DNA from: Acidobacteriota bacterium
GTDB taxonomy: Bacteria; Acidobacteriota; Blastocatellia; Pyrinomonadales; Pyrinomonadaceae
Direction of reading: 5' to 3'
Length of the DNA stretch: 64,000 nt
NCBI GenBank assembly: GCA_019239425.1
Contig: JAFAZX010000093.1
Coordinates: 2,932-66,931 of the forward strand
Shown here: one piece after another, positions 1 to 64,000 of the stretch
Layout of the letters: every line of letters begins with the position of its first letter
How positions within the stretch are numbered: position 1 is the first letter of the stretch
Made by a program: the position numbers and the translations under genes
Notes under the pieces: generated by a model
What the model was told of the DNA's origin: nothing
The model's database searches: none
The model's input: only the letters and a program-made list of their open reading frames with translations

Positions 1-1119
1 CAGACGCCTGAACAGGTCGTCCGACTCCCTCTTCGCGCGCTGCCGTACGCCAGCATCGACTCTGTTCCCAGCGCTGACGACCTCGTTCGCCAGATACCAG
101 TTCTCGATGAAGCTCTTGACCTGATTCTTGTTGAACGGCTGGACTTCGACCACGTTCGCGCGTTCCAGCGGGGCATCCTGATAACCCTGTGGGCGTGAGG
201 TGACGACGAAACGGCACCGCGGGTAGTTGCGCAACTGCCGATCTACCCAATGCGATATCGTCTGTCTGTCGCGGGCCTGCGCCACCTCGTCGAGGCCGTC
301 GAGTAGCACCATACACTTTCCCTGTCGAAGCTGGCGCTCGAACCAGTTCGGCGGCGGTTTCAGTTCAGGATAGCGCTCGCCGGAGAAGTACCGCGCGGTC
401 AGTTCTCCGAGCGAGATCGACGGCCGCTCTGTGATGGCCGCCGCATGGTTGCGTAGGAAGAGCAGGATTGGGAAGTAGGCGCGCACCCCGTGGCGCCGCT
501 GCTGATTCGAGGCGAGTGTCGTAGCCACGTGCTGTAAAAGGGTAGTCTTGCCGCACCCCGGCGGGCCTACTATCGAGAGTGCGATGGCGTCTCCCGACTG
601 GTCTTTGCTCGCCCGAACGAAATCCCAGATGCTCCGCGCCCCCTCGAAAGCTTGGGCCGCTATTGGGTCAAGGTTGAACTTATTAGGGTTCTCGGACGGT
701 GAAATCTTCAACTCTACGAAAACCTGATCTAGCTTGAGCGTGAACGTGCTAATCAGCCCAAGCCCACGTACGTTGAAGACCTCGTGGTCGATGATGACCT
801 GCTTGGCGTAACGACCTGCAAACGCGGGTGTGAATTTGCTCGGGGCGGCCCGCAGCCACGTAGCCGTGACCTTTAAGGCGTCCTTCTCAAACTCTTCGCT
901 CCACAGTTTCCCGATAAAACGCGAGACAGCGCCACCGAGGAGGATTATGAGGGCCGCCGTCTCGAAGAGTAGAACGAGCAGCACGACGAGCTTCGGGTGC
1001 GCGTGAATCCAGTCCGAGCGATACCAGTATGCCGTGCTAAGGCCACCCACAAGAATGAGTTGGGATAGTGGGATACCCAACTTTTGGAGTCTCTCTATCA
1101 ACCCCAATCCTTTTTCCAT
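1..1119 (-). CDS. NACHT/STAND-type P-loop NTPase, N-terminal part (3-prime end runs off the window)
   Basis: Minus-strand ORF with ATG at 1119, open to nt 1 (373 codons). It is missing from the ORF track because no stop lies in the window. My translation begins MEKGLGLIERLQKLGIPLSQLILVGG, with two hydrophobic helices. It then shows Walker A GPPGCGKTT (nt 541-567), Walker B-like CMVLLDGLDE and RFVVTSRPQGY, the NACHT pattern. GC and GC3 are visibly lower than in neighbouring genes. Confidence 0.7.
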   Translation of the reverse strand, partial: MEKGLGLIERLQKLGIPLSQLILVGGLSTAYWYRSDWIHAHPKLVVLLVLLFETAALIILLGGAVSRFIGKLWSEEFEKDALKVTATWLRAAPSKFTPAFAGRYAKQVIIDHEVFNVRGLGLISTFTLKLDQVFVELKISPSENPNKFNLDPIAAQAFEGARSIWDFVRASKDQSGDAIALSIVGPPGCGKTTLLQHVATTLASNQQRRHGVRAYFPILLFLRNHAAAITERPSISLGELTARYFSGERYPELKPPPNWFERQLRQGKCMVLLDGLDEVAQARDRQTISHWVDRQLRNYPRCRFVVTSRPQGYQDAPLERANVVEVQPFNKNQVKSFIENWYLANEVVSAGNRVDAGVRQRAKRESDDLFRRL

Positions 1120-1199
1120 TTTTTCCAGCATGTGAGACACCTACGGGATGCAGTCTTCTAGAAATGACTACCAAGGACGCCAGCCGATCGCCTTCTCAC

Positions 1200-1553
1200 T
1201 TAGAGGAGTTCCCTAATCTTTTCGGTCGGACGGCCGAGCACCGCGCGCGCCCCGCGCTCGACGATTGGGCGCTGGATGAGTTCTGGATTCTCGGCCATCA
1301 GGCGGATCAGCTCGTCCTCCGAAACCTCTCGCTGGCCGAGCCCGAGTTCCCTGTAGACGGCCTCGCTCGTGCGCAGAAGCTCGCGCGGCCCAATGCCCAT
1401 CTTCCCTATCAGCTCGCGCAGCTTCGCCTCGCCGATGGGTTCAAGGTAGTAGTTGACCTTCTCGTAATCGTACCCGCCCTCACGGAGCAGTTTGTCGGCC
1501 TCGCGGCACTTCGTTCAGGTCGGCTTCTCGTAGACCGTGATTCTGTCGTCCAT
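1200..1553 (-). CDS. ArsC/Spx/YffB-family thioredoxin-fold protein with in-frame TGA (candidate selenocysteine) at the catalytic Cys position
   Basis: ATG at 1553 follows a GGGGAAGGA Shine-Dalgarno. The frame reads MDDRITVYEKPT, then TGA (1517-1515), then TKCREADKLLREGGYDYEKV. It continues in frame into track ORF 1200..1400 (...ENPELIQRPIVERG...). Total 118 codons, the usual ArsC-family size. The TGA aligns with Cys12 of plasmid R773 ArsC (ITIYHNPACGTSRN). Confidence 0.65.
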
Positions 1554-1565
1554 GTCCTTCCCCCT

Positions 1566-2846
1566 TTATGGAAATATCCCGCGCACGCGGGTCGCCTCGG
1601 CCACGCGGCCGATGGCGACGATGTAGGCGCCGGTGCGCATGTCCGTGCGGAAGCGCTCGGCCGCGGCGTAGACGCCCGCGAAGGCCGTGCGCATCGTCTG
1701 CTCCAGAGTCTCGCGCACGCGGTCTTCCGTCCAGAAGTAGCTGTACTGATCCTGCACCCACTCGTAATAGCTGACCGTGACGCCGCCCGCGTTGGCGAGG
1801 ATGTCCGGCAGGAGGAAGACGCCGCGGTCGAAGAGGATGCGGTCGGCGCCGGGCGTGACGGGGCCGTTCGCCAGTTCCGCGACGACGCGCGCGCGCACGT
1901 TCTCGACGTTGGCGAGCGTGATGCCGTTCTCAAGCGCCGCCGGGAGCAGCACGTCGCACTCGACCTCGAACACCTCGTCGCGGCCGATGGGCTGCGTGTT
2001 CGGCAGGTCTTCGACGGTGCCGGTCTCTGCCTTGTGCCTGAGCGCGGCCTGCACGCCGATGCCGTGCTCGTTGAAGACGCCCGCGCGCGAGTCGGCGATG
2101 GCGACGACGCGCGCGCCGTCCTCGCTTGAGACGAGACGCGCGAAGTTGGCGCCCGCGTTGCCGAAGCCGTGGATGGCGATCCGCGCGTCCCTCAAATTTA
2201 TCCCGCGCACGCGGCAGGCCTCGCGCACGGCGTAGAGGCAGCCGCGCGCCGTCGCCTCGCCGCGCCCCTGCGAGCCGCCGAGGGCGATGGGCTTGCCCGT
2301 CACGACGCCCAGCTCCGTGTGGCCGCGCACCATCGAGATGGTGTCCATGATCCAGGCCATCGTCTGCTCGTCGGTGTAGACGTCGGGCGCGGGGATGTCC
2401 CGGTCGGGGCCGATGATGGGCGCGATCTCGAAGGCGTAGCGCCGGGTCAGGCGTTCGAGCTCGCCCTGCGACATCGACTTCGGGTCGCAGACGACGCCGC
2501 CCTTCCCCCCGCCGTAAGGGATGCCGACGGTCGCGCACTTCCACGTCATCCAGGAGGCGAGCGCCTTCACCTCGTCGAGCGTCACGCCCGGGTGGAAGCG
2601 GATGCCGCCCTTGGCGGGGCCGCGCGCGACGTTGTGCTGCACGCGGTAGCCCTCGAAGACGCGCACGTGGCCCTCGTCCATCTTGACGGGGATCGAGACG
2701 ACGAGCTGCCGCTTGGCGTGCTTCAAGACCTGACGCATCGAATCGTCGAGGTCGAGGTAGTTGGCGGCGGCGTCGAACTGCTGCTGCGCGATCTTGAAGG
2801 GGTTGAGTTCCTCCGCGGGTTTGGCCTGCGCGGTCTGTAGGCTCAT
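1566..2846 (-). CDS. gdhA: NAD(P)-dependent glutamate dehydrogenase
   Basis: Track ORF 1566..2894. KGGIRFHPGVTLDEVKALASWMTWKCATVGIPYGGGKGG matches the Glu/Leu/Phe/Val dehydrogenase active-site region. I moved the start to ATG 2846 (MSLQTAQ...), which has an AGAGGA SD. Confidence 0.9.
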   Translation of the reverse strand: MSLQTAQAKPAEELNPFKIAQQQFDAAANYLDLDDSMRQVLKHAKRQLVVSIPVKMDEGHVRVFEGYRVQHNVARGPAKGGIRFHPGVTLDEVKALASWMTWKCATVGIPYGGGKGGVVCDPKSMSQGELERLTRRYAFEIAPIIGPDRDIPAPDVYTDEQTMAWIMDTISMVRGHTELGVVTGKPIALGGSQGRGEATARGCLYAVREACRVRGINLRDARIAIHGFGNAGANFARLVSSEDGARVVAIADSRAGVFNEHGIGVQAALRHKAETGTVEDLPNTQPIGRDEVFEVECDVLLPAALENGITLANVENVRARVVAELANGPVTPGADRILFDRGVFLLPDILANAGGVTVSYYEWVQDQYSYFWTEDRVRETLEQTMRTAFAGVYAAAERFRTDMRTGAYIVAIGRVAEATRVRGIFP

Positions 2847-2897
2847 AAGGGTTCGTCCTCTCTGTTGAGAATTACCCCCCCCTCTGCTCGCCATGAA

Positions 2898-2992
2898 GAT
2901 TGATTCATTGTGTCATCGGTTCATTGATTCAGTTGAAAACCCGGTCGGTCTTCTTTAATGAATAAATGAACCGATGACACAATGAATCAATC
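2898..2992. repeat. Intergenic hairpin element (28-bp perfect inverted repeat, 39-nt loop)
   Basis: Left arm gattgattcattgtgtcatcggttcatt (2898-2925). Its exact reverse complement is at 2965-2992. It lies between the EncFtn stop and the gdhA start. Confidence 0.9.
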
Positions 2993-2994
2993 CC

Positions 2995-3303
2995 TCACTC
3001 TTCCGCCTTCTCTTCTATCCCAAGGATGTCGCCTTCGGTGAAGAGGTACGTGCGCATGTGTTTGTCGAAGACGGGGTTGCCGCGGCGCAGGTATTCGAGG
3101 GCCATCATGGCGTGCTCGATCTCCTCGTCGCGGTTGTGCGCGAGGATGCGGCGGAGCTGCTCGTCCTTCGTCACCTCGACCCGCTGGTTGTACCAGTCCA
3201 CCGCCTCCAGCTCCTCCTGCAGAGACTTCAAAGCCCTCGAAAAGTTGAGCGTCTCTTCGCTCATCTGCCCGTAGCTCTCGTGCCACTCGCTGCTCGTCGC
3301 CAT
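2995..3303 (-). CDS. Encapsulated-ferritin-like (EncFtn family) ferritin-like protein
   Basis: 102 aa. LQEELEAVDWYNQRVEVTKDEQLRRILAHNRDEEIEHAMMALEYLRR...HMRTYLFTEG closely matches, from memory, Rhodospirillum rubrum EncFtn (MEELEAVDWYDQRV...ILAHNRDEEKEHAAMTLEWLRR...HLRTYLFTEG). Confidence 0.75.
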   Translation of the reverse strand: MATSSEWHESYGQMSEETLNFSRALKSLQEELEAVDWYNQRVEVTKDEQLRRILAHNRDEEIEHAMMALEYLRRGNPVFDKHMRTYLFTEGDILGIEEKAEE

Positions 3304-3457
3304 GCCACTCGCCCCCTTCTCTGTTTTGAATCGTGACCATCCTATGAATTCAAAGTTGAAAGTTCAAGGACTTTCTGGAACCGACACCGCGGCGCGGTTT
3401 CTAAGTTGGTGCGTCCCGCTCGACCCGCTGGCACCGGCGCGATGGAGGACACCGAAG

Positions 3458-4282
3458 ATGTTCAGCAACCTGATCGAGTCGGGGTCGCACGCGGCCGACC
3501 TCAAGCGCAGGGGCAGATTCTTTCTCGCCACCACACTCTTCTACGGACTGCTGCTCGCGGTGACGGGCGTCGGCAGCATCTACGCGTATAACGCGAAGTT
3601 GGACTACGACCCCGAATACGAGCTGGTCTCGCTGATGCGCTTCCCGCCCGCGGAGGCGCGCGAGCCGGAGGCGCGCCGCGAAGAGCGCCGCGCCGCTTCG
3701 AGCCCTTCGCGCCAGAACCAGATCGCCGTGCGCACCGAGATTTCGACGCAGACGCCCTACCACACCGACCGCGTCGCCAGCATCGACACGCCCCAAGTCG
3801 GCCCGCGTCAGGCCGTCGCCATCGGCAAATACAACTTCACGCCCGAGCCGGGCGGCGGCCCCATCGGCCCGACCAGCCTCGGCCCCGCACACGGCGGCGG
3901 CACCACGGGGCCGGCCGTGACCGAGCCGGTCGAGCCGCCTCCGCCCGCGCCGCCGGCGCCGCCGAAGGCTCAGCCGACGCCGCAACAGCCGACCGGGCCG
4001 GTCAGGGTTCCCTCCTCGATCCTGACGGGCAAGACGGTCGAGAAGCCCGCGCCGCCGTACCCGCCCATCGCGAAGGCCGCGGGCGTGCAGGGGACGGTCG
4101 CCGTGCAGATCGTCATCGACGAGCAGGGCAAGGTCATCTCCGCGAAGGCTGCGAGCGGACACCCGCTCCTCCTGAACGCGGCCGTGCAGGCGGCCTACCG
4201 CGCGCGCTTCACGCCGACCATCCTCGGCGGCCAGCCCGTGAAGGTGACCGGGAGCATCACGTACAACTTCGTCCTCAACTGA
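3458..4282 (+). CDS. TonB-family energy-transducer protein
   Basis: Track ORF 3302..4282. Start moved to ATG 3458, 8 nt after GGAGGA. N-terminal TM helix, a Pro-rich linker (PPPAPPAPPKAQP), and a TonB C-terminal domain (PPYPPIAKAAGVQGTVAVQIVIDEQGKV...). Confidence 0.75.
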   Translation: MFSNLIESGSHAADLKRRGRFFLATTLFYGLLLAVTGVGSIYAYNAKLDYDPEYELVSLMRFPPAEAREPEARREERRAASSPSRQNQIAVRTEISTQTPYHTDRVASIDTPQVGPRQAVAIGKYNFTPEPGGGPIGPTSLGPAHGGGTTGPAVTEPVEPPPPAPPAPPKAQPTPQQPTGPVRVPSSILTGKTVEKPAPPYPPIAKAAGVQGTVAVQIVIDEQGKVISAKAASGHPLLLNAAVQAAYRARFTPTILGGQPVKVTGSITYNFVLN

Positions 4283-4349
4283 TTACCGACGAGAGTCACG
4301 ACCGTTCACTTCAACACGCCTTAAGTCACACCACCTCGCCCCACACCGA

Positions 4350-4392
4350 AGGCACGCGCGCCGGGCCTCTTCGACACTCGGCGCGCGTGCCT
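4350..4392 (+). terminator. GC-rich stem-loop downstream of the TonB-like gene (possible terminator, no adjacent U-tract)
   Basis: aggcacgcgcgccg (4350-4363) pairs with cggcgcgcgtgcct (4379-4392). An A8 run follows 13 nt later, but there is no U-run directly after the stem. Confidence 0.35.
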
Positions 4393-4552
4393 CACGCCCT
4401 CCTAAAAAAAATTCACCCGGCCGGAACTTAAAAGCGCGGCCTCGCGTTAATGAACCCGATGACAGGTTCCGGGCAGTAAGGGAGCCGAGGTCGAAGGGAC
4501 GCCCCGCGCGGGGCGGCAACGCAATCATACGTATCATTCAAGGAGAGGTGTG

Positions 4553-4849
4553 ATGAAGAGACTTCAACAGGCCATCATGAGCTTCGGCATCGTCGCAGTC
4601 ATCGTCGCGGGTTCTTCCAACGTCTTCGCCAAGTCCGACTCGTCGAAGGAGCGCTCCATCAGCGGCTCCATCGTCCGCATCGACCGCAGCACGCGCACCA
4701 TCACCGTCCGCGAGCAGTTCACCAAACAGGAGATTCAGGTCAGGGTTCCCGCCGACACCGTGCTCCGCACGAACCTCGCCGGACTCCCCGCCGCCAGCTT
4801 CGAGCAGTTGCTCGTCGGCGCGTACATCTCCAACGCGCGCGTGCAGTAA
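4553..4849 (+). CDS. Small secreted hypothetical protein
   Basis: AAGGAGAGG SD lies 5-6 nt before ATG 4553. Signal-peptide-like N-terminus (MKRLQQAIMSFGIVAVIVAGSSNVFA). High GC3. A hairpin follows. Confidence 0.55.
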   Translation: MKRLQQAIMSFGIVAVIVAGSSNVFAKSDSSKERSISGSIVRIDRSTRTITVREQFTKQEIQVRVPADTVLRTNLAGLPAASFEQLLVGAYISNARVQ

Positions 4850-4875
4850 CTTCAACCCGAACTCAACTACACGAG

Positions 4876-4914
4876 GACGCCGAACCGAAGAAGAAGGGAC
4901 TTCGGTTCGGCGTC
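4876..4914. terminator. Bidirectional intrinsic-terminator-like hairpin between convergent genes
   Basis: gacgccgaaccgaa (4876-4889) pairs with ttcggttcggcgtc (4901-4914), followed by cttcttcc. It sits between the 4553..4849 (+) gene and alr (-). Confidence 0.55.
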
Positions 4915-4934
4915 CTTCTTCCATCTACTAACAT

Positions 4935-6083
4935 TCAACTTCGTACGTGGCGGCGCGGGACGCGTGCGCTGATGCCGCAGGTGATTTCGTAGGAGAGCGT
5001 GCCGGCCGTCCGCGCGAGGTCTTCGGCCGGGAGCCGTTGTTCACCGTCCGCGCCGAGCAGCGTCACGCGGTCGCCGACGCGCACGCCCTCCACGCCCGTC
5101 ACGTCCAAAAGCGTCAAGTCCATCGAGACGCGGCCGACGACCGGGACGTACTGGCCCCTGACGATGACGCGGCCGCGGTTCGACAGGGCGCGCATGTAGC
5201 CGTCGGCGTAGCCCGCGGGCACGGTCGCCACCGTCATCTCGCTCGCGGCCTCGTAGGTGCAGCCGTAACCTAAGGTCTCGCCCGCGTGCACACGCTTCAG
5301 CAGCGTGACGTGCGTGCGCAGCGACATGACGGGGCGCAGCTCGGGCGCGTCGTCGAGCGGCGGCAGCACGTCGCGCCAGAGTCCGTAGAGCACGCCCCCG
5401 GGCCGAACCATGTTGCCGCGCGTCTCGGGGTGCGCGAACGTGGCGGCCGAGTTCGCCATGTGCTCGTAGGTCGGATTGAACCCGCGCGCCTTGATGGCCG
5501 CGACCGCCTCGCGGAAGCGCCCGAGCTGTTCGGTCGTGAAGCAGTCGCGGCGCGGCTCGTCGGCCGCGGCGAAGTGCGTCATCAGGCCGTCGACGCGGAC
5601 GTGCCCGAACGAGCGCAGGCGCTCGGCGAACTCCGCGGCCTCGTCGTAGCGCACGCCGAGCCGGCCCATGCCCGTGTCTACCTTCAAGTGCACGTCCGCG
5701 ACGACGCCCGCGGCGCGCGCGGCCGCGTCGATGGCCTCGGCCATGTCGAGCCGGCAGACGACGGGCACGAGGCCTTCGGCGACGCACGCCTCGGCCTGCC
5801 CCTGCCAGAAGCCCCCGAAGCTCAGGACGGGCCGCGTGATGCCGGCGCGGCGCAGCGCCAGGCCCTCCTCCGGCGTCGCGACGCCGAACCAGTCCGCGCC
5901 CTCCGCTTCGAGGCGGCGCGCACACTCGGCGGCGCCGTGGCCGTACGCGTCGGCCTTCACCACGCCCATCACACGCACGCCCGGCCCGACGCGCTCGCGC
6001 ACCGCGCGGAAGTTCCAGGCCAGCGCGTCCAGATCGACCTCGGCCCACGTCGGCCGCCCGCCCTTCAGAACGGAATCGTCCAT
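4935..6083 (-). CDS. alr: Alanine racemase
   Basis: VVKADAYGHGAAECA matches the PLP-lysine motif, and the length is right. Start moved to ATG 6083 (MDDSVLKGGRPTWAEVDL...). Confidence 0.9.
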   Translation of the reverse strand: MDDSVLKGGRPTWAEVDLDALAWNFRAVRERVGPGVRVMGVVKADAYGHGAAECARRLEAEGADWFGVATPEEGLALRRAGITRPVLSFGGFWQGQAEACVAEGLVPVVCRLDMAEAIDAAARAAGVVADVHLKVDTGMGRLGVRYDEAAEFAERLRSFGHVRVDGLMTHFAAADEPRRDCFTTEQLGRFREAVAAIKARGFNPTYEHMANSAATFAHPETRGNMVRPGGVLYGLWRDVLPPLDDAPELRPVMSLRTHVTLLKRVHAGETLGYGCTYEAASEMTVATVPAGYADGYMRALSNRGRVIVRGQYVPVVGRVSMDLTLLDVTGVEGVRVGDRVTLLGADGEQRLPAEDLARTAGTLSYEITCGISARVPRRHVRS

Positions 6084-6163
6084 GAAAGCCCCGTCACACA
6101 ATCTGTTGTTGAGAAGATCGCGTCTTGCAGTCTCGCACAAACCTTAGCCCGACTGCTATAGCG

Positions 6164-6252
6164 GTCAGAACCGCCTGCGGTAGCGGGCGGCCCTTTGCAG
6201 ACCGGGCGCGCCGAGTTGCAAAGGGCCGCCCGCTACCGCAGGCGGTTCTGAC
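6164..6252. repeat. 36-bp perfect inverted repeat (17-nt loop) in a divergent intergenic region
   Basis: gtcagaaccgcctgcggtagcgggcggccctttgca (6164-6199), with its exact reverse complement at 6217-6252. It lies upstream of both alr (-) and the SRPBCC gene (+). Confidence 0.9.
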
Positions 6253-6396
6253 CTGATTACTCATCATTCTCGTAAAGGTATTGCAACCGGATGCTGATAC
6301 GTTGAAGACATCTTTATCAGAAATGTACGGGACGGTACGTCGCGGGCGTGTGCGCGCCCGCCGGCCGTGTAATCCGCAAACAAGGGGGACTCACAA

Positions 6397-7494
6397 ATGG
6401 TGATTGGAACGAAGAGACAACAGGAGGCGACGGGGCAGCAGGCAGAGGCTTCGGGGCAGTCTCAGCAGGCGTCGCCCGAACTCGTCATCAAGGACGGGCT
6501 GACGGGGCCGGAGGCGCCCGTCAACGGCCGCGAGTTCGGCAGTGGCGTGCGGCAGAGTCTGGTCAAGAAGTACGTGAACGAGGAGCAGTTGGCGCGCGGG
6601 CTGGGCTGGTTCAGCATCGGCCTCGGCCTGGCGGAGCTTCTGGCGCCGCGCGGCGTGGCGAAGGTCGCGGGGATGCGCGGCAACACCGCTTTGATACGCC
6701 TGTTCGGCCTGCGCGAGATCGCGAGCGGCATCGCCATCTTCGCGGGCGGGCGGCGGCCGGCCGGGCCGGTCTGGTCGAGGGTGGTCGGCGACGCGCTCGA
6801 TTTGGCGTGCCTCGGCGCGGCCTACGCCACGCCCGAGAACGACAAGGCGCGGCTCACCTTCGCGACGGCGAACGTGCTGGCCGTGACGGCGCTCGACGTG
6901 CTCTGCGCGCAGCAGCTCAGCGCCGACGACGACGGGGCGAACGGGGAAAGGGGGAGAGTGCCCGTGAACAAGAGCATCATCATCAACGCCGCGCCCGAAG
7001 AGGTCTACTCGTACTGGCGCGACTTCGAGAATCTGCCGCGCTTCATGCGCTACCTCGAATCGGTGACGGTGACGGGCGAGGGGCGCTCGCACTGGGTGGC
7101 GAAGGCGCCGGGCGGCAGCGTCGAGTGGGACGCCGAGATGACGGAGGACGTGCCGAACCAGCGCATCTCTTGGCGCTCACTCGAAGGCTCGGAGGTCGAG
7201 ACTTCGGGCACGGTGCGGTTCGAGCCCGCGGTCGGCGGGCGCGGCACGGTGCTGCACGTCACGCTCGACTTCAACCCGCCGGGCGGGGCCGTCGGCGCGC
7301 TCTTCGCGAAGCTCTGGGGCGAAGACCCGGACGGCGAGATGCAGACAGACCTGCGCCGCTTCAAGCAGATCGTCGAGTTGGGCGAGATCGTCGTCTCCGA
7401 CGGCACCCTGACCGGCGAGGGCTACACCGAGCAGAGGCCGGCGCAGCCGCTCGGCGTCGGCTACGGCGCGGCCGCGGGGCAGCTTCAGAAGTAG
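6397..7494 (+). CDS. SRPBCC (cyclase/dehydrase-like) domain protein with N-terminal membrane region
   Basis: AAGGGGGA SD 7 nt upstream. The C-terminal half (VNKSIIINAAPEEVYSYWRDFENLPRFMRYLESV...ISWRSLEGSEVETSGTVRF) looks like the polyketide-cyclase/SRPBCC fold family. Confidence 0.65.
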   Translation: MVIGTKRQQEATGQQAEASGQSQQASPELVIKDGLTGPEAPVNGREFGSGVRQSLVKKYVNEEQLARGLGWFSIGLGLAELLAPRGVAKVAGMRGNTALIRLFGLREIASGIAIFAGGRRPAGPVWSRVVGDALDLACLGAAYATPENDKARLTFATANVLAVTALDVLCAQQLSADDDGANGERGRVPVNKSIIINAAPEEVYSYWRDFENLPRFMRYLESVTVTGEGRSHWVAKAPGGSVEWDAEMTEDVPNQRISWRSLEGSEVETSGTVRFEPAVGGRGTVLHVTLDFNPPGGAVGALFAKLWGEDPDGEMQTDLRRFKQIVELGEIVVSDGTLTGEGYTEQRPAQPLGVGYGAAAGQLQK

Positions 7495-7518
7495 GGACAA
7501 GGAATAAGGGGGACTTTG

Positions 7519-8697
7519 ATGAGAGCGAACTGTTGGCACGGCAAGCAAGACGTGCGGGTCGAGCAGGTGCCCGACCCGAAGATTCTCAACAAGCGTGACG
7601 CGATAGTTAAGATCACCTCGACGGCCATCTGCGGCTCAGACCTGCACCTCTACAACGCCTTCATCCCGACGATGAAGGCGGGCGACGTGCTGGGCCACGA
7701 GTTCATGGGCGAGATCGTCGAGGTCGGCCCCGAGGTGCATGACCGGAAGGTCGGCGACCGCGTGGTCGTCTCCTTCCCCATCTCGTGCGGCAAGTGCTTC
7801 TTCTGCGAGCAGGAGCTGTTCTCGCTCTGCGAGAACACCAACCCCAACGCGTGGATGGCCGAGAAGATGTTCGGCCACAGCCCCTGCGGCATCTACGGCT
7901 ACTCGCACCTGACGGGCGGCTACGCCGGCGGGCAGGCCGAGTACGCGCGCGTGCCCTTCGCCGACGTGGGCACGCTCAAGGTGCCCGAAGAGCTTGACGA
8001 CGAGCAGGTGCTCTTCCTCTCCGACATCTTCCCGACCGGCTACATGGGCGCGGAGATGTGCAACATCAAGCCGGGCGACACCGTGGCGGTGTGGGGCTGC
8101 GGCCCCGTGGGCCAGTTCGCGATGGCGAGCGCGTACCTTTTGGGCGCCGAGCGCGTCATCGGCATCGACCGCTTCCCCGAGCGCCTGAAGATGGCGCGCG
8201 AGGGCGCGAAGGCCGACACCATCAACTACGAGCAGGCGAACGTCTACGAGACCTTGATGGAGATGACGGGCGGGCGCGGCCCCGACGGCTGCATCGACGC
8301 CGTCGGGCTTGAGGCGCACGGCACGGGCGCGCACGGCTTCGAGTACATGTACGACCGCGCGAAGCAGGCTCTGATGATGGAGACCGACCGGCCGATTGCC
8401 TTGCGCGAGGCGATCATGGCCTGCCGGAACGGCGGGACGGTCTCGGTCATCGGCGTCTACGGCGGCTTCATCGACAAGTTCCCGATGGGGTCGTTCATGA
8501 ACCGCAGCCTAACGATGAAGACCGGCCAGTGCCACGTCCAGAGCTACTGGAAGAAGCTGCTCGGCCACATCCAGGCGGGCGAGATCGACCCGTCGTTCGT
8601 CATCACGCACCGCATGAAGCTCGACGACGCGGCGCACGGCTTCGACATCTTCTGCAACAAGGAGGACGACTGCATCAAGGTCGTGCTCAAGCCGTAA
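7519..8697 (+). CDS. Zinc-dependent alcohol/formaldehyde dehydrogenase family (MDR superfamily)
   Basis: [14 protein letters not shown] and [12 protein letters not shown] are zinc-ADH motifs. ATG at 7519 follows AAGGGGGA. Confidence 0.85.
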
Positions 8698-8701
8698 GGG
8701 A

Positions 8702-8780
8702 GGGTGCTGGGTTTTAGGTTTTGGGTGCTGGGTAAGAACTTGCTTTTACCCAGCACCCAGTACCCAACACCCGACACCCA
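8702..8780. repeat. Heptamer-periodic hairpin element, GGGTGCT family
   Basis: gggtgctgggttttaggttttgggtgctgggtaa ... ttacccagcacccagtacccaacacccgacaccc. It begins 5 nt after the ADH stop codon. Confidence 0.85.
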
Positions 8781-8850
8781 TTTGACGCCTTCCGCTCCGC
8801 CTCATTTATACTGACGACGCTCTTCCTTCTTCCGGGCCGTCGTCACCCTT

Positions 8851-9990
8851 ATGACCTTCAACAAAGTCCTGATCCTCTCCGCCTCCGCCGGCGCGGGGCA
8901 CATGCGCGCGGCCGACGCCGTCGAGCGCGCCTTCAGGCTCACCGGGGCCGCCAGAGAGGTTAAGCACTTCGACACTCTGCAATACACCAACAAGCTCTTC
9001 CGGCACCTCTACTCCAAGGCTTACATCGACCTCGTCAACAAGTCGCCGGAGCTGCTCGGCTGGTTCTACGACCACCTCGACAAGCCCTGGAAGAACGAGC
9101 GCCGCCGCCTCGCCCTCGACAAGCTCAACACGCGGCCGTTCGTGAAGATGCTCCGGGAGTACGAGCCAGACATCACCGTCTGCACGCACTTCCTCCCCGC
9201 CGAGATAATCTCCTGGCTCAAGGCGAAGCAGCGCGTCAAATTCAGGCAGGCCATCGTCGTCACGGACTTCGACGTGCACGCCATGTGGCTCTGCCACCAC
9301 TACGAGCAATACTTCGTGGCGCTCGAAGAGACGCGCGAGCACCTCGTGCGGCTCGGCATCCCCGCCGCGAAGGTTTCGACCTCCGGCATCCCCATCGACC
9401 CCGTCTTCGCCGAGACCAAGGACAAGGCCGAGATGCGCGCCAGGCACGGACTCAGGCCGGACGTGACGACCATCCTCGTCTCGGCGGGGGGGTTCGGCGT
9501 CGGCCCCGTCGAGCACATACTGGAATCCCTGGCGGCGATGAAGCACCCGGCGCAGGTCGTCGCCCTCTGCGGGCGCAACGCCGAGCTGAAGTCGAGGCTC
9601 GAGTCCGCGAGTAAGCGCCTGCCGCCCTCACACCACGTCACCATCCACCCCATCGGCTTCACGACCGAGATGGACGAGTACATGAGCGCCGCCGACATCC
9701 TTCTGGGTAAGCCCGGGGGCTTAACGACCTCGGAGGCGCTGGCGAAGGGCCTGGTCTTTGTCGTCGTCAACCCCATCCCCGGACAGGAGGAGCGCAACTC
9801 TGACCACCTGCTGGAGAACGGCGTCGCCATCCGCTGCAACAACCTGCCCGTGCTCGCCTACAAACTCGACCGGCTCCTCGACGACCCCGCCCGCTTCGCC
9901 TCCATGCAAAAGGGCGCGCGGCGCCTGGCCCGTCCAGACGCCGCGCGCGACATCGTAGAGAAATTGTTGGAGCTACAGGAAGAGTCCTGA
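8851..9990 (+). CDS. MGDG-synthase/UgtP-like diacylglycerol glycosyltransferase (GT28-like)
   Basis: N-terminus KVLILSASAGAGHMRAADAV resembles B. subtilis UgtP (RVLILTANYGNGHVQVA). C-terminal glycosyltransferase motif GKPGGLTTSEALAKGLV. Confidence 0.8.
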   Translation: MTFNKVLILSASAGAGHMRAADAVERAFRLTGAAREVKHFDTLQYTNKLFRHLYSKAYIDLVNKSPELLGWFYDHLDKPWKNERRRLALDKLNTRPFVKMLREYEPDITVCTHFLPAEIISWLKAKQRVKFRQAIVVTDFDVHAMWLCHHYEQYFVALEETREHLVRLGIPAAKVSTSGIPIDPVFAETKDKAEMRARHGLRPDVTTILVSAGGFGVGPVEHILESLAAMKHPAQVVALCGRNAELKSRLESASKRLPPSHHVTIHPIGFTTEMDEYMSAADILLGKPGGLTTSEALAKGLVFVVVNPIPGQEERNSDHLLENGVAIRCNNLPVLAYKLDRLLDDPARFASMQKGARRLARPDAARDIVEKLLELQEES

Positions 9991-10000
9991 GGCGCGCCCG

Positions 10001-12622
<2,622 letters not shown>

Positions 12623-12790
12623 CGGGAGTAGGGTCTGTGGAAAACTGACTTGAGCTAGACAGGCAAAGGGCGCGTCCCTTCCCGGCCCGCGGCACTTCGT
12701 CGCGGGAGCGCGGGGGGCGCGCCGCCGGTCTTTATACTACAAGCCGCGGGGCGCGACAACAATCATGTTGACGCGCCCCGTTTTGGAAGA

Positions 12791-12915
12791 AAGTAGGCAG
12801 TAGGCGTTAAGAAGGTTTTGGGTGCTGGGTGCTGGGTGCTGGGTATGACTATTAGCTCTTCCCCAACACCTAACACCCAGCACCCAACACCCTCTGCACT
12901 GCCTACTGCCTACTT
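12791..12915. repeat. Nested composite hairpin: GTAGGCA-family outer arms around GGGTGCT-family inner arms
   Basis: Outer arms aagtaggcagtaggcg (12791-12806) and ctgcctactgcctactt (12899-12915). Inner arms ggttttgggtgctgggtgctgggtgctgggta (12814-12845) and ccccaacacctaacacccagcacccaacaccc (12861-12892). It ends 3 nt from the rplI stop. Confidence 0.85.
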
Positions 12916-12917
12916 TT

Positions 12918-13475
12918 TTAAGCCTCGGTCGTTTCCGTCGAAGCGTCGTTCGGGCCGTCGCCGCCGGCGCGCGTTTCGGGCGCGTCGGCCGGAGCCGGGG
13001 CGGCGCCGGCGGTCTGTGCGCCGCCTTCGCCGGTGACGGTGACGGGGATGTCGACGTTCACCTCGCGGTGGAGGCGCACCGAAACGGTGTACTCGCCCGT
13101 CTCCTTGATCGGCTCGGCGAGGTGGACGCGGCGGCGGTCAATCTCGTAGCCCTTCTCCTTCAAGGCGTCGGCGATGTGCATCGCCGTCACCGAACCGTAG
13201 AGCAGGCCGTGCTCGCCGACCTTACGCTCGAAGTTCAGACGCAGGCCGCCCATCTGCCCGGCCTGTGCCTCGGCCCCGGCGCGCTCCGTCGCCTCCTTCT
13301 TCAAGAGCGCGGCGCGCTCGGCCTCGATCTGCTTGACGTTGCCGGGCGTGGCTTCCACCGCGAGCTTGCGCGGCAGCAGGAAGTTGCGCGCGTAGCCGGC
13401 CTTCACCTTGACGATCTCGCCGCGTGCGCCGAGGTTGTCCACGTCCTCGCGGAGCAGTACGTTAGTCGTTGCCAT
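12918..13475 (-). CDS. rplI: 50S ribosomal protein L9 (with acidic C-terminal extension)
   Basis: NVLLREDVDNLGARGEIVKVKAGYARNFLLPRKLA is the L9 N-terminal signature. Confidence 0.95.
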   Translation of the reverse strand: MATTNVLLREDVDNLGARGEIVKVKAGYARNFLLPRKLAVEATPGNVKQIEAERAALLKKEATERAGAEAQAGQMGGLRLNFERKVGEHGLLYGSVTAMHIADALKEKGYEIDRRRVHLAEPIKETGEYTVSVRLHREVNVDIPVTVTGEGGAQTAGAAPAPADAPETRAGGDGPNDASTETTEA

Positions 13476-13493
13476 CTTCCAGTCAACCTCCCT

Positions 13494-13808
13494 TTAGTCC
13501 GCGGTGTAAGGCAGCAGCGCGATGTTGCGCGCGCGCTTGATGGCCTCGGTCAGCATGCGCTGGTGCGCGGTGCAGACGCCCGAGATGCGGCGCGGCAGAA
13601 TCTTGCCGCGCTCGGGGATGAAGTTCTGCAGGAGCTTCACGTCCTTGAAGTCGATGATATCGACCTTGTCCACGCAGAAGCGGCAGACCTTGCGGCGGCG
13701 CATCCGCCCGCGACCGCCGCCGCGACCGCCGCCGCCCTGCGGCCGCCGTTCCTGCGGCCCCTCGTCCTCGCCGTCGAAATCGCGCTCTCTCTCAATGTTT
13801 CTCGACAT
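13494..13808 (-). CDS. rpsR: 30S ribosomal protein S18
   Basis: [60 protein letters not shown]. Confidence 0.95.
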
Positions 13809-13936
13809 CTCTTCTCTTCTCTCTTTTCAAACGCGGGGCTGGCCGCGCGGCTCGCCTCCCTTCCGGAGAGGGCGCGCTGAGCCTTAGACCCGCCGACCCT
13901 TAAGTTAAAGGTGACACGCGCGGGGCCAAGAAGCCC

Positions 13937-14365
13937 CTACGCCTCGCCCCCTTCGCCGCGAGACGGGGCGGACGAGCCGCCGCCGCCGGCCGCCGCCGCG
14001 AACCCGGGGCGCTTGGAGGCCTTGCGCTGGCGGCGCGCCCTGAGCTTCTCGGCGCGCTGGCGGTCTTCGTCCACGCGCACGGTCATGTAGCGCATGATGG
14101 CGTCGTTGACGCGCATGCGGCGCTCAAGCTCGGAGATCTCCGAGCCCGTGCCCTCGACTTCGAAGAGGACGTAGACGCCCTCGTTCTTGCGGCCGATGCG
14201 GTAGGCGAGCTGGCGGCGGCCCAGGACTTCGTTGCGCGTGACCGTGCCGCCCTGGTCGGTGATGACGGTGCTGAGGTTCTGCGTCAGCTTCGTCATCTCG
14301 TCTTCCTGCGTGTCGGGGTCGACGATGAAGACGACCTCGTAAACTCTCTTCTCTGCCAAAATCAT
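13937..14365 (-). CDS. rpsF: 30S ribosomal protein S6
   Basis: YEVVFIVDPD...RRQLAYRIGRKNEGVYVLFEVEG, in conserved position upstream of rpsR-rplI. Confidence 0.9.
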   Translation of the reverse strand: MILAEKRVYEVVFIVDPDTQEDEMTKLTQNLSTVITDQGGTVTRNEVLGRRQLAYRIGRKNEGVYVLFEVEGTGSEISELERRMRVNDAIMRYMTVRVDEDRQRAEKLRARRQRKASKRPGFAAAAGGGGSSAPSRGEGGEA

Positions 14366-14420
14366 CCTCCTTATGGATGTCTAGCCTCCGCCGTGTCGGC
14401 AGAAGCAAGAAGGAAAGGTC

Positions 14421-14495
14421 TGGTGAATGGTGAATCGTAAATAGTAAATGGGTTTATCTGCTGACCATTCACTGTTCACTATTCACCATTCACTA
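14421..14495. repeat. Heptamer-periodic hairpin element, GGTGAAT/GGTAAAT family
   Basis: tggtgaatggtgaatcgtaaatagtaaatgg / ccattcactgttcactattcaccattcacta. 26 of 31 positions are Watson-Crick. The pth stop TAG (14493-14495) lies inside the right arm. Confidence 0.85.
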
Positions 14496-15056
14496 ACCGT
14501 TGAACTGCGACATTGCCTTTTCAATGCCGTCGCGGATGACGGCGCGGAGCGCTTCGGCGCACCGCTCCAGAATCTTCTCGACCTCTGCGCGCTGCCCCTT
14601 GGGGAAGCGTTCGAGGACGAAGCCGGCCGTGTCGCCCACGGGGTGCTCCGGCTTGATGCCGACCCTCAGGCGCGGGAATGCGTCCGTGCCGAGCGCCGAG
14701 ATGATGTTCTTCAGGCCCTTCTGCCCGCCGCTCGAGCCCGTGGGCCGGATGCGGATGGAGCCGAAGGGGAGCGCGATGTCGTCGCTGACGACGAGGAGGT
14801 CGCCCGCGGGCTTCAGGTCGGTGCGCTTGCGCAGGAGGCACGCGACCGACTCGCCGCTCAGGTTCATGTAGGTCTGCGGCTTGACCAGCTCGACCGCGCG
14901 GCCCTCAAGCTCCGCCCGCCCGACCAGCGCGCGACACTCCGCACGCTTCACCTGCGCGCCCGCCTGCCGCGCCACCAAGTCCACGACCATGAAGCCAAGG
15001 TTGTGGCGCGTCCACTCGTAGCGCTCGCCCGGATTGCCCAGACCGACGATGAGCAT
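14493..15056 (-). CDS. pth: Peptidyl-tRNA hydrolase
   Basis: MLIVGLGNPGERYEWTRHNLGFMVVD is the canonical Pth N-terminus. Confidence 0.95.
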   Translation of the reverse strand: MLIVGLGNPGERYEWTRHNLGFMVVDLVARQAGAQVKRAECRALVGRAELEGRAVELVKPQTYMNLSGESVACLLRKRTDLKPAGDLLVVSDDIALPFGSIRIRPTGSSGGQKGLKNIISALGTDAFPRLRVGIKPEHPVGDTAGFVLERFPKGQRAEVEKILERCAEALRAVIRDGIEKAMSQFNG

Positions 15057-15061
15057 GACGT

Positions 15062-15156
15062 GATTTTAGAATTTTTGATTGCTGATTTTTGATTTGAAGA
15101 GTGACTGCCGATGCCGGCGGCTCAAATCGCAAATCAAAAATCTAAAATCAAAAATC
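15062..15156. repeat. Heptamer-periodic hairpin element, AT-rich GATTTTn family
   Basis: gattttagaatttttgattgctgatttttgatttgaag / ctcaaatcgcaaatcaaaaatctaaaatcaaaaatc. It fills the whole rplY-pth spacer. Confidence 0.85.
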
Positions 15157-15810
15157 CTACTCCTCGTCGTCCTTCTTGCCCTTGCCGATGACTTCGGGCT
15201 CGGAGACCTCGCCCTCGGGCGTGCGCTCCTCGACCTGCTCCTCGCGGACGACGGCCACGGTGGCGACCGAAGTCTCGGCGTCGGTCAGGACGGTGACGCC
15301 CTCGGGCACCTGCAGGTCGGAGACGTGCAAGACCTCGTGGACGCCGAGGTTGGTCACGTCGGCGTGGATGGCGTCGGGGATGACGCCCGGGCGGCAGCGA
15401 ATCTCGACCTCGCGCAGGAGCTGTTCGAGGATGCCGCCTTCGTCCCGCACGCCCGCCGGCTCGCCGTCGAGCTCGATGCGCACCGTGACCTCGACCTCCT
15501 GCCCCTTCACGAGGCGGCGCAGGTCTGCGTGGATGAGCCGGCCTTTGACGGGGTCGATCTGCCGGTCGAGGAAGAGCACCTCGCTCGCGCCGGCGCCCTC
15601 CACGTCGAGCGTGAAGATCGTGTTGTGGCCCGTCTCCGAGCGCAGGATGGCCGCCAGCTCGCGCAGGGGCGCGGCGGCCGACACCGGCTCGCCCTCGCCG
15701 CCGTAGATCGTGAGCGGCACCAAGCCGCGCGCGCGCAGGCGGCGCGCGTCGTTCTTGCCGCGTCCAGCGCGCATCTCGGCGCGCACCGTGATTGATTCTC
15801 TCTCTGCCAT
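15157..15810 (-). CDS. rplY: 50S ribosomal protein L25 / general stress protein Ctc
   Basis: RAGRGKNDARRLRARGLVPLTIYGG... Ctc-type length with an acidic tail. Sits in the prs-ctc-pth synteny. Confidence 0.9.
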   Translation of the reverse strand: MAERESITVRAEMRAGRGKNDARRLRARGLVPLTIYGGEGEPVSAAAPLRELAAILRSETGHNTIFTLDVEGAGASEVLFLDRQIDPVKGRLIHADLRRLVKGQEVEVTVRIELDGEPAGVRDEGGILEQLLREVEIRCRPGVIPDAIHADVTNLGVHEVLHVSDLQVPEGVTVLTDAETSVATVAVVREEQVEERTPEGEVSEPEVIGKGKKDDEE

Positions 15811-15825
15811 GATGACTCCTTAAAA

Positions 15826-15900
15826 GCCGTGAACAGTAAACCGTGACAGGCGACGAGTGAAAGCTTGAGTCCTGTCACCTGTCACGGTTGACCCGTCACG
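15826..15900. repeat. Heptamer-periodic hairpin element, CCGTGAn family
   Basis: gccgtgaacagtaaaccgtgacagg / cctgtcacctgtcacggttgacccgtcacg, between prs and rplY. Confidence 0.8.
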
Positions 15901-15920
15901 TAAAGTGTTTGCCCTTCGCC

Positions 15921-16886
15921 TCACACGAAGAGCGAGGAGACGCTCGTCTCCTCGTGGATCGACTTAATCGCTCTCGCCAGCAGCGGAGCGATGCTCAAAA
16001 CGTTGATCTTCTCCTCGCGGCACGCCGAGTCGCGGAGCGGGATCGTGTTCGTCGTCACGACGCGCTCGATCTCCGACTCGGCCAGCCGCTGACACGCCTC
16101 CCCCGAAAGCACGGGGTGCGTGAAGCAGGTCTGGATGCGGTCGGCCCCGGCCTGCCTGAGCGCCGCCGCGACCTTCGTCAGGGAGCCGCCCGTGTCGCAC
16201 ATGTCGTCGACGATGAGGCAGCTCCGGCCCTTCACGTCGCCGACCACGTTCATCACCTCGGCCACGTTCGCCTTCTCGCGCCGCTTGTCGCAGAGCGCGA
16301 GCGTCGCGGGGCTGCCGTCCTCGGACGTGAGCCGCTTGGCGTAGGCGCGCGCGCGCTCGGCCCCGCCCGTGTCGGGCGCGACCACCGTCAGGTTCGGCAG
16401 CTTGTGATCCGTGTAATGGCCGATGAAGGCCGGCGCCGCGAACAGGTGGTCGACCGGGATGTCAAAGAAGCCCTGAATCTGCGCCGCGTGCAAGTCCATC
16501 GTCAGGACGCGGTCGGCGCCGGCCGTGTTGATGAGGTTCGCCACCAGCTTGGCCGCAATCGCCACCCGCGGCCTGTCCTTCTTGTCCGAGCGCGCGTAGC
16601 CGAAGTAGGGGATGACCGCCGTCACGCGCTCGGCCGACGAGCGGCGGAAGGCGTCGAGCATGACGAGCAGCTCCATCAGGTGCGCGTCCGTCGGAGGGCA
16701 CGTCGGCTGCACGATGAAGACATCCGCGCCGCGCACGTTCTCGGTGATCTGGAAGTTGAACTCCCCGTCCGAGAACCTGTCGGTCGTCGCCTGACCGGGG
16801 TCACAGCACAGGTCGTTGCAAATCTCCTGCGTCAGCGCCCGATTCGCGTTCCCCGAGAAGACTTTGATGCCGCCGGTTGTGCTCAT
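15921..16886 (-). CDS. prs: Ribose-phosphate pyrophosphokinase
   Basis: IKVFSGNANRALTQEI...DLHAAQIQGFFDIPVDHL...LIVDDMCDTGGSL are PRPP synthetase motifs. Confidence 0.95.
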   Translation of the reverse strand: MSTTGGIKVFSGNANRALTQEICNDLCCDPGQATTDRFSDGEFNFQITENVRGADVFIVQPTCPPTDAHLMELLVMLDAFRRSSAERVTAVIPYFGYARSDKKDRPRVAIAAKLVANLINTAGADRVLTMDLHAAQIQGFFDIPVDHLFAAPAFIGHYTDHKLPNLTVVAPDTGGAERARAYAKRLTSEDGSPATLALCDKRREKANVAEVMNVVGDVKGRSCLIVDDMCDTGGSLTKVAAALRQAGADRIQTCFTHPVLSGEACQRLAESEIERVVTTNTIPLRDSACREEKINVLSIAPLLARAIKSIHEETSVSSLFV

Positions 16887-16893
16887 CGTTTTT

Positions 16894-16980
16894 GTGAGTG
16901 ATAAGTGATGAGTGATAAGTGATGAGAGAAGGCAAAGCCCTCCTCTCCCCTCTCATCACTTATCACTCATCACTTATCAC
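16894..16980. repeat. Heptamer-periodic hairpin element, GTGATAA/GTGATGA family
   Basis: gtgagtgataagtgatgagtgataagtgatgagag / ctctcatcacttatcactcatcacttatcac. It lies 5 nt from the tRNA-Gln 3-prime end and 7 nt from the prs ATG. Confidence 0.85.
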
Positions 16981-16985
16981 AGTTA

Positions 16986-17057
16986 CTGGGGAGGTAGGAC
17001 TCGAACCTACGAATGCCGGTTCCAAAGACCGGTGCCTTACCACTTGGCGACTCCCCA
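16986..17057 (-). tRNA. tRNA-Gln (anticodon UUG)
   Basis: The reverse complement TGGGGAGTCGCCAAGTGGTAAGGCACCGGTCTTTGGAACCGGCATTCGTAGGTTCGAGTCCTACCTCCCCAG folds as a cloverleaf. Anticodon loop is CTTTGGA. It is nearly collinear with E. coli tRNA-Gln(UUG). CCA is not encoded. Confidence 0.9.
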
Positions 17058-17066
17058 ATCCCGGTT

Positions 17067-17999
17067 TCAAGCCCCGCCGCCCGGCAGGAGAACCGCCGCG
17101 ACGCGGCCGAGCGCCGCGAGGTACTCGGCGCGCGTCAGCGTCTCGCACGCGAAGACCCGCCAGCCCGCTTCGGCTCTGACAGTCTCACGCGCGCGCCCCG
17201 CCTCCCCCTCGCTTTCAAAGAGTCCGAAGACGCTTGAGCCGCTGCCCGAGAGCATGACCCGCTTTGCGCCCGCCTCGACCAGCCTTTCGCGCGCGCGGCC
17301 GATTTCGGGATAGAGCCGCACCACGACGGCCTCGAAATCGTTCGACCACACACCACAGAGTGAATCGTGGAAATCGGCCTCCGTGCGCGAAACAGAAAGG
17401 TTAACCAGCGCTTCCACCTTTGTCAAGGCGGGAGCGCCGAGCGCATTGTACGCCTCCGCGGTCGAGACCTGCACGCCCGGCGCGACGACGACGAGGTGCA
17501 TTTTCGGCGCGTCTTCGAGAGGCCGAATCTCAGTCCCCGTCCCCGTCCCCAACGCCGTCCCGCCGGTCAGAAAGAACGGCACGTCCGCGCCCAGGCGCGC
17601 GCCGATTTCCGACAGCTCGCCCGCGTTCGTCTCTATCTCCCAAAGGGCCGCGAGCGCGGCCAGCGCGACCGCCGCGTCCGCCGAGCCGCCGCCCAGGCCC
17701 CCGCCCGCCGGGATCACCTTCTCCAACTCGACGCGCGCCCCCCGCCTCAAGCCGAAGCGTTCGCGCAGGGCCGCGGCCGCGCGCAGGACGAGGTTCGAAT
17801 CGTCCGTCGGGATCGAAGAATCTGAACAGACGAGTTCCAGCTTTTCGCCGGTCGTGTTTTGAAAAGAGAGCGTGTCGCGGAGGGAGACGGTCTGGAAGAC
17901 CGTGCTGATTTCGTGGTAGCCGTCGGGGCGCCGGCCGTGGACGCGCAGGCCGAGGTTGATCTTGGCGAAGGCCGGGACTTTTATCTTCTCTGCTGACAC
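17067..17999 (-). CDS. ispE: 4-diphosphocytidyl-2-C-methyl-D-erythritol kinase
   Basis: PAFAKINLGLRVHGRRPDGYHEI...KVIPAGGGLGGGSADAA is the GHMP-kinase IspE pattern. Confidence 0.9.
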   Translation of the reverse strand: MSAEKIKVPAFAKINLGLRVHGRRPDGYHEISTVFQTVSLRDTLSFQNTTGEKLELVCSDSSIPTDDSNLVLRAAAALRERFGLRRGARVELEKVIPAGGGLGGGSADAAVALAALAALWEIETNAGELSEIGARLGADVPFFLTGGTALGTGTGTEIRPLEDAPKMHLVVVAPGVQVSTAEAYNALGAPALTKVEALVNLSVSRTEADFHDSLCGVWSNDFEAVVVRLYPEIGRARERLVEAGAKRVMLSGSGSSVFGLFESEGEAGRARETVRAEAGWRVFACETLTRAEYLAALGRVAAVLLPGGGA

Positions 18000-18077
18000 T
18001 GAGAGCGGCCGGCGCCTCCCTTTTATGAGTTGCGCCGGCCGCCCCGGAGCCGAAAAGATTTGTCGCGACCCGCGGCG

Positions 18078-18749
18078 CTAACGCCTCATGAAAACCTGCG
18101 TGAAGTAGTACGTCCCGTCCGCGGCCCGCGCGATGCCGACGCCCGCGTGCGTGTACTCCGGGCTCAAAGCGTTCTCGCGGTGCTTGTCGGAGACCATCCA
18201 GCGCTCGACGGCGAACCCGGTCGGGTCGTCGTAGCCCTGATTATACGCGATGTTCTCGCCGAGAGTACTCCAGCCGCGCAGCCCGAGCGCCTGCGCGCGC
18301 CCCTTCAGGTCGAGCCCGTTCCGGTCGACGTGGCTCAGGTAGCCTCCCTGCGCCATGTTCTGCGAATGGTAGCGCGCGAGCCGAACCAGGTTGCCGTCCC
18401 AAGCCAGAGCGCTCAAGCCCCGGCGCTGCCGCTCGCGGTTAATCAACTCGAAAGCGCGACGCTCGTCGCCCGTCGCACCGGCCGCGGCGGCCGAGACGGG
18501 GGCCGCGGCGTAAGAACGCGTTTCCGCCGACGGCGCGGGGGCGTAGACCCTTGTGGCCTGACGCGGACGCTCCGGCGCGGGCGTACCCGAATAGACCGTC
18601 CCGACCAGACGGGCCACGGGGCGCTCGCCCGAACGCCCGGACTCCTTCGGCGCGCCGTTGCCGCCGTTGCGCGCAAAGGCCGCCGGCGCCGTTAAAATTA
18701 AAGAAAATAGCAGTAGGAACGCGCTACGGGGAACCCGCCCTGAAATCAT
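18078..18749 (-). CDS. Secreted CAP/SCP (YkwD-like) domain protein
   Basis: Signal peptide, then ELINRERQRRGLSALAWDGNLVRLARYHSQNMA...GENIAYN...HRENALSPEYTHAGVG, which looks like a CAP domain. Confidence 0.75.
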   Translation of the reverse strand: MISGRVPRSAFLLLFSLILTAPAAFARNGGNGAPKESGRSGERPVARLVGTVYSGTPAPERPRQATRVYAPAPSAETRSYAAAPVSAAAAGATGDERRAFELINRERQRRGLSALAWDGNLVRLARYHSQNMAQGGYLSHVDRNGLDLKGRAQALGLRGWSTLGENIAYNQGYDDPTGFAVERWMVSDKHRENALSPEYTHAGVGIARAADGTYYFTQVFMRR

Positions 18750-18834
18750 TGGGGGAACTCCTTAAATTTCAAACCCTTGACCGGAGGAGGCCGACAATGT
18801 TGACCAGACTGGGCAAGTGGTCAACCCGTTGGCA

Positions 18835-18863
18835 ATGTTAAAACAACGTTTGGCCGTAGTCAA
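18835..18863 (-). promoter_or_regulatory. Sigma-70-like promoter candidate for the CAP-domain gene
   Basis: The minus strand reads TTGACT, a 17-nt spacer, then TAACAT, in a low-GC 300-nt spacer. A second TTGACC-17-AACATT copy follows. Confidence 0.35.
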
Positions 18864-19051
18864 TCCTTAAAAATTTGTAACAGAATCGACACAGACCATA
18901 TACACGACAACCTAGCTGAAATTAAAGACTTAGCTCGTTTAAGACGGAATTCTGCGACTTAAAGGAGAGAGACGCGCTTCAGACGTTCGAAGGGGTACGA
19001 CCGCCTGTCGGCGGGCACACTTTAGCCTCTAAATGCGAGAGAAATCAACCT

Positions 19052-21094
19052 TTATTTCGTCTCGCCCAATTTGGCTTTGATTCTGGCCGTGTCGACGGCT
19101 TCCGCCGAGAGGGAGAGAGCTTTGCGCCAAGAGGCTTGCGCCTTTTCCTGCTGGCCGAGCTTCTTGAAGAGGTCGCCCAGGTGCTCTTGAATCGTGGCCG
19201 AAGTCGGGTTGCGGCGTGCCGCGTCACTTAGATAACGTTCGGCCTCTTTCAGTTTGCCGAGCTTGTAATAGACCCAGCCCAAACTGTCCAGGAAAGAAGG
19301 GTTCTGCGGCTCGGCGCGGAGGGCGCGCTCGATCATGTCGCGCGCCTCTTCCAGCTTCTGGTCGTGCTCCGTGAGGAAATAGCCGAGGTTGTTGAGGGCC
19401 GTCGCGTTGTTCGCGTCCTTGGCCAGAATCTGGCGGAGCGTCTCCTCAGCGCCGCGGTTGTCGCCGGCGCGCTCCTGCGCCGAGGAGAGCATAATCAGCG
19501 CGTTCGTCGTCTGCGCCGGGTCTTCGGCCGAGGCGAGCGAGAGCGCCTTGCGGGCGGCCTCGACGGCCTCCGTGCCCTTCCCCGCGCTCATCAGCACGTT
19601 CGAGATGAAGAGGTACTCTTCGAAGTCGCTCGCGTCGCCCTTCAGCCGGGGCCGCAGCAGCGCGAGCGCCTCGTCGGTGCGCCCGAGTTCGGCGAGCGTC
19701 TGCGCCTCCTGCCGGAGCAGGCGCGGGTCTTCGGGGAAGCGCTGGCGCGCGGCGCGCACGCCCTGAAGCGCCTCGGCGCGCTTGCCGTTCGAGCGGAGGA
19801 ATTCGACCTTCTGGACGTCGGCGGTCGGGTCGTTGTCTGGGAGCAGCGCGCGCATGCGCTCGAAGACGGCCATTGCCTGGTCGGTCTGCCCCGCCTGCTG
19901 GCGCAGGCCCGCGACCTCCATGAGCACGGAGACGGCGAAGCGCCGCTCGCGCTCGTTGGCGAGCGGCGTGTCTTTGATGTTGCGCGACGCGAGGAGGTCT
20001 TCGTAGACGCCGACCGCCGCCTCGAAACGCGAAGCGTCCTCGTAGACCTTGGCGAGCGTGAGTTGGAGTTGGAGCTTCTCCACATCGTCGCCGGGCTTGA
20101 CGGCGGCGATCGAAGCCTTGAGAGTCTCGACCGCCTCTTCAACCTTGCCGGTGCGCGCCTGCGCGCGCGCGAGCGTCTGCGCGGCGCCGCTGTTGGAAGG
20201 GTTCGCCGCGACGATGCGCTTCAGCTCCTGGATGACGCCGGAGTCGGCCGCGCCGCCGGCCTCGAACGCGTCGCCGAGCAGTTGCAGGTAGCGCGGGTTC
20301 TCGGGCTCGATGGCCATCGCGCGGCGGATGGCGGCGACGGCCTCTGCCGGCTGGCCCGCGCCGAGCAGGACTTCGCCGAGCCTCGCGTTGGCCGCGTCCG
20401 GACTCAGCTCGCGCCCCTGCGTGACGACCTGATAGAAGCGACCTTCCATCGAAGCGGGCAGAGTCGCCCACGTGCGCAGGGCCTCGACCGCCTCCTTCTC
20501 GCGCCCCGTCGCGACGTAGAACTCTGCGAGGAGCGCGTAAGCTTCGGCGTCGTTCGGGTGAACGCGGAGCACCTCGCGCAGTTCCGCGACGGCCTTGTCG
20601 GCGGCGGGGCGGTTGATAGACTTGTCGGCGAGCCCGCTCTGGAGCGTGTAGACGCGCGCGAGCGTGCGGTGCGCGCCGTAGCTGTCGGCGTTGGCGCGGA
20701 CGGCGGCCTGCGCCTCCGACTCGGCCTGCTTGAGGTCGTTGGTGATGAAGTAGGTCTCCGCGAGCGCGGCGCGCGCCTCTGAGAGTGTCGGTTCGAGTTC
20801 GGCCGCCTGCTGGAAGGCGGCCTGCGCGCGCCTCAAGCCTTCGAGCGTGAGCGTCCCCGAACGGACGCCCTCGAAGTAGCGCTGGCCTTCGAGCAGCTTG
20901 GCGTAGGCTTGGGCGCGGCGCGCGAGCGCGGGCGTCTGCGGCTGCGCGGGCGTCGCCTGGGGCTGGGCCGGCGTCGCGGGCCGGGCCGGCGCGGGCTGCG
21001 CGTGCGTGGCGGTGGCGACAAAGCAGAGGGCCGCGAGCGCGCAGGCCGCGGGGCCGCCAAGAAGGGGCCGGGCGGGACGTGCAGAGAGGTTCAA
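19052..21094 (-). CDS. Secreted TPR-repeat protein
   Basis: Signal peptide, then many TPR-like units (e.g. AERYLSDAARRNPTSATIQEHLGDLFKKLGQQEKAQASWRKAL). Confidence 0.8.
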   Translation of the reverse strand: MNLSARPARPLLGGPAACALAALCFVATATHAQPAPARPATPAQPQATPAQPQTPALARRAQAYAKLLEGQRYFEGVRSGTLTLEGLRRAQAAFQQAAELEPTLSEARAALAETYFITNDLKQAESEAQAAVRANADSYGAHRTLARVYTLQSGLADKSINRPAADKAVAELREVLRVHPNDAEAYALLAEFYVATGREKEAVEALRTWATLPASMEGRFYQVVTQGRELSPDAANARLGEVLLGAGQPAEAVAAIRRAMAIEPENPRYLQLLGDAFEAGGAADSGVIQELKRIVAANPSNSGAAQTLARAQARTGKVEEAVETLKASIAAVKPGDDVEKLQLQLTLAKVYEDASRFEAAVGVYEDLLASRNIKDTPLANERERRFAVSVLMEVAGLRQQAGQTDQAMAVFERMRALLPDNDPTADVQKVEFLRSNGKRAEALQGVRAARQRFPEDPRLLRQEAQTLAELGRTDEALALLRPRLKGDASDFEEYLFISNVLMSAGKGTEAVEAARKALSLASAEDPAQTTNALIMLSSAQERAGDNRGAEETLRQILAKDANNATALNNLGYFLTEHDQKLEEARDMIERALRAEPQNPSFLDSLGWVYYKLGKLKEAERYLSDAARRNPTSATIQEHLGDLFKKLGQQEKAQASWRKALSLSAEAVDTARIKAKLGETK

Positions 21095-21606
21095 GCCAGT
21101 GTTCCTTTCGCGGCCCGCACAGGGTCGCCTTCCCCGCCTTCGGTCGCGCGGACGACCGCGGCCCAGGCCGCGCGCCGCGGGTAGCAGTAGGCGAGCACGG
21201 CGATGGCGATGACGCCGAAGTAGAGCATGTCCGTCCCGGCGCCCGTCATGACGCTGATGAGGAAGCCCAGCACCGCGATGACGGCGGCGATGGCGGCGAC
21301 GATGACGGTCGTCGTCTGCAAAGTCTCAAGCAGTCCCGCAGCGCCGCGCAGCGCCGCGATGTCTTGCAGGCGCATGGCCTGAAACCGCGTGCGCCGGAAG
21401 ACGATGGCGCCGAGGCCGAGGAAGATGACGACGAGGCGGAGCGTGTTGGCCGCCACGGGGTTGAAGCGGACGGCCCCCGAGAGGAAGCCGGAGATCGCGA
21501 CCAGCATCAGCAGCAGCGTGAAGACGCCGACCAGCTTCACGACGTTCACGGCCGACGTATGCCTGCGCGCCAACTCGCCCTGCGTGCCCTCGACAGTCTG
21601 TGCCAA
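21091..21606 (-). CDS. Integral membrane hypothetical protein
   Basis: Four predicted hydrophobic helices. Its stop overlaps the TPR gene start by 4 nt, suggesting translational coupling. Confidence 0.55.
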   Translation of the reverse strand: MAQTVEGTQGELARRHTSAVNVVKLVGVFTLLLMLVAISGFLSGAVRFNPVAANTLRLVVIFLGLGAIVFRRTRFQAMRLQDIAALRGAAGLLETLQTTTVIVAAIAAVIAVLGFLISVMTGAGTDMLYFGVIAIAVLAYCYPRRAAWAAVVRATEGGEGDPVRAAKGTLA

Positions 21607-21703
21607 CGCCGCCTCCTCGCGGGATAGCTTTCGTGATTAACTCTTAAAGGGGGACGCGGGGATTATATCCGAACAGAACCGCGAGCGGTAGCGAGCGGGT
21701 GGG

Positions 21704-21790
21704 CGGAAGTAGGAACCAAAAGCGCCGAACGCTGAACTGAAAGCTCGTGCCTTCAGTTCAGCGTTCGGCGTTCCTACTTTTGACTTCCGT
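21704..21790. repeat. Heptamer-periodic hairpin element (CGCCGAA/CGCTGAA/CTGAAAG)
   Basis: cggaagtaggaaccaaaagcgccgaacgctgaactgaaag / cttcagttcagcgttcggcgttcctacttttgacttccg. It ends 1 nt from the BamD-like gene stop. Confidence 0.85.
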
Positions 21791-23362
21791 TTACGGCTTG
21801 AGGCTGCTGCTGCTGTTGACCTTGGTGCCGTCGTCCTTCTTCGGCGCGGGCGCGGGGGTCTGGGGCAGCGGGCGCACGTCCTGCGCGGGGCGCGTGCGCT
21901 GGGTCGGGCGGTCGTAGTTGGCCGGCAGCACGCCGCCGTTGGCGATCACGTCGGCGATGATGTCGCCGCCCTTGCTCGACTGGCTGATGATGACGCCGTC
22001 CTTGACGACCGTCTTCGGGATCACGCCGCTGATCTCGCGCAGGACGCCGCTGACCATGCCCGGCCCCTTCGGCTCCTCGAAGTTGGTGCGGTCGGGGTCG
22101 GGGTCGGGCACCGCCGCGCCGATGGCCGCCAGCTTCTCCTTGGCCTTCTCGGCGTACTCGCTGTTCGGGTGGCGGCGCACGAGCTGCTGGAGGTACTTCG
22201 TCGCCTCGTCCGGCTCCTCCTCCTCGAGGTAGGTCGTCGCGTAGCGGAAGAGCACGGCGGCCATGCCGGAGTAGTCCTTGTACTTCTCGACGATGAGGCG
22301 GTAGCGCGCCTGCGCGCCCTTCAGATTATTCGCGCGGTGCTGGTAGAACTTGTTGAAGTACTGGTCGCCGACGTCCTTCTCGTGGTCGGCGAGGTTCTCC
22401 TGCACCTCGCGCAGACGCAGCTCGACCTCGGGGCGGAGCTGCGACTTCGGGAACTGCTGGAGGCAGACCTTGAGGCGCTGCTCGGCCTTACGCGCGGGTG
22501 AGATGTCGCGGTTGGAGAGGCCCATGCGGCGCATCTCGACCTCGCCCATCTTGAGGCACACGTCGTCGGAGAGCGAGTGGGTCGGGAAGAAGGTGACCCA
22601 GTCCTGGTACGCCTGCCCGGCCTGGATGAGCGCGCTCGTCGTCCCTTCGAGGTAGAAGGTGTCGGCGATGGCGAGCTTGGCGAGCGGCAGGTAGACCGAG
22701 TCGGGGTAGGTGTTGATGATGACGCTGAAGAGGGCGCGGGAGGTCTCGAAGCTCTCCTTGCGCGCCTGCTTGGTCGCCTCCTCGAACAGCTCGCGGTCGC
22801 GGCCCGGGGCGACGGTGCCGACCAGCTCGTCGTACTTGTCGTCGCCGCCGCGGCCGAGGATGCGGCCGAAGATGCCGGTGCCCTTCTTCTTCTTCTTGTC
22901 GTCCTCCTTCGCGGCGGCCGCGGCCGGCGACGCCGTGCGCTCGCGCATCGTGTCGCGCATCGATGACTGGACGCGCGTGTCGAGTTCGGCGACGGCCGTC
23001 TCGAGCTTGTCCAGCTCCGCGGGGTCGTACTTGTCGGCGCGCTCCTGCTTGCCGCGGATGTCGGCGACTTCGTTGAGGAGCTTGCTCGCCTCCTTCTCCA
23101 GGCCGCCGAGGCGCACGCGCGGGTCGTCGGCGTTCGCCTGCTCCGAACCCTTGTCCTTCGAGTTCAGCCCGGCGATGGCGCTGTTGAGCGTGCGGCGCAT
23201 CGTCTCCAGGCGCGAGCGCATCACGTCGAGCCGCTGGATGGGCGAGAGCTGCGACCGCTGCTGCGGCGCCGGCGCGGCCGAAGCCCGCAGCGCGCGGGCC
23301 GGCAGCGCGCCCGCCAGCAGCGCGGCGCACATGACCGACATCAATACTTTGCGAAAGCGCAT
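21791..23362 (-). CDS. BamD/YfiO-like outer-membrane assembly lipoprotein (TPR), with long N-terminal coiled-coil extension
   Basis: Start moved to ATG 23362 (MRFRKVLMSVMCAALLAG..., GGAGG SD). The central region (YPDSVYLPLAKLAIADTFYLEG...FFPTHSLSDD...QFPKSQL...RHPNSEYAEKAKEKL) resembles BamD. Confidence 0.6.
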   Translation of the reverse strand: MRFRKVLMSVMCAALLAGALPARALRASAAPAPQQRSQLSPIQRLDVMRSRLETMRRTLNSAIAGLNSKDKGSEQANADDPRVRLGGLEKEASKLLNEVADIRGKQERADKYDPAELDKLETAVAELDTRVQSSMRDTMRERTASPAAAAAKEDDKKKKKGTGIFGRILGRGGDDKYDELVGTVAPGRDRELFEEATKQARKESFETSRALFSVIINTYPDSVYLPLAKLAIADTFYLEGTTSALIQAGQAYQDWVTFFPTHSLSDDVCLKMGEVEMRRMGLSNRDISPARKAEQRLKVCLQQFPKSQLRPEVELRLREVQENLADHEKDVGDQYFNKFYQHRANNLKGAQARYRLIVEKYKDYSGMAAVLFRYATTYLEEEEPDEATKYLQQLVRRHPNSEYAEKAKEKLAAIGAAVPDPDPDRTNFEEPKGPGMVSGVLREISGVIPKTVVKDGVIISQSSKGGDIIADVIANGGVLPANYDRPTQRTRPAQDVRPLPQTPAPAPKKDDGTKVNSSSSLKP

Positions 23363-23380
23363 CAGTAAAACCTCCAAAAA

Positions 23381-23466
23381 CTGAATGCTGAATGATGAGT
23401 GATGAATGATGAGTGAGAGGCGGCGCGCCTTCCATTCATCATTCATCACTCATCATTCATCATTTC
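23381..23466. repeat. Heptamer-periodic hairpin element, CTGAATG/ATGAGTG family
   Basis: ctgaatgctgaatgatgagtgatgaatgatgagtgag / ccattcatcattcatcactcatcattcatcatttca. The rpe stop (23465-23467) lies at its end. Confidence 0.85.
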
Positions 23467-24127
23467 AAACGAGCTGCGCCGCCGCGTTCAGGAGTTCGCG
23501 GGTGGCGGCGGCGGGGTCTGGCTGGCCGAAGACGGCCGTGCCGGCGACGAAGATTTCGGCGCCGGCGGCGGCCACCTGCGCGATGTTCTCGGGGCCGATG
23601 CCGCCGTCCACCTCGACGCGCACGTCGAGGCCGCGCTCGCGGATGGTGCGGCTCAGGCGCCTGATCTTTTCAACTGAGGTCGGGATGAACTCCTGCCCGC
23701 CGAAGCCCGGGTTGACCGACATGACCAGGACGTAGTCCACGTAATTCAAGACCTCGTCGAGCGCGCTCAGGGAAGTCGCGGGGTTGATGACCACCCCGGC
23801 CTTCGCGCCGCGCTTACGAATCGACGCGAGGGTGCGGTGGATGTGCGGGTCAACCTCGATGTGGACTGAAACCATGCGCGCCCCGGCCTCCGCGAACTGC
23901 TCGGCGTAGCGCCCCGGCTCGGAAATCATTAGATGCGTGTCCAGGGGCAAACGGGTGGCTCGGGCCAGCGAACGAACTACGGGCAGCCCGAGCGTGATGT
24001 TCGGCACGAAATGGCCGTCCATCACGTCCACGTGGATGATGGTTGCGCCGCCGCGCTCGGCCGCCTCGATCTGCTCGCCGAGCCGCGTGAAATCTGCCGA
24101 AAGGATGGACGGCGCAATCTCGATCAT
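23465..24127 (-). CDS. rpe: Ribulose-phosphate 3-epimerase
   Basis: [17 protein letters not shown]...[16 protein letters not shown]...[13 protein letters not shown]. Confidence 0.95.
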
Positions 24128-24153
24128 AGAACTGCCCCTTGGACGTTGGCGGC

Positions 24154-24846
24154 TTACCGGTTCGGACGGCGGTTCGCGTTGGCGCCCGCGGGGCGCGCGC
24201 TGTTCGTCGTCGTGCGAGGTCGGGAGTTGTTGTTGGTCGGGTTCAAGCGGTTCGAGTTCTGCGGACGCTGCGCGTTCGCGTTCGCGTTCGAGGGGCGCAC
24301 AGTGTTCGCGTTGCGGTTGGCGCCGCCCGAGTTCGCGTTCTCGCCGCCGGCGTTCGTGTTGGCGCCCGCGTTGCTGTTCGCCGAGGCGTTGGCGTTGGCG
24401 TTCGAATTCTTGTTCGTGTTCCGGCGGCGGTTCGCGTTCGCGTTCTGGTTCTTGTTCTGCTGGTCGAGACCCTCGGTGCCGCGCTCCTCGCGCCGCTCCT
24501 CGATGACGGCCTCGTCGGGCGGCTTCTCGCCCTCTTTGGGCGCGCGGCTGACGACGACGGCGACCGTCTGCCCGCCCTTAATCACCTCGCCGGCGCGCGG
24601 CGACTGGTCGAGGATGACGCCGGGCTGGACGCCGGCCTTGTAGCGCTTGGCGCGCTCGCGTATGTCGAGGCCCGAGCGTGCGAGCGTCTTCTCGCCGTCG
24701 TAGTAGGACTGGTTGACGACCTCCGGCACCGAGATGTCTGGGCTGCGCAGCGAGAGGATGACCGTCCAGACCATGCCGAGGGTGAATGCGACGGCGATCA
24801 GCGCAACGACCCCCAGCTTACCGAACGCCGACAGGATGTTACTCAC
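24154..24846 (-). CDS. Membrane-anchored single-PASTA-domain protein with Asn-rich low-complexity tail (no kinase domain)
   Basis: One TM helix ([23 protein letters not shown]). PASTA-like [21 protein letters not shown]...[25 protein letters not shown]. The tail is [33 protein letters not shown]... The start is uncertain. I chose GTG 24846 because the longer ORF would begin inside a terminator stem. Confidence 0.6.
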
Positions 24847-24899
24847 TAACTTCCGATACCTCTCGTTGAGCCCGACGGGGGAATTTGCCGCAAAAGACT

Positions 24900-24936
24900 G
24901 ACACAAAGCGGCCGGCGCAGTCTAACACCGGCCGCT
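24900..24936 (-). terminator. Intrinsic terminator downstream of rsmB
   Basis: The minus strand reads gcggccgg-tgttagactgcg-ccggccgc, followed by CTTTGTGTCAGTCTTTT. Confidence 0.6.
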
Positions 24937-24953
24937 TGCGAGCCGCAAGAAGA

Positions 24954-25031
24954 GAAGGATGAAGGCGGAAGGATGAAGGCGGAAGGAAACGCTGTCCTGA
25001 CTTCATCCTTCATCCTTCCGCCTTCATCCTT
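24954..25031. repeat. Heptamer-periodic hairpin element, GATGAAG/GCGGAAG family
   Basis: gaaggatgaaggcggaaggatgaaggcggaagg / cttcatccttcatccttccgccttcatcctt. The rsmB stop TGA (25024-25026) lies inside the right arm. Confidence 0.85.
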
Positions 25032-26379
25032 TAAGGAGCGAAGCGACGAAGAAGCCGTCAACGTCGTCGCGGTGGGGCCAGGTGCGCACGGCCCGCGTCT
25101 GTGTGAAATCGTTGTGAGTTTGGAGGAAGGCGGCGACGACCTCTTCGTTCTCTTCCCTCTCGACCGAGCAGGTGGAGTAGACGAGGCGCCCGCCGCGGCG
25201 CAAGCACCGCGCGGCCTCGTCGAGAATCTTGCTTTGAACCGCGGCCAACTCGCGAAAGCTCTCTGACGAGAGGCGCCAGCGTATCTCGGGGTTGTGACGC
25301 AGCGTGCCGGTGCCCGTGCAGGGCGCGTCCACGAGCACGCGGTCGAAACTCTCGGCGGCGAAGGGCAGCGCGGCCTCGGCGTTGTACGCGGCGAGTTGCA
25401 CGCCTTTGACGCCGAGGCGCGCGCAGGTCTCGGCGACGACGCGCAGCCTGTGTTCATACAGGTCGCCCGCGACGACGAGGGCCTGCCCCCCCGTGAGCGC
25501 GGCGACGTGCGTCGTCTTGCTCCCAGGCGCGGCGCAGGCGTCGAGCACGCGTTCGCCCGGCTCGGCGCCGAGGACGTGCGCGACGAGCTGCGACGCCTCG
25601 TCCTGCATGTAGACGAGACCTTCGGCCGCAAGTTTTCTCAACGAAGGACTCGCACCCGCGCCGCCTTCGACGCGCCACGCGCCGGGCGCGACGCGCGAGG
25701 GCGCGAGGGCGAGGCCTTCGGCCCGGAGGTTTTCGACGAGGGCGGCCGGGTCGGCCTTGAAGGTGTTGACGCGGAAGGCCGCGGGGGCGGAGTCGTTGTT
25801 GGCGCGCGCGAAGCCCGCGGCCTCCTCGACGCCGAACGCGGCGGCCCAGCGACGGATGAGCTTCGGCGGGTGCGAAGTCTCGACGGCGATTCTTTCGAGC
25901 GGGTCTTCGACGACGGCCGCCGGGTCGTAGTCCGGCTCGCGCGTGGCGCGGCGCAGCACGGCGTTGACGAAGGGCGCGGCCGAGCGGAAGCCTTTGGCGT
26001 GCGCGAGCTGCACGGACTCGTTGACGGCCGCGTGCGGAGGCACGCGGGCGAGGAAGCGGAGCTGAAACAGGCCCAACCTCAACGCGAGCCTCACGGGCAC
26101 GTCGAGCTTCCCCGCTTTTCTCTCCGAGAAGTGTTCGACGACGCGGTCGAGCCAGAACTGTCGGCGCAGCACGCCGAGCGTCAACTCGTAGGCGAGCCCC
26201 CGGTCTTCGGGCGAGAGCGCTTCGGGGAGGTTGGCGAGCAGCGGCGCGGCGAACGCGCCCTCCTCCTCGACCCTGCGCAGCACCTCGAAGGCCGCGCGGC
26301 GCGCGGGCGAGACGCCGCGCGGACGGCCGCCCCCGTCCGCCTTCGTCGCACGCTTCACGATGCGCACGCGCCCCGACAT
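25024..26379 (-). CDS. rsmB: 16S rRNA (cytosine967-C5)-methyltransferase
   Basis: NusB-like N-terminal domain plus SAM methyltransferase motifs (VLDACAAPGSKT, DRVLVDAPCTGTGTLRHNPE). Positioned after fmt. Confidence 0.9.
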   Translation of the reverse strand: MSGRVRIVKRATKADGGGRPRGVSPARRAAFEVLRRVEEEGAFAAPLLANLPEALSPEDRGLAYELTLGVLRRQFWLDRVVEHFSERKAGKLDVPVRLALRLGLFQLRFLARVPPHAAVNESVQLAHAKGFRSAAPFVNAVLRRATREPDYDPAAVVEDPLERIAVETSHPPKLIRRWAAAFGVEEAAGFARANNDSAPAAFRVNTFKADPAALVENLRAEGLALAPSRVAPGAWRVEGGAGASPSLRKLAAEGLVYMQDEASQLVAHVLGAEPGERVLDACAAPGSKTTHVAALTGGQALVVAGDLYEHRLRVVAETCARLGVKGVQLAAYNAEAALPFAAESFDRVLVDAPCTGTGTLRHNPEIRWRLSSESFRELAAVQSKILDEAARCLRRGGRLVYSTCSVEREENEEVVAAFLQTHNDFTQTRAVRTWPHRDDVDGFFVASLLKG

Positions 26380-26385
26380 AACTTC

Positions 26386-27345
26386 TCAGCCTAACTTCTC
26401 TCCCGCCTGCACGCGCGAGCCGTTGATGAAATCGCGTGCGCGCAGACGCTGCTTGCCCTCGGGCTGCACCTCAAGGAGTTTAAGCGTGGTCTCCCCGCCG
26501 CAGGCCACGATTAAATCATCGCCGCGCGCGACGACGAGCGTGCCGGCGGCGGTCGCGCCTTCGCCCCGCGGCGCCGCGTCGCCGAGGCCGGCCTCGCGAC
26601 CTCTAGCCTCTGCGCGCCAGACGATGAGGCGGCGGCCGTGGTGCGTGGTGAAGGCGTTCGGCCAGGGCTGAAAGCCGCGCACGCGGTGCTCGACCTCTAA
26701 AGCGTCGAGCGACCAGTCTATCAGCCCGTCCTCGCGGCGGAGGATGGGCGCGAGCGTCGCCTGCGCGTCGTCCTGCGCGCGCGGCCCGACCTCTCCGAAG
26801 CGCGCGAGCGTCTCGACGAGAAGCTCTGCGCCGACGTGCGAGAGTCTTTCGAGCAGTCGCGGCGCGGTCTCGCCCTCCTCGATCTGGGTCGAGCGTTGAA
26901 GGAGGACGGGGCCGGTGTCGAGCCCCTCGTCCATGAGCATCGTGGTGACGCCCGTCTCGCGCTCGCCGCGCACGATGGCCCAGTTGACGGGAGCCGCGCC
27001 GCGGTACTTCGGCAGCAGGGAGAAGTGCACGTTGACGCAGCCGAGCCGCGGCGCGCGCAGGAACGCGGGCGGCAGGATGCGCCCGTAGGCCACCACCACC
27101 GCCGCGTCGAACTCGCTCTCGGTGAAGAGCGCGAGCGCCTCTTCGGTCTTTATCTTCGAAGGCTGTCGAACCGCCAGCCCCTGCGAGAGCGCGTACTCCT
27201 TCACGGGCGGCGCCTTCAATCTGTTCCCGCGCCCCGCCGGCCGGTCGGGCTGCGTCCACACAGACAGGACTTCATGCCCCGCCTCCACGCAACGCCTCAG
27301 CGTCGGCACCGCGGACTCGGGCGTACCCATGAAGATGAGTTTCAT
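26386..27345 (-). CDS. fmt: Methionyl-tRNA formyltransferase
   Basis: Start moved to ATG 27345 (MKLIFMGTPESAVPTL...). Also CVNVHFSLLPKYRGAAPVNWAI. Confidence 0.95.
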   Translation of the reverse strand: MKLIFMGTPESAVPTLRRCVEAGHEVLSVWTQPDRPAGRGNRLKAPPVKEYALSQGLAVRQPSKIKTEEALALFTESEFDAAVVVAYGRILPPAFLRAPRLGCVNVHFSLLPKYRGAAPVNWAIVRGERETGVTTMLMDEGLDTGPVLLQRSTQIEEGETAPRLLERLSHVGAELLVETLARFGEVGPRAQDDAQATLAPILRREDGLIDWSLDALEVEHRVRGFQPWPNAFTTHHGRRLIVWRAEARGREAGLGDAAPRGEGATAAGTLVVARGDDLIVACGGETTLKLLEVQPEGKQRLRARDFINGSRVQAGEKLG

Positions 27346-27357
27346 AAGTGATGAGAA

Positions 27358-27431
27358 AGGGTGCTGGGTGCTGGGTGCTGGGTGCTGGTCTGTGTCTTCC
27401 CCAGCACCCAGCACCCAGCACCTAGCACCCT
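27358..27431. repeat. Heptamer-periodic hairpin element, GGGTGCT family
   Basis: agggtgctgggtgctgggtgctgggtgctgg / ccagcacccagcacccagcacctagcaccct. Confidence 0.9.
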
Positions 27432-27434
27432 CTT

Positions 27435-28340
27435 CTAGTACGCGCAGCGGTAGCTGTAGTGCTCGTAGACGGCGCGCCACTTCCCGCCCTCGCGGCGGTA
27501 GGCCTTGTAGGTCGTGCCCTCGAAGCTGCCCGCGGCGGTGAAGAACTCGGCCACGCCGTCGCCGTCCGCGTCGAGCTGGTCGATGAACGTCTCGGCGAGG
27601 AAGCCGCCCTTGCCGACCTCGCCAATCGCCGAAGCGTCCATCATCTCGCGCGCGTTAATGCGGTCGTACTTCTGGAACGCGGCGTCGTAGCCGTTGCCCT
27701 TCGGCGCGGCGACGAGGAAGAGTTCGTCCCTGACCTTCGGGCCGCTCTTGACGAGGTAGGTGCCGACCAGCTCCTCGCGGCCGTCGCCGTCGAGGTCGGT
27801 CGCGACGAGGTCGAGCGCCGCCGTCCTGACGAGCGCGGCGGCGCTCACGCGGTTCTGCTTGAGAATTGACTTCGCCAGGCGGAGCGCGCCCGCACGCTCC
27901 GCAGCGGTCGGAGCCCGCCTCGAACCGCGCGCCCGCAGCTTGAGCGTGGCGTCGGTGGCGAGCGCCGTCGAGTCGCGGCCGAGCCGCGCGCTCGTGCTTA
28001 CTGCGACGCGCGCGGCCGAAGGCGCACACTCGCCCTTCGAAGCTTCGCGTATCGTCACGGAGCCGGCCTCCGCGCCGCCGTAGAGGAGACGGTACTTCGC
28101 CCCCGGCTTGTAATAACGCTCGGAGAGGGACGTGGCCGAGAACTCGCCGTCAGCGCCCGGCTCCACGAACGCGCCGCGGCCGTCGATGAAGGCGACCGGC
28201 TCGACCTGATATTCGCCGCCCTCAACCCTTGAGGCGACGAAGACGGCGAACGTCCCTTGCGCCTGCCGGGCGCGGAGCGCCGGCGCGGGGCCGAGCAGTA
28301 GAGTGAAGACGACGAGAGCCCCGCCTATCCGTGTGCGCAT
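27435..28340 (-). CDS. Secreted hypothetical protein with FG-GAP/VCBS-like DxDGDG motifs
   Basis: Signal peptide MRTRIGGALVVFTLLLGPAPALRA. Motifs TDLDGDGREELVG and DADGDGVAEFF. Confidence 0.55.
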   Translation of the reverse strand: MRTRIGGALVVFTLLLGPAPALRARQAQGTFAVFVASRVEGGEYQVEPVAFIDGRGAFVEPGADGEFSATSLSERYYKPGAKYRLLYGGAEAGSVTIREASKGECAPSAARVAVSTSARLGRDSTALATDATLKLRARGSRRAPTAAERAGALRLAKSILKQNRVSAAALVRTAALDLVATDLDGDGREELVGTYLVKSGPKVRDELFLVAAPKGNGYDAAFQKYDRINAREMMDASAIGEVGKGGFLAETFIDQLDADGDGVAEFFTAAGSFEGTTYKAYRREGGKWRAVYEHYSYRCAY

Positions 28341-28370
28341 CGTGTGTGCCTTTCGGTCTTCGGCGGGTGC

Positions 28371-29972
28371 TTAAATCGTGCCGCGCTTCTCTCGATTGGA
28401 ATAGCCGGGACGAACCTTCTCGGAGACGACCTTCGCCTGCATGAAGAGGCCGAGGTAGTCGCGCCCGCCGGCCTTCGAGTCTGTGCCGGACATGTTGAAG
28501 CCGCCGAACGGGTGGACGCCGACGAGCGCGCCCGTGCACTTGCGGTTCAGGTAGAGGTTGCCGACGTGGAACTCGCGCGCGGCGCGCTGGAGCTTCTCGG
28601 GGTCGTTCGTGTAGACGGCCCCGGTCAGGCCGAACTCCGTGTCGTTGGCGATCTGCAAAGCCTCTTCGAAGGACGAAGCCTTGATGCAGGCGAGGACGGG
28701 GCCGAAGATCTCTTCCTGCTCGACGCGGTCGCCCGGCTTCACGTCGGCGATGACGGTCGGCTCGATGAAGAAGCCCTGCTCGCCGTCGCTGCCGCCGCCC
28801 GCGACGAGGCGGCCGCCGTCCTCCTGCCCCCACTCGACGTACTGCGTGATGGTCTTGAAGGCCTTCTGGTTGATGACGGCGCTCATGCTCGTCGAAGGGT
28901 CGGTCGGGTCTCCGACCTTGAGCTGCGCCGTGCGCTCGATGACGCGTTGCAGCACCGGCTCGTACGCGTCGCCGACGATGATGGCGCGCGAGCAGGCCGA
29001 GCACTTCTGCCCCTGGAAGCCGAAGGCCGAAGCGACGACACCCGCCGCGGCCTCGTCGTAGTCGACCTCGGAGTCGACGACGATGGCGTCCTTGCCGCCC
29101 ATCTCGGCCACGACGCGCTTGAGCCAGGCTTGCCCCTTCTGGACTTTGGCCGCGCGCTCGTAGACGCGAATCCCGACCTCCTTCGAGCCGGTGAAGGCGA
29201 CGTAGCGCGTGAGCGGGTGGTCGACCACCGTGTCGCCGACCTCGCCGCCCGCGCCGACCATGAAGTTGACGACGCCCGCGGGCATGCCGGCCTCTTCCAG
29301 TAGCTCGAAGAACTTGTAGGCGATGGTCGGCGCGTCGGACGAAGGCTTCAGGACGACGGTGTTGCCCGTGACGACCGAGGCGACGGTCATGCCGGCCATG
29401 ATGGCTAGGGGAAAGTTCCAGGGCGGGATGACGACGCCGACGCCGAGCGGGATGTAGGTGAGGCGGTTGTCCTCGCCCTCGAGGTGCGTGAGCGGCTGGA
29501 CGTCGGCGTAGCGCAGCATCTCGCGCGCGTAGAACTCGCAGAAGTCGATGGCCTCGGCGGTGTCGCCGTCGGCCTCGGGCCAGGTCTTGGCGACCTCGTG
29601 CACCATCCACGCGGAGAAGTAGTGCTTGCGCTCGCGCAGCAGGGAGGCCACGCGGAAGAGGAGGTCTGCGCGCTGGTGCGGGAGCGTCCTGCTCCAGGTC
29701 TTGAAGACCTCGTTCGCGGTCTCGACCGCCCGCGTCGCCAGCTCCTTCGTCGCCTTGTGGAAGCGGCCGACCGTCTCGGTCTTGCGCGCGGGGTTGAGGC
29801 TCTCAAGGATGTCGCCGGTCTCTACTCTTTCGCCGCCGATGACGAGCGGGTACTCGCGCCCCAGCTCGGACTGAACCTTCGCCAGCGCCTCGCGCATCGC
29901 CCGCGCGTTCTCCTCCTGCGAGAAGTCGGTGAAAGGCTCGTTGCGGAACTCGTCTTGCTTCATCTGCTGCAT
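28371..29972 (-). CDS. pruA: L-glutamate gamma-semialdehyde (1-pyrroline-5-carboxylate) dehydrogenase
   Basis: FRNEPFTDFS N-terminus typical of PruA/RocA. Aldehyde dehydrogenase motifs EMGGKDA and FGFQGQKCSACSR. Confidence 0.85.
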   Translation of the reverse strand: MQQMKQDEFRNEPFTDFSQEENARAMREALAKVQSELGREYPLVIGGERVETGDILESLNPARKTETVGRFHKATKELATRAVETANEVFKTWSRTLPHQRADLLFRVASLLRERKHYFSAWMVHEVAKTWPEADGDTAEAIDFCEFYAREMLRYADVQPLTHLEGEDNRLTYIPLGVGVVIPPWNFPLAIMAGMTVASVVTGNTVVLKPSSDAPTIAYKFFELLEEAGMPAGVVNFMVGAGGEVGDTVVDHPLTRYVAFTGSKEVGIRVYERAAKVQKGQAWLKRVVAEMGGKDAIVVDSEVDYDEAAAGVVASAFGFQGQKCSACSRAIIVGDAYEPVLQRVIERTAQLKVGDPTDPSTSMSAVINQKAFKTITQYVEWGQEDGGRLVAGGGSDGEQGFFIEPTVIADVKPGDRVEQEEIFGPVLACIKASSFEEALQIANDTEFGLTGAVYTNDPEKLQRAAREFHVGNLYLNRKCTGALVGVHPFGGFNMSGTDSKAGGRDYLGLFMQAKVVSEKVRPGYSNREKRGTI

Positions 29973-30044
29973 ACTCTTCTCCTCGTCGGGGACAATGATT
30001 GCCGTGTGTTATGTGAAAGTTTCGTCCATGCTAACACAAAACGA

Positions 30045-30169
30045 GCGGAAGCCCGACCGTGAGGGAGGGCGTACGTCTGACGAAGAAAAGAGGGATGATG
30101 AAAGACCTCGTGTCTCACATCACCCCTCTTACGTTTGACCGACGCCCTCCCTCACGGTCGGGCTTCCGC
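30045..30169. repeat. 125-nt long hairpin (28-bp perfect outer stem plus imperfect inner pairing)
   Basis: gcggaagcccgaccgtgagggagggcgt (30045-30072), with its exact reverse complement at 30142-30169. It abuts the def stop codon. Confidence 0.9.
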
Positions 30170-30685
30170 CTAAATCCACTTGCCCTGCTTCTGAAGGCGT
30201 TTAATCTTGCGCTTGACCAGTTCGCGCTTGAGCGGCGTGGTGCGGTCGATGAAGACGATGCCGTCGCAGTGATCCGTCTCGTGGAGCATGCAGCGCGCTT
30301 CCAGGTCGAGGCCGTCGAACTCGAACTCCTCGCCGGTTACGTCCTGCGCGCGGACGACGGCGCGCAGGGAGCGCTTGACCTGAAAGAAGATGCCGGGGAA
30401 CGACAGGCAGCCCTCGTCGCCCGCCTGCTCGCCCTCGACGCTCAGCACGACGGGGTTGACGAGCGCGACGCGCGCCTCGGGGTCGCGCCCGCCCGAGCAG
30501 TCCATCACGAACAGGCGCTTCGACACGCCGATCTGCGGCGCGGCTAATCCGACGCCCCGCGCCGAGTACATCGTCTCGAACATGTCCGAGACGAGCCGTT
30601 TCAGCTTCTCGTCGAACTCCGTCACGGGCTCGCCCGGCGTCTCCAACACCGGCTCGCCGAACTTCACAATGTCCAGAAGTGCCAT
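30170..30685 (-). CDS. def: Peptide deformylase
   Basis: Start moved to ATG 30685. Motifs GVGLAAPQIG, EGCLSFPG and HETDHCDG. Confidence 0.95.
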   Translation of the reverse strand: MALLDIVKFGEPVLETPGEPVTEFDEKLKRLVSDMFETMYSARGVGLAAPQIGVSKRLFVMDCSGGRDPEARVALVNPVVLSVEGEQAGDEGCLSFPGIFFQVKRSLRAVVRAQDVTGEEFEFDGLDLEARCMLHETDHCDGIVFIDRTTPLKRELVKRKIKRLQKQGKWI

Positions 30686-30792
30686 CTCTAAAACTTGGTT
30701 GAGTCTGTCCTGATAAAAAGTGGCGCGGGAGCGACTGAGCGCCCGCGCCACCGGATTTTACTACAAAGCCGCGCGCCCGCGCACGAGCGCGT

Positions 30793-31362
30793 CTACTTCT
30801 TGTCGAAGACGAGCGTCGAGTTCTGCGTCCCGCGCGGCGACTCGCTCGTGCGCTTGACGGTGAGCGTCTTGCCGTCGGCCGAGAGCGACCAGTCTTCGGT
30901 CGTCGTCGCCGTCACGTCGTTGCCCTGGAAGTTGAATTTGCTGACACGCTTCAGCTCGAGCGTCTTGCCGCCGTCCTTCCACGCGGCCTTCAACGTCGAG
31001 GTGCCGCCGCGCCCGCCCGTCGCCTCGGCCGTCGTCTCCGTCCCGTCGAGCTTGTAGGTCGAGCTCGGCGGGAAGCCGCCCATGCCGCGCCCGCGTCCGC
31101 CGCCCATGCCGCCGCCACCCGCGGCGTTCGCGTCCGCGGACATTTTCATCTCGGACGCGACCGTGAGCTGCTGCGCGTCCTGCGTGACGGTCAGCGTCAG
31201 GCTTTCGAGGTTCGACCACTGCGGCGGGAGGTCTGCGCTCTTCGACTTGTCGAGCGCCCAGGTGCCCGCGAAATTCGCCTGCGCCGCGGGGGCCGCCAGA
31301 ACGTTAACCAGAAGGGCGCAGGCCAGCGCGCCCCCGGCGAAAAACTTACGCATCGTCTTCAT
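30793..31362 (-). CDS. Secreted hypothetical protein (possibly lipocalin-like beta-barrel)
   Basis: Signal peptide, then NFAGTWALDKSKS, reminiscent of lipocalin/FABP-type N-termini. Gly-rich insert. Confidence 0.5.
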   Translation of the reverse strand: MKTMRKFFAGGALACALLVNVLAAPAAQANFAGTWALDKSKSADLPPQWSNLESLTLTVTQDAQQLTVASEMKMSADANAAGGGGMGGGRGRGMGGFPPSSTYKLDGTETTAEATGGRGGTSTLKAAWKDGGKTLELKRVSKFNFQGNDVTATTTEDWSLSADGKTLTVKRTSESPRGTQNSTLVFDKK

Positions 31363-31479
31363 CTCCTTGGGTTGTTACAGAAATTAGGGAGCGACCCGGG
31401 CGCGGCCGCCGAGGAAACAATCGTCCCGACAACCCTTAAAGACGAATCCGCCAAGCAGGCGGTTACAACTACCTGACTC

Positions 31480-32271
31480 TCAGCCCCTGCGCTTCCCGAA
31501 CTGCGGCGGGCGCTTCTGCATGAAGGCGGTGACGCCTTCGAGGAAGTCGGGCGAGCGGAAGCATTCGGCCTGGCCCTCGGCCTCGAAGTCGAGGGCGGCG
31601 GCCAGCGCTTGCCGTTCGGAGAGGTTGAGCGCGGCCTTGATGCGCGCGAGCGAGGGCTGGGGCGCGGCGGCGAGGCGCGCGGCCAGTCCGTCACAGAGCG
31701 TGTCAAGCTCGGAGTGCGGGACGACGCGGGAGACGAGCCCGAGTTGTTGGGCGTCGTGCGCCGTGAGCGTGTCGCCGGTCGCCATCAGCTCGAAGGCTTT
31801 GGCGCGGCCGACGAGCGCGGGCAGCAGTTGCGTGGCGCCGCCGTCGGGCATCAGGCCGACGCGGACAAAGCTCTGGCTGAAGGTCGCCTCGTCGGAGGCG
31901 ATGACCACGTCCGAAGCGAGCACGTAGCTGAAGCCGATGCCGGCCGCCGGGCCGTGCACGCGCGCGACGACCGGCTTCGGAAGGTTGCGCAGGCCGACGA
32001 TGGGCGGGTTGATCAGCTCGCGTATCCTCTTGGCGATGTCCATCGAGGCCAGCTCCCGCGGGTCGACGGACTTCATGTCGAGGCCGGCGCAGAAGAAGTC
32101 GCCCGCGCCGGTGACGACGACCACGCGGCTCTCGTCCGTCGCGGCCTCTTCGACCGCGGCGGCGAACGCCTCGAACATCTCGAAGTCCACGGCGTTGCGC
32201 CGCGCGGGGTTGTTGAAGGTGATGCGCTTGACGCCCGCGTCGAGCGTGACCTGAAGCTTCTCGTTGCTCAT
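31480..32271 (-). CDS. Enoyl-CoA hydratase/isomerase (crotonase) family protein
   Basis: RITFNNPARRNAV...VVVTGAGDFFCAGLDM...ARVHGPAAGIGF. Confidence 0.85.
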   Translation of the reverse strand: MSNEKLQVTLDAGVKRITFNNPARRNAVDFEMFEAFAAAVEEAATDESRVVVVTGAGDFFCAGLDMKSVDPRELASMDIAKRIRELINPPIVGLRNLPKPVVARVHGPAAGIGFSYVLASDVVIASDEATFSQSFVRVGLMPDGGATQLLPALVGRAKAFELMATGDTLTAHDAQQLGLVSRVVPHSELDTLCDGLAARLAAAPQPSLARIKAALNLSERQALAAALDFEAEGQAECFRSPDFLEGVTAFMQKRPPQFGKRRG

Positions 32272-32774
32272 ATGGTGCTCGCGGTGTCCGCGTCCACGGT
32301 CAAGGCCCCCAGCCCGAGCGCCCTCCTGACGAGTGCGATCTGGCCGGCGTGATAGAGCGTGTGCTGAATCGCGCCGTGGAGCGAGACGTAGACGGTTGAC
32401 ATGTTCGGGAGGATTTGTTCGTCGAGCCGCGCGTCTTCGAGCGCGAGCACGGCCTCGCGCAGGGCGTGGTAAGTCTCCGACAGCTTCCGGCGCGTCGCGG
32501 CCCAGGCCTCTTCGGAAAGGTCAGAGGATGAAGACCAGTCCTCCTCCGTCTGGTAAATCTGCGCGGCGTCGCCGCCGAGGCGGCGGAGGATGGCGCGCTC
32601 CCAGGCTTCGACGTGCGCGACCAGCTCCCGGATGCTGTGCGCGCCCTCGACTGTTCGCGCCGCGGCCTGCTCGGCCGTGACGCCCTTAAGCAGCTCGTCA
32701 ATCGCGGGGCCGTGCCACGCGCCGCCTTCGTGCGCGCGCTTCAGTTGATCCGCGATCCGTTCGGCCTCTCTCAT
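32268..32774 (-). CDS. DinB-family (four-helix metal-dependent) protein
   Basis: Start moved to ATG 32774. GGAWHGP...SIRELVAHV...HTLYHAGQI is DinB/YfiT-like. It overlaps the downstream crotonase start by 4 nt. Confidence 0.7.
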   Translation of the reverse strand: MREAERIADQLKRAHEGGAWHGPAIDELLKGVTAEQAAARTVEGAHSIRELVAHVEAWERAILRRLGGDAAQIYQTEEDWSSSSDLSEEAWAATRRKLSETYHALREAVLALEDARLDEQILPNMSTVYVSLHGAIQHTLYHAGQIALVRRALGLGALTVDADTASTI

Positions 32775-32779
32775 ATCTT

Positions 32780-33403
32780 TTACCGGTTGCGCCGCCCGAA
32801 GAGCTGCGGCGCGGCGAAGACTGTGTAGCGGATGGGGTCGTGCGGCCGCCGCCGCCACCAGACGGCGACCGAGCGGCGGACGACGACCTCTAACAGCGCG
32901 TCCTTGTCCTTGCGCGCGATGCCGCGCACGAGGCGGCTGATGTCGTGCCGGAAAGTCTGGACGACGAGGCGGCGGTTCGGGTCGGCCGCCTTCACGCGCG
33001 CCTTCTCGAAGCGCAGGAGGTCGAGCGTCCAGCCCGAGCCGAGGTAGTCGTCCTTGAGCTTCGCTTCGAGGTACTCGGCGAAGCGGAGCACGTCGCCGAA
33101 GAGGCGCTCGACGGCGGGCGGCCCGTGCTCTGCGACGTAGAGGTCGAAGTATCTGGTGAAGCGCTCGCGCAGCACGCGGTGCGTGAGCGGGAGCAGCTTG
33201 TTGACCTGCACGAAGCGGCGCTCGCGCGGCGTGCTGGCGAACGAGTCGAAGCGCTCGGCGGCCTGGCGCCGGAGCTGCCTGGCCCTCGTCGGCGACAGCC
33301 CCAGCTCGCGCGCCAGCGCGAAAGGGTTCTCGACGAACCGCGCACGCAGCTCATCGTCCGCCGAGAGCCGCGTCAGTATCTGCTCGATGTCGGAGAGACT
33401 CAT
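32780..33403 (-). CDS. Hypothetical protein
   Basis: 207-aa ORF with high GC3, tightly packed with the DinB gene (5-nt gap). I do not recognise a family with confidence. Confidence 0.5.
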   Translation of the reverse strand: MSLSDIEQILTRLSADDELRARFVENPFALARELGLSPTRARQLRRQAAERFDSFASTPRERRFVQVNKLLPLTHRVLRERFTRYFDLYVAEHGPPAVERLFGDVLRFAEYLEAKLKDDYLGSGWTLDLLRFEKARVKAADPNRRLVVQTFRHDISRLVRGIARKDKDALLEVVVRRSVAVWWRRRPHDPIRYTVFAAPQLFGRRNR

Positions 33404-33410
33404 GAGTAAT

Positions 33411-33493
33411 CAGTAGGCAGTAGGCAGACGGCAGTAGGCAGTTCAGGCAAGTGTCTTTCAACTGCCTGCTACCATCTGCCCACTGCCTACTAA
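33411..33493. repeat. Heptamer-periodic hairpin element, GTAGGCA family
   Basis: cagtaggcagtaggcagacggcagtaggcagtt / aactgcctgctaccatctgcccactgcctacta. The aroC stop TAG (33490-33492) lies inside the right arm. Confidence 0.85.
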
Positions 33494-34668
33494 TACCCCC
33501 GTATCTGCTCGCGGTACGACTCAAAATTCCGCCGCATCTCTTCGACGCTGTCGCCGCCGAACTTCTCGCGTGCGGCCTCGGCCAGGGCGAGCGCGACCAT
33601 CGCCTCGCCGATGACGCCGGCCGCGGGGACGGCGGTCACGTCGGAGCGCTCGAAGGCGGCCGCCTCTTCGGCCTTCGTCTCGATGTCCACGGAGCGCAGC
33701 GCGCGGCGCAGCGTCGAGATGGGTTTGAGGAAGCCGCGCACGCGCAGCTCCTCGCCGTTGGTGATGCCGCCTTCGAGGCCGCCCGCGCGGTTCGTCGGCC
33801 GCGTGAAGACGCGCCCCTCGGCGTCGTAGCCGATCTCGTCGTGCACCCGCGAGCCGGGCAGCGAAGCGGCCTCGACGCCCGCGCCGATGGAGACGGCCTT
33901 GACCGCGTGGATGGACATGACCGCGCGCGCGAGCCGTCCGTCGAGCTTCGCCTCCCAGGAGGTGTGAGAGCCGAGGCCGGCGACGACGCCGCGCACGACG
34001 ACCTCGAAGACGCCGCCGAGCGTGTCGCCCTCGCGCCGCTTCTCGTCGACGAGCGCGACCATCCGGCCTTGCGCCTCCTCGTCGGCGCAGCGCAGCGGCG
34101 CGTCGTCGGGGATGCGGCCGATTGTTTCCCAGTCAACTTCGAGCGGCGAAGCGGGGATGCCGCCGAGCTGGACGACGTGGCTGCGAATCTCGACGCCGAT
34201 GACCGAGAGCAGTTGTCTCGCCAGCGCGCCGCAGGCGACGCGCGCGGCCGTCTCGCGGGCCGAGGCGCGTTCGAGGATGTCGCGCAGGTCGCGCGCGTCG
34301 TACTTGAGTCCGCCCGCGAGGTCTGCGTGGCCGGGGCGCGGGCGCTTGACGCGCCGCATCTTCTCTTCCGGCGCTTCGGCCGGCTCGACGGGCTCGGACG
34401 ACATGACGGCCGTCCAGTTCTTCCAGTCCTTGTTCTCGATCTGCAGCGCGACGGGCGAGCCGAGCGTGCGGCCGTGGCGCACGCCGCTCAGGAACTCGAC
34501 GCGGTCACGCTCGATCTTCATCCGCCCGCCGCGGCCGTAGCCCCACTGCCGACGCTCCAGCTCGCGGTTGACGACCTCCGTATCGACTTCCAACCCCGCG
34601 GGCAGACCCTCGACTATCGCGACCAGAGCGCGCCCGTGCGACTCCCCTGCCGTGGTGAAGCGGAACAT
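33490..34668 (-). CDS. aroC: Chorismate synthase
   Basis: Start moved to ATG 34668 ([12 protein letters not shown]...). Also RPGHADL and GRSSARETA-like [12 protein letters not shown]. Confidence 0.95.
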
Positions 34669-34676
34669 CTGTGACC

Positions 34677-35102
34677 TCAAGCGTCGAGAAAGCGCGAGCG
34701 CACCTCGGGCGGCGGCAGCATACAACTGTCGTACTTGCCGAAGAACTTATAGCGGTTGCGCGCGAACAGGTCGTACAGGTAGTCGCGCAAGTGCCGCGGC
34801 AGAACCTTCGCCGCGAGGAAGAGTCTCCAGAAGCCGCCGAGGTAAGACGCGACCCTGAGCGCCGCGTCGGAGCGGACGTGGACGCGCTCGCCGCCCGGCG
34901 TCTGCTCGACGAAGACGACCGAGTCCACGCCTCGCAGCTCCGGATGCTTTTCGATGACGGCCTGACCGTAGTCGCTCTGGAGCGCGGCGAAGCGCATATA
35001 GCCCTTCCGGTCGTGGTCGAGTATCAACTGCACCGACTTGTTGCAGAAGCCGCACACGCCGTCGTAGAGCAGGACGGGCGCGCCGACGGATGTTTCTACC
35101 AT
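34677..35102 (-). CDS. DCC-family thiol-disulfide oxidoreductase (DUF393)
   Basis: [21 protein letters not shown] is the DCC motif. Confidence 0.8.
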
Positions 35103-35136
35103 GAGTTTGACCGTCAGCAGAAGTGGGGACTAACTT

Positions 35137-36651
35137 TCAGTTCCCGCCGGGGGCCGGCAGGAACTCTTCGGGGAAGACGTTGCCGCGGCCGAGGACGCAG
35201 GCCGGGTCGAAGGCGCGCTTCAGTTCTGCCATCTCGCGCAGGTGCCGTTCGCCGTAGAGCGCGCGCAGGTACTCGCGCTTGATCTTGCCGACGCCGTGCT
35301 CGGCCGAGACGGTACCGCCCAGACGGACGGCGCGCTCCACGAAGCGGCCGTAGGTCTCGCGCGCCGCGACGGCTTCGGCGGCGTCGCGCGGGAGGATGTT
35401 GACGTGGACGTGGTTGTCGCCGATGTGCCCGAAGATGACGTAAGCGAGACGGCCCGCGCGCAGAGTCTCCTTGTAGAAGCGGAGCATCTCGGGGAACTTG
35501 TCGTCGGGCACGGCCATGTCGGTCGAGACCTTGCGCTGGCCCTGGCGCGCGAGCCACTCGTTGACCATGACGGGGAGCGCGTGGCGGAAGGCGCGCATCT
35601 CCGCGCGGTCGGACTCGTTGGTGCCGAACCAGGACTCTTCGGCGAGCGCCTCGTGCTTCTCGACCAGCCCGAGCCACTCCCCCATCAAAGCCTCTTCGGT
35701 CTGGTCGGTCGTCTCCTGCTCGAAGAAGACGGCGCCGGCCGCGCCGGCGGGGACGAGCGGGTAGCGCTCGCGCAGGAATTTCAGAGCCTCGCCGTCGAAG
35801 TATTCGAGGGCGCGCGCGTCAATCCCCTCACCCTTCTCCGCGCGCGTTTCGAGCGAGCGCTCGCGCGCGTCGCGCACGAAGGCGAGCAGATGCTCTTCGG
35901 TTTTGAAGAAGACGACGCCCGCGAGGACGCCTTCGGGTTGTGGGAGTAAGGCAAGCTCTGCCTCCGTGACGACGCCGAGCGTGCCCTCGCTGCCGATGAA
36001 GAGGTCTATCAAGTCCATGTCCGGGTGCGCGAAGTAGCCGGCGGCGTGCTTGTGCGTTGCGGGCATCGTGTAGGTCGGCAGACGCGCCTCGATCTTTCGC
36101 CCGCCGCCGAGGGGGATTTCGACCGAGCCGTCCGCGCCCGCGAACATCTCGCCGCGACGAACCTCCAGAAGGTCGCCGGTCGTCAGAGCAACTTGAAGTG
36201 CGCGGACGTAGCGCCTGGTCGGGCCGTACCTGAAGGTGCGCGCGCCGGAGGCGTTGGTCGCGACCGTCCCGCCGATGAAGCAGCTCCACTCGGTCGGGTC
36301 GGGCGGGTAGAGCAACCCCCTCGCCTTCGCCTCGCGCTGGAAGTCACCGAGCACGACGCCCGCGCCCGCGGTCGCGAATCCCCGGCCGTCCTCTTCCCGC
36401 ACGAACTCGCCCACGCGGTTCAGCCGCTCGGTCGAGAGCACCGCGCCGCCGTAAGGCACGCGCCCGCCGACGATGCCTGTGCCCGCGCCCGCCACCGTCA
36501 CGGGCGTGCCTGCCCTCGACGCTTCTGCTAAAGCGCCCGCCACCTCCTCCGCGCTCTCGGGAAATAGCACGCGCTCGGCGCGCCCGCCCCCGGTGTTGCT
36601 CGCGTCGGTGAGGAAGGATTGAATCTCGTCCTGCTCTTCTTTAATCAGCAT
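35137..36651 (-). CDS. FAD-linked oxidase (GlcD / D-lactate dehydrogenase-like)
   Basis: FAD-binding PCMH-type N-terminus (VTVAGAGTGIVGG) and C-terminal SAEHGVGKIK. Confidence 0.8.
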   Translation of the reverse strand: MLIKEEQDEIQSFLTDASNTGGGRAERVLFPESAEEVAGALAEASRAGTPVTVAGAGTGIVGGRVPYGGAVLSTERLNRVGEFVREEDGRGFATAGAGVVLGDFQREAKARGLLYPPDPTEWSCFIGGTVATNASGARTFRYGPTRRYVRALQVALTTGDLLEVRRGEMFAGADGSVEIPLGGGRKIEARLPTYTMPATHKHAAGYFAHPDMDLIDLFIGSEGTLGVVTEAELALLPQPEGVLAGVVFFKTEEHLLAFVRDARERSLETRAEKGEGIDARALEYFDGEALKFLRERYPLVPAGAAGAVFFEQETTDQTEEALMGEWLGLVEKHEALAEESWFGTNESDRAEMRAFRHALPVMVNEWLARQGQRKVSTDMAVPDDKFPEMLRFYKETLRAGRLAYVIFGHIGDNHVHVNILPRDAAEAVAARETYGRFVERAVRLGGTVSAEHGVGKIKREYLRALYGERHLREMAELKRAFDPACVLGRGNVFPEEFLPAPGGN

Positions 36652-36669
36652 CTGTCGAAAGCGCCGTCG

Positions 36670-37200
36670 TCACTCCTCACTCTTCAAGCGCGGGTTAGAC
36701 ATCGCGTAAATCTCCGACTCCTCCTCTTCGCCGGGCTGCACTTCGTTGTGGCGGTAAACGAAGCCGAGCTTGAGCAGCACCCGGCGCGAGGCTTCGTTCT
36801 TCGGGTCGATGCTGGCGACGACCTCTCGGAAGCCGTAGCGCTCGAAGCCGTAGCGGAGCGCGGCGGGCGTGATCTCGCTCGCGTAACCTCTGCCCCAGCG
36901 GTCGCGGCGAAACATGTAGCCGAAGTCTATCTCGCCCGACCAGGGCAGCGGCGCGAAGCCGCAACTGCCGACGGCCTCGTCCGTCTCTTTCTCGACGACG
37001 GCCCAGCGGCTGAAGCCGCGCGTACGGTAGCTCTCGTTAAGCTTCCCGATCCACTCGCGCACGCGCTCAACGTCCCAGGTGCTGCCGTCGCCGACGTACC
37101 GCATCACCTCCGCGTCGCCCGCGAGCGCGTGCAGCGCCTCGGCGTCTTCGGGCGTCCACTCGCGCAGGGCGAGCCTTTCGGTCTCGACGAGGAAGGTCAT
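36670..37200 (-). CDS. GNAT-family N-acetyltransferase (RimJ/RimL-like)
   Basis: ETERLALREWTPEDAEAL...RWGRGYASE...ASRRVLLKLGF. Confidence 0.8.
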   Translation of the reverse strand: MTFLVETERLALREWTPEDAEALHALAGDAEVMRYVGDGSTWDVERVREWIGKLNESYRTRGFSRWAVVEKETDEAVGSCGFAPLPWSGEIDFGYMFRRDRWGRGYASEITPAALRYGFERYGFREVVASIDPKNEASRRVLLKLGFVYRHNEVQPGEEEESEIYAMSNPRLKSEE

Positions 37201-37204
37201 GAAG

Positions 37205-37256
37205 GGTTTTGGGTTTTGGGTGCTGGGTTTTAGGGTCTACCAGCACCCAAACCCCT
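37205..37256. repeat. Short heptamer-periodic hairpin element, GGGTGCT/GGTTTTG family
   Basis: ggttttgggttttgggtgctgg / ccagcacccaaacccc. It fills the uvrB-GNAT spacer. Confidence 0.75.
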
Positions 37257-37258
37257 CC

Positions 37259-39247
37259 TCACGTCATCGTCAGCTCGCGCTCGCGGAGGTACTTGACGCG
37301 GTCGCGGAGTTCGGCGGCGCGCTCGAACTCCATGGCCTTGGCGGCGATGCGCATCTCGGCTTCGAGGCGGGCGATGGTGGCCTCGATGTTGGCGGCCGTG
37401 TAGTCGTCCATCGCGTCGAGGTCGAGCGGCACCTTGAAGTAGTCGGCCTCGTAGGCGGTGACGAGCGTGGCCTCGACCGGCTTGATGATGGTCTGCGGCG
37501 TGATGCCGTGCTCTTCGTTGTACTCCTCCTGAATCCGTCGGCGGCGCTCGGTCTCGCCGACGGCCCGCTTCATCGAGTCGGTCATGTTGTCGGCGTAGAG
37601 GATGGCCGTGCCGTTCGCGTTGCGCGCCGCGCGGCCGATGGTCTGGATGAGCGAAGACTCGGAGCGGAGGAAGCCCTCCTTGTCGGCGTCGAGGATGGCG
37701 ACGAGCGAGACTTCCGGCAAGTCCAAGCCTTCTCTTAGAAGGTTGATGCCGACGAGCACGTCGAACTCGCCGCGGCGCAGGTCGCGCAGGATGCGTATGC
37801 GCTCAAGCGTCTCGATGTCGGAGTGCAGGTAGCGGACGCGGACGCCGACCTCCGCGAAGTACTCCGTCAAGTCCTCGGCCATCTTCTTCGTCAGCGTCGT
37901 GACGAGGACGCGCTCGTTCTGTTCGGCGCGGGTGCGGCACTCGCCGAGCAGGTCGTCGATCTGCCCCTTGACGGGGCGAATCTCGACCACCGGGTCGGTC
38001 AAGCCCGTCGGGCGGATGATCTGTTCGACGACCTCGCCGCCCGTCTTCGTCAGCTCGTACGGGCCGGGCGTGGCCGAGACGTAGATGGTCTGGCCGACGC
38101 GCGACTCGAACTCCGCGAAGTTGAGCGGGCGGTTGTCCATCGCGCTGGGCAGGCGGAAGCCGTACTCGACGAGCGTGCGCTTGCGCGACTGGTCGCCGTT
38201 GAACATGCCGCGGATCTGCGGGACGGTCTGGTGCGACTCGTCGATGACGACGATGGTGTCCGGCGGCAGGTAGTCGAGCAGCGTCGGCGGCGGCGAGCCC
38301 GGCGGCTTGCCCGTCAGGTGGCGCGAGTAGTTCTCGACGCCGCGGCAGAAGCCCATCTCCTTGAACATCTCGAGGTCGTACATCGTCCGCTGGTGCAGGC
38401 GCTGCGCCTCGACGAGCTTCCCTTCCTTAATCAACTGCGGCTCCCACCAGTCGAGCTCTTCGCGGATGGTCTTGATCGCGCGCTTGACGGTGGACTTCGG
38501 CATCACGTAATGCGTCTTCGGGTAGATGGGAAGTCTGGAAGTGTGCTTCTCAAGCACTTCGCCCAAAAGCGGGTCGATGGTCGAGATGGAATCGACCTCG
38601 TCGCCCCACAGCTCGATGCGATACGCCTGGTCTTGGTAAGAGGGGTAGACCTCGACCGTGTCCCCCCGCACGCGGAAACTCCCGCGGCCGAACTCGACGT
38701 CGGAGCGCTCGTACTGAAGCTCGACGAGTCTTTGAAGAAGCTGCTCGCGCGTAAGCTTCATCCCCGGCTCGACGAAGAGGATCATGTTGTAATAAGCGTC
38801 CGGGTCGCCGAGGCCGTAGATGCACGACACGCTCGCAACGACGATTACGTCGCGCCGCTCAAACAGCGCGCGCGTGGCCGACAGGCGCAGGCGGTCGATC
38901 TCGTCGTTGATGGTCGCCTCCTTCTCGATGTACGTGTCCGAGGCCGGGACGTAGGCCTCCGGCTGGTAGTAGTCGTAGTAGGAGACGAAGTACTCGACGG
39001 AGTTCTCGGGGAAGAAGGACTTGAACTCCTGGTAGAGCTGCGCGGCGAGCGTCTTGTTGTGCGCGATGACGAGCGTCGGGCGCTGCGTGCGCTGAATCAC
39101 GCTGGCGACCGAGAAGGTCTTGCCAGACCCCGTGATGCCCAGAAGCACCTGGTCTTTCGCGCCCTCGTCCAGTCCCCGGACGAGCGAGTCGATGGCGGCG
39201 GGCTGGTCGCCCTGCGGCTTGAATTCGGAACGAAGCTTGAAGTTCAT
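37259..39247 (-). CDS. uvrB: Excinuclease ABC subunit B
   Basis: Start moved to ATG 39247 ([19 protein letters not shown]...). Walker [11 protein letters not shown]-terminal UVR domain [11 protein letters not shown]. Confidence 0.95.
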
Positions 39248-39333
39248 AGTGAATGGTAAATGGTAAATGGTAAATGGCGAAAAGACAAAGAGGGTCTTCT
39301 CGCCATTTACCATTCACCATTTACCATTCACTA
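39248..39333. repeat. Heptamer-periodic hairpin element, GGTAAAT/GGTGAAT family (about 38-bp stem)
   Basis: agtgaatggtaaatggtaaatggtaaatggcgaaaagac / gtcttctcgccatttaccattcaccatttaccattcacta. It touches the uvrB ATG and contains the upstream gene's TAG (39331-39333). Confidence 0.9.
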
Positions 39334-42300
39334 AGCGGGCGTGGGCTGGCTCGAACTGATCTGGTAGATGGCCTCCATGACGGCCGAGCGGACTTCGGTC
39401 GGGAGCGAGCCGCGCACCGCGAGGCGGCGGAAGGCCGGGAGGACTTCCTTCTGGCCGGAGAGCGCGAGCAGCTTGACGACGGCGAGGCGCACCTCGTTGT
39501 TCGGGTGGCTCTCGATGGCGCGCAGGAGGGGCTGAACCTCGCCCGCCTTCGCCATCAGGAAGAGGAGCGAGAACGCCTCGTAGGTGCGCTCGCGGCTCTC
39601 GCCCGTGAGCTGCGAGATGGACTCGCCGGCGAGTCCCGAGTCGGCGATGGCCGCGCCGATCTCGCGGCGGCGCTCGGGCGCGGCCTCGCGCAAGGCGCGC
39701 GTGAAGGAATCGGCGCGGTCGGCGCGCAGCTCGTAGAGTGCGCGCGCGGCGGCCGACCGGACGTCCTGCGAGCGGTCGTCGAAGGCGGAGCAGATCTGCT
39801 GGAACGCCTCGTCGGTGTCGACGTGCGAAAGCTCGATGATGGCCGCGGCGCGCTCGCGCGGGTCTGTGCTCGCGATGCGCTGCTGGATGGAGGCGGGCAC
39901 CGTGGACGACTCGTCGAAGGGCGCGAGTCCCTTCTCGGGCGCGGGCTGCTGCGCGGCCGGCTCGTAGGCGACCTGCTCCGGCTCGCGCACGAAGGGCGAC
40001 GGCCCCGCGGCCTCTTCCGCGACTTCGATCTCACGGCCCGGCTCTGCGTGCGAATCGACGTGCGACTCGGCGAACGGCTCGGCTTGAGGTTCGGCAACGA
40101 GTTCGAGCTGAGTCTCGGCGGCGGGCGCGGGCTGTTGTTCTTCGACCTCTTCGACTTCGTTGCTCACGGAGTCGGCGAGCGTTTCACCTGACGAAGTCTC
40201 GAAGACAGGTTCGGTGACCGCAGGCTCGGGGGTCGCTTCGGCGGCGGGCTGACTCGCGTCGCCCATCTCGCTGATGTCGAAGTCGAACCACTCGCCCGCG
40301 GCGGGCTCGATGCCGACCTCTTCCGTGACGGCGGCGGCAGGCTCTTCGAACGTCGCGGCCGCTTCCGGCTCGGTCTCGACCAGCGGCTGTTCGAGTTCGA
40401 CGAAAGGCTCGACCGCGGTCTCCGAGACCAGCTCGAACGGCTCTTCGGCGTGGACGGGTTCGGGCACGTGCGCGGGTTCGCCCGTCGCCTCGGCCGCGGG
40501 TTCGGGCGCGACGAACGGCTCGGGCGCGGCCGTCTCTTCGACGAAAGGAGCGATGGAGACCGAAGTCTCTTCGGCCGTCTCCGGCGCGGCGACTTCAGCC
40601 GCGGGTTCCGGCGCGGTTTCGACAAACGTCTCTTCGACCGGGGCAAGCTCGACCGCCGCCGCCTCGTCTCTCTGTTTGACGACGGGCGCGGCCTCGGGTT
40701 CGAGGGTGGGCGCGGGTTCAGTCGTCTCGGCGGCGGGCGCGGCGGGCTGCGGCTCTGCGGCGGCGGGGGCCTGCGCGAAGTCTTCGCGGCAGAACTCGAC
40801 GGCGGTGCGGATGACGCGGGGCGGGATGCGGTTGCGCTCGTTCCTCTCGCGTTCGAGCAGCGCTTCGAGCGGCCCGACGGCCGAAGGGTCGCGCAACGCG
40901 CCGAGCGCTTCCACGGCCGCGCGGCGCACGTCCATCACGGGGTCTTCGAGCGCGGCGACGAGCAGCGGCGTGGCCTTGCGGTCGTTGAGGATCGCGAGCG
41001 AGCGGGCCGCGGCCGAGCGTTCGGCGGGCGCGTCCGCTTCGCGCAGGTCGCGCGCGGTCTCTTCGAAGTAGCCGTGCTCGACGAAGGCGGCGCCCGCGCG
41101 CTCGCGGCGTTGGACGTTGCGGCCGGCGAGCGCCGCGAGCAGTTCGGCGGCGACCATCTGCCGCGTCATCGCGTCGCGCGAGCCGATGACCGCGCGGTCG
41201 TACTGCCCGCCCCCGAGCAGGTTCTGCGTCTCCGACAGAATGCGCTCCGGCTCGGGCGCGTATGCCGGCTCAATCTCCGCGACCGGCGCGTGGGTTTCTT
41301 CAACCGAAGGCGCAGGCGTCTCCGCCTCGACCGGCGCGACCTCTTCGGTCTCGACTTCCGGAGTGACGGAAGCGACGAAGGCCGGCGCCGCGGTCTCGGC
41401 GGGCGACTCCGCGACTTCGAAAGGCTCCGGCTCGGCCGTCTCGACGGCGGGGGCGACGACCTGTCCAGAGGGTTCTGGCTCGGCGACGACTTCGGCGACC
41501 TCTTCGGTCGCGACGGCCTGCGTGACTTCGGCCGGCTCTTCCCACGCAGGCTCTTCGACGGCGGGAGTTTCGACCAGGGCGCTCTCGTCGACAAACGTCT
41601 CTTCCGCGGCCGCGGCCGTTTCGACAGGAGGAGTTTCGACGGCCGGCTCTTCGTGAACGAGCGTCTCTTCGACAACCGGCTCAGCTACCTCGTCCTGCTC
41701 GGCCACGGCTTCGACGGCGGCGGCCTCTTCAACGACCTGGGCGGCGACCGTCTGCTCTTCGACTGCCGGCTCTTCGACGACAGGTTCTTGAGCGACGGGC
41801 GCGGCGACGTCGGTTTCGGCGACGGCTGTGACTTCGGTGCGTGCGGGTTCTTCGACGCGCGCGCCCTTCTTCTTGCGCTTGGCCTCCTGCCTCGCCTCTT
41901 TCTTTGACTGCTTCTTCGACTTCGCGACGACCGCGCCGGCCACGACCGGGTTCACGTCCGCCGCCGAAGCATCCGACACGCTCAAGGGTTCGGCCTTGCT
42001 CACGGTCGAAGCTTGCGCGGCGGCCGTCGCGTCCGTGAGTGCCCTGGCCGTCTCCTCCTTCGCGCGCGTCGTCGTCGTCGAACCTTCGCTCAGGCCTTCG
42101 ACCGGCGCGGGCGGTGTCGAGGCGGCGCGGCGCCCCGCGAAGACGAGTCCGAGGCCGACGACGACCATGCCGACGACGACGAGCACCCACCAGTTCTGTA
42201 GAAGGTACGCGCCGAGCGAGGTGCCCGTCTGCGTCGCGGGCTGGCTCGTGGTGATGGGCGCGATCTGCGCGGGCGGCTGCGCCTGCGCGATCTCGGTCGC

Positions 42301-43071
42301 AGGCGTCGCGGCCGGGGACGGCTCCTGCGTCGGCTCGACGGAAGCCTGCTGGGGATTCTGCGCGGCGGGCTCGGTGCCCGTCTGAGTCTGCGTCGGCGCG
42401 GCGGCGGGCGGGACGTTGTTGACGGTCGCCGGGTTCGAGGCTTGGGCCGCGCGCGCCGTCTCTTCGGGCGTGGGCTGGCGGCGCTCGCTCGCGGGGTTCG
42501 CGGCGGTCTGATTGTTCGCGGGCTGTCTCTGCTCGTTCGGCTGCGCGGTTCTGTTCTCCGCGGGCGGAGTCTGCTGCTGTGGCTGCTGCTGTTGCGTTGC
42601 AGACTGTTGCGCCGAGGCGTCGCCGGGCACGTCGAAGACCACGTCGAGGCGGTTGAACTTCTGCTCGACGCGCGGCTTCGCGCCGGGCGCGACGCGGTAG
42701 GAGAGCACGACCGAGTCGCCGCGCTGCTGCACCTGCATGTCACTGTAGCCGCGCCCCGAGCCGCTCCCGCGCGCGCCGGCCGCCGCCTTCGGCAGCACGA
42801 CGTAGAAGCGGTCGCCGCTGCGGTAGGCGGAGTAGTCCTTGAGCGTGTCGTCGGCCGTGATGGTCACGCGCGAGCCGCTGCCGCTGTCGCTGCTGCGGAC
42901 GCCGACGACGCGCTTCGACTTGTTGCCGCCCGAAGCGTTGTCGTTCCCCTGACGTTGCGCGCTCGCGCCGCCGGCCGAGAGGAGGGCGGTGAGCGCCAGC
43001 GCCGCGACGAGGACGACGAGCAGTTTCGTACGCATTTGGCTGTGCATCTGTGAGCTGGACTTCAGGGGCAT
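39331..43071 (-). CDS. Bitopic AMIN-like / TM / acidic low-complexity / HEAT-repeat protein (paralogue 2)
   Basis: Signal-like MRTKLLVVLVAALALTALLSAGGASA. AMIN-like beta domain (RVTITADDTLKDYSAYRSGDRFYVVLP...NRLDVVF). One TM (WWVLVVVGMVVVGLGLVF). Long E/A/V/P-rich tracts. PBS-lyase-type HEAT units (ALEDPVMDVRRAAVEALGALRDPSAV). The start is uncertain: 43116 TTG, or ATG at 43071, 43047 or 43035. Confidence 0.7.
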   Translation of the reverse strand: MPLKSSSQMHSQMRTKLLVVLVAALALTALLSAGGASAQRQGNDNASGGNKSKRVVGVRSSDSGSGSRVTITADDTLKDYSAYRSGDRFYVVLPKAAAGARGSGSGRGYSDMQVQQRGDSVVLSYRVAPGAKPRVEQKFNRLDVVFDVPGDASAQQSATQQQQPQQQTPPAENRTAQPNEQRQPANNQTAANPASERRQPTPEETARAAQASNPATVNNVPPAAAPTQTQTGTEPAAQNPQQASVEPTQEPSPAATPATEIAQAQPPAQIAPITTSQPATQTGTSLGAYLLQNWWVLVVVGMVVVGLGLVFAGRRAASTPPAPVEGLSEGSTTTTRAKEETARALTDATAAAQASTVSKAEPLSVSDASAADVNPVVAGAVVAKSKKQSKKEARQEAKRKKKGARVEEPARTEVTAVAETDVAAPVAQEPVVEEPAVEEQTVAAQVVEEAAAVEAVAEQDEVAEPVVEETLVHEEPAVETPPVETAAAAEETFVDESALVETPAVEEPAWEEPAEVTQAVATEEVAEVVAEPEPSGQVVAPAVETAEPEPFEVAESPAETAAPAFVASVTPEVETEEVAPVEAETPAPSVEETHAPVAEIEPAYAPEPERILSETQNLLGGGQYDRAVIGSRDAMTRQMVAAELLAALAGRNVQRRERAGAAFVEHGYFEETARDLREADAPAERSAAARSLAILNDRKATPLLVAALEDPVMDVRRAAVEALGALRDPSAVGPLEALLERERNERNRIPPRVIRTAVEFCREDFAQAPAAAEPQPAAPAAETTEPAPTLEPEAAPVVKQRDEAAAVELAPVEETFVETAPEPAAEVAAPETAEETSVSIAPFVEETAAPEPFVAPEPAAEATGEPAHVPEPVHAEEPFELVSETAVEPFVELEQPLVETEPEAAATFEEPAAAVTEEVGIEPAAGEWFDFDISEMGDASQPAAEATPEPAVTEPVFETSSGETLADSVSNEVEEVEEQQPAPAAETQLELVAEPQAEPFAESHVDSHAEPGREIEVAEEAAGPSPFVREPEQVAYEPAAQQPAPEKGLAPFDESSTVPASIQQRIASTDPRERAAAIIELSHVDTDEAFQQICSAFDDRSQDVRSAAARALYELRADRADSFTRALREAAPERRREIGAAIADSGLAGESISQLTGESRERTYEAFSLLFLMAKAGEVQPLLRAIESHPNNEVRLAVVKLLALSGQKEVLPAFRRLAVRGSLPTEVRSAVMEAIYQISSSQPTPA

Positions 43072-43158
43072 CGCTTGGGTCCCAGGAACAGGGTTGCGGG
43101 CGGCGACATTATGCAATAGCGCGGCCGGCTTGTCATCAAAACAAATCTTCGCGCCGCC

Positions 43159-45615
43159 TCACGCGACCACCAGCGTCTGCGCGCGCTGCGCGCGCTCGAC
43201 CGTTTCGAGGATGGAGCGGCGCACCCTCTCGGGCATCCCGCCCTCGTCCGCCAGACGCCGCAGCCGCTCGACGACCTCCGCCGTCAGCGAGTCGCCGAGC
43301 AGTTGCACGCAGGTCAGGCTCGCCTCGTCGTCGCGGTGCGAGCCGATGGCGTCGAGCAGCGGCCCCGGTTCGCCGCCCGATGCGCAGAGCGAGAGCAGCG
43401 AGAACGCCTCGTAAGCCTGCCGCCTGTCCTCGCTCGTCAGGCGACCGACGGCCTGCGTGGCGAGGCCGGCCTTGACGCACGCGTGCGCCACGTCGCCGAG
43501 CGTGCGCGGGTCGGCCGTCTCGGCGACGCGGACGTAGGCCTCGGCGCGCTCGAAGCTCAGACGCGAGAGTGCGCGCGCGGCGGCGGCGCGGACTTCGCGC
43601 GCCTCGTCGGCGAGCGCCATGATGACGTGCGCGAAGACGGACTCGTGGTTGATGAGTCCGAGGCTGTTGACGGCGGCCGAGCGGACGGTGCCCTCGGCGT
43701 CGTGGCGCGCGGCGCGCGCGAGGGCCGCGACCGCCCGGCGCACCTGGAACTGCGCGAGCTGCTGCGCGGCGGTGGCGCGTGACTCCGCGTCCGTGCTCTC
43801 GACGCGCACGAGCGCGACGGCGAGCGCCTCGTCTTCGCAGGACTCGGGCAAGTCCTCGTAGTCCGTCGCGGGGACGAGGGCGCGCGTGTTGAAGTCCGAG
43901 GTTGACTCTCGGGAATCGGCCCGCCCGCGCGCGAAGGCGGGCGCGTGGCGTTCGAGTTCGAGCGACTCGACCGAGCAGGCCGTGAGCGCCGGGCCGAGGA
44001 TGTTCGCCGGGATGTCCTGGTGGCGGCGCGCCACGTCGAGTAGTGCGCCGATGGCCGTGGGCAGGCCGAGGGCGCCGAGGCTCTGCACGCACTCGGTGCG
44101 GACGAGCGGGTCGTGGTCGTAGAGCGCTTCGGTCAGGAACGGGAGCGCCTGGGCTGACTTCATGTCGCCGAGGGCGCGCGCGGCGCTCACGCGCTCGAAG
44201 GTCTCGCCGCCGAGCAGGAGCGAGGCGCAGGCGCGCGCGACGAAGCCGTAGTCTTCGAGCGCGATGCGCGCGCGGCGCTGGCCGTCCTCGTCGGTCTCCT
44301 GCGCGCGCAGCGCTTTGAGGAGCGAAGTCTCGACCGCGCGGCGGTCGTCCGAAGCGCGCGAGGCGAGGACTTCGATGCTGTGCGGGCCGCCCGCGACGAG
44401 GCTCGCGACCTCCTGGTCGATGCGGTAAGAGCCGTGGACGACCGACGGCTCCGACGCGTGCGGCTTCAACTCGGCGGGGCGCTCCTGGCCGGCGGCGGCT
44501 TCGGCTCCCAACTCGCGGCCGCGCCGCGTCGCCTCGTCCTCCGCGCCGCGGCCGGCCTTGCGCCGCTCGAAGGGGACTGTGACGTCCGTCTTGCGGCGGT
44601 CGCCCTTGAAATGCTCGAAAGACTTCTGCGCCTTCTCGGCCTTCTCAGTCTTGTTCGACTTCTCCGCGGCGGGCGCCTTCTTCTTCTTCGTTTCGCCCCG
44701 GCGTCCTTCGTCGCCCTCTTCTTCGCCCGAGCGCCTGCGCCTGACGAACATGCCGACCGAACCCGCGAGGCCGATGCCGACCACCGCGAGCAGCGAAGGC
44801 AGCGAAAGGAGGTATGACATCAAGCCTTCGCCTCCCTCCGTCTCGACCTTAACCTCCGCCGGCTGCGCGACCGTCTGCGGGTTCGGCTCCTGCGGCGCGG
44901 GGCCGATGGAGCTGACCGTCTCGGGTTGTGCGTTCGGTTGAGCGGCGGCCGGCGCCGCCTGCGTCTGCGCCGGCGGCGGGGTGACGGCGGACAGAACCAG
45001 CGCAGGACGCGCCGGCTCAGACAACAGGGCCTCCGCCGCGCCGCGGCGCTTCGACTCGGCCCGCGGCTGCGGCGCGCGTTCGAAGGCCCCGCCCTCCGCC
45101 GCCTCACGCGGCGCGGGCTGCGTGCGACTCTGCGGACGCTCCGGCTGCGCCTGCTCGACGGGGAAGTTCTCGACGTTGAGCGCGCCGCCGCCCGTCAGGA
45201 CGAGGTCGAGGCGGTTGCCGTGCGGCTGGACGGTCACGTTCGCGCCCCGCTTGACCGGCACGACCAGCTCCAGAGAGTTGCCGACGCGCTGCACCCTCAC
45301 GCCGCGCGTCGAGCCCGCCGCCTGCCCGTTGACGAGCACGACGTGGAAGCCTTCGGCGTCCTGCCAGGTCTGCGCGCGGTTGAGCGAGCCGTCCGCCGAG
45401 ATGGAGACGACGTTGCCCGAGGAGGAGACGCCGGTGACGGTGACGGCCGGCTCGTGGTAGCGCTGCTGAGCGCGCGGCTGCTCCGGCCCGCTCAGCGCGA
45501 GCGAAACGCCCGCCGCCGCGACGAGACCCAGGCGCACGCAGCGCGAGCCGAGCGCACTGCGGCTCCACGTCTGCAGCAGCACGGCAAAGTCGTGTCCGTT
45601 CGATTCCTTGTTCAT
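43159..45615 (-). CDS. Bitopic AMIN-like / TM / HEAT-repeat protein (paralogue 1)
   Basis: Same architecture as paralogue 2: AMIN-like VVSISADGSLNRAQTWQDAEGFHVVL...NRLDLVL, TM LLSLPSLLAVVGIGLAGSVGMFV, and HEAT units (ALYDHDPLVRTECVQSLGALGLPTAIGAL). The C-terminal YEAFSLLSL...PLLDAIGSH block is shared with paralogue 2. Confidence 0.75.
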   Translation of the reverse strand: MNKESNGHDFAVLLQTWSRSALGSRCVRLGLVAAAGVSLALSGPEQPRAQQRYHEPAVTVTGVSSSGNVVSISADGSLNRAQTWQDAEGFHVVLVNGQAAGSTRGVRVQRVGNSLELVVPVKRGANVTVQPHGNRLDLVLTGGGALNVENFPVEQAQPERPQSRTQPAPREAAEGGAFERAPQPRAESKRRGAAEALLSEPARPALVLSAVTPPPAQTQAAPAAAQPNAQPETVSSIGPAPQEPNPQTVAQPAEVKVETEGGEGLMSYLLSLPSLLAVVGIGLAGSVGMFVRRRRSGEEEGDEGRRGETKKKKAPAAEKSNKTEKAEKAQKSFEHFKGDRRKTDVTVPFERRKAGRGAEDEATRRGRELGAEAAAGQERPAELKPHASEPSVVHGSYRIDQEVASLVAGGPHSIEVLASRASDDRRAVETSLLKALRAQETDEDGQRRARIALEDYGFVARACASLLLGGETFERVSAARALGDMKSAQALPFLTEALYDHDPLVRTECVQSLGALGLPTAIGALLDVARRHQDIPANILGPALTACSVESLELERHAPAFARGRADSRESTSDFNTRALVPATDYEDLPESCEDEALAVALVRVESTDAESRATAAQQLAQFQVRRAVAALARAARHDAEGTVRSAAVNSLGLINHESVFAHVIMALADEAREVRAAAARALSRLSFERAEAYVRVAETADPRTLGDVAHACVKAGLATQAVGRLTSEDRRQAYEAFSLLSLCASGGEPGPLLDAIGSHRDDEASLTCVQLLGDSLTAEVVERLRRLADEGGMPERVRRSILETVERAQRAQTLVVA

Positions 45616-45760
45616 GGCTTTACTTCCGGGCGCGTGCGCGCCCGCCGGAGGGTGAGACCGTTTAGCAGTCTTTCGGGATTAGGAAGGGTCGCGAGCGGGG
45701 CCGTGTGCTCGTCGCCCTCGACGTGGGAGACTCTGGCGGTCTCCTCAGGAGTGGAACCCT

Positions 45761-46537
45761 TCAGCGCTGTTCGTCGCTGAACTTGTAGCCGATGCCCCAG
45801 ACGGTCAGAACCATCTGCGGGTTCTCGGGGTTGTCCTCGATCTTGGCTCGCAGGCGGTTGATGTGCGAGTCGATGGTGCGGTCGTAGCCCTCGTAGGAGT
45901 AGTCCCAAATCTTCTCCAGGAGGTACTTCCGCGGGAAGACGCGGCCGGGGTTCGAGGCGAAGAGCCGAAGCAGCTCGAACTCTTTGGGCGTGAGTTCGAC
46001 CTGCCGGTCGCCGACCGTCACCTCGCGCTTGGCCGGGTCGATGCGGAGGCGGCCCCTGAGAATCGGGGCGTCCTCGCTCGTCTCGGAGCGCGAGGCCGCG
46101 CGGACGCGGCGCATCACGCTCTTGATGCGGGCTTCGAGCTCGCGCAGCGAGAAGGGCTTGGTGATGTAATCGTCCGCCCCCATCTCAAGGCCGAGCACCT
46201 TGTCAACCACGTCGTCCTTGGCCGTCAGCATCAGGATCGGGATGTACGCGGCCTTCTCCCGCAGCTCGCGGCAGACGGCCAGCCCGTCCATTTTGGGAAG
46301 CATGAGGTCGAGGACGATGGCGTCGGGGCGGTCGTTCAAGGCCGCCTGGACGCCGGAGAGTCCGTCTTCCGCGGTCTGCACCGTGTAGCCAGTGCGCGAA
46401 AAATACTCGGTGATGGCTTCGAGAATCTTCTCGTCGTCTTCGATGATGAGGAGCTTGAGCTTGCGCTCGCCCACCTCGATCTTCTCTTCACCAGTGTCCT
46501 TCACGTCGGGATTGGCGGCGGCAGATTTTTGAGTCAT
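45761..46537 (-). CDS. OmpR/PhoB-family response regulator (no adjacent histidine kinase)
   Basis: Start moved to ATG 46537. Receiver motifs LLIIEDD, DLMLPKMDG and LTAK. Winged-helix output domain (LTPKEFELLRLF...VWGIGYKF). Confidence 0.9.
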   Translation of the reverse strand: MTQKSAAANPDVKDTGEEKIEVGERKLKLLIIEDDEKILEAITEYFSRTGYTVQTAEDGLSGVQAALNDRPDAIVLDLMLPKMDGLAVCRELREKAAYIPILMLTAKDDVVDKVLGLEMGADDYITKPFSLRELEARIKSVMRRVRAASRSETSEDAPILRGRLRIDPAKREVTVGDRQVELTPKEFELLRLFASNPGRVFPRKYLLEKIWDYSYEGYDRTIDSHINRLRAKIEDNPENPQMVLTVWGIGYKFSDEQR

Positions 46538-46717
46538 CGCGGAACGGTTAAGAGACGTGCCACTGCGGGCGCACGCCCCGGGACACCAAGAACTATAGCG
46601 AACCGGCCGACTAAACTCAAGCAATAAATAATCTTGGGCCGACGGCACTGTCCGGGAGGAAACACAGGCCGGCCCTCAGCCCTCGCTCTTTCAAAGGCGT
46701 CGAGTGTGTGATATTTA

Positions 46718-46832
46718 CAGTAGGCAGATGGCAGTCGGCAGTTGAAAGCGCCGCTGTCGAAACTTCCGGGTTGATCATTCAACGTCCGTCACGCGGAGCG
46801 GCTGCCTACTGCCGTCTGCCTACTGCCTACTG
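46718..46832. repeat. GTAGGCA-family hairpin element with 57-nt loop
   Basis: cagtaggcagatggcagtcggcagtt / gctgcctactgccgtctgcctactgcctactg. The loop ends in acgcggagcg. It lies between divergent genes (response regulator and DinB). Confidence 0.85.
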
Positions 46833-46864
46833 ACTTTTATTTCCCCCGAACCCGAAGGAGCTTT

Positions 46865-47341
46865 ATGACGAACGAAGAGAGACAAGCGCTCATAGAGCAG
46901 TACAAGGCCGGCTACGGAGAGGTCGCAGACAGCCTCGAAGGCTTTGACGAGGAGACGCTCTCGGCCCACCCCATCCCCGGCAAGTGGAGCGCGCGCGAGG
47001 TCGTCCAGCACCTCGCCGACAGCGAGATGAACAGCGCCATCCGCCTGAGAAAACTCCTGACCGAGGACGAGCCGCAGATACAGGGCTACGACCAGGAGCA
47101 CTACGCCGCGAGCCTCGGCTACAACGAGCGCCCCATCGAGCCCGCGCTCGACGCCCTGCGCGGCGCCCGCGCCACCACCGGCCAGCTCCTCGACCGCATG
47201 ACCGACGCCGACTGGTCGCGCGCCGGCACGCACACAGAGTCCGGCCGCTACACCGCCGAAGACTGGCTCCGCATCTACGCCGACCACGCCCACAACCACG
47301 CCGCGCAGATTCGTCGCCTGCGCGAAGCGCTTCGCGCGTAA
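46865..47341 (+). CDS. DinB-family protein
   Basis: GAAGGAG SD. WSAREVVQHLADSE...IYADHAHNHAAQI is DinB-like. Confidence 0.75.
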   Translation: MTNEERQALIEQYKAGYGEVADSLEGFDEETLSAHPIPGKWSAREVVQHLADSEMNSAIRLRKLLTEDEPQIQGYDQEHYAASLGYNERPIEPALDALRGARATTGQLLDRMTDADWSRAGTHTESGRYTAEDWLRIYADHAHNHAAQIRRLREALRA

Positions 47342-47413
47342 ACCGTGAGCCGTAAACCGTGACGAGATAAGCACAGGCTTTACTCTCGTCACGGTTTACG
47401 GTTCACGGCTTAC
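47338..47413. repeat. Heptamer-periodic hairpin element, CCGTGAn/CCGTAAA family
   Basis: gtaaaccgtgagccgtaaaccgtgacgag / ctcgtcacggtttacggttcacggcttac. The DinB stop TAA (47339-47341) lies inside the left arm. Confidence 0.9.
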
Positions 47414-47516
47414 GCAACTCTTGACAAGAATCGGGACGGGCGAGCACAATCCCGGCGCGCCGTGGGCGCCCCTTCGTACAGACCCGCGCGGACACGCACA
47501 AGCCTGTATTCAACTT

Positions 47517-47544
47517 GTCACGGTTTACGGTTCACGGTTCACGC
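47517..47544. repeat. Solo third arm of the CCGTGAn family directly upstream of the purC ATG
   Basis: gtcacggtttacggttcacggttcacg is complementary to the left arm at 47338-47366. It has no local partner of its own. Confidence 0.7.
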
Positions 47545-47546
47545 CT

Positions 47547-48446
47547 ATGAGTGGCACTCCCACAGTCGCGGAGACTTCCCTCCACGGCCTTCGGCTCGCG
47601 CGGCGCGGCAAGGTGCGCGATGTGTACGAGGTGGACGACGCGCACCTCCTCGTCGTCGCCACCGACCGCATCTCGGCCTTCGACTGCGTGCTCCCGACGC
47701 AGATCGAGCGGAAGGGCGAGGTCTTGACCGCGCTCTCCGCCTTCTGGTTCGCGCGCCTCGCGCACATCACGCCGCACCACCTCGTCACGACGGACGTGAG
47801 CGCGATGCCCGAGGCCGTCCGCGCCTCGGCCGACATCCTCCGCGGGCGCTCGATGCTCGTGCGCCGCACCGAGGTCTTCCCCGTCGAGTGCGTCGTGCGC
47901 GGCTACCTGGCCGGCTCGGGCTGGAAGGACTACCTCGCGACCGGCGAGGTCTGCGGCCACAGGCTGCCGGAAGGTTTGCAGGAGTCCGCGAAACTCCCCG
48001 CGCCGCTCTTCACGCCCGCGACCAAGGCCGAGTCGGGCCACGACGAGAACATCAGCGAGGGGCGCATGCGTGACATCGTAGGCGGTGAGGCGACCGAGCA
48101 CCTGCGCAACATCGCGCTCGCGCTCTACCACGACGCCGAAGTTTACGCGCGAGACCGCGGCATCATCATCGCCGACACCAAGTTCGAGTTCGGGCGCGAC
48201 GAGTCGGGCCGCATCATTCTCATCGACGAGGCGCTGACGCCAGACTCCTCGCGCTTCTGGCCCGCGGCGGCCTACGAGCCCGGCCACTCGCAGCCCTCCT
48301 TCGACAAACAGTTCGTGCGCGACTACCTCGAAACGCTCGACTGGGACAAGCGGCCGCCCGCGCCGCCGCTCCCCCCGGACGTGGCCGCCGCCACCACCGA
48401 CCGCTACCTCGAAGCGTACAGATTGCTGACGGGAAAAGCGCTGACA

Positions 48447-48452
<6 letters not shown>
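47547..48452 (+). CDS. purC: Phosphoribosylaminoimidazole-succinocarboxamide (SAICAR) synthase
   Basis: Start moved to ATG 47547. GKVRDVYEVDD...LVVATDRISAFD...IADTKFEFG. Confidence 0.95.
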
Positions 48453-49085
<633 letters not shown>

Positions 49086-49151
49086 GAACCACGCGCCCAT
49101 TAAGAGTTTATTCGAATGACCTTGTTTTGAACGGACGGAGCGAAACCCCCA

Positions 49152-49418
49152 ATGCCCATGCGCGCCCGGCTCGAAGCCCTGATTGACGAGATGCTCGACG
49201 GCCAGATCATGCTCGACGAGGCCCTGGAAGAGTTCGAGAAACTCTACATCCAGAAGGCGCTCGCCCGCCACAAGGAGCACCTCTCGCGCACGGCCGCCAC
49301 GCTCGGCATCCACCGCAACACTCTCTCCAAGCGCGTCGCCGGCTATCACGCGCAGGAACGCGCCGCCGCCTCCAACAACCACCGCCCGCGGAAAACGACC
49401 TCCCGCCGCAAGCGCTAG
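49152..49418 (+). CDS. Small Fis-type helix-turn-helix DNA-binding protein
   Basis: FEKLYIQKALARHKEHLSRTAATLGIHRNTLSKRV matches the Fis/NtrC C-terminal HTH pattern. Confidence 0.7.
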   Translation: MPMRARLEALIDEMLDGQIMLDEALEEFEKLYIQKALARHKEHLSRTAATLGIHRNTLSKRVAGYHAQERAAASNNHRPRKTTSRRKR

Positions 49419-50041
49419 AGCGCCCCCACGAACCTGAGAAAGTCTTCGGTCAAGTTTGGGTCGAGTTCGCGGCCGGCCATCGCAATCATCTCAGCCGCCG
49501 CCTCCGGCCTGCTGAGGGCGGGCTTGTAAGCACGCCTCGCGCGCAGCGAAGTGTACACGTCCACCACGGCGACGATGCGCGCCTCGAGCGGAATGTGCGT
49601 GCCCTTCATCCCTTCCGGATAACCGCTCCCGTCCCAGCCCTCGTGGTGGTGGAGTACGATTCGCCTCACCGCCTGTGTGACCGCGGGCAGTCCGCGCAGG
49701 ACGTGAGCGCCATAGATCGGGTGGAAGGATACTGCGTGCCTCTCGTCGCTCGTGAGCGGCCCCCGCTTGAGCAGGATGGACTCTGCGATGAGGTATTTGC
49801 CGAAGTCGTGCAGGTGCGCGCCGAGTTCTATCTCGTCGAGCGTGTGGGCGTCCGAGTCGGCGCCGATGTCGGCGGCGAAGGAGCGCGCGAGCATCGCCGT
49901 GGCGTGGCCGTGCGAGTAGACGTGACGGTAGAGGCGCGGCTGCTCGTCGCGCCCTAACTCGGCGGCCGCACGCAGCAGCGCCCGTTCGGCGGAGATGCCC
50001 GTACCGCCATCCGCAGGCCCTCGTGGAAGGGGGATATGCAT
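49415..50041 (-). CDS. HD-GYP domain phosphohydrolase (stand-alone)
   Basis: HDFGK...HHHEGWDGSGYPEG is the HD-GYP signature. Its 3-prime end overlaps the convergent HTH gene by 4 nt. Confidence 0.85.
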   Translation of the reverse strand: MHIPLPRGPADGGTGISAERALLRAAAELGRDEQPRLYRHVYSHGHATAMLARSFAADIGADSDAHTLDEIELGAHLHDFGKYLIAESILLKRGPLTSDERHAVSFHPIYGAHVLRGLPAVTQAVRRIVLHHHEGWDGSGYPEGMKGTHIPLEARIVAVVDVYTSLRARRAYKPALSRPEAAAEMIAMAGRELDPNLTEDFLRFVGAL

Positions 50042-50320
50042 CGGGGACTACCTCTCGGAGTGGTCTCCCAAAAACTCTTGCTCTGCTATACGGATAAGAT
50101 GGCTGGCAGAAAGGCGGGCGGCTCTTTCCGACTTCTTCCGTTAGGGACAGCGCGGGCATCGAAGAAGCGTCTGCTTTATGGCTACCTCGCCGTGTGTCGA
50201 AGATAAACCCGAAGAAGTGCGGAGGTTGTTGGGGTTTCATTACAGCGCCGTTGCCGGCCGGTTCTAATTGCGCCCGGCCCGGATTGGAAAGCAGTTCAAG
50301 CCTCCGACATGACCGCCGCT

Positions 50321-50593
50321 CCTGTCGAGAATACGTCTGCGCCTGTAGAGAAGGCGTTTCCGCGTGCAGAGAAGACGTTTCCGCCTGTAGAGTTCATTGA
50401 AACGCGTGTGGAGTCTGCATTTCCGTGTGTAGAGTTTATATATGCGTCTGTAGAGATAACTTGCACTTATGCAAAATCGACTCGCACGCTTGTAGAGATC
50501 ACTTATCCGCTTGTCGAGTTCATCCGTGAGCCTGTAGGGATAACTCGCATCTATGCAAAACCGACCGCGACGCCCGTAGAGACGATTCCGGTA
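50321..50593 (+). repeat. Array of 13 tandem 21-bp direct repeats (core c[c/t]TGTAGAG; two units of type tATGCAAAA)
   Basis: Units start at 50321, 50342, 50363, ... 50573 with no phase slip. See the findings for the unit list. Confidence 0.9.
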
Positions 50594-50677
50594 CGCGGCA
50601 TTTTTTCGCGCGGCCCTTAAAATTCCGCGAGCGCCCTTCTAAATTCTCCGCACAACTCCCGCCCCGAAAGCTCCGGG

Positions 50678-50706
50678 TTGACAAAAAAATCGGAAGTCCC
50701 TATATT
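50678..50706 (+). promoter_or_regulatory. Consensus-like sigma-70 promoter of groES-groEL
   Basis: TTGACA (50678-50683), 17-nt spacer, TATATT (50701-50706). Confidence 0.7.
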
Positions 50707-50707
50707 T

Positions 50708-50734
50708 TTAGCAGTCCTTCAAACGGAGTGCTAA
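50708..50734 (+). promoter_or_regulatory. CIRCE operator (HrcA binding site)
   Basis: TTAGCAGTC-N9-GAGTGCTAA compares with consensus TTAGCACTC-N9-GAGTGCTAA. It sits immediately after the -10 box. Confidence 0.85.
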
Positions 50735-50834
50735 ACATTTGCGATTTTCCTAGCAAATCCAGACGTTTTTGGTTAGCAGCCGGAAGGCCATCAAACCAGA
50801 CCACTCATCCACAAAGAAACCGGAAAGGAGCGTT

Positions 50835-51167
50835 ATGGCTACCAACATCAAACCACTGCACGACCGCGTGATCGTCAAGCGCATTGAAGAGGGCGAGCAG
50901 GTGCGCGGCGGGATCATCATCCCCGACACCGCCAAGGAGAAGCCGCAGGAGGGCGAGGTCATCGCCGTCGGCGAGGGCAAGCGCAAGGACGACGGCACTC
51001 GCATCGGGCTCGACGTCAAAGAGGGCGATCGCGTGCTCTTCGGCAAGTACTCGGGCTCCGAGATCAAGCTCGACGGCGAGGAGTACCTCATCATGCGCGA
51101 GGACGAAATCCTCGGCGTCATCGAGCGGGCCGGCGCGGCCTCGGGCGGCAAGAAGGGCGGCAAGTAG
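50835..51167 (+). CDS. groES: Co-chaperonin GroES
   Basis: [57 protein letters not shown]. Confidence 0.95.
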
Positions 51168-52883
<1,716 letters not shown>

Positions 52884-52908
52884 TCACCCACTGACTTCTG
52901 TCAGTAAG

Positions 52909-52950
52909 GAAGCGGCCGCGCTCGTTAAAGGGCGCGGCCGCTTCTTTTTG
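52909..52950 (+). terminator. Rho-independent terminator of groESL
   Basis: gaagcggccgcgc-tcgttaaagg-gcgcggccgcttc, followed by TTTTT. Confidence 0.85.
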
Positions 52951-53037
52951 ATGTCACGTGTCAGACTTGAAAGCCTGAGGGGCGACGAATATACTCGCCG
53001 CTCGTTCGTTTAAGTCAGTGCCCCCGGCAAGCTTTGA

Positions 53038-53544
53038 ATGACCCCCAACAGACAACAGAATCAGAAAAGTTCGACGCCCGGCCCCCTCCGTTACGGATGC
53101 GGCATCCTGAGCATCTGCGGCTCCCTCGTCAGCCTCATCTTCGTCTTCGCCGCCATCAGCGACCTTATCTCCGGCCGCGAACCGGATAAGACGGGCGTGG
53201 TCATCGGGCTACTCTTCTTCTTCGTCGGGCTGGCCGCCATCGGCGTGTTTGCGGCGTGGAAGTTTATGCGCCGCACGCCCGCGCCGCCGGACTTCGACCT
53301 CGAGAACAGGATTCTACAGCTCGCCGCGGCGAAGGGCTGCCGGCTGACCGTGGGGATGGTCGCGCTCCACTGTCGCGCGAGTATCGAGGAGAGCCGCGCC
53401 GCGCTCGAACGGATGGCTCTGCAGGGCGCGGCGAACGTGCAGGTCGAGAACGACGGCAACATCGTCTACGACTTCTCAGACCTCCTGCCCCCGCCGCACG
53501 AGGCCCGCCCACGTGCGGGCGAGCGGCCGATGCAGCTTCCCTGA
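53038..53544 (+). CDS. Hypothetical membrane protein (2 TM plus small C-terminal soluble domain)
   Basis: High GC3. Two hydrophobic helices. No recognisable SD. Confidence 0.5.
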   Translation: MTPNRQQNQKSSTPGPLRYGCGILSICGSLVSLIFVFAAISDLISGREPDKTGVVIGLLFFFVGLAAIGVFAAWKFMRRTPAPPDFDLENRILQLAAAKGCRLTVGMVALHCRASIEESRAALERMALQGAANVQVENDGNIVYDFSDLLPPPHEARPRAGERPMQLP

Positions 53545-53545
53545 A

Positions 53546-54088
53546 TCAGAAACGCGCCTCGAACGCGTCGCCCAGCTTCACGCCGTGGCGCAAGGTTAGC
53601 TCCGGGTAGGGTGCGTGCTCCGCCTCCGCCGAGTCGAGTCCGAGGAGTTTCTCGACCTCCAGGATGCGCGCCTCCTCGCCCTCAATCTCGACGAAGAGTC
53701 CGAACGGCAGCTCGTCTAAAACGACCTCCGCCCCCCCGACGTGCCAGGTCTCGCGCCGCTTCTCGTAGACGAGCGCGGGCCTGTAGCCGAGCGCTTCGAG
53801 GATGGCCGCCAGCGCGTCCCCGTCCGACACCTCCGTCTCCTCCTCGCGCTGCCGCTTGACGGCCGAGTCCGAAAGGTCGCGCTCCTTGAACGTGAAGAGC
53901 GCGCGCCCGTCTCTCCTCCTGAGCCGCAGCACGCGCCGCGCGGGGTCGAGGCCCGGCCCCGTGTAGATCACGTTCTCCTCGAACTCCGCACTCCCCCGCC
54001 CCGCCGCCCCGACTTCCCTCAGTCTCCGGCGCAGAGGCTCCAGACGTTCGGGCTCAAGCCTGTACTTCTTCTCTATCTCGATGGGCAT
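53546..54088 (-). CDS. CYTH-domain protein (CyaB/class IV adenylyl cyclase-thiamine triphosphatase family)
   Basis: ATG at 54088 gives MPIEIEKKYRL, which is the ExExK CYTH signature. Confidence 0.8.
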   Translation of the reverse strand: MPIEIEKKYRLEPERLEPLRRRLREVGAAGRGSAEFEENVIYTGPGLDPARRVLRLRRRDGRALFTFKERDLSDSAVKRQREEETEVSDGDALAAILEALGYRPALVYEKRRETWHVGGAEVVLDELPFGLFVEIEGEEARILEVEKLLGLDSAEAEHAPYPELTLRHGVKLGDAFEARF

Positions 54089-54093
54089 CTTCT

Positions 54094-55452
54094 TCAGGGC
54101 TGTCGCACCCACTTCAGCATCTCCGGGATGGTGGCGCGCTTGCCGTACATGAGCATGCCGACGCGGTAGACGCGCCCGGCGAGCCAGAGCAGCGCCGCCA
54201 CGGTCGCGAAGCCGATGCAGAGCGAGAGCAGGATCTGCCAGAGGGGCGGCTCCTGCGAGACGATGCGGATGAGCATCGTGATGGGCGCGAAGAAAGGGAC
54301 GAGCGAGACCCAGACGGCGAACGAGGAGTTCGGGCTGCGGATGACGGGGAACGCGAGGTAGAAGCCGACGACGAGCAGCATGATGATCGGCATCGCGAGC
54401 TGCCCGCCCTCCTGCGAGGTCGTCACCATCGACCCGACCAAGGCGTAGAGCGTCGCGTAGATGAAGTAGCCCATCAGGAAGAAGAGCACGACGTAGGCGT
54501 AGACGCTCGGCGGCACCTGCGGGATGGCGATTGAGGCGCCGCCCGCCGCGAGGTAGGCGCCGAGGCCGACGAAGGCCAGGCCCCAGATGGCGAACTGCGT
54601 CAGGGCCACGAGCGAGACGCCGACCAGCTTCCCCGTCATCAGCGTGAACGGGCGGATGGACGAGAAGAGTATCTCGGCGATGCGCGTCTCCTTCTCCTCG
54701 ATGACGGCGCCGAGGACGACCTGCCCGTACATGAGAATCGTCAGGTAGATGAGGAAGCCCGCGCCGAAGACGAGGAAGAAGCCCTGCCCGCGGTCGGCCT
54801 CGCCGCCGCCGCCCGCCTTCGAAGCCTTCAGGCGCACGGGCTGGTTAACGGCGCGCATCACGTCGGGGCCGACGCCGCGCTCGTCCAGGCGCGCGTCGCG
54901 CACGGCGCGGACGAGCGCGTTGCGCACCTGCCCGCGCGTGAACACGTCGCTCACGTTGCGCGTGTAGAACTCGGTCTCGCCGCCCGCGAGCACGTCGCGC
55001 GGGAGCACGAGGTACGCGTCCAGCTCGTCGCGCCTCACGCGCTCGTCGAGCTGCGCCTTCAGCTCGCCCAGTCCGAGGCCGCCCGCCGGGACTTCTTCGA
55101 CCTGGTAGCTCTGCGCCGCGGCCTTCGTCATCTGCTCCATACGCGCGCGCGAGTTCTGATTCATCGTGCCCTGCGCGGCCTTCGGCACTTCCTCCTCGTC
55201 GTCGTCCTCGTCGCGGCTCGCCTGCGCGTTCGTGAGCGAGTCGCGGACGCGTGCGTACATGCGGCCCGACTCGTCCACGACGGCGACGCGCGTCGGGCCG
55301 CCCGTCTTGATGCCGGCGATGAGGATGGGGACGACCGTGAAGAGCGCGAACATGAGCGGCGCGCCCACGGTGACGATGACGAACATGCGACTGCGGACGC
55401 GCTGCACGTACTCGCGCTTGACGACCGCGCGGAACTTCGTCAGAGGGGTCAT
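54094..55452 (-). CDS. ABC-2 type transporter permease (NatB-like)
   Basis: N-terminal TM, a large extracytoplasmic loop, then five C-terminal TM helices. Overlaps the ATPase gene by 4 nt. Confidence 0.8.
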   Translation of the reverse strand: MTPLTKFRAVVKREYVQRVRSRMFVIVTVGAPLMFALFTVVPILIAGIKTGGPTRVAVVDESGRMYARVRDSLTNAQASRDEDDDEEEVPKAAQGTMNQNSRARMEQMTKAAAQSYQVEEVPAGGLGLGELKAQLDERVRRDELDAYLVLPRDVLAGGETEFYTRNVSDVFTRGQVRNALVRAVRDARLDERGVGPDVMRAVNQPVRLKASKAGGGGEADRGQGFFLVFGAGFLIYLTILMYGQVVLGAVIEEKETRIAEILFSSIRPFTLMTGKLVGVSLVALTQFAIWGLAFVGLGAYLAAGGASIAIPQVPPSVYAYVVLFFLMGYFIYATLYALVGSMVTTSQEGGQLAMPIIMLLVVGFYLAFPVIRSPNSSFAVWVSLVPFFAPITMLIRIVSQEPPLWQILLSLCIGFATVAALLWLAGRVYRVGMLMYGKRATIPEMLKWVRQP

Positions 55453-56363
55453 TCGCCGCCACTCACTTTCTCGATGAAGATGTCGTGCAGGGAAGGCTCG
55501 ACCAGTTCGAAGCGCGACACGCGCGCGCCCGCGGCGAGCAGGCGTCCGAGTAATTCCTGCGCGTCGGCGCCGGGCGCGAGCAGCGCCTCCAGGTCGTCGC
55601 TGTGGCGCTCGACGGAGGCGACGAGCGTTTCGTCTTCGAGCACGCCTTCGCCGCCCTCGTAGCGGAGTGCGACCGAGTTGCGGCCGAAGCCGCTCTTGAC
55701 CTCGCGGATGCTGCCCGAGAGCACCTTGCGCGAGCGGTTGATGAGGCAGATGTCGTCGCAGATGCGCTCGGCCACCTCCATCTGGTGCGTCGAGAAGATG
55801 ATGGTCTTGCCCGCCTCCTTCAGCTCGAGCACGAGGTCTTTCAGCAGCTCGACGTTGACGGGGTCGAGTCCCGAGAACGGCTCGTCGAGGATGAGGAGGT
55901 CTGGGTCGTGCAGCACCGCGGCGACGAACTGTATCTTCTGCTGCATGCCCTTCGACAGCTCGCTCGCCTTCTTGCGCTTCCAGTCCGACAGCTTCACCTT
56001 CTCGAACCAGCGATCCAGGGCCCCGTCCGCCGCTCGGCCCGTGAAGCCCTTCAGCTCGGCGAAGAACTTCAACTGGTCGGCGACGCGCATGCGCTTGTAG
56101 AGGCCGCGCTCTTCGGGCAGGTAGCCGATGCGGTTCTGCGACTCCGGCGTGACGGGGCGGCCGAAGAGTTCGAGCCTGCCTTCGTCGGGGCGAGTGATGC
56201 CGACGATCATGCGGATGGTCGTCGTCTTGCCCGCGCCGTTCGGCCCGAGCAGCCCGAAGATGCGGCCCGGCCGCACCGTCAGGCTCAGAGAGCCGACGGC
56301 CGTGAACTCGCCGTAGCGCTTGGTCACGTCCTCAAGTCTGAGGGTGGGTTGTTGTTCGCTCAA
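55449..56363 (-). CDS. ABC transporter ATP-binding protein (NatA-like)
   Basis: Walker A GPNGAGKTT, signature LSKGMQQK, Walker B LLILDEP. Confidence 0.95.
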   Translation of the reverse strand: MSEQQPTLRLEDVTKRYGEFTAVGSLSLTVRPGRIFGLLGPNGAGKTTTIRMIVGITRPDEGRLELFGRPVTPESQNRIGYLPEERGLYKRMRVADQLKFFAELKGFTGRAADGALDRWFEKVKLSDWKRKKASELSKGMQQKIQFVAAVLHDPDLLILDEPFSGLDPVNVELLKDLVLELKEAGKTIIFSTHQMEVAERICDDICLINRSRKVLSGSIREVKSGFGRNSVALRYEGGEGVLEDETLVASVERHSDDLEALLAPGADAQELLGRLLAAGARVSRFELVEPSLHDIFIEKVSGGE

Positions 56364-56426
56364 AGGTTGGTACTCTTGCCGACTGGCTTATATATTTCAG
56401 CTTGAGAGTGAAGTAAGAAAGGTTTC

Positions 56427-56495
56427 ACCACAGAGACACAGAGGCACAGCTTTGAACACATAAGACATCAAGCTGTGTCTCTGTGTCTCTGTGGT
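56427..56495. repeat. Hairpin element (CACAGAG-type arms) in a divergent promoter region
   Basis: accacagagacacagaggcacagctt / aagctgtgtctctgtgtctctgtggt. Confidence 0.85.
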
Positions 56496-56671
56496 TAATT
56501 ATCTGCACTATCAGTCTCAAGTGAACGGAAATTTGGACGTAAAGACGCGAACTTATACGCCCCCCGGACATTAAAGTTTCGCGCGCAGTTTTCCCTCCAC
56601 GCGCGCGCGGACGCGTGGTAATATTTCTGCCGCCGTCACCCCAGAGCGGCTCGGGACAGGGGTTCTCCGCG

Positions 56672-58876
56672 ATGCTCTCCAGAAGGCTCTTCCGTCCGCG
56701 CCTCGCGCACTTGTTTGTCGCCGCGCTCTGCCTGCTCGCGCCCGCGCGTGCGCAACAACCCGACACGCCCGCGCCCCCCGCGAACGAGGACGAGGAGATC
56801 GTCCGCATCAGCACCGAGCTGGTGCAGACCGACGTGATGGTCTTCGACGGCTCGGGCAAGTTCGTGGACGGCCTCAAGCCCGAGCAGTTCGAGCTGCGCG
56901 TGGACGGCCGGCCGCAGGCCATCAGCTTCTTCGAGCGCATCAAGGCCGGCACCGTCAACGAGGACGCGCAGATCGCCGCGGCGCGCGGCGGCGCCTACGG
57001 CCACGCGGCGGGCGGCGCCGTCCCGCTCGACCGCGGCCGCACCGTCGTCTTCTTCGTAGACGACCTGCACCTCTCGCCCCCGAGCGCCACCCACATCCGC
57101 AAGACCATCCAGCGCTTCATCGACGAAGAGATCGGGCAGAACGACGAGGCCGCCGTCATCTCCGCGAGCGGCCTGGTCGGCTTCCTCTCGCAGCTCTCGG
57201 ACAACAAGGCCGTGATGCGCGCCGCGACCGAACGCATCAACACGCGCCCCTACACCGTCCGCGACGGCCAGTCGCCCTCCATGAACGAGGTGCAGGCCAT
57301 GGCCGTCGAGCACAACGACATCTCGGTCATCGACTACTACGTCGAGCAGCTGCTGCGCGAGAACCCTTTCCTCAAACGCGAGTTCGCCGAGTCGCAGGTG
57401 CAGACGCGCGCGCACAACATCATCCAGCAGTCGAACGTCGTCGCGCTGAACACGCTCTACACGCTGGCCTCGGTCGTGCGCGGCTTCGGCCCGCTGCCGG
57501 GCCGCAAGGTGCTCTTCTTCGTCTCGGACGGCTTCATCATGGACGAGAGGGACTCGGGGCTGCGCGAGCGGATGCGCGCCATCTCGGACGCGGCGGCGCG
57601 GGCCGGCGTGGTCATCTACTCGCTCGACGCGCAGGGTCTGCGCTCGGGGACGCCGGACGCCTCGGAGTCGGGCAACTTCGACCCGGCGGGGCGGCTGGCG
57701 CGCACCGAGACGGGCGCGGTCGCGGCCATGCAGGCGCCGCTCGTCACGCTCGCCGCCGACACGGGCGGCCGCGCGCTCGTCAACACGAACGCGCTCGGGC
57801 GCGTCGTCTCCGGCGCGCTCAAGGAGACTTCGCTCTACTACCTTTTAGCGTGGAAGCCGGAGGCGACGGCTTCGTCGGGCGGCTCGCCGAAGTACCAGCG
57901 CATCGAGGTCGCCGTGCGCGAGCGGCCCGACCTGCGCGTGCTCGTCCGCCGCGGCTTCTACAACGGCGCGGTGCCGCCCGAGGCCGCGCGCGCCGAGAAG
58001 AAGAGGAAGGAGAAGAAGGCGGACGACGCGCCCGGGGCGCAGAAGGCGAGCCCGGCCGAGCGCGACCTGACGGCGGCCCTGCACTCGCCGCTCCCGCGCG
58101 CGGCGCTGCCGACCTCCCTGGCCACGGGTTACGTCTACGGCATGGCGGGCGAGACCGTGCTGACCGTCTCGGTCGAACTCGAGCGCGAGGCGCTCACCTT
58201 CGTCCAGGGCGAGCAGAGGCACGCAGACTTCGACGTGCTCGGCGCCGTCATCGACGACCGCGGCAAGCCGGTCAGGCAGTTCGGCCAACGCCTGAGCGTC
58301 ACGCCGAACCCGCTCGTTTCCGAGTCGCAGCAGCGCGTCATCTACAGCTTCCGCATCCCGCTCGGGCCAGGCCTCTATCAAGTGCGCGCGGCCGCCCGCG
58401 ACTCGAACAGCGGGAAGACCGGGAGCGCGATGCAGTGGGTCGAAGTGCCCGAGTTGAAGAAGCAGCAGCTCGCGATGAGCAGCGTCTTCGTCGGCGAGCG
58501 CGCCACCGCGCAGCAGCAGGCGACGCAGATGAAGGACGACGAACTGCCCCGCGGCGTGCTCCTGAGCGTCGACCGCCGCTTCGCGCGCACGTCGCACATA
58601 CGCTTCCTGACCTTCGTCTACAACCCCGCGGCGGGGTCGGACGGACGGCCCGACGTGGCGCTCCAGATACAGGTCTTCCGCGACGACCAGCCGGTCTTCA
58701 CCGCGCCGCTCAGTAAGCTCCGGGCCGACGACGGCTCAGACTTCGCGCGCCTCCCCTACATGGCCGAGCTGAGCCTCCAGACCTTCCCCCCCGGCCGCTA
58801 CGTCCTGCAACTCACCGCCATCGACCGCGCCGCCAAGACCACCACCTCGCAACGCACGCGCTTCGTCGTTGAATAG
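56672..58876 (+). CDS. Secreted VWA-domain protein (VWFA-related acidobacterial-type N-terminus)
   Basis: Start moved to ATG 56672 (signal peptide). IVRISTELVQTDVMVFDGSGKFVDGLKPEQFELRVDGRPQAISFF, followed by VVFFVDDLHLS (VWA/MIDAS-like). Confidence 0.75.
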   Translation: MLSRRLFRPRLAHLFVAALCLLAPARAQQPDTPAPPANEDEEIVRISTELVQTDVMVFDGSGKFVDGLKPEQFELRVDGRPQAISFFERIKAGTVNEDAQIAAARGGAYGHAAGGAVPLDRGRTVVFFVDDLHLSPPSATHIRKTIQRFIDEEIGQNDEAAVISASGLVGFLSQLSDNKAVMRAATERINTRPYTVRDGQSPSMNEVQAMAVEHNDISVIDYYVEQLLRENPFLKREFAESQVQTRAHNIIQQSNVVALNTLYTLASVVRGFGPLPGRKVLFFVSDGFIMDERDSGLRERMRAISDAAARAGVVIYSLDAQGLRSGTPDASESGNFDPAGRLARTETGAVAAMQAPLVTLAADTGGRALVNTNALGRVVSGALKETSLYYLLAWKPEATASSGGSPKYQRIEVAVRERPDLRVLVRRGFYNGAVPPEAARAEKKRKEKKADDAPGAQKASPAERDLTAALHSPLPRAALPTSLATGYVYGMAGETVLTVSVELEREALTFVQGEQRHADFDVLGAVIDDRGKPVRQFGQRLSVTPNPLVSESQQRVIYSFRIPLGPGLYQVRAAARDSNSGKTGSAMQWVEVPELKKQQLAMSSVFVGERATAQQQATQMKDDELPRGVLLSVDRRFARTSHIRFLTFVYNPAAGSDGRPDVALQIQVFRDDQPVFTAPLSKLRADDGSDFARLPYMAELSLQTFPPGRYVLQLTAIDRAAKTTTSQRTRFVVE

Positions 58877-59001
58877 CAGTAGGCAGTAGGCAGTAGGCGA
58901 CTGAAAGAACCGGGGCGGCGAGATTCATAACTCGCCGCCCCGGTTCTTTAATCTTTCGCCTTTTTCCTAACTGCCTACTGCCGTCTGCCTACCGCCTACT
59001 A
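58877..59001. repeat. GTAGGCA-family outer arms enclosing a canonical bidirectional terminator
   Basis: Outer arms gcagtaggcagtaggcagtaggcg / ctgcctactgccgtctgcctaccgcctacta. The stops of the VWA gene (58874-58876) and serA (58999-59001) touch or lie in the arms. Confidence 0.9.
58904..58960. terminator. Bidirectional intrinsic terminator between the VWA gene and serA
   Basis: 19-bp perfect stem aaagaaccggggcggcgag / ctcgccgccccggttcttt with an 8-nt loop, flanked by A- and T-rich runs. Confidence 0.8.
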
Positions 59002-60600
59002 ATCCTCCAAAGAGATACGGCGGGCGGAGATGACGGGGCCGAAGGCGCGCAGCTCTTCGAGGGTCGAGTCGTCAACGGGAGCGTCAGTCTCGATGACGGA
59101 CATCGCCTCGCCGCCGCGCTCGCGCCGGCCGCCGAGGTGGAAGCGGCTGATGTTAACGTCGTGATCGCCGAGGATGGTGCCGACGCGGCCGACGACGCCG
59201 GGCACGTCGCTGCTCCGCATCAGGAGCATATTGCCCTCCGGCACGACTTCGATACGGAACCCTTCGATCTCCGTGATGCGCCCGTCCGCGCCGGGGCCGA
59301 AGAGCGCGCCCGACACCGTGTGCTCGCCCGCCGTCGTCAGCACGCGCGTCCGCACTGCCTCGCGCGCATCCGTACTGGCGGCGTGCCGGTGCGAGACGGT
59401 GACGTTGATGCCGCGCTCCTCCGCAATGAGCAGCGCGTTGACGACGTTGACGCGCGCGCTCATGTTCCGCAGGAGTCCTGCGAGGAAGGCGCGCGTCACG
59501 GGCGCCGCGTCGAGGCCCGCGGCCTCGCCCGCGTAGCTGATCTCGACGGCGTGGACGGGCTCGTCAACGATCTGCGCCTGGAAGCGACCCAGACGCTCGG
59601 CCAGGCGCAGGTAAGGTTCGAGCGCCTTCAACTCCTGCGCGCCGACCGCCGGCAGGTTGACCGCGCCGCGCACCGCGCCCGTCAGGAAGAAGTCGCGCAT
59701 CTGCTCAGCGACGATGACGGCCACGCCCTCCTGCGCCTCGCGCGTCGAGGCCCCGAGGTGCGGCGTCGCCACGACCTCTTCGAGAGAGAGCAGAGGATGG
59801 TCGGCGGGCGGCGGCTCCTCCTCGAACACGTCGAGCGCCGCGCCGGCCACGCGCCCCTCTTTAATCGCCTCGTACAGGGCGCGCTCGTCCACCAGGCCGC
59901 CGCGCGCGCAGTTGATGACGCGCACGCCCGTCTTCATCCGCGCGAACTCGCGCGCGCCGATGAGGCCGCGCGTCTCGGGCGTCAGGGGCGAGTGGACGGT
60001 GACGAAGTCGGCGCGCTCGCAGACCTCTTCGAGCGAGGCGAGTTCGATCCCCTGCTCGCGCACCTGCTCGGGCGCGACGAAGGGGTCGAAGGCGACGACC
60101 TTCATCTCGAACCCCTGCGCGCGGCTCGCCACGACGCGGCCGATGCGCCCGAGGCCGACGACGCCGAGCGTCTTCCCGCGCAGTTCGACGCCGACGAACT
60201 TCTTCCGCTCCCAGCGGCCGGCCTTCAGGCTCGCCTGCCCGTGCGGCACGCGCCGCGCGAGCGCGAGCAGCAGCGCGAGCGTGTGCTCGGCGGTCGTCAT
60301 CGTGTTGCCGTCGGGCGCGTTCATCACGACGACGCCGCGCGCGGTGGCGGCCGCCACGTCGATGTTGTCCACGCCGACGCCCGCGCGCCCGATGACGCGC
60401 AGACGCCCGGCCGCCTCCAACAGCGCCGCCGTCACCTTCGTCTCGCTGCGCACGACGACCCCGTCGGCGCCGGCCACGGCCTCCGCCAGCTCGTCGCCCT
60501 TCAGCCCCGTCCGCTTCTCGACGACGAACCCGGCCGCGCGCAGAGGCTCAAGCCCGCTCTCGCTCACGTCGTCCGCAACGAATATTTTGATGTCAGGCAT
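58999..60600 (-). CDS. serA: D-3-phosphoglycerate dehydrogenase (long form with ASB and ACT domains)
   Basis: GLGRIGRVVA NAD-binding motif, HLGASTREAQ, and a C-terminal ACT-like region. Confidence 0.9.
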   Translation of the reverse strand: MPDIKIFVADDVSESGLEPLRAAGFVVEKRTGLKGDELAEAVAGADGVVVRSETKVTAALLEAAGRLRVIGRAGVGVDNIDVAAATARGVVVMNAPDGNTMTTAEHTLALLLALARRVPHGQASLKAGRWERKKFVGVELRGKTLGVVGLGRIGRVVASRAQGFEMKVVAFDPFVAPEQVREQGIELASLEEVCERADFVTVHSPLTPETRGLIGAREFARMKTGVRVINCARGGLVDERALYEAIKEGRVAGAALDVFEEEPPPADHPLLSLEEVVATPHLGASTREAQEGVAVIVAEQMRDFFLTGAVRGAVNLPAVGAQELKALEPYLRLAERLGRFQAQIVDEPVHAVEISYAGEAAGLDAAPVTRAFLAGLLRNMSARVNVVNALLIAEERGINVTVSHRHAASTDAREAVRTRVLTTAGEHTVSGALFGPGADGRITEIEGFRIEVVPEGNMLLMRSSDVPGVVGRVGTILGDHDVNISRFHLGGRRERGGEAMSVIETDAPVDDSTLEELRAFGPVISARRISLED

Positions 60601-60606
60601 AGGAGA

Positions 60607-60690
60607 AAGTAGGCAGTAGGCAGATGGCAGTAGGCAGTTTAAAAACCATTCTTCTAACTGCCTACTGCCATCTGCCTACTGCCTACTGCT
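60607..60690. repeat. Heptamer-periodic hairpin element, GTAGGCA family
   Basis: aagtaggcagtaggcagatggcagtaggcagtt / aactgcctactgccatctgcctactgcctactgctt. Confidence 0.9.
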
Positions 60691-60692
60691 TT

Positions 60693-60920
60693 TCACATCG
60701 GGCCGCCGGTCTCGCTGCCGTCGGCGCGGCCTTCGCCACCGGCGTCGGGTTTGGGGGAGGAGCCTTCGAGCGCGCTGCCGGTGCCACTGCCCGAGCCGCC
60801 CGTGCTCACCTTCTCGTTCTCTTCGATGTCGCTCAGCGTCTCGGAACTCGTCGCCTCCGCGTCGCGCTCGGGCGTGCCGCCGCTTTCGGTCGAAGCCTTC
60901 GGGTCTTGCGTCTCTTCCAT
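60693..60920 (-). CDS. Small acidic Gly/Ser/Thr/Glu-rich hypothetical protein
   Basis: Strong GAGGAGGG SD about 8 nt upstream of the ATG. High GC3. 75 aa. Confidence 0.55.
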   Translation of the reverse strand: MEETQDPKASTESGGTPERDAEATSSETLSDIEENEKVSTGGSGSGTGSALEGSSPKPDAGGEGRADGSETGGPM

Positions 60921-60935
60921 CCGAACCCTCCTCGG

Positions 60936-61559
60936 TCAGTAGTAGAGTAGGTGTAGCGTGACGAGCAGAGACATCGTCGCCGCCGCGTAGAAGCCGGCGA
61001 GCATGTCGTCGGCCATAATCCCGAGCCCACCGCCCAGGCCTTCCAGCCTCCTGACCGGGTACGGCTTCCAGATGTCGAAGACGCGGAAGGCGACGAAGCC
61101 CGCGACGACCGTCCAAGTCCACGTCGTCTGCCACGGCACGAACAGGAACGCGATGAGCTGCCCCGCCACCTCGTCCACGACGACCGCGCCCGGGTCTTTC
61201 TTCCCCAGAAGCTTCTCCGCCCGCGTCGCCGCCCAAGTCCCGACGAGCGCGACGAGGAGGATGGCGAGCAGCAACACCGTCGTCAGCACGGCCGGGAACT
61301 GCTGCGGCGAGAGGTCTAGCCCGCGCCTGACCCCGTAGTCGAAGACGCGCTCCGAAAGGTGCCCGAGCCCGAGGTAGGCCGCGACGCCGACGCCCGAGCC
61401 CCAAGTCCCCGGCGCGACGGGGATGAGTCCCACGCCGCACGTCGCGAGCGCCAACGCGAGGTAGTCTCCCGCACTCCGCCTCCGCTCCGGCACCACGATG
61501 TGTGCCGGCTCGACTACCGGGTGTGCCAGCGAGTCGCTGGATTCCTTGGGCTTGGTCAT
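60936..61559 (-). CDS. pgpA: Phosphatidylglycerophosphatase A
   Basis: PGTWGSGVGV...FRVFDIWKPYPV...GGLGIMADDMLAGFYA. Confidence 0.85.
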   Translation of the reverse strand: MTKPKESSDSLAHPVVEPAHIVVPERRRSAGDYLALALATCGVGLIPVAPGTWGSGVGVAAYLGLGHLSERVFDYGVRRGLDLSPQQFPAVLTTVLLLAILLVALVGTWAATRAEKLLGKKDPGAVVVDEVAGQLIAFLFVPWQTTWTWTVVAGFVAFRVFDIWKPYPVRRLEGLGGGLGIMADDMLAGFYAAATMSLLVTLHLLYY

Positions 61560-61579
61560 GGGGAGATTGTAGCCGACTT

Positions 61580-62929
61580 CTAAACTATACGGCCGACGAG
61601 GTCGTACTCCTGCGCCTCCGTGAGCTCGACGTTGACGAACTGGCCCGGCTCGGGCGTGAAGCCTTCGGGCGCGTCGTTGATGAGGACGCAGCCGTCGATG
61701 TCGGGCGCCTGCGTCTGCATGCGCCCCTGCCAGAGCAGGTCGGTCTCTTCGGACGCGCCCTCGAAGAGCACGCGCACCGTGTCGCCGACGCGCGCGCGAT
61801 TCTTCTTCAGGGAGATGCGCGACTGCGCGCGCATCAGCTTCGCGCGGCGCGCGCGCGCGACTTTTGCGTCCACCTTGTCCGAGAGGTCGAAGGCCGGCGT
61901 GCCCTCCTCGTCCGAGTAGGTGAAGACGCCGACGCGTTCGAACTCGACGTTCCTGACGAAGGTCAACAGCTCCGCGAAGTCCTCTTCGGTCTCGCCGGGG
62001 AAGCCCGTGATGAAGGTCGTGCGGACGGCGATGCCGGGCACCGTACGCCGCACGCGCTCGATGAGTCGTTCGAGACTTTCACGGCTCCCGCCGCGCTTCA
62101 TCAACTTCAGGACGTTGCGCGAGGCGTGCTGCAAAGGCATGTCGAGGTACTTCACGGCCTTCGGCTCCTCGGCCAGCACGTCGAGGAAGGCGTCGCTGAT
62201 GTGCGTCGGGTACGTGTACATCACGCGCACCCACTCGACGCCGTCTAAGTGACACAGCTCGCGCATCAGGTGCGCGAGCCCGTCCTGTTCGCCCAAATCT
62301 TCGCCGTAGCGCGACGAGTCCTGCGCGACGAGGATGATCTCCTTCACGCCCTGTTCGGCCAACTGCTTCGCCTCGGCCACGACCGAGCCGAAGCGGCGGC
62401 TGCGGAAGTGGCCGCGCATCTGCGGGATGAAGCAGAAGGCGCACGGGCGGTCGCAGCCTTCGGCGATCTTGACGTACGCGAAGTGCGAGGGCGTGGCGAG
62501 CACGCGCGGCGTGGACTCGTCGTAGAGGTACGTCGCCGTCTGGTTGCCGAGCGGCAGCACGGGAAGTGAGCGCGTGTTGACGCGCGCGTCCGCGACGGTC
62601 GTGATGTCGTTGATTTGACTCGTGCCGATGAAGGCATCAACCTCCGGCATCTCCGCGCGCAGCTCGTCCCGGTATCTCTCGACCAGGCACCCGGCGACGA
62701 CGAGCCGCTGGCACTTCCCTTCCTTCTTCAAGCGCGCGGCTTCGAGAATCGCCTCGACCGACTCCTTCTTGGCCGCGTCGATGAAGCCGCACGTGTTGAC
62801 GACGAGCGTGTCGGCCTCGGCCGCGTCGCTCGTCAGCTCGTAACCCTCCTGCTTCAGACGCCCCATCATCACCTCGCTGTCCACGAGGTTCTTCGGGCAA
62901 CCCAGGCTGATAAATCCGACTTTCTTCAT
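61580..62929 (-). CDS. rimO: Ribosomal protein S12 methylthiotransferase (radical SAM, MiaB family)
   Basis: Start moved to ATG 62929 (MKKVGFISLGCPKNLVDSE...). Radical-SAM motif CDRPCAFC. C-terminal TRAM domain. Confidence 0.9.
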   Translation of the reverse strand: MKKVGFISLGCPKNLVDSEVMMGRLKQEGYELTSDAAEADTLVVNTCGFIDAAKKESVEAILEAARLKKEGKCQRLVVAGCLVERYRDELRAEMPEVDAFIGTSQINDITTVADARVNTRSLPVLPLGNQTATYLYDESTPRVLATPSHFAYVKIAEGCDRPCAFCFIPQMRGHFRSRRFGSVVAEAKQLAEQGVKEIILVAQDSSRYGEDLGEQDGLAHLMRELCHLDGVEWVRVMYTYPTHISDAFLDVLAEEPKAVKYLDMPLQHASRNVLKLMKRGGSRESLERLIERVRRTVPGIAVRTTFITGFPGETEEDFAELLTFVRNVEFERVGVFTYSDEEGTPAFDLSDKVDAKVARARRAKLMRAQSRISLKKNRARVGDTVRVLFEGASEETDLLWQGRMQTQAPDIDGCVLINDAPEGFTPEPGQFVNVELTEAQEYDLVGRIV

Positions 62930-62945
62930 TGGTAATGCTCTGCCT

Positions 62946-63022
62946 GTGATAAGTGATAAGTGATAAGAGGAAGACAAGGCCGTCCCTGTCTTTCTCATCA
63001 CTCATCACTCATCACTCATCAC
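62946..63022. repeat. Heptamer-periodic hairpin element, GTGATAA/GTGATGA family
   Basis: gtgataagtgataagtgataagaggaagacaagg / cctgtctttctcatcactcatcactcatcactcatcac. The transglutaminase gene stop TGA (63005-63007) lies inside the right arm. Confidence 0.85.
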
Positions 63023-64000
63023 TTTCCTCAAATGGCGCTCGACCTCTTCGGCCTCGGCGCGGGTCAGGTTTTGCGCGCCGTAGCGGACGCGGTTATAGGC
63101 GCCGGTGACGGCGAGCACTTCGGGCGTGCCGACCGCCTCGGCGAATTCGAGCGGCGTCTGGTCGGCGCGGCGGACGTGACCGCGCGCGGCGAGCGCCTTC
63201 AACATGCGCTCGTAGAATTCGACGACCGCGCGGGCCGCCGCCGCGCCGTCGCGCTTCGAGCCGGCCCCGCCCGGCCTTCGGCGGCGCAGCCAAAGCAGCC
63301 CGACGCCCGCGAGCAGCACCGAGGCGGGCGCGAGCGTGAAGGGCGACGCGACGTAGCCGAGCGCCCCAGAGAGCCCGCCCCCGCCTCCGAACCATCCGGC
63401 GAGGAATGCACCCAGCCCGTCCGCGGAGTCCGACGCCGCCTGCGTGTAAGAACTGATCTGGCTTGAGATGGTTCGGGCCAGCGCGCGCTGGCCCTGCCTA
63501 TCATAGGCGACCACGTGCTGAATCCAAAACAGCTCAAGGGCGTCCGTGTAGCGTCGGAGGGCGCCCATCAGGCCCGCGCCGCTCGTGCCCGCGGCGCGGC
63601 CGTCCGAAGGCGTCGGGTCGAACGTGACCCACGAGTCCGATTCGGGGAAGTAGACCTCGACCCAGGAGTGCGCGTCGGCCTGCCGGACGGCGTAGGCGTC
63701 GGCCGCGGCGTTGTACTCGCCGGTCTGGAAGCCGTTGACGACGCGCGCCGGCACCCGCAAAGTCCGCAGCATCACGGCCATCGCCGTCGCGAAGTATTCG
63801 CAGTGGCCCGCGCGCACGTTGAAGAGGAAGTCCGAGAGCGGGTCGGGGCCCTTCGCGCGCATCTCCAAAGAATACCTGTAGTCGCCGCCGTAGGCGTTGC
63901 TGTTGAGGTGCGCCTCGATGGCGCGCGCCACGTCGTAGAAGTTTTTCGCGCGCGCCCGCGCGACGACCATCACGGCGAGGCTGCCGACGCGCGTGTCGAG
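63005..64000 (-). CDS. Transglutaminase-like cysteine protease domain protein, C-terminal part (5-prime end beyond the window)
   Basis: GHCEYFATAMAVMLR...DAHSWVEVYF...WVTFDPTP is a Cys-His-Asp transglutaminase core, followed by a TM segment and a DUF4129-like tail. Confidence 0.8.
   Translation of the reverse strand, partial: LDTRVGSLAVMVVARARAKNFYDVARAIEAHLNSNAYGGDYRYSLEMRAKGPDPLSDFLFNVRAGHCEYFATAMAVMLRTLRVPARVVNGFQTGEYNAAADAYAVRQADAHSWVEVYFPESDSWVTFDPTPSDGRAAGTSGAGLMGALRRYTDALELFWIQHVVAYDRQGQRALARTISSQISSYTQAASDSADGLGAFLAGWFGGGGGLSGALGYVASPFTLAPASVLLAGVGLLWLRRRRPGGAGSKRDGAAAARAVVEFYERMLKALAARGHVRRADQTPLEFAEAVGTPEVLAVTGAYNRVRYGAQNLTRAEAEEVERHLRKVMSDE

Follow-up and report, generated by a model that had tools for sequence, protein, structure and literature searches.

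ArsC-like selenoproteins are an established class, described in UxxS and UxxC forms in 2005-2008 (PMC1088965, PMC2398784, PMC9312934), and these papers bear out the belief, in the sequence-only reading from which the present analysis started, that ArsC-like Sec proteins had been reported from metagenomic surveys. In particular, the GOS 'Arsenate reductase 2' (Zhang & Gladyshev 2008) is a UxxC protein from marine samples that falls into cd03032, a Spx-like ArsC subfamily (PMC2398784), and Zhang et al. (2022) list an entry 'Arsenate reductase-like protein, COG1393, UxxC' (PMC9312934). The SECIS elements of bacteria commonly consist of an intragenic hairpin that is located soon after the UGA and has a small apical loop with G (PMC1088965). 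Sec users exist among Acidobacteria (PMC1794560, Table 2); in the library searched, we found no paper that ties selenocysteine to Pyrinomonadaceae, Blastocatellia or Chloracidobacterium, and in the main text of Peng et al. (2016), Acidobacteria and ArsC go unmentioned.

Here we describe a gene of this type in the window, that is, the entire 64-kb stretch of DNA analysed. Comparison of the locus with its homologs makes it very likely that a Pyrinomonadaceae-like acidobacterium has, at positions 1553-1200 of the minus strand, a functional gene for a selenoprotein, an ArsC-like protein with Sec substituted for the catalytic Cys.

The UGA-interrupted ArsC-family gene and its surroundings

The ORF (1200-1553, minus strand) extends from an ATG at 1553-1551 to a TAA at 1202-1200 and consists of 117 codons plus the stop, from M1 through U13 to L117, as delineated by translation, profile and structure matches, and dN/dS. 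It contains a single in-frame TGA, the putative Sec codon, at codon 13 (1515-1517, minus strand). Cys16 (TGC, 1506-1508, minus strand), which completes the U-x-x-C motif, is the candidate resolving cysteine; it is invariant in our alignment A1 and, in all Sec forms, is fixed by the search pattern itself. Re-reading of the coordinates showed that the sequence-only reading had correctly placed the ATG at 1553, the TGA at 1517-1515 and the open frame beyond it; the 105 codons that it counted past the TGA hold if the stop is included, the number of sense codons being 104. It had also noted that the ORF track holds only a 66-aa C-terminal fragment, and gene calling in general goes no further: mechanical ORF finding and the public annotations alike yield just this piece, at 1200-1400. 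Direct reading of the sequence reveals a Shine-Dalgarno-like GGGGGAAGG (1556-1564, minus strand) 2 nt 5' of the ATG, and a Met start 12 codons ahead of the U is common to 127 of the 164 class-1 sequences, the Sec forms to which the window gene is compared below.

Directly upstream, on the same strand, lies the glutamate dehydrogenase gene (gdh; 1566-2894, minus strand), identified by the Pfam domains ELFV_dehydrog_N and ELFV_dehydrog in the matching gene of a second contig, L001. Because the gap between the gdh stop and the ATG of the ArsC-like gene is just 12 nt and both genes are on the same strand, the two are probably co-transcribed. The gdh gene is found directly 5' of the ArsC-like gene in 138 of 219 loci and has this position in Cys-form loci as well (L245, L247, L249 and L251-253); other neighbors are an EncFtn-like gene and genes for a TonB_C protein and for RadA or a NACHT protein. 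An association test for arsR and arsB/acr3, which covered ±4 kb around the ArsC-like gene in the 219 loci, revealed no ars genes. Because the conserved neighbors are gdh and radA, and not genes of the ars type, the genomic context speaks for a housekeeping function of the protein in redox reactions.

Profile searches place the product in the ArsC family, with a match to PF03960 (ArsC) over residues 8-115 (E=2.7e-23; 82.5 bits against a gathering cut-off of 24). With Cys replacing Sec in the query, the score for TIGR00014 (arsC), 101.1 bits, narrowly misses the equivalog cut-off of 106.05, so that we do not classify the protein as an ArsC equivalog; the score for TIGR01617 (Spx/MgsR), 70.3 bits, is below the cut-off of 75.05 as well, and those for the specific Spx models are far under their own cut-offs. 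Among the protein structures, PDB 3RDW is matched with E=5e-22 and R773 ArsC (PDB 1I9D, 1JZW) with E=3e-15, ungapped over 113 residues. In the latter alignment, codon 13 corresponds to Cys12, whereas alignment with the 131-aa Spx (3GFK) equates codons 13 and 16 with Cys10 and Cys13, respectively. The codons for Arg61 (1371-1373), Arg95 (1269-1271) and Arg108 (1230-1232), all on the minus strand and invariant in A1, align (1JZW/1I9D) with Arg60, Arg94 and Arg107 of R773 ArsC, the oxyanion-binding arginine triad. By alignment, the protein would have the R773-type catalytic set, with Sec13 at the nucleophile position and Arg61/95/108. Both the PF03960 match and the R773 and Spx alignments agree with the initial assignment of the gene to the ArsC family, with the TGA on the catalytic Cys and a U-T-K-C motif.

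Conservation of the UGA codon and of the downstream hairpin

The best 120 homologs are full-length proteins with 72-89% identity, and 118 of these 120 carry Cys at codon 13, within a C-x-x-C motif; in 8 Cys-form DNAs, the codon is TGC or TGT. C-T-K-C relatives with up to 89% identity align over the TGA and provide a Sec/Cys pair, and identity between Sec and Cys forms in general reaches 92%. A degenerate YEKPT-TGA-xx-CRE pattern was detected in at least 120 GTDB species genomes, the majority of them from Pyrinomonadaceae or further Acidobacteriota, as well as in at least 120 contigs of JGI soil metagenomes, with TGA-form sequences down to ~40% identity with the window protein; the Cys-form pattern gave 0 matches in viral contigs. 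Carriers of the TGA form include the complete chromosomes OY969475.1 (locus L121) and OY969111.1 (locus L031). Among 240 matches, a set from which the window's own strain was left out, the post-TGA ORF of 100-112 codons is intact in 218, with 17 that end at a contig edge and 5 that are short. The dN/dS values for the window gene and its relatives are in the range of 0.08 to 0.22 and, on these ratios, the downstream frame is under purifying selection. Many of the TGA-form ORFs themselves terminate in TGA, which shows that, apart from codon 13, UGA functions as an ordinary stop codon in the genomes concerned.

The SECIS-type hairpin, CUGCUC-CGUGA-GGGCGG (1474-1490, minus strand), occupies codons 22-27 (L-L-R-E-G-G), 24 nt past the UGA, and consists of 6 pairs, including two U.G, and a 5-nt apical loop with G-U-G; the TGA at 1515-1517 is the only one in the window that is followed by a hairpin of this kind. 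The hairpin had originally been rated weak, and this caution is justified as far as the folding energy is concerned, which is no better than that of shuffled sequences (z = 0.2 to 0.7) in a test that is uninformative because the genome has 67% G+C; the comparative data, in contrast, show that the hairpin is more than a chance structure. A search of Rfam gave neither SECIS nor any other family at the gathering threshold, and the matches with E<=10 around the gene were chance ones only.

Across 148 distinct class-1 sequences, 97.8% of the cells of the homologous hairpin are paired, compared to 30-65% in slid controls, and pair 30-42 is GC in 90 sequences, GU in 56 and AU in 2. Synonymous variation among the 164 unique class-1 sequences drops sharply at precisely these codons, 22-27: the Leu codons are CTG (158/164) and CTC (164/164), Arg is encoded by CGT or CGG only (CGC in 0/164), Glu by GAG (157/157), and Ser by AGC or AGT only; the codon entropy of a control Leu that is conserved elsewhere in the same gene is 2.3 bits. 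The candidate SECIS hairpin noticed in the window is therefore the conserved, synonymously constrained element of the family. Among 8 independent genes of the Cys form, 6 use CGC for Arg, as opposed to 0/164 Sec forms (p=8.5e-10), and only 3 use CTC for Leu, as opposed to 164/164 (p=4.7e-8), in Fisher tests that count related sequences as independent. Judging by these codon counts, the synonymous constraint on the hairpin is specific to the TGA forms and relaxed in the Cys forms; the window hairpin has the Sec-type state, CTC and CGT. The 48 sequences of the Terriglobia type form a second subfamily with a different hairpin, which is located closer to the UGA (starting at +18, compared to +26/27 in the Pyrinomonadaceae type) and is 98.8% paired; in 9 of these sequences, an A-U pair is replaced by G-C through compensatory change.

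Competing explanations and searches for the Sec machinery

Of the competing explanations, the one that survives best is a recent pseudogene, that is, a dead but undecayed gene that arose when the TGC of a Cys form changed to TGA (C-to-A) at codon 13. One base change would be enough, and among the matches listed, the closest database protein relatives are Cys forms (85-89% identity), the nearest other Sec form being 84.6% identical. Furthermore, a perfect hairpin is retained in 2 of the 8 Cys forms, so that a fresh mutant would resemble the window gene and the hairpin alone is no proof of current Sec use. The window hairpin itself belongs to the weak end of the family, with two weakening changes, U.G instead of U-A at pair 32-40 (2/148 such) and an unpaired closing pair (23/148 such); however, another Sec form, L146, has the same Ser-to-Gly hairpin variant. 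Against inactivation, the stop sits on the one codon that is TGA in hundreds of lineages; the ORF, the start and the Shine-Dalgarno-like sequence are free of other lesions; and CTC and CGT are both present, a combination that occurs in just 2 of the 8 Cys forms. The allele is also common to two strains: L001, which comes from another ENA sample, contains the same gene with TGA and is 99.947% identical to the window over 11.4 kb. Because the two strains differ by 6 SNPs (the 6 mismatches in this alignment), the TGA allele has persisted in a population. Taken together, these observations render a pseudogene unlikely.

Another possibility is that the UGA is recoded to a residue other than Sec, either by a SelB-delivered SelC*-like tRNA-Cys or by an acidobacterial allo-tRNA with a UCA anticodon. 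Acidobacteria encode allo-tRNAs that may suppress nonsense codons, and other phyla have a tRNA-Cys, SelC*, that is a mimic of tRNA-Sec (Mukai et al., PMC5389517), but SelC* genes were reported from anaerobic members of Firmicutes, Thermodesulfobacteria, Nitrospirae and Proteobacteria, with Acidobacteria not among them (PMC5389517). Moreover, the site is the classic Sec/Cys position of a redox motif, the hairpin has the shape expected for SelB, and, if Cys were the residue inserted, it would be hard to see why hundreds of lineages keep a UGA and a constrained hairpin instead of TGC. Recoding of this kind appears very unlikely. We consider it similarly improbable that the UGA-plus-hairpin site is decoded by an allo-tRNA opal suppressor or a Cys-charged tRNA-Sec mimic and thus serves, independently of selenium, as a switch for regulated read-through in a redox enzyme. 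Finally, one base separates TGA from the Cys forms, but a sequencing or assembly error that conceals a real TGC or TGT, as contemplated in the sequence-only reading, is next to impossible because two assemblies set apart elsewhere by 6 SNPs over 11.4 kb both contain the TGA, as does a third, short contig with the same gene (three contigs and at least two ENA samples altogether), and because at least 240 unrelated assemblies share it at this position.

Components of the Sec machinery were sought in the window and in the related loci. ARAGORN identified only tRNA-Gln in the 64-kb window and no tRNA-Sec in 1.5 Mb of related loci (including L003-L062). Searches for selA, selB and selD with tblastn, using manually entered E. 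coli query sequences, gave no matches in the window and all loci (1.5 Mb), and the 46 window ORFs located past 12.9 kb, when scanned with Pfam, showed housekeeping genes only, with no Sec machinery among them. The sel genes need not be linked to a selenoprotein gene. Searches for further selenoprotein genes yielded only gene junctions and antisense noise in the window (GC3-filtered TGA-joined ORF pairs) and mostly conserved antisense frames in the 1.5 Mb of loci (Sec/Cys-pair BLAST), none of them convincing once filtered.

Proposed mechanism, implications and comparison with known systems

If, as we favor, the gene encodes a functional selenoprotein, it would be transcribed together with the upstream gdh, and the hairpin at 1490-1474, within the coding sequence 24 nt past UGA13, would be a bacterial SECIS element. 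The SelB-GTP-Sec-tRNA(Sec) complex would bind the small, G-containing apical loop and deliver Sec to the UGA, with a 117-residue protein produced instead of a 12-residue peptide. The protein is predicted to adopt the thioredoxin-like fold of ArsC (glutaredoxin clade), with Sec13 in place of the nucleophilic Cys12. Because a second Cys is located three residues on (U-T-K-C), the oxidized enzyme would probably contain a Sec13-Cys16 selenenylsulfide, to be reduced by cellular thiols; the substrate may be arsenate, another oxyanion or a disulfide. The comparisons presented above establish the anatomy of the ORF, its family, the Sec/Cys pair and the conservation of the TGA, of the frame past it and of the hairpin with its Sec-specific constraint; SelB-dependent decoding, the selenium content of the protein, its chemistry and its substrate are inferred.

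The window gene is a new, unannotated example of an already known selenoprotein type; ArsC-like selenoproteins having been catalogued, it is confirmatory with respect to selenium biology. The distribution of the TGA forms points to widespread decoding of Sec among soil Acidobacteriota, including Pyrinomonadaceae. The miscalling of the gene as a 66-aa fragment must extend to hundreds of acidobacterial MAGs with the TGA form, and many annotations would be mended by a rule tailored to the family, in which YEKPT-U-xx-CRE is combined with the hairpin. Nature has provided, in this family, a clean experiment in the exchange of Sec and Cys, in which the SECIS decays synonymously after TGA to TGY replacement, and the two non-homologous SECIS positions in one orthologous family can be used to study the movement of SECIS within coding sequence. 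We suggest tentatively, with somewhat more doubt than confidence, that these proteins might represent a third ArsC selenoprotein subtype that combines the arginine triad with UxxC, is gdh-linked, belongs to the Pyrinomonadaceae core, has two SECIS positions in different classes, and frequently toggles between Sec and Cys. This subtype reading is both milder and likelier than that of a read-through switch.

The window protein resembles GOS 'Arsenate reductase 2' in the COG1393/ArsC thioredoxin fold, the Sec in place of the leading Cys of a CxxC-type motif near the N-terminus, the many Cys homologs, and the SECIS-like hairpin just past the UGA (PMC2398784, PMC9312934), a comparison made by the published description of that family (published example MAM02162.1). 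Unlike GOS 'Arsenate reductase 2', it favors ArsC proper (101 bits for TIGR00014 vs 70 for Spx/MgsR), keeps the ArsC arginine triad and comes from soil Acidobacteriota. With the ArsC UxxS family from the Sargasso Sea (Zhang, Fomenko & Gladyshev 2005; 'Arsenate reductase 1, pfam03960'), it shares PF03960 and Sec at the Cys12 position (PMC1088965, PMC2398784), but its motif is U-x-x-C, with the second Cys invariant, whereas UxxS resembles the C-G-T-S of R773 ArsC. The glutaredoxin-coupled R773 / E. coli ArsC (1I9D, 1JZW) belongs to the same fold family and has the same nucleophile position and the corresponding Arg60/94/107; the window protein differs by the predicted Sec in place of Cys, the extra Cys at +3 and the lack of an ars operon. 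The Spx/MgsR proteins, RNA-polymerase-binding redox regulators (1Z3E, 3GFK), also have the ArsC fold, and U13-T-K-C16 falls on their N-terminal CxxC. The similarity is, however, weaker (E about 1e-12). Spx is a regulator of Firmicutes and is not known to have the ArsC arginine triad. As for the decoding element, the putative SECIS of the window family, like that of E. coli fdhF, is an intragenic hairpin that follows the UGA shortly and contains G in its small apical loop; unlike the fdhF SECIS, to which it is unrelated in sequence, it is without an Rfam model and occurs at two positions inside one ArsC-like protein family.

The ArsC-like gene and its neighbourhood

The ArsC-like gene is a 117-codon minus-strand ORF that runs from ATG 1553-1551 to TAA 1202-1200 and contains a single in-frame TGA (1517-1515, minus strand) as codon 13; its N-terminus reads MDDRITVYEKPT, the TGA, and then TKCREADKLLREGG. 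A purine-rich, Shine-Dalgarno-like GGGGGAAGG (1564-1556, minus strand) precedes the ATG, and the glutamate dehydrogenase (GDH) gene upstream ends 12 nt before it, with its stop at 1568-1566 (minus strand). The earlier sequence-only reading accurately described an ArsC/Spx-family frame with TGA at the catalytic cysteine; the frame indeed stays open beyond the TGA, for 104 sense codons, the "105 further codons" of that reading including the stop. Mechanical ORF finding reports only a 66-aa piece, as that reading had stated, and so do the public gene calls; the piece starts at Met52.

With Cys put in place of the stop codon, the protein matches the Pfam ArsC family (PF03960, E=2.7e-23, 82.5 bits against a cut-off of 24) and scores just below the NCBIfam cut-off for TIGR00014 arsC (101.1 vs 106.05 bits), with 70.3 bits against a cut-off of 75.05 for TIGR01617 Spx/MgsR. 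No selenoprotein-specific ArsC model was returned for it from NCBIfam release 20.0, which fits the truncated public annotation. The best match among solved structures is the putative arsenate reductase 3RDW (E=5e-22). The alignment to R773 ArsC (1I9D/1JZW; E=3e-15) is gap-free and matches catalytic Cys12 with codon 13 and the Arg60/94/107 triad with Arg61/95/108; Cys10-x-x-Cys13 of the Spx chain 3GFK (131 aa) corresponds to codons 13 and 16. Retaining both the nucleophile position and the arginine triad of ArsC, with an extra cysteine at +3, the protein is predicted to be an ArsC-type oxyanion or thiol reductase, with Sec13 as the putative attacking residue and Cys16 as the one that would resolve the intermediate, giving a selenenylsulfide.

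Within 4 kb on either side of the ArsC-like gene, none of 219 related loci showed ars genes, a context that argues for a housekeeping redox role; GDH is directly upstream in 138 of these loci and RadA downstream in 93. The gene order in Cys-form loci (TGC or TGT at codon 13) is alanine racemase, TonB_C protein, EncFtn-like (encapsulated-ferritin-like) protein, GDH, ArsC-like gene and RadA, and the order from TonB_C to RadA is common to Cys-form and Sec-form (TGA) genomes. The neighbourhood was observed in the window (2995-3303 and 1566-2894, minus strand) and in the related loci L243, L246 and L247; L243 and L246 have no GDH, the EncFtn-like gene directly preceding the ArsC-like gene. Downstream, a 975-aa protein with NACHT NTPase and FGE-sulfatase domains (Pfam; 1-1130, minus strand, running off the window start; 10270-13197 in L001, a near-identical contig from another ENA sample) takes the place that RadA has in most relatives, a local synteny break.

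Elsewhere in the window, the gene for the replicative helicase DnaB (873 aa; 10001-12622, minus strand; 1-1400 in L001) is interrupted by an intein bearing a LAGLIDADG homing-endonuclease domain (Pfam order DnaB, DnaB_C, Intein_splicing, LAGLIDADG_3, DnaB_C). Two adjoining, very large proteins of 1261 and 818 aa (39331-43116 and 43159-45615, minus strand) have only HEAT-repeat matches in Pfam and adjoin an OmpR-type response regulator (45761-46648). A further small redox protein, a DCC1-like thiol-disulfide oxidoreductase (34677-35102, minus strand; PF04134, E=9e-26), is of the ordinary Cys form. Several well-supported high-GC3 ORFs, one of 753 aa, gave no Pfam match at E<=1e-5 (56615-58876 and 53038-53544, plus strand; 27435-28340 and 21091-21606, minus strand).

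Distribution of Sec and Cys forms

A protein-collection search with the window protein yielded 5,248 relatives, the best 120 of which are full length and 72-89% identical to it, many being labelled Pyrinomonadaceae or Acidobacteriota "arsenate reductase". The Cys-containing orthologues sought over the TGA are present: 118 of these best 120 have Cys at codon 13 within C-x-x-C, mostly C-T-K-C, and form the Cys side of a Sec/Cys pair with the window gene. Full-length Sec forms cannot occur in a protein collection because gene callers stop at TGA; DNA was therefore searched with the degenerate pattern TAYGARAARCCNACN-TGA-NNNNNN-TGYMGNGAR, which stands for Y-E-K-P-T-UGA-x-x-C-R-E.

Matches to the pattern were found in at least 120 species-representative genomes and, among JGI metagenomes, in at least 120 contigs. 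All of the genomes among the matches listed are MAGs; 71 of the 120 are labelled Pyrinomonadaceae, one Gemmatimonadota and two are unclassified, the remainder being Acidobacteriota, Blastocatellia, Chloracidobacterium sp., Terriglobia/Terriglobales, Ca. Sulfotelmatobacter, Ca. Angelobacter and Acidobacteriaceae. When the frames of the 240 listed matches outside the window's own strain were checked, 218 had an open ArsC-like frame of 100-112 codons past the TGA, 17 were cut by contig ends, and five were short, three of these resembling frameshifts in long-read MAGs. An apparent frameshift soon after the TGA is seen in the long-read "MFD" MAG loci L024 (7220, plus strand), L043 (2033-2372) and L075; these could be true pseudogenes or homopolymer errors. 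The closest other Sec form among the matches listed (L088) is 84.6% identical to the window protein, and identity falls to about 40% in at least one Terriglobia-type form (L043). The dN/dS ratios between the window gene and its Sec- or Cys-form relatives are in the range of 0.08 to 0.22. Many of the TGA-form ORFs also terminate in TGA, so that UGA otherwise works as a normal stop in these organisms. A stop retained at a single catalytic-Cys position in hundreds of lineages and followed by a conserved frame represents the standard comparative signature of a selenoprotein. TGA forms beyond Acidobacteriota or in divergent lineages, L040 (Gemmatimonadota MAG CAYYIS010000008.1; 7227, plus strand) and L210, have yet other downstream hairpins (GGGAGGC-loop-GCCUCCU in L040); the Gemmatimonadota form may reflect spread or origin of the Sec form beyond Acidobacteriota, or a mis-binned contig.

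Hairpins downstream of the UGA

The Sec forms split into two classes. Class 1, of the Pyrinomonadaceae/Blastocatellia type (164 unique sequences), to which the window gene belongs, has the protein motif U-[TS]-K-C-R-E-x-D-[KR]-L-L-R-E-S-G and the hairpin G-CUGCUC-CG[U/G]GA-GAG[C/U]GG-C at positions +27 to +45, counted from the U of the UGA. Synonymous variation drops exactly at the hairpin codons: Leu22 is CTG in 158/164, Leu23 is CTC in 164/164, Glu25 is GAG in 157/157, Ser26 is encoded solely by AGC or AGT, and Arg24 is CGT (110) or CGG (54) and never CGC, which is the favoured choice for the Arg five codons upstream (119/164); in contrast, codon entropy reaches 2.3 bits at a conserved Leu at +27 codons. 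Among 148 distinct sequences, 97.8% of the cells of the 7-bp helix are paired, compared to 30-65% in controls with the 3' arm shifted by 1-3 columns; pair 30-42 is GC in 90, GU in 56 and AU in 2. Class 2, the Terriglobia/Sulfotelmatobacter type with 48 sequences, carries a hairpin unrelated to that of class 1, GGUCA[A/G]G-loop-C[U/C]UGAC[C/U] at +18 to +36, with 98.8% pairing vs 14-57% when slid and an A-U to G-C compensatory exchange in nine sequences. The loops of both classes are small and contain G, which Zhang et al. name as the common feature of bacterial SECIS elements (PMC1088965). One orthologous family thus has two non-homologous hairpin positions, about +27 (L-L-R-E-S-G; Pyrinomonadaceae-type genes, alignment A2) and about +18 (E-V-K-R-V-L-T; Terriglobia-type genes L107, L111, L004, L018 and others, alignment A3), which suggests independent Sec acquisition or SECIS relocation.

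The window hairpin, CUGCUC-CGUGA-GGGCGG (1490-1474, minus strand; the class-1 element), was initially rated weak, and its folding energy is indeed unremarkable (z = 0.2 to 0.7); yet the element is conserved and synonymously constrained across class 1. A Ser26-to-Gly change turns a U-A pair into U.G (2/148, the other being the Sec form L146), and the closing position is unpaired, a state seen in 23/148. The hairpin is intact, yet at the weak end of the family. The combination of TGA with a CG[G/U]GA-loop hairpin (>=5 bp, 18-41 nt downstream) occurs only at the codon-13 site in the whole 64-kb window.

DNA of eight independent Cys-form orthologues (P0009, P0007, P0005, P0013, P0022, P0033, P0053 and P0056) provides the comparison. 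Arg24 is CGC in 6/8 Cys forms vs 0/164 Sec forms (Fisher p=8.5e-10) and Leu23 is CTC in only 3/8 vs 164/164 (p=4.7e-8), p-values that are indicative only because the sequences are related; the synonymous constraint belongs to the TGA forms. The exact hairpin CUGCUCCGUGAGAGCGGC is retained in P0005 and P0013 (both TGC; L245 3001-3354 and L246 3001-3354) and gone in all three TGT forms; the two genes look like very recent converts from Sec to Cys that keep a "fossil" SECIS element, or like Cys forms about to become Sec forms. Sec and Cys forms are up to 92% identical in protein sequence (L026 vs P0030) and occur together in clusters at >=92% identity, a pattern that fits recent, repeated Sec/Cys exchange, the SECIS probably decaying once the UGA is lost.

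Alternative explanations and known ArsC selenoproteins

A Cys-form gene newly hit by a nonsense mutation in this one strain would look much the same; the nearest database relatives (best 120 of 5,248) are Cys forms, and the hairpin persists in 2/8 Cys forms. We consider such a mutation unlikely, given that the stop sits on the one codon used for Sec family-wide, that the gene has no other lesion and shows Sec-type synonymous states (CTC and CGT at the hairpin codons), and that the allele is common to two slightly different strains. Recoding of the UGA by a non-Sec suppressor, an allo-tRNA or SelC*-type tRNA-Cys, is more improbable still; allo-tRNAs have been reported in Acidobacteria and SelC*-type tRNA-Cys has been described (PMC5389517). 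An error of sequencing or assembly is excluded for practical purposes: the 66-aa product is on record in three contigs, drawn from two or more ENA samples, and L001 (ERZ27313880), from a different sample, has the identical TGA at 99.947% identity over 11,400 nt with 6 mismatches elsewhere, whereas L002 (ERZ27313804), identical across its 505 nt, ends short of it.

The selenoprotein interpretation is supported by comparative sequence evidence. The 55 window ORFs are housekeeping genes, including rpsF-rpsR-rplI, pth, prs, rpe, rsmB-fmt-def, aroC, uvrB, purC, groES-groEL and serA; tRNA-Gln is the only tRNA, with no tRNA-Sec found in the 64 kb or in any related locus (1.5 Mb). Approximate E. coli SelA, SelB and SelD queries gave no tblastn match in the window or the 1.5 Mb of loci, and a screen of these loci for further Sec/Cys pairs gave only noise. 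Since Sec-machinery genes can lie apart from selenoprotein genes, the missing sel genes are absence of evidence only. Among the papers searched, none was found that connects selenocysteine with Pyrinomonadaceae or Blastocatellia; the phylum includes Sec users, as four selenoproteins in three families are recorded for Acidobacteria (Zhang et al. 2006, PMC1794560).

The suggestion that ArsC-like Sec proteins were known from metagenomic surveys is borne out: UxxS ArsC selenoproteins were reported from the Sargasso Sea in 2005 (PMC1088965) and the UxxC "Arsenate reductase 2" family (cd03032) from GOS in 2008 (PMC2398784). Desulfotalea and Desulfuromonas are further reported sources of ArsC-like selenoproteins (PMC1794560), and a 2022 catalogue of the selenoproteins of prokaryotes lists both the UxxS and the UxxC family (PMC9312934). 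The window gene therefore would belong to an already known kind of selenoprotein. Its family is useful for correcting annotation and offers a clean system in which to study Sec/Cys and SECIS evolution; it may also constitute a subtype not explicitly described, of gdh-linked genes in soil Acidobacteriota that have UxxC together with the true-ArsC arginine triad.

Follow-up and report, generated by a model that had tools for sequence, protein, structure and literature searches.

Stop triplets, arm polarity and dispersal of heptamer-repeat hairpins at gene ends in Pyrinomonadaceae

Hairpins of the window

Nearly every intergenic gap of the window (the whole 64,000-nt stretch of Acidobacteriota contig JAFAZX010000093.1 analysed here, 67% GC) is occupied by a long heptamer-repeat hairpin, and the stop triplets that fill many of the first arms raise the question of whether they are what these structures are selected for. 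The original prediction was of a stop-plus-hairpin cassette, in which stops in all frames halt ribosomes arriving from either side before the hairpin and the order of the arms serves that end, a reading that we consider improbable on the evidence below.

Approximately 21 hairpins with arms of tandem 7- or 8-nt units were found across the window, including those at the predicted positions, with predicted folding energies of -50 to -72 kcal/mol and z-scores of -9 to -17. Between 12791 and 63022, where 20 heptamer or octamer hairpins were counted (nested hairpins included), exactly 16 bear stop triplets in the 5' arm, as predicted, and the stop-free remainder is also as claimed: the GGGTGCT elements (12810, 27358 and 37204) and the element at 56424. 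Stops in all three frames occur at 14423, 15067, 15828, 16898, 23384, 39247, 47336 and 58876, among which are the three elements singled out beforehand (as 16894, 39248 and 58877), and the elements at 12787, 24955, 33409, 48447 and 60608 cover two frames, as had been said of the others. The gene names proposed agree with Pfam matches, and the reversed arm order is absent from this interval. That stops always face inward fails just outside it, at a period-8 (ATTGATTC) hairpin (2898–2992) between the gene at 1566–2894 and an EncFtn-like gene, which has two stops in its 5' arm and five in its 3' arm.

Gene ends and hairpin arms

Genes stop inside an arm or within ~5 nt of one at most of the 16 stop-bearing elements. 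Stops had been placed inside arms for eight genes, correctly for all except serA, which ends 0–4 nt off the arm. In the long-form GTAGGCA element at 48447–48568 the TAG of the first heptamer (48450–48452) is the purC stop, and the DinB stop lies in the 5' arm (47336–47367) of a CCGTGAG/CCGTAAA element (47336–47544), an arm that pairs with two 3' arms, at 47384–47415 and, just upstream of purC, 47500–47544. The short-form GTAGGCA element at 33409–33494 separates the final aroC codon from the earlier TGA, so that aroC now ends on a TAG of the element, with the protein unchanged. The rsmB stop lies 8 nt into an arm of the GAAGGAT/GAAGGCG hairpin at 24955–25031, and the stop of the transglutaminase gene (63005–63007) 19 nt into an arm of the GTGATAA/GTGATGA hairpin at 62944–63023, an arm that encodes the final residues of that protein. 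The gene for the 1261-aa HEAT protein ends in an arm of a TGGTAAA hairpin with 40-nt arms (39247–39333), which has the uvrB start on its opposite side, and a TGGTGAA/TGGTAAA hairpin (14423–14493) abuts the pth stop (TAG 14493–14495, minus strand).

Stops predicted to lie within ~5 nt of an arm do so at 0–4 nt for ADH, rpe and def, as does the stop of the gene at 27435, whereas those of rplY and uvrB fall inside the paired arm. The GGGTGCT/GGGTTTT hairpin at 8702–8779 begins 4 nt past the ADH stop codon, the TGAATGA/TGAGTGA hairpin at 23384–23464 has a gap of 0 to the rpe stop, and a GAACGCT/GAACTGA-type hairpin (21704–21789) is 1 nt off the stop codon of the BamD-like gene (YfiO). Upstream of fmt, a gap of 3 nt separates a stop-less hairpin of four GGGTGCT copies (27358–27431) from the stop codon that ends the gene at 27435–28340, and at the uvrB stop there is a degenerate hairpin of GGGTTTT/GGGTGCT units whose 3' arm is short (37204–37262). 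The rplY–pth spacer is taken up by a TGATTTT hairpin (15067–15159) with a 5' arm that is T-rich rather than purine-rich, yet has more G than C; the prs–rplY spacer contains a CCGTGAA/GTAAACC hairpin (15828–15900), 20 nt from the prs stop. The element at 12787–12919 is nested, with outer GTAGGCA arms (12787–12805 and 12901–12919), one overlapped by the rplI stop, enclosing a stop-less GGGTGCT hairpin (12810–12895). Outer GTAGGCA arms likewise enclose a terminator-like GC hairpin (58904–58949) in the element at 58876–58995, between two convergent genes, where the arms are abutted by the stop of a 753-aa gene (58874–58876) and that of serA (58999–59001); a further short-form GTAGGCA element with perfect 32-nt arms (60608–60687) lies upstream of the serA start.

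Three elements of the same build follow a tRNA gene or lie in divergent spacers. The GTGATAA/GTGATGA hairpin at 16898–16980, upstream of prs and with perfect 31-nt arms, is entered by no reading frame and lies 4 nt downstream of tRNA-Gln (16985–17058, minus strand). The long-form GTAGGCA element at 46718–46825, with a conserved interior of ~60 nt, occupies the divergent spacer between a response-regulator gene and DinB and adjoins no stop codon, and a stop-less period-8 CACAGAGA hairpin (56424–56498) also occupies a divergent spacer.

In the wider sample a stop codon lies within -40 to +20 nt at 155 of 195 elements, and divergent spacers account for 7 of 150. Arm triplets do serve as real stop codons, as proposed: among 156 gene-end contacts, 77 stops fall inside the paired arm and 38 more at 0–5 nt. 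Genes contacted by the GTAGGCA family end on its first TAG in 29 cases, on its second in 17 and in the frame without an early stop in 5, which fits stops mattering for the tolerance of an insertion. However, stop-less arms are equally near stop codons (gaps of -2, -2, 0, 2 and 3 nt), and rplY, prs, rplI and aroC have their native stops at equal positions in relatives with and without an element.

Arm polarity and stop content

Arm orientation is far from 50:50, in line with the original prediction and far beyond chance: the GTAGGCA arm order is 103:0 in the fetched loci, and scans matched for the two orders and covering every GTDB species genome gave at least 116 hits in the observed order and 0 in the reverse. 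The asymmetry is one of G versus C. Of 86 unselected elements from relatives, 80 have more G than C in the 5' arm and 5 have more C than G there, the same excess of G is seen in 36 of 38 heptamer families, and the 5' arm contains 31% G and 11% C. The rule applies on both strands, the first arm being G-rich and C-poor and the second C-rich and G-poor, and a fully reversed element exists (L217, 10003).

Stops follow this asymmetry. They are more numerous in the 5' arm of only 56 of the 86 elements, more numerous in the 3' arm of 15 and equal in the remaining 15 (255 stop triplets in 5' arms versus 99 in 3' arms), and the 5' arm covers all three frames in 42 elements and has no stop whatever in 19. 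Stop-bearing 5' arms were observed in 20 of 38 families against 17.3 expected from heptamer base composition, and stop-bearing 3' arms in 6 families against 7.3; the stop content of the arms thus matches composition and is not above chance. An arm poor in C is made of A, G and T and so contains T-purine-purine triplets; as 7 is not divisible by 3, these rotate through the frames. The wealth of stops in the first arm is a matter of base composition rather than of selection for stops.

The points that favour a cassette are the excess of stops and three-frame coverage in the 5' arms, the roughly half of contacted genes that end in an arm, the over-representation of early-stop frames and the provision of the aroC stop by the element itself. 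Against these stand the agreement with composition, the stop-free 5' arms, and the commonest family, which retains a variant third heptamer (CAGAYGG) that abolishes the third-frame stop. The claim that stops are the reason for the inward-facing order is not supported, since the arm asymmetry is largely shared by stop-less elements: those without a 5' stop excess, which include stop-less and 3'-stop families, remain G-first by 25:4 (p = 1e-4; 22 heptamer families), and non-heptamer palindromes of the same genomes are also G-first (41:9). The unchanged native stops, the equal nearness of stop-less arms to gene ends and the elements after tRNA and in divergent spacers weigh in the same direction.

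Intercistronic or 3'-end hairpins under selection as transcript or DNA structures, in which heptamers drift and pairing is maintained, are a possible but rather unlikely alternative, and we are similarly tentative about the roles that would follow, namely mRNA stabilisation, insulation, bidirectional pausing or termination, and shielding of the spacer from Rho. The folds are predicted to be very stable, they follow the 3' ends of genes and tRNAs and seldom occupy divergent spacers, and the same junctions are occupied by different sequences, with arm complementarity of ~91% within an element and arm identity of ~50% between species. Repetitive extragenic palindromes (REPs), for which termination and mRNA-stabilisation roles have been hypothesised, also lie mainly downstream of coding regions (Di Nocera 2013, PMC3733652). 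In the window G.U mismatches weakly outnumber A.C mismatches on the sense strand (20:10), which would suit an RNA function, but the large sample has no such excess (94 versus 78, p = 0.25; 65 versus 56 in a further count), a DNA-level symmetry that supports dispersed repeats instead. A T-run follows only 9 of 166 arm ends, presence varies among relatives of 90–93% identity, and identical arms recur at unrelated loci, which implies copying rather than local evolution.

Dispersal, turnover and related repeats

Exact copies of the 31-nt GTAGGCA arm number at least 90 and are spread over many MAG species, long-form copies match one another over their entire 96–129 nt, and elements are nested within other elements. 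Density is 0.09–0.23 per kb in Pyrinomonadaceae and at most 0.01 per kb in other Acidobacteriota and other phyla. The aroC junction has no element in three relatives of 90–93% identity (L172–L174), a GTAGGCA element in the window and L171, and a GTAGACA element in each of L175, L178 and L192; heptamer families also differ by species at the rplY–pth, pth–rpsF, prs–rplY and tRNA–prs junctions. Most species are occupied at the same junctions, and the adjoining rpsF–rpsR and rpsR–rplI junctions almost never are. Neither a target-site duplication nor a clear target motif was found at the elements, and an IS200-type transposase/RAYT probe, a weak test given its approximate query sequence, had no match in ~2.5 Mb of loci.

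Local origin by slippage seeded at the stop-codon region and then fold-back copying, with arm stops inherited from the seed, would account for the several species in which the leading heptamer opens with the stop codon, in register (at pth, TGAATAG TGAATCG..., TGATTTT AGATTTT... and TAAGCTG TTAGCTG...) and for gradual heptamer drift at the tRNA–prs site. It is highly doubtful, as many species and many unrelated positions share the same families and 31-nt arms, elements occur where no stop codon exists, stop-less families are present, and the solitary arrays expected as intermediates are rare (9 in ~1.4 Mb).

Inverted pairs of heptamer arrays are already known from Xanthomonas and Geobacter. 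Cyanobacterial STRR, reportedly described by Mazel et al. in 1990, are said to be intergenic tandem heptamers with several sequence families in one lineage, as here, but mostly unpaired, unlike these elements. In Xanthomonas, G-rich GGGAATC repeats form 70–75 convergent inverted pairs and were interpreted as quadruplex elements (Rehm et al. 2015, PMC4692102); they resemble the present elements in their tandem 7-nt units, usually in ~4 copies and often in inverted pairs with the G-rich array always reading inward. They comprise one G4-prone heptamer without stop triplets, whereas dozens of mostly non-G4 heptamers are found here, nearly all arrays are paired in long near-perfect hairpins, and arm triplets serve as gene stops. 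Geobacter metallireducens has paired tandem hepta- or octanucleotide 'global regulator sites', read as protein-binding, for example between proB and proA (Aklujkar 2009, PMC2700814), with 3–5 tandem 7–9-nt units (MTYCTGA, GTTGCTYN, TCTCCGTS) in opposite-strand, intergenic pairs of variable spacing; those are few families in one genome, and polarity and stop relations lay outside that paper's analysis.

That iterated 7-nt units are here the sites of a nucleoid protein or global regulator, or form G-quadruplexes, is extremely unlikely, although the Geobacter pairs were taken as regulator or IHF/HU sites (PMC2700814), the Xanthomonas arrays fold as G4 (PMC4692102) and arms of four GGGTGCT copies match a G3N4 quadruplex pattern. 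At least 38 different heptamers in a small sample are too many for one sequence-specific protein, G3 runs are absent from most families, and heptamers are replaced at orthologous sites.

We favour, with moderate confidence, a superfamily of dispersed REP/MITE-like palindromes, with arms that are short tandem arrays of 7-nt (sometimes 8-nt) units, accumulating at gene 3' ends. Like REPs, BIMEs and GTAG-tagged palindromes (Nunvar 2010, PMC2817692; PMC3733652), they are abundant, extragenic and mostly 3' of genes, without target-site duplication, and the GTAGGCA family begins A-GTAG-GCAG, resembling the GTAG head of REPs. REPs, however, are 20–40-bp imperfect palindromes with a tag at one end, whereas the elements here are single 70–130-bp dyads of non-palindromic heptamer-array arms, and GTAG is absent from most families. 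With Correia or RUP-type MITEs they share small size, lack of coding content, terminal inverted repeats with variable interiors, long and short forms, nesting, presence/absence polymorphism and possible gene-end overlap; they differ in that their inverted repeats consist of tandem heptamers and that neither a target-site duplication nor a parent insertion sequence was found.

Same-junction occupancy and the kept complementarity may point to a function of the structure as such, and an absolute polarity across phyla is not something that purely selfish spread alone predicts. Polarity could come from a strand-specific enzyme acting on single-strand DNA; it is probably a tolerance filter acting on transcribed spacers, through Rho and start codons. 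If the C-poor arm is transcribed first, its C-rich, G-poor partner would never be exposed as free RNA for Rho loading, and a G-poor arm beside a downstream start would offer few start or Shine-Dalgarno-like motifs. The base composition and the motif counts (51 start triplets in 3' arms versus 184 in 5' arms; Shine-Dalgarno-like 4-mers, 1 versus 41) fit such a filter.

The short spacers that follow genes gain elements, lose them and exchange one for another. Where an element lands on a stop codon or just 5' of it, the gene is closed by the first arm triplet in frame and the protein is hardly altered, which may make such landings tolerable and would leave about half of the contacted genes ending within an arm. 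As aroC directly shows, the C-poor first arm supplies a stop incidentally on landing at a gene end.

Structure and gene-end placement of the hairpin elements

The window has a GC content of 64–71%, carries the majority of its genes on the minus strand and contains about 21 hairpins whose arms are tandem 7-nt units (8-nt in two cases), with arms of about 20–40 nt, complementarity of 80–100% and loops of 3–95 nt. Nearly every spacer of a conserved ribosomal-protein and housekeeping region holds one of these elements. The unit families present are GTAGGCA (seven copies), GTGATAA/GTGATGA, TGAATGA, TGGTAAA/TGGTGAA, CCGTGAG/CCGTAAA, GAAGGAT/GAAGGCG, GAACGCT, TGATTTT and GGGTGCT/GGGTTTT, together with CACAGAGA and ATTGATTC, both of period 8. 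The elements follow a pattern of at least three tandem 7-nt units with a nearby reverse-complement array in intergenic position; the arms (median 31 nt) are not self-complementary and the whole dyad spans 70–130 bp. GTAGGCA copies are sharply bounded (A-GTAGGCAG…CTGCCTAC-T) and occur as short forms, with a loop of about 20 nt, and as long forms of about 125 nt with a conserved interior. RNA folding of eight example elements gave −50 to −72 kcal/mol (z-scores of −9 to −17 relative to dinucleotide shuffles), and the sole Rfam match in the window was tRNA-Gln (16985–17058). Nesting was observed at 12787–12919, where outer GTAGGCA arms enclose a GGGTGCT hairpin, and at 58876–58995, where they enclose a terminator-like GC hairpin between two convergent genes. 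The latter inner hairpin (58904–58949, AAAGAACCGGGGCGGCGAG / CTCGCCGCCCCGGTTCTTT) consists of an A-run, a GC stem and a T-run, and related genomes contain 10 or more nearly identical copies of it. The element at 47336–47544 has a single 5′ arm (47336–47380) and two alternative 3′ arms (47384–47415 and 47500–47544), the second of which terminates about 2 nt ahead of the likely purC ATG.

Elements are concentrated at gene 3′ ends, and genes often use arm triplets as their stops. Gene stops lie in a paired arm or 0–4 nt from it at 17 of the 21 window elements, in line with the original prediction; the gene names agree with Pfam (ADH, L9, S18, S6, Pth, L25, Prs, YfiO/BamD-like, Rpe, RsmB, AroC, UvrB, HEAT, DinB, PurC, SerA, Def and the transglutaminase gene). 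Across 150 heptamer hairpins with called neighbours, 77 of 156 stop-facing flanks had the stop inside the paired arm and a further 38 at 0–5 nt, compared with only 5 of 68 inside an arm at non-heptamer hairpins; divergent spacers accounted for just 7 of the 150. In a larger set, a stop was found at −40 to +20 nt in 155 of 195 elements. Arms lacking stop triplets abut gene stops equally tightly (−2, −2, 0, 2 and 3 nt). Where genes end at GTAGGCA elements, the stop is the first TAG of the arm in 29 cases, the second in 17, the third in 3 and past the arm in 2, while nine further genes end on a TAG that stands in place of CAG directly ahead of the arm. In the commonest family, the conserved third heptamer is CAGAYGG, which removes the third-frame TAG. 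Few genes enter in a frame without an early stop, which is consistent with long C-terminal extensions being removed by purifying selection.

Several other features of the window were recorded. A divergent spacer at 6163–6253 holds a perfect palindrome with 37-nt arms (GGTCAGAACCGCCTGCGGTAGCGGGCGGCCCTTTGCA), the 5′ arm having more G than C; it is one member of a dispersed repeat family, not built of heptamers, that was seen in at least nine related loci. At 50321–50392 a 21-nt unit (CCTGTAGAGAAGACGTTTCCG) is repeated in tandem 3.4 times, within an unusually long gene-free gap (about 50047–50750), and dense hexamer and 12/42-nt tandem repeats (CGCGTT, GTTCGC), unrelated to the hairpin elements, lie at 24271–24457 within a minus-strand coding region (gene 24154–24906). 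Upstream of an 873-aa gene (10001–12622), at about 12700–12760 on the minus strand, a hairpin (GGGGCGCGTCAACATGATTGTTGTCGCGCCCC) followed by TTGTAGTATAAAG is conserved, also in the fetched loci L092–L101; the hairpin is kept across relatives with or without a heptamer element, and this stretch is a possible regulatory leader or promoter. A leader upstream of rpsF (CCTTCTTGCTTC…GAGGCTAGACATCCATAAGGAGGATG, about 14366–14420, minus strand), conserved across Pyrinomonadaceae, resembles an autoregulatory ribosomal-protein leader, with no Rfam family at gathering score.

Arm order and stop content

Arm order was invariant within each family, and the general polarity is that the C-poor arm comes first on both strands (5′ arm with more G than C, hereafter G-first; 3′ arm C-rich and G-poor). 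Among GTAGGCA arms no more than 200 nt apart in the fetched loci, the G-rich arm preceded the C-rich arm in 103 cases and followed it in none, and matched scans covering one genome per species (185,579 species) returned at least 116 stretches in the observed order and 0 in reverse; the orientation bias is therefore real and very strong. The one-way order that had been proposed holds for this family. The clearest counter-example comes from a relative at greater distance (locus L217, 10003–10140), where a nine-copy TTTGTCA / ATGACAA hairpin is fully reversed, with the C-richer arm leading and every stop placed in the 3′ arm.

To this we add an unselected sample of 86 elements from three sources, none of them chosen by heptamer: 18 relatives for the Pth region, 48 relatives for the AroC region, and the window itself. 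The 5′ arm had G>C in 80 elements, C>G in 5 and a tie in 1, while stop triplets were more numerous in the 5′ arm in 56, in the 3′ arm in 15 and tied in 15. The composition of the 5′ arm (31% A, 11% C, 31% G, 27% T) indicates an asymmetry of C-poor versus G-poor arms rather than of purine versus pyrimidine. Purine-first (32:10 in one unselected set) and keto-first (24:8 by family) rules both performed worse than G>C. Non-heptamer palindromic repeats of the same genomes were also predominantly G-first (41:9), and generic hairpins of non-acidobacterial loci showed no such bias (9:7). Solitary arrays, sought as a test of context-driven polarity, numbered 9, too few to decide.

The original prediction read the stop-bearing 5′ arms as a frame-independent stop-plus-hairpin cassette and took the stops to explain arm order. 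Its observations largely stand: exactly 16 of the 20 hairpins within 12791–63022 carry 5′-arm stop triplets, the GGGTGCT elements and the element at 56424 are stop-less, and the rotation of stops through frames follows arithmetically from the 7-nt period. The stop rule is broken just outside that range by the period-8 element at 2898–2992, whose 5′ arm carries 2 stops and whose 3′ arm carries 5. The explanation itself is not sustained. The 30 elements without a 5′ stop excess (22 heptamer families) were still G-first by 25:4 (p = 1e-4). Stop triplets occurred in the 5′ arm of 20 of 38 families and in the 3′ arm of 6, compared with 17.3 and 7.3 expected from the base composition of each family. 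Taken together, these results match the third of the refuting outcomes that the original prediction had set for itself, an explanation of the bias by an arm asymmetry in which stop-less families share. The stop content of the arms is a consequence of base composition, and a striking translational reading becomes here a by-product of composition. The interpretation is correct in part, as genes do use the stops in arms and these probably contribute to tolerance, but it is wrong as the account of arm order.

Turnover, spread and relation to known repeats

The gene order prs-rplY-pth-rpsF-rpsR-rplI is kept across Pyrinomonadaceae, and protein identities rise to 91–93% in the orthologous regions retrieved by Pth and AroC, which marks the window as a Pyrinomonadaceae relative. 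The elements are dispersed and turning over within this framework: most species have heptamer hairpins after tRNA-Gln, prs, rplY, pth and rplI, with heptamers that vary by species, and almost never in the rpsF-rpsR and rpsR-rplI spacers. At the tRNA-Gln site, complementarity within the element is 0.91 and arm identity between species 0.50; no reading frame enters the element there, yet stop-rich arms are common. For Prs (…SLFV), L25 (…KKDDEE), L9 and AroC (…Y), the C-terminal residue is the same in orthologues that carry the element and in those that lack it. In close relatives (L172–L174), aroC ends TAC TGA overlapping the ATG of the next gene, whereas the window and L171 have TAC TAG TAGGCAG…CTGCCTAC TGA, six bases and ATG; the element therefore directly follows the last codon, ahead of the former TGA, and aroC now ends on the element's own TAG. 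Arms do supply stops, mainly by replacing the native stop at or beside its old position, and Pth is occasionally extended by a few arm-encoded residues (SDK from GTGACAA units in L100).

Heptamer hairpins occur at 0.09–0.23 per kb in Pyrinomonadaceae, 0.00 per kb in other Acidobacteriota and 0.01 per kb in other phyla, and the exact 31-nt GTAGGCA arm was found at 90 or more sites, of which MAGs of Pyrinomonadaceae or Acidobacteriota account for nearly all. Among the matches listed, GTAGGCA hairpins with unchanged arm order also occur in distant phyla, some of the MAG assignments possibly being binning errors: Mesorhizobium, including cultured isolates (L256, L276, L325), Chloroflexia (L266, L284, L312), Tepidisphaerales (L258, L280, L292) and a Saprospiraceae genome of 38% GC (L326). 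Vicinamibacterales MAGs were also among the hits of the GTDB scan.

The elements share traits with several known classes. With REPs they have in common high copy number and an extragenic location, mostly downstream of genes, without target-site duplication. For the GTAG tetranucleotide that REPs carry at one end, the families differ: GTAGGCA copies terminate in A-GTAG-GCAG on either strand, but GTAG is absent from most other families (GTGATGA, TGGTAAA, GGGTGCT, GAAGGAT and others), and the arms are not the 20–40-bp imperfectly palindromic units of REPs. Inverted termini, as in MITEs, are present, but the flanking duplication of MITEs is lacking: around 119 GTAGGCA copies we found no target-site duplication or clear target motif (no 2–5-nt direct repeat; best 2-mer match 10%). 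No transposase lay between distant arm pairs, long-range inverted matches being only other element copies, and a phmmer search of 12,850 ORFs of the loci (genomes partly sampled) with an approximate IS200-type query, a weak probe for a RAYT (Y1 HUH transposase) gene, gave no match.

A T-run follows only 9 of 166 arm ends (5%), so the elements are not canonical intrinsic terminators; nor are the arms, at about 42% GC against 67% for the genome, the GC-rich stems that precede a U-run in Rho-independent terminators. The GGGTGCT/GGGTTTT arms at 8702, 12810, 27358 and 37204 match the G-quadruplex pattern of the Xanthomonas/Nostoc type of heptamer repeat (at least four G3+ tracts with short loops), by sequence pattern only, and the remaining window families do not. 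Selection at the RNA level found no support in counts of sense-strand G.U versus A.C mismatches of 65:56 and, in a larger sample, 94:78 (p = 0.25), neither significant, with the 20:10 of the window alone only suggestive. This lack of G.U preference points to a process that is strand-symmetric and acts on the DNA, rather than to a single transcript under strong selection.

Cyanobacterial STRR heptamers are a known comparable repeat. In Xanthomonas, GGGAATC arrays form 70–75 convergent inverted pairs that lie near stop codons or overlap them (PMC4692102). Geobacter metallireducens has tandem sites of hepta- and octanucleotides arranged in pairs (PMC2700814), and GTAG-tagged REPs have been described (PMC3733652). 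Given these precedents, the kind of element is already known. New are the diversity and density of heptamer families in Pyrinomonadaceae, the quantified, near-absolute polarity common to stop-less families, the occurrence of the GTAGGCA hairpin across phyla and the direct evidence of native stop codons replaced by arm triplets. Literature searches found no bacterial paper on the literal GTAGGCA repeat and nothing specific on STRR and Pyrinomonadaceae repeats.

Origin and meaning of the polarity

We infer that the elements are selfish palindromes of a REP/MITE-like kind, retained at sites where the damage is small. Early arm stops would help to make landing on a gene end harmless, and the polarity may act as a tolerance filter, since a C-poor arm in first position would leave no free C-rich, G-poor RNA exposed to Rho. 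The arm beside the downstream start is also almost free of start and Shine-Dalgarno-like motifs; Shine-Dalgarno-like 4-mers number 1 in 3′ arms versus 41 in 5′ arms, and start triplets 51 versus 184. Alternatively, the polarity could be the signature of a putative strand-specific enzyme. The hairpins may also have a functional role in operon expression, as supported by the conserved occupancy of particular junctions.

A wider proposal, which we hold only tentatively and consider rather unlikely, is that heptamer-array palindromes are a class spanning phyla (Acidobacteriota, Chloroflexota, Planctomycetota, Mesorhizobium and others) with an essentially absolute polarity, the C-poor arm being 5′ on both strands (at least 116 versus 0 for GTAGGCA). 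This polarity would be no chance inheritance but imposed, either by a putative enzyme acting on single-strand DNA to build or mobilise these palindromes, or by a general rule against C-rich, G-poor RNA in post-stop spacers (Rho shielding). If so, the stop-laden arm would be one outward sign of a wider "harmless landing" design among selfish palindromes of bacteria.

The near-absolute polarity, which stop-less families show as well and which one heptamer keeps even in distant phyla, goes beyond what dyad symmetry alone predicts. It is a clean asymmetry that can be tested, and its explanation would reveal either how such palindromes are made or what transcribed spacers must avoid. As the hairpins supply the actual stop of many genes in a major soil lineage, they affect gene calling and protein C-termini there and probably also the expression of operons.

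Follow-up and report, generated by a model that had tools for sequence, protein, structure and literature searches.

A phased array of 21-bp repeats upstream of groES is probably one copy of a hypervariable, non-coding minisatellite family of Pyrinomonadaceae

The array described here lies in a 793-bp spacer within the 64,000-nucleotide stretch of DNA that was analysed (the window), between groES-groEL and a divergently transcribed gene for an HD-GYP-type phosphohydrolase (49415..50041, minus strand). On the plus strand, the spacer contains the array itself (50321..50593), an 84-bp tail that leads from the array to the -35 element of groES (50594..50677), a near-consensus sigma70-type promoter for groES, TTGACA-17-TATATT (50678..50706), and a CIRCE-like inverted repeat of the HrcA operator type, TTAGCAGTC-N9-GAGTGCTAA (50708..50734). 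The last two elements are outside the array, and are followed by groES (Cpn10; 50835..51167, plus strand). Behind the HD-GYP gene come a gene for a Fis-type HTH_8 protein, cvpA and purC, which codes for SAICAR synthetase. The first-pass annotation had remarked that no rep gene is adjacent, and the list of neighbours (HD-GYP, HTH_8, CvpA, SAICAR synthetase and GroES/GroEL) bears this out. Two other public contigs carry the window locus (L001 and L002); their sequences match the window at 100% identity, and their annotation places no gene in the spacer. The window comes from an acidobacterium with affinities to Pyrinomonadaceae.

When the sequence was cut into 21-mers from position 50321, 13 contiguous head-to-tail units were found to fill positions 50321-50593, as had been proposed. 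TGTAGAG, with at most one mismatch, was present in 11 of the 13 units, at unit positions 3-9 and on the plus strand, and was not found on the minus strand. The core starts at 50323, 50344, 50365, 50386, 50407, 50428, 50449, 50491, 50512, 50533 and 50575 matched exactly those listed earlier. The two slots without a core had been assigned to a second unit type, and both of them, at 50468 and 50552, indeed begin with TATGCAAAA. The self-identity of the array was 0.55 at lag 21, 0.54 at lag 42 and 0.52 at lag 63; the sole other lag to reach 0.33 was lag 40 (0.33). Because no further lag rose above 0.33, the array has no 7- or 14-bp sub-period, and a derivation from the 7-bp repeat hairpins of this genome was rejected for that reason. 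Tandem Repeats Finder reported only the first 3.4 units (50321-50392). A pattern of three phased cores matched the window four times and 100 shuffled sequences not at all, and the position weight matrix score summed over four units was 50-80 bits within the array, with best values of 4.4 elsewhere in the window and -11 in shuffles.

Pairwise identity between the units of the window array is mostly 7-15 of 21 positions, and 15-18 of 21 among the first three. High information is confined to unit positions 1, 3-9, 10, 13-14 and 20-21, with none at positions 12 and 17. The majority consensus of 76 units, taken from four arrays, is CGTGTAGAGATGACTCCGGCG, in which TGTAGAG at positions 3-9, C at position 20, and A and C/T at positions 13-14 are the strongest. 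Although the units are only about 50-60% alike, the register holds, with one 1-bp length deviation in all 76 units; thus, the earlier statements that the phase does not slip and that the array does not reflect recent replication slippage both stand.

The units follow a recognizable order. The array opens with a head unit of the GTCGAG type (50321..50341, plus strand), which also opens the homologous arrays of L254, L308 and L311, described below. Units 1-4, behind the head (50342..50425, plus strand), comprise three of the ...TTTCCG type, found in L308 and L311 too, and one of the GAGTTCAT type. Two 84-bp higher-order blocks complete the array (50426..50509 and 50510..50593, plus strand), each with GAGTTTAT, GAGATAAC, TATGCAAAA and GAGATCAC units in that order. 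A duplicated higher-order unit had been suspected at this place from the start, and it is confirmed by unit pairs 7/11 and 8/12 (counted from 1), each identical at 16 of 21 positions. The sequence immediately before the head, GCCTCCGACATGACCGCCGCT (50300..50320, plus strand; compare xxxGTAGAGATGACTxxxxCG), is a weak candidate for a degenerate unit -1, and the end-to-end alignment with the L254 array begins there; its first part, CTCCGAC, is common to relatives that have no array. The 84-bp tail shows no clear similarity to the units of other arrays, and its reading as a series of degenerate units found no support in a unit-by-unit identity matrix.

When metagenomes were scanned for CGYNTGYRGAG blocks, three in phase, 95 loci matched, most of them ordinary homogeneous 21-bp repeats and many of these inside long open frames. 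L254 was the only one clearly homologous to the window array; L253 and L287 are possibly related. L254 is a contig of 65% GC, assigned to Pyrinomonadaceae, with 28 phased units on the minus strand, in which TATGCAAAA occurs twice. It has the same 84-bp block as the window, with GAxTTTATA, GAGATAA, TATGCAAAA and GTAGAG units in order. The two arrays can be aligned free of gaps over stretches of 155 bp (69% identity) and 109 bp (71%), and the E-value varied between 1e-14 and 1e-31 with the scoring scheme. Single units are identical at up to 19 of 21 positions, as is the TATGCAAAA unit at 50552 to one L254 unit. The L254 array is flanked by the 3' ends of two genes that converge on it, one for a conserved 233-aa protein, which is followed by a hairpin, and the other for a DAO-Rieske oxidoreductase. 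Thus, at this second locus the array is not bound to a promoter.

The same locus was compared among close relatives, in which the 233-aa protein is 89-96% identical to that of L254. In L306 (96%), there are only about three tail units, beside an inserted IS200/RAYT-like (Y1-transposase) element. L311 (93%) has 16 units, and L308, L309 and L310 (91%) have 19. The array is absent from L307 (93%), where the spacer is 70 bp long, and from L312 (89%), with a spacer of 131 bp. Copy number at the second locus is therefore 28, 19, 16, about three or zero. Where arrays are present, a GTCGAG head is followed by GTAGAG body subtypes and then by the 84-bp block that includes the TATGCAAAA unit, and the second-locus arrays close with tail units of the GCAAAA/GTAAAG type. 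The subtypes common to the arrays are ...GAGATGAC..., ...GAGTTTAT/GAGTTCAT..., ...TTTCCG and TATGCAAAA, and both the subtypes and the order in which they occur are conserved across loci and species. The array family thus occurs at no fewer than two unrelated loci, and to speak of a dispersed family is to rely on few cases, since the sample comprises five array-bearing lineages at two loci. No further copy was found in the 64-kb window or in the other Pyrinomonadaceae loci retrieved. In viral contigs, the three-core pattern gave at least 120 matches, all of them homogeneous 21-bp repeats unrelated to this family, and a family-specific pattern had no match in the IMG/VR viral contigs. Literature searches for heptanucleotide repeats in Acidobacteria or 21-bp phased repeats found no paper, and a search with the motif string gave nothing relevant among the matches listed.

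Alignment of the orthologous L254 and L308 arrays required gaps of 42, 63 and 21 bp, plus one 1-bp deletion. This deletion, in L308, is the sole departure from the 21-bp length in the 76 units of the four arrays. In aligned units of the two arrays, 41% of the positions outside the core are different, as compared to 16% of those within it (positions 3-9; Fisher p = 2e-7). Divergence of the core is thus slower by a factor of 2.6, a contrast that is confounded and in part restates the pattern within arrays, because unit turnover may have aligned paralogous units. The four-fold degenerate sites of the gene adjoining the two arrays are 16% different. Whole arrays are only 60-66% identical, to the same extent between loci and between orthologs. 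The whole-unit gaps, together with the fast divergence, indicate that the arrays turn over quickly by whole-unit events while the core and the unit length are kept.

An open reading frame of 103 codons (50309..50620, plus strand) overlaps the array, and would specify a protein of xVExxxx heptads. The first-pass annotation had considered that such a peptide, written there as PVExxxx, might really be translated. On such a reading, the periodicity of the DNA would be a by-product. The frame has an ATG start and is open over the entire array, and its translation aligns end to end with that of the corresponding ORF of L254 (41 bits). However, it is not called by gene callers, its GC3 is 0.50, as compared to 0.83-0.96 in six neighbouring genes, no Shine-Dalgarno-like sequence precedes the ATG, and a Pfam search of the translation gave no match. 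No homolog was detected among 5.8 billion clustered proteins, nor with HMMER among 1.84 billion representatives. In a local control, the translation of the L254 ORF would score E = 2e-5 at that database size; the protein collections thus simply contain no ORFs of this kind. In comparisons of window units with L254 units, dN/dS was 0.77 in the frame of the ORF, much as in the two other frames (0.70-0.71), and mismatches were spread over the three codon positions (32/33/37) with no excess at the third. Unit positions 3, 9 and 21, which are wobble bases (of the 'P' codon, the 'E' codon and the last codon), are better conserved than first or second codon bases. Elsewhere the frame is interrupted: L254 has a stop in it, L308 a 1-bp frameshift and L311 three stops. 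The arrays also run past the ends of the ORF. The conserved DNA positions bar stops from five of the seven codons, and the frame stayed open in 30% of arrays resampled from the column frequencies, as compared to 1% of plain shuffles. On the grounds of its composition, the substitution pattern, the homolog searches and the broken frames in the three other arrays, we rejected the ORF as a gene, and we regard its translation as scarcely credible. These results support conservation of the array at the level of DNA, and not of a peptide.

The position of the array, 84 bp upstream of the groES -35 element, between divergent genes and with an HTH_8 protein encoded next door, raised the alternative that it is a locus-specific set of cis-regulatory or upstream activating sites for groESL, for the HD-GYP gene or for both, possibly bound by the 88-aa Fis-type HTH protein. 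In L083, L084 and L085, the HD-GYP protein is 81% identical to that of the window and the order of groES, the HD-GYP gene, the HTH_8 gene and cvpA is the same; L303 is also syntenic. The spacer is 482-485 bp long in these four relatives, as opposed to 793 bp in the window. In L085, whose spacer has the same sequence as that of L083, good homology to the window runs from the HD-GYP start to about position 50308 (...CTCCGAC), and the -35 element of groES follows within about 25 bp, and then the -10 element and CIRCE. About 370 bp, corresponding to the array and the 84-bp tail, are missing from L085 and L083, but the promoter, the CIRCE element, the HTH_8 gene and the HD-GYP gene are retained. 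TGTAGAG was not found in the L303 spacer. The first-pass annotation had proposed tests of a link to groESL and to the adjacent HTH protein; the closest relatives available lack the array in the syntenic spacer but keep these genes and control elements, which makes a role bound to groES, HD-GYP or HTH_8 unlikely. Moreover, the homologous arrays elsewhere adjoin no promoters, chaperonin genes or HTH_8 genes. We therefore consider locus-specific regulation of groESL or of the HD-GYP gene very improbable and, judging from the sequences compared, the window copy is without a conserved link to groES.

At 81% identity in the flanking protein, even these relatives, the nearest available for the groES locus, are rather remote, and a gain in the window lineage cannot be distinguished from a loss in the relatives. 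A scan of genome contigs with patterns from an HD-GYP alignment, which are generic motifs, returned distant paralogs and no syntenic relatives, and none of the HD-GYP homologs P0009, P0060, P0008 and P0016 is syntenic with the window locus. The window copy could be a lineage-specific acquisition, with about 370 bp inserted between the region upstream of the HD-GYP gene and the groES promoter, or the relatives may have lost it. The array would have no dedicated role in the control of groES, which would be supplied by the conserved sigma70-type promoter and CIRCE.

That the array acts as RNA was also considered. An unstructured transcript or 3'-UTR could, through its UGUAGAG motifs, titrate an RNA-binding protein in the manner of a CsrB/RsmZ-style sponge. 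At the second locus, the array has the orientation of the gene upstream of it and lies immediately beyond the terminator-like hairpin of that gene, and the array folds no better than shuffles (z-scores of -0.18 and +1.46 for the two strands), which would leave the motifs accessible. Conversely, the window shows no promoter-like site upstream of the array, the motif does not contain the GGA core of CsrA-type sites, and presence and absence vary among close relatives. No Rfam match was obtained in the spacer at E <= 1, which also speaks against this possibility and, together with the folding scores, led us to reject a structured RNA or a known Rfam family. Overall, an RNA sponge seems improbable. 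A C-rich, Rho-loading site was rejected as well, as the G-C skew of the arrays is only 0.05-0.13.

The geometry of the array invites comparison with several known systems. Plasmid iterons are direct repeats of 17-22 bp bound by Rep proteins, as in R6K, F, P1, RK2 and pSC101. The array likewise consists of same-strand direct repeats in helical phase, spaced by about two turns, with units that are partly conserved and present in numbers of five to ten or more. In contrast to iterons, it has no rep gene, AT-rich unwinding element or DnaA boxes, it lies on a chromosome between housekeeping genes, and it is dispensable in relatives. A single DnaA-box match at 8 of 9 positions lies nearby, at 50805, and none is present inside the array. 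Neither the window array nor the L254 array had a blastn match in PLSDB or INPHARED, and PHROGs gave only weak, non-significant matches to families of unknown function and to one tail-fibre family. No rep or par genes were found among the flanking genes examined beside the L254, L308 and L311 copies. The iteron and DnaA comparison made in the first-pass annotation is thus not upheld, there being no cluster of DnaA boxes, no plasmid similarity and no origin context. Because a rep gene and an origin context were looked for and not found, the array is not an iteron set, and a DnaA-box, oriC or iteron-type origin, like a role in DnaA titration, was rejected for want of a DnaA-box cluster.

The centromeres of type II partition systems, such as parC of R1 or pSK41, are made of tandem ParR sites of 11-20 bp, and the contiguous, phased direct repeats of the array could similarly allow a small DNA-binding protein to coat them cooperatively. 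Unlike such centromeres, no copy of the array has a parM/parR or parA/parB operon beside it, and its unit number is far more variable; a parC-like centromere was set aside, as no partition operon occurs in the flanks examined. CRISPR arrays have repeats of 23 nt or more and unrelated spacers of similar length. Conserved and variable segments also alternate in the present array, and its unit number also varies between relatives, but the segments (about 12 nt conserved and about 9 nt variable) are far smaller than CRISPR repeats and spacers, its variable parts are mutually related, and no cas genes are found in the flanks examined. A CRISPR array was accordingly rejected.

The closest likeness is to bacterial minisatellites or VNTRs, for example those of the mycobacterial MIRU type. 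As in these, non-coding units of tens of base pairs stand head to tail in intergenic regions, no gene is encoded, whole units are gained or lost between close relatives, and there are several loci per lineage. The array differs from them in that its units, at only about 50-60% mutual similarity, keep a 7-bp core and a length of exactly 21 bp, and in that the order of subtypes (head, body, 84-bp block and tail) is common to unrelated loci and species. In eukaryotic minisatellites of the Jeffreys type, the loci are hypervariable and share a short conserved core in units that are otherwise divergent. The array is likewise hypervariable and shares a core. Its setting is bacterial, TGTAGAG is not known to act as a recombination hotspot, and the analogy is purely conceptual.

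We think it probable, on balance, that the array belongs, as one of its copies, to a hypervariable family of non-coding 21-bp minisatellites that is restricted to Pyrinomonadaceae as far as sampled. The arrays would grow and shrink by replication slippage or by unequal recombination between units. The first-pass annotation had argued for selection on a phased array of sites, and had regarded copy number that varies freely, or absence from close relatives with no phenotype, as speaking against it. On that measure, an array of sites tied to groES or to its neighbours is not supported: 0 to 28 units are found at the second locus, and relatives lack the array at the groES locus.

The conservation of the core, the single orientation and the near-invariant unit length would not, however, be expected of a neutral minisatellite, and a functional array of binding sites would account for these features equally well. 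A contiguous core on a single strand, a near-invariant length and a conserved subtype order are hard to explain under neutrality, and for this reason we suspect recognition in trans. It is conceivable, if somewhat short of probable, that the retained TGTAGAG core and the 21-bp length reflect sequence-specific recognition by a putative trans-acting factor encoded elsewhere. Candidates for such a factor are a DNA-binding protein and the recombination machinery by which the units are propagated.

A stronger form of this idea is that the array is a phased, portable platform for a putative DNA-binding protein encoded elsewhere in Pyrinomonadaceae, resembling an iteron set, a type II centromere or a titration or decoy array. 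Each TGTAGAG would be bound by one protein unit, all on the same face of the helix, and the protein would polymerise cooperatively along the array; portability would account for the presence of arrays at several loci. The core, at no more than one mismatch, is present in 47 of the 76 units, and 65-72 of the units agree at each of unit positions 4, 8 and 20. All cores in the window are on one strand, all indels but the 1-bp deviation are multiples of 21, and the conserved order of subtypes between loci and species, together with the slower divergence of the core, also favours a platform. Against it, no candidate protein is linked to any copy, the arrays are dispensable in close relatives (0 to 28 copies), their contexts differ, promoter-proximal in one case and between convergent 3' ends in the other, and they have no similarity to plasmid or phage sequences. 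Given this balance, we regard a binding platform as rather unlikely. In a broader formulation, the TGTAGAG arrays may be a non-autonomous chromosomal repeat module, serving either as a protein platform (iteron-like, centromere-like or a decoy) or as recognition sites for copying machinery; this too we hold to be doubtful.

For annotation, the groES spacer of this organism is best described as having no novel chaperonin regulator, replication origin or small gene, and as being served by an ordinary sigma70-type promoter and CIRCE. Through the array, a small repeat family not described before is recognized in a soil phylum that has received little study. This family evolves faster than synonymous sites, and yet the 7-bp core, the 21-bp unit and the order of subtypes are kept across unrelated loci. 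If the arrays were indeed portable platforms, then the 'grammar' of the units, with its head, body, 84-bp block and tail, would be functional, and the arrays would represent a new non-autonomous repeat module. Even if no factor is found, the family provides a hypervariable marker that would be useful for typing Pyrinomonadaceae. Should a binding protein or a copying mechanism be found, the family would be a tractable model in which to study the origin and spread of phased site arrays on bacterial chromosomes.

Upstream of groES lie a near-consensus sigma70-type promoter (TTGACA-17-TATATT) and, directly after it, a CIRCE-like element, the inverted repeat TTAGCAGTC-N9-GAGTGCTAA (window 50678-50734). 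Both the promoter and the CIRCE-like repeat are kept in L085, a syntenic relative that lacks the 21-bp array. On the other side of the array, the non-coding block that extends from the HD-GYP start to the array (window 50042-50308) shows about 80% identity to the relative's spacer, and includes long invariant stretches such as GAGTGGTCTCCCAAAAACTCTT and GATAAACCCGAAGA. This block is probably the promoter or 5' leader of the HD-GYP gene, or another conserved element. The cumulative GC skew, computed over window 1-64000, climbs between about 17 kb and about 46 kb and declines thereafter, so that it peaks locally within a few kb of the array; this course could reflect gene orientation only.

At the second locus, where the Pyrinomonadaceae contig L254 carries a homologous array, the relative L306 has a gene for a 148-aa Y1 transposase of the IS200/IS605 or RAYT type (L306 1900-2630), at exactly the position of the array in L254. 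Inverted GAGCCCC-N4-GGGGCTC hairpins are found on both sides of the transposase gene, and the same hairpin is also present at the end of the L254 array (L254 ~625-650). In a third contig, L308, the 233-aa gene is separated from the hairpin and the array by an inserted 180-aa high-GC gene with no Pfam match (L308 10810-11352). This insertion, absent from L254 and from two further relatives, L307 and L311, is another sign that the intergenic region of the second locus is a rearrangement hotspot.

Additional 21-bp arrays with related cores, non-coding in appearance, were detected on two GC-rich metagenome contigs. The array in L287 (~8156-8407, counted along the reverse-complement strand) is degenerate, with the core TGTGTGGAAGAC, and stop codons interrupt the reading frame that corresponds to xVE. 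The array in L253 (1-170) is homogeneous, with eight copies of CGCGTGCAGAGACCCAATTCA followed by a terminator-like hairpin. Both may represent the same kind of element as the window array, in a more distantly related form.

The window also contains about 15-20 long, mostly intergenic hairpins. In each, 3-5 tandem copies of a heptamer make up one arm, and the other arm is their reverse complement. Heptamer-arm hairpins are located at 12819-12892, 14421-14495, 15061-15156, 16895-16980, 23382-23464, 24954-25031, 27359-27430, 39252-39331, 47337-47414, 48447-48568, 58876-59000, 60608-60689 and 62946-63023; at two sites, 2899-2991 and 56429-56493, the arms are built of an octamer instead. The heptamer varies between sites (for example, GGGTGCT/AGCACCC, AGTGATA/TATCACT and CAGTAGG/CCTACTG). 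Possibly, these hairpins serve as terminators. They resemble the STRR heptanucleotide repeats of cyanobacteria but, unlike those, occur in an acidobacterium, and their general interest could exceed that of the 21-bp array upstream of groES.
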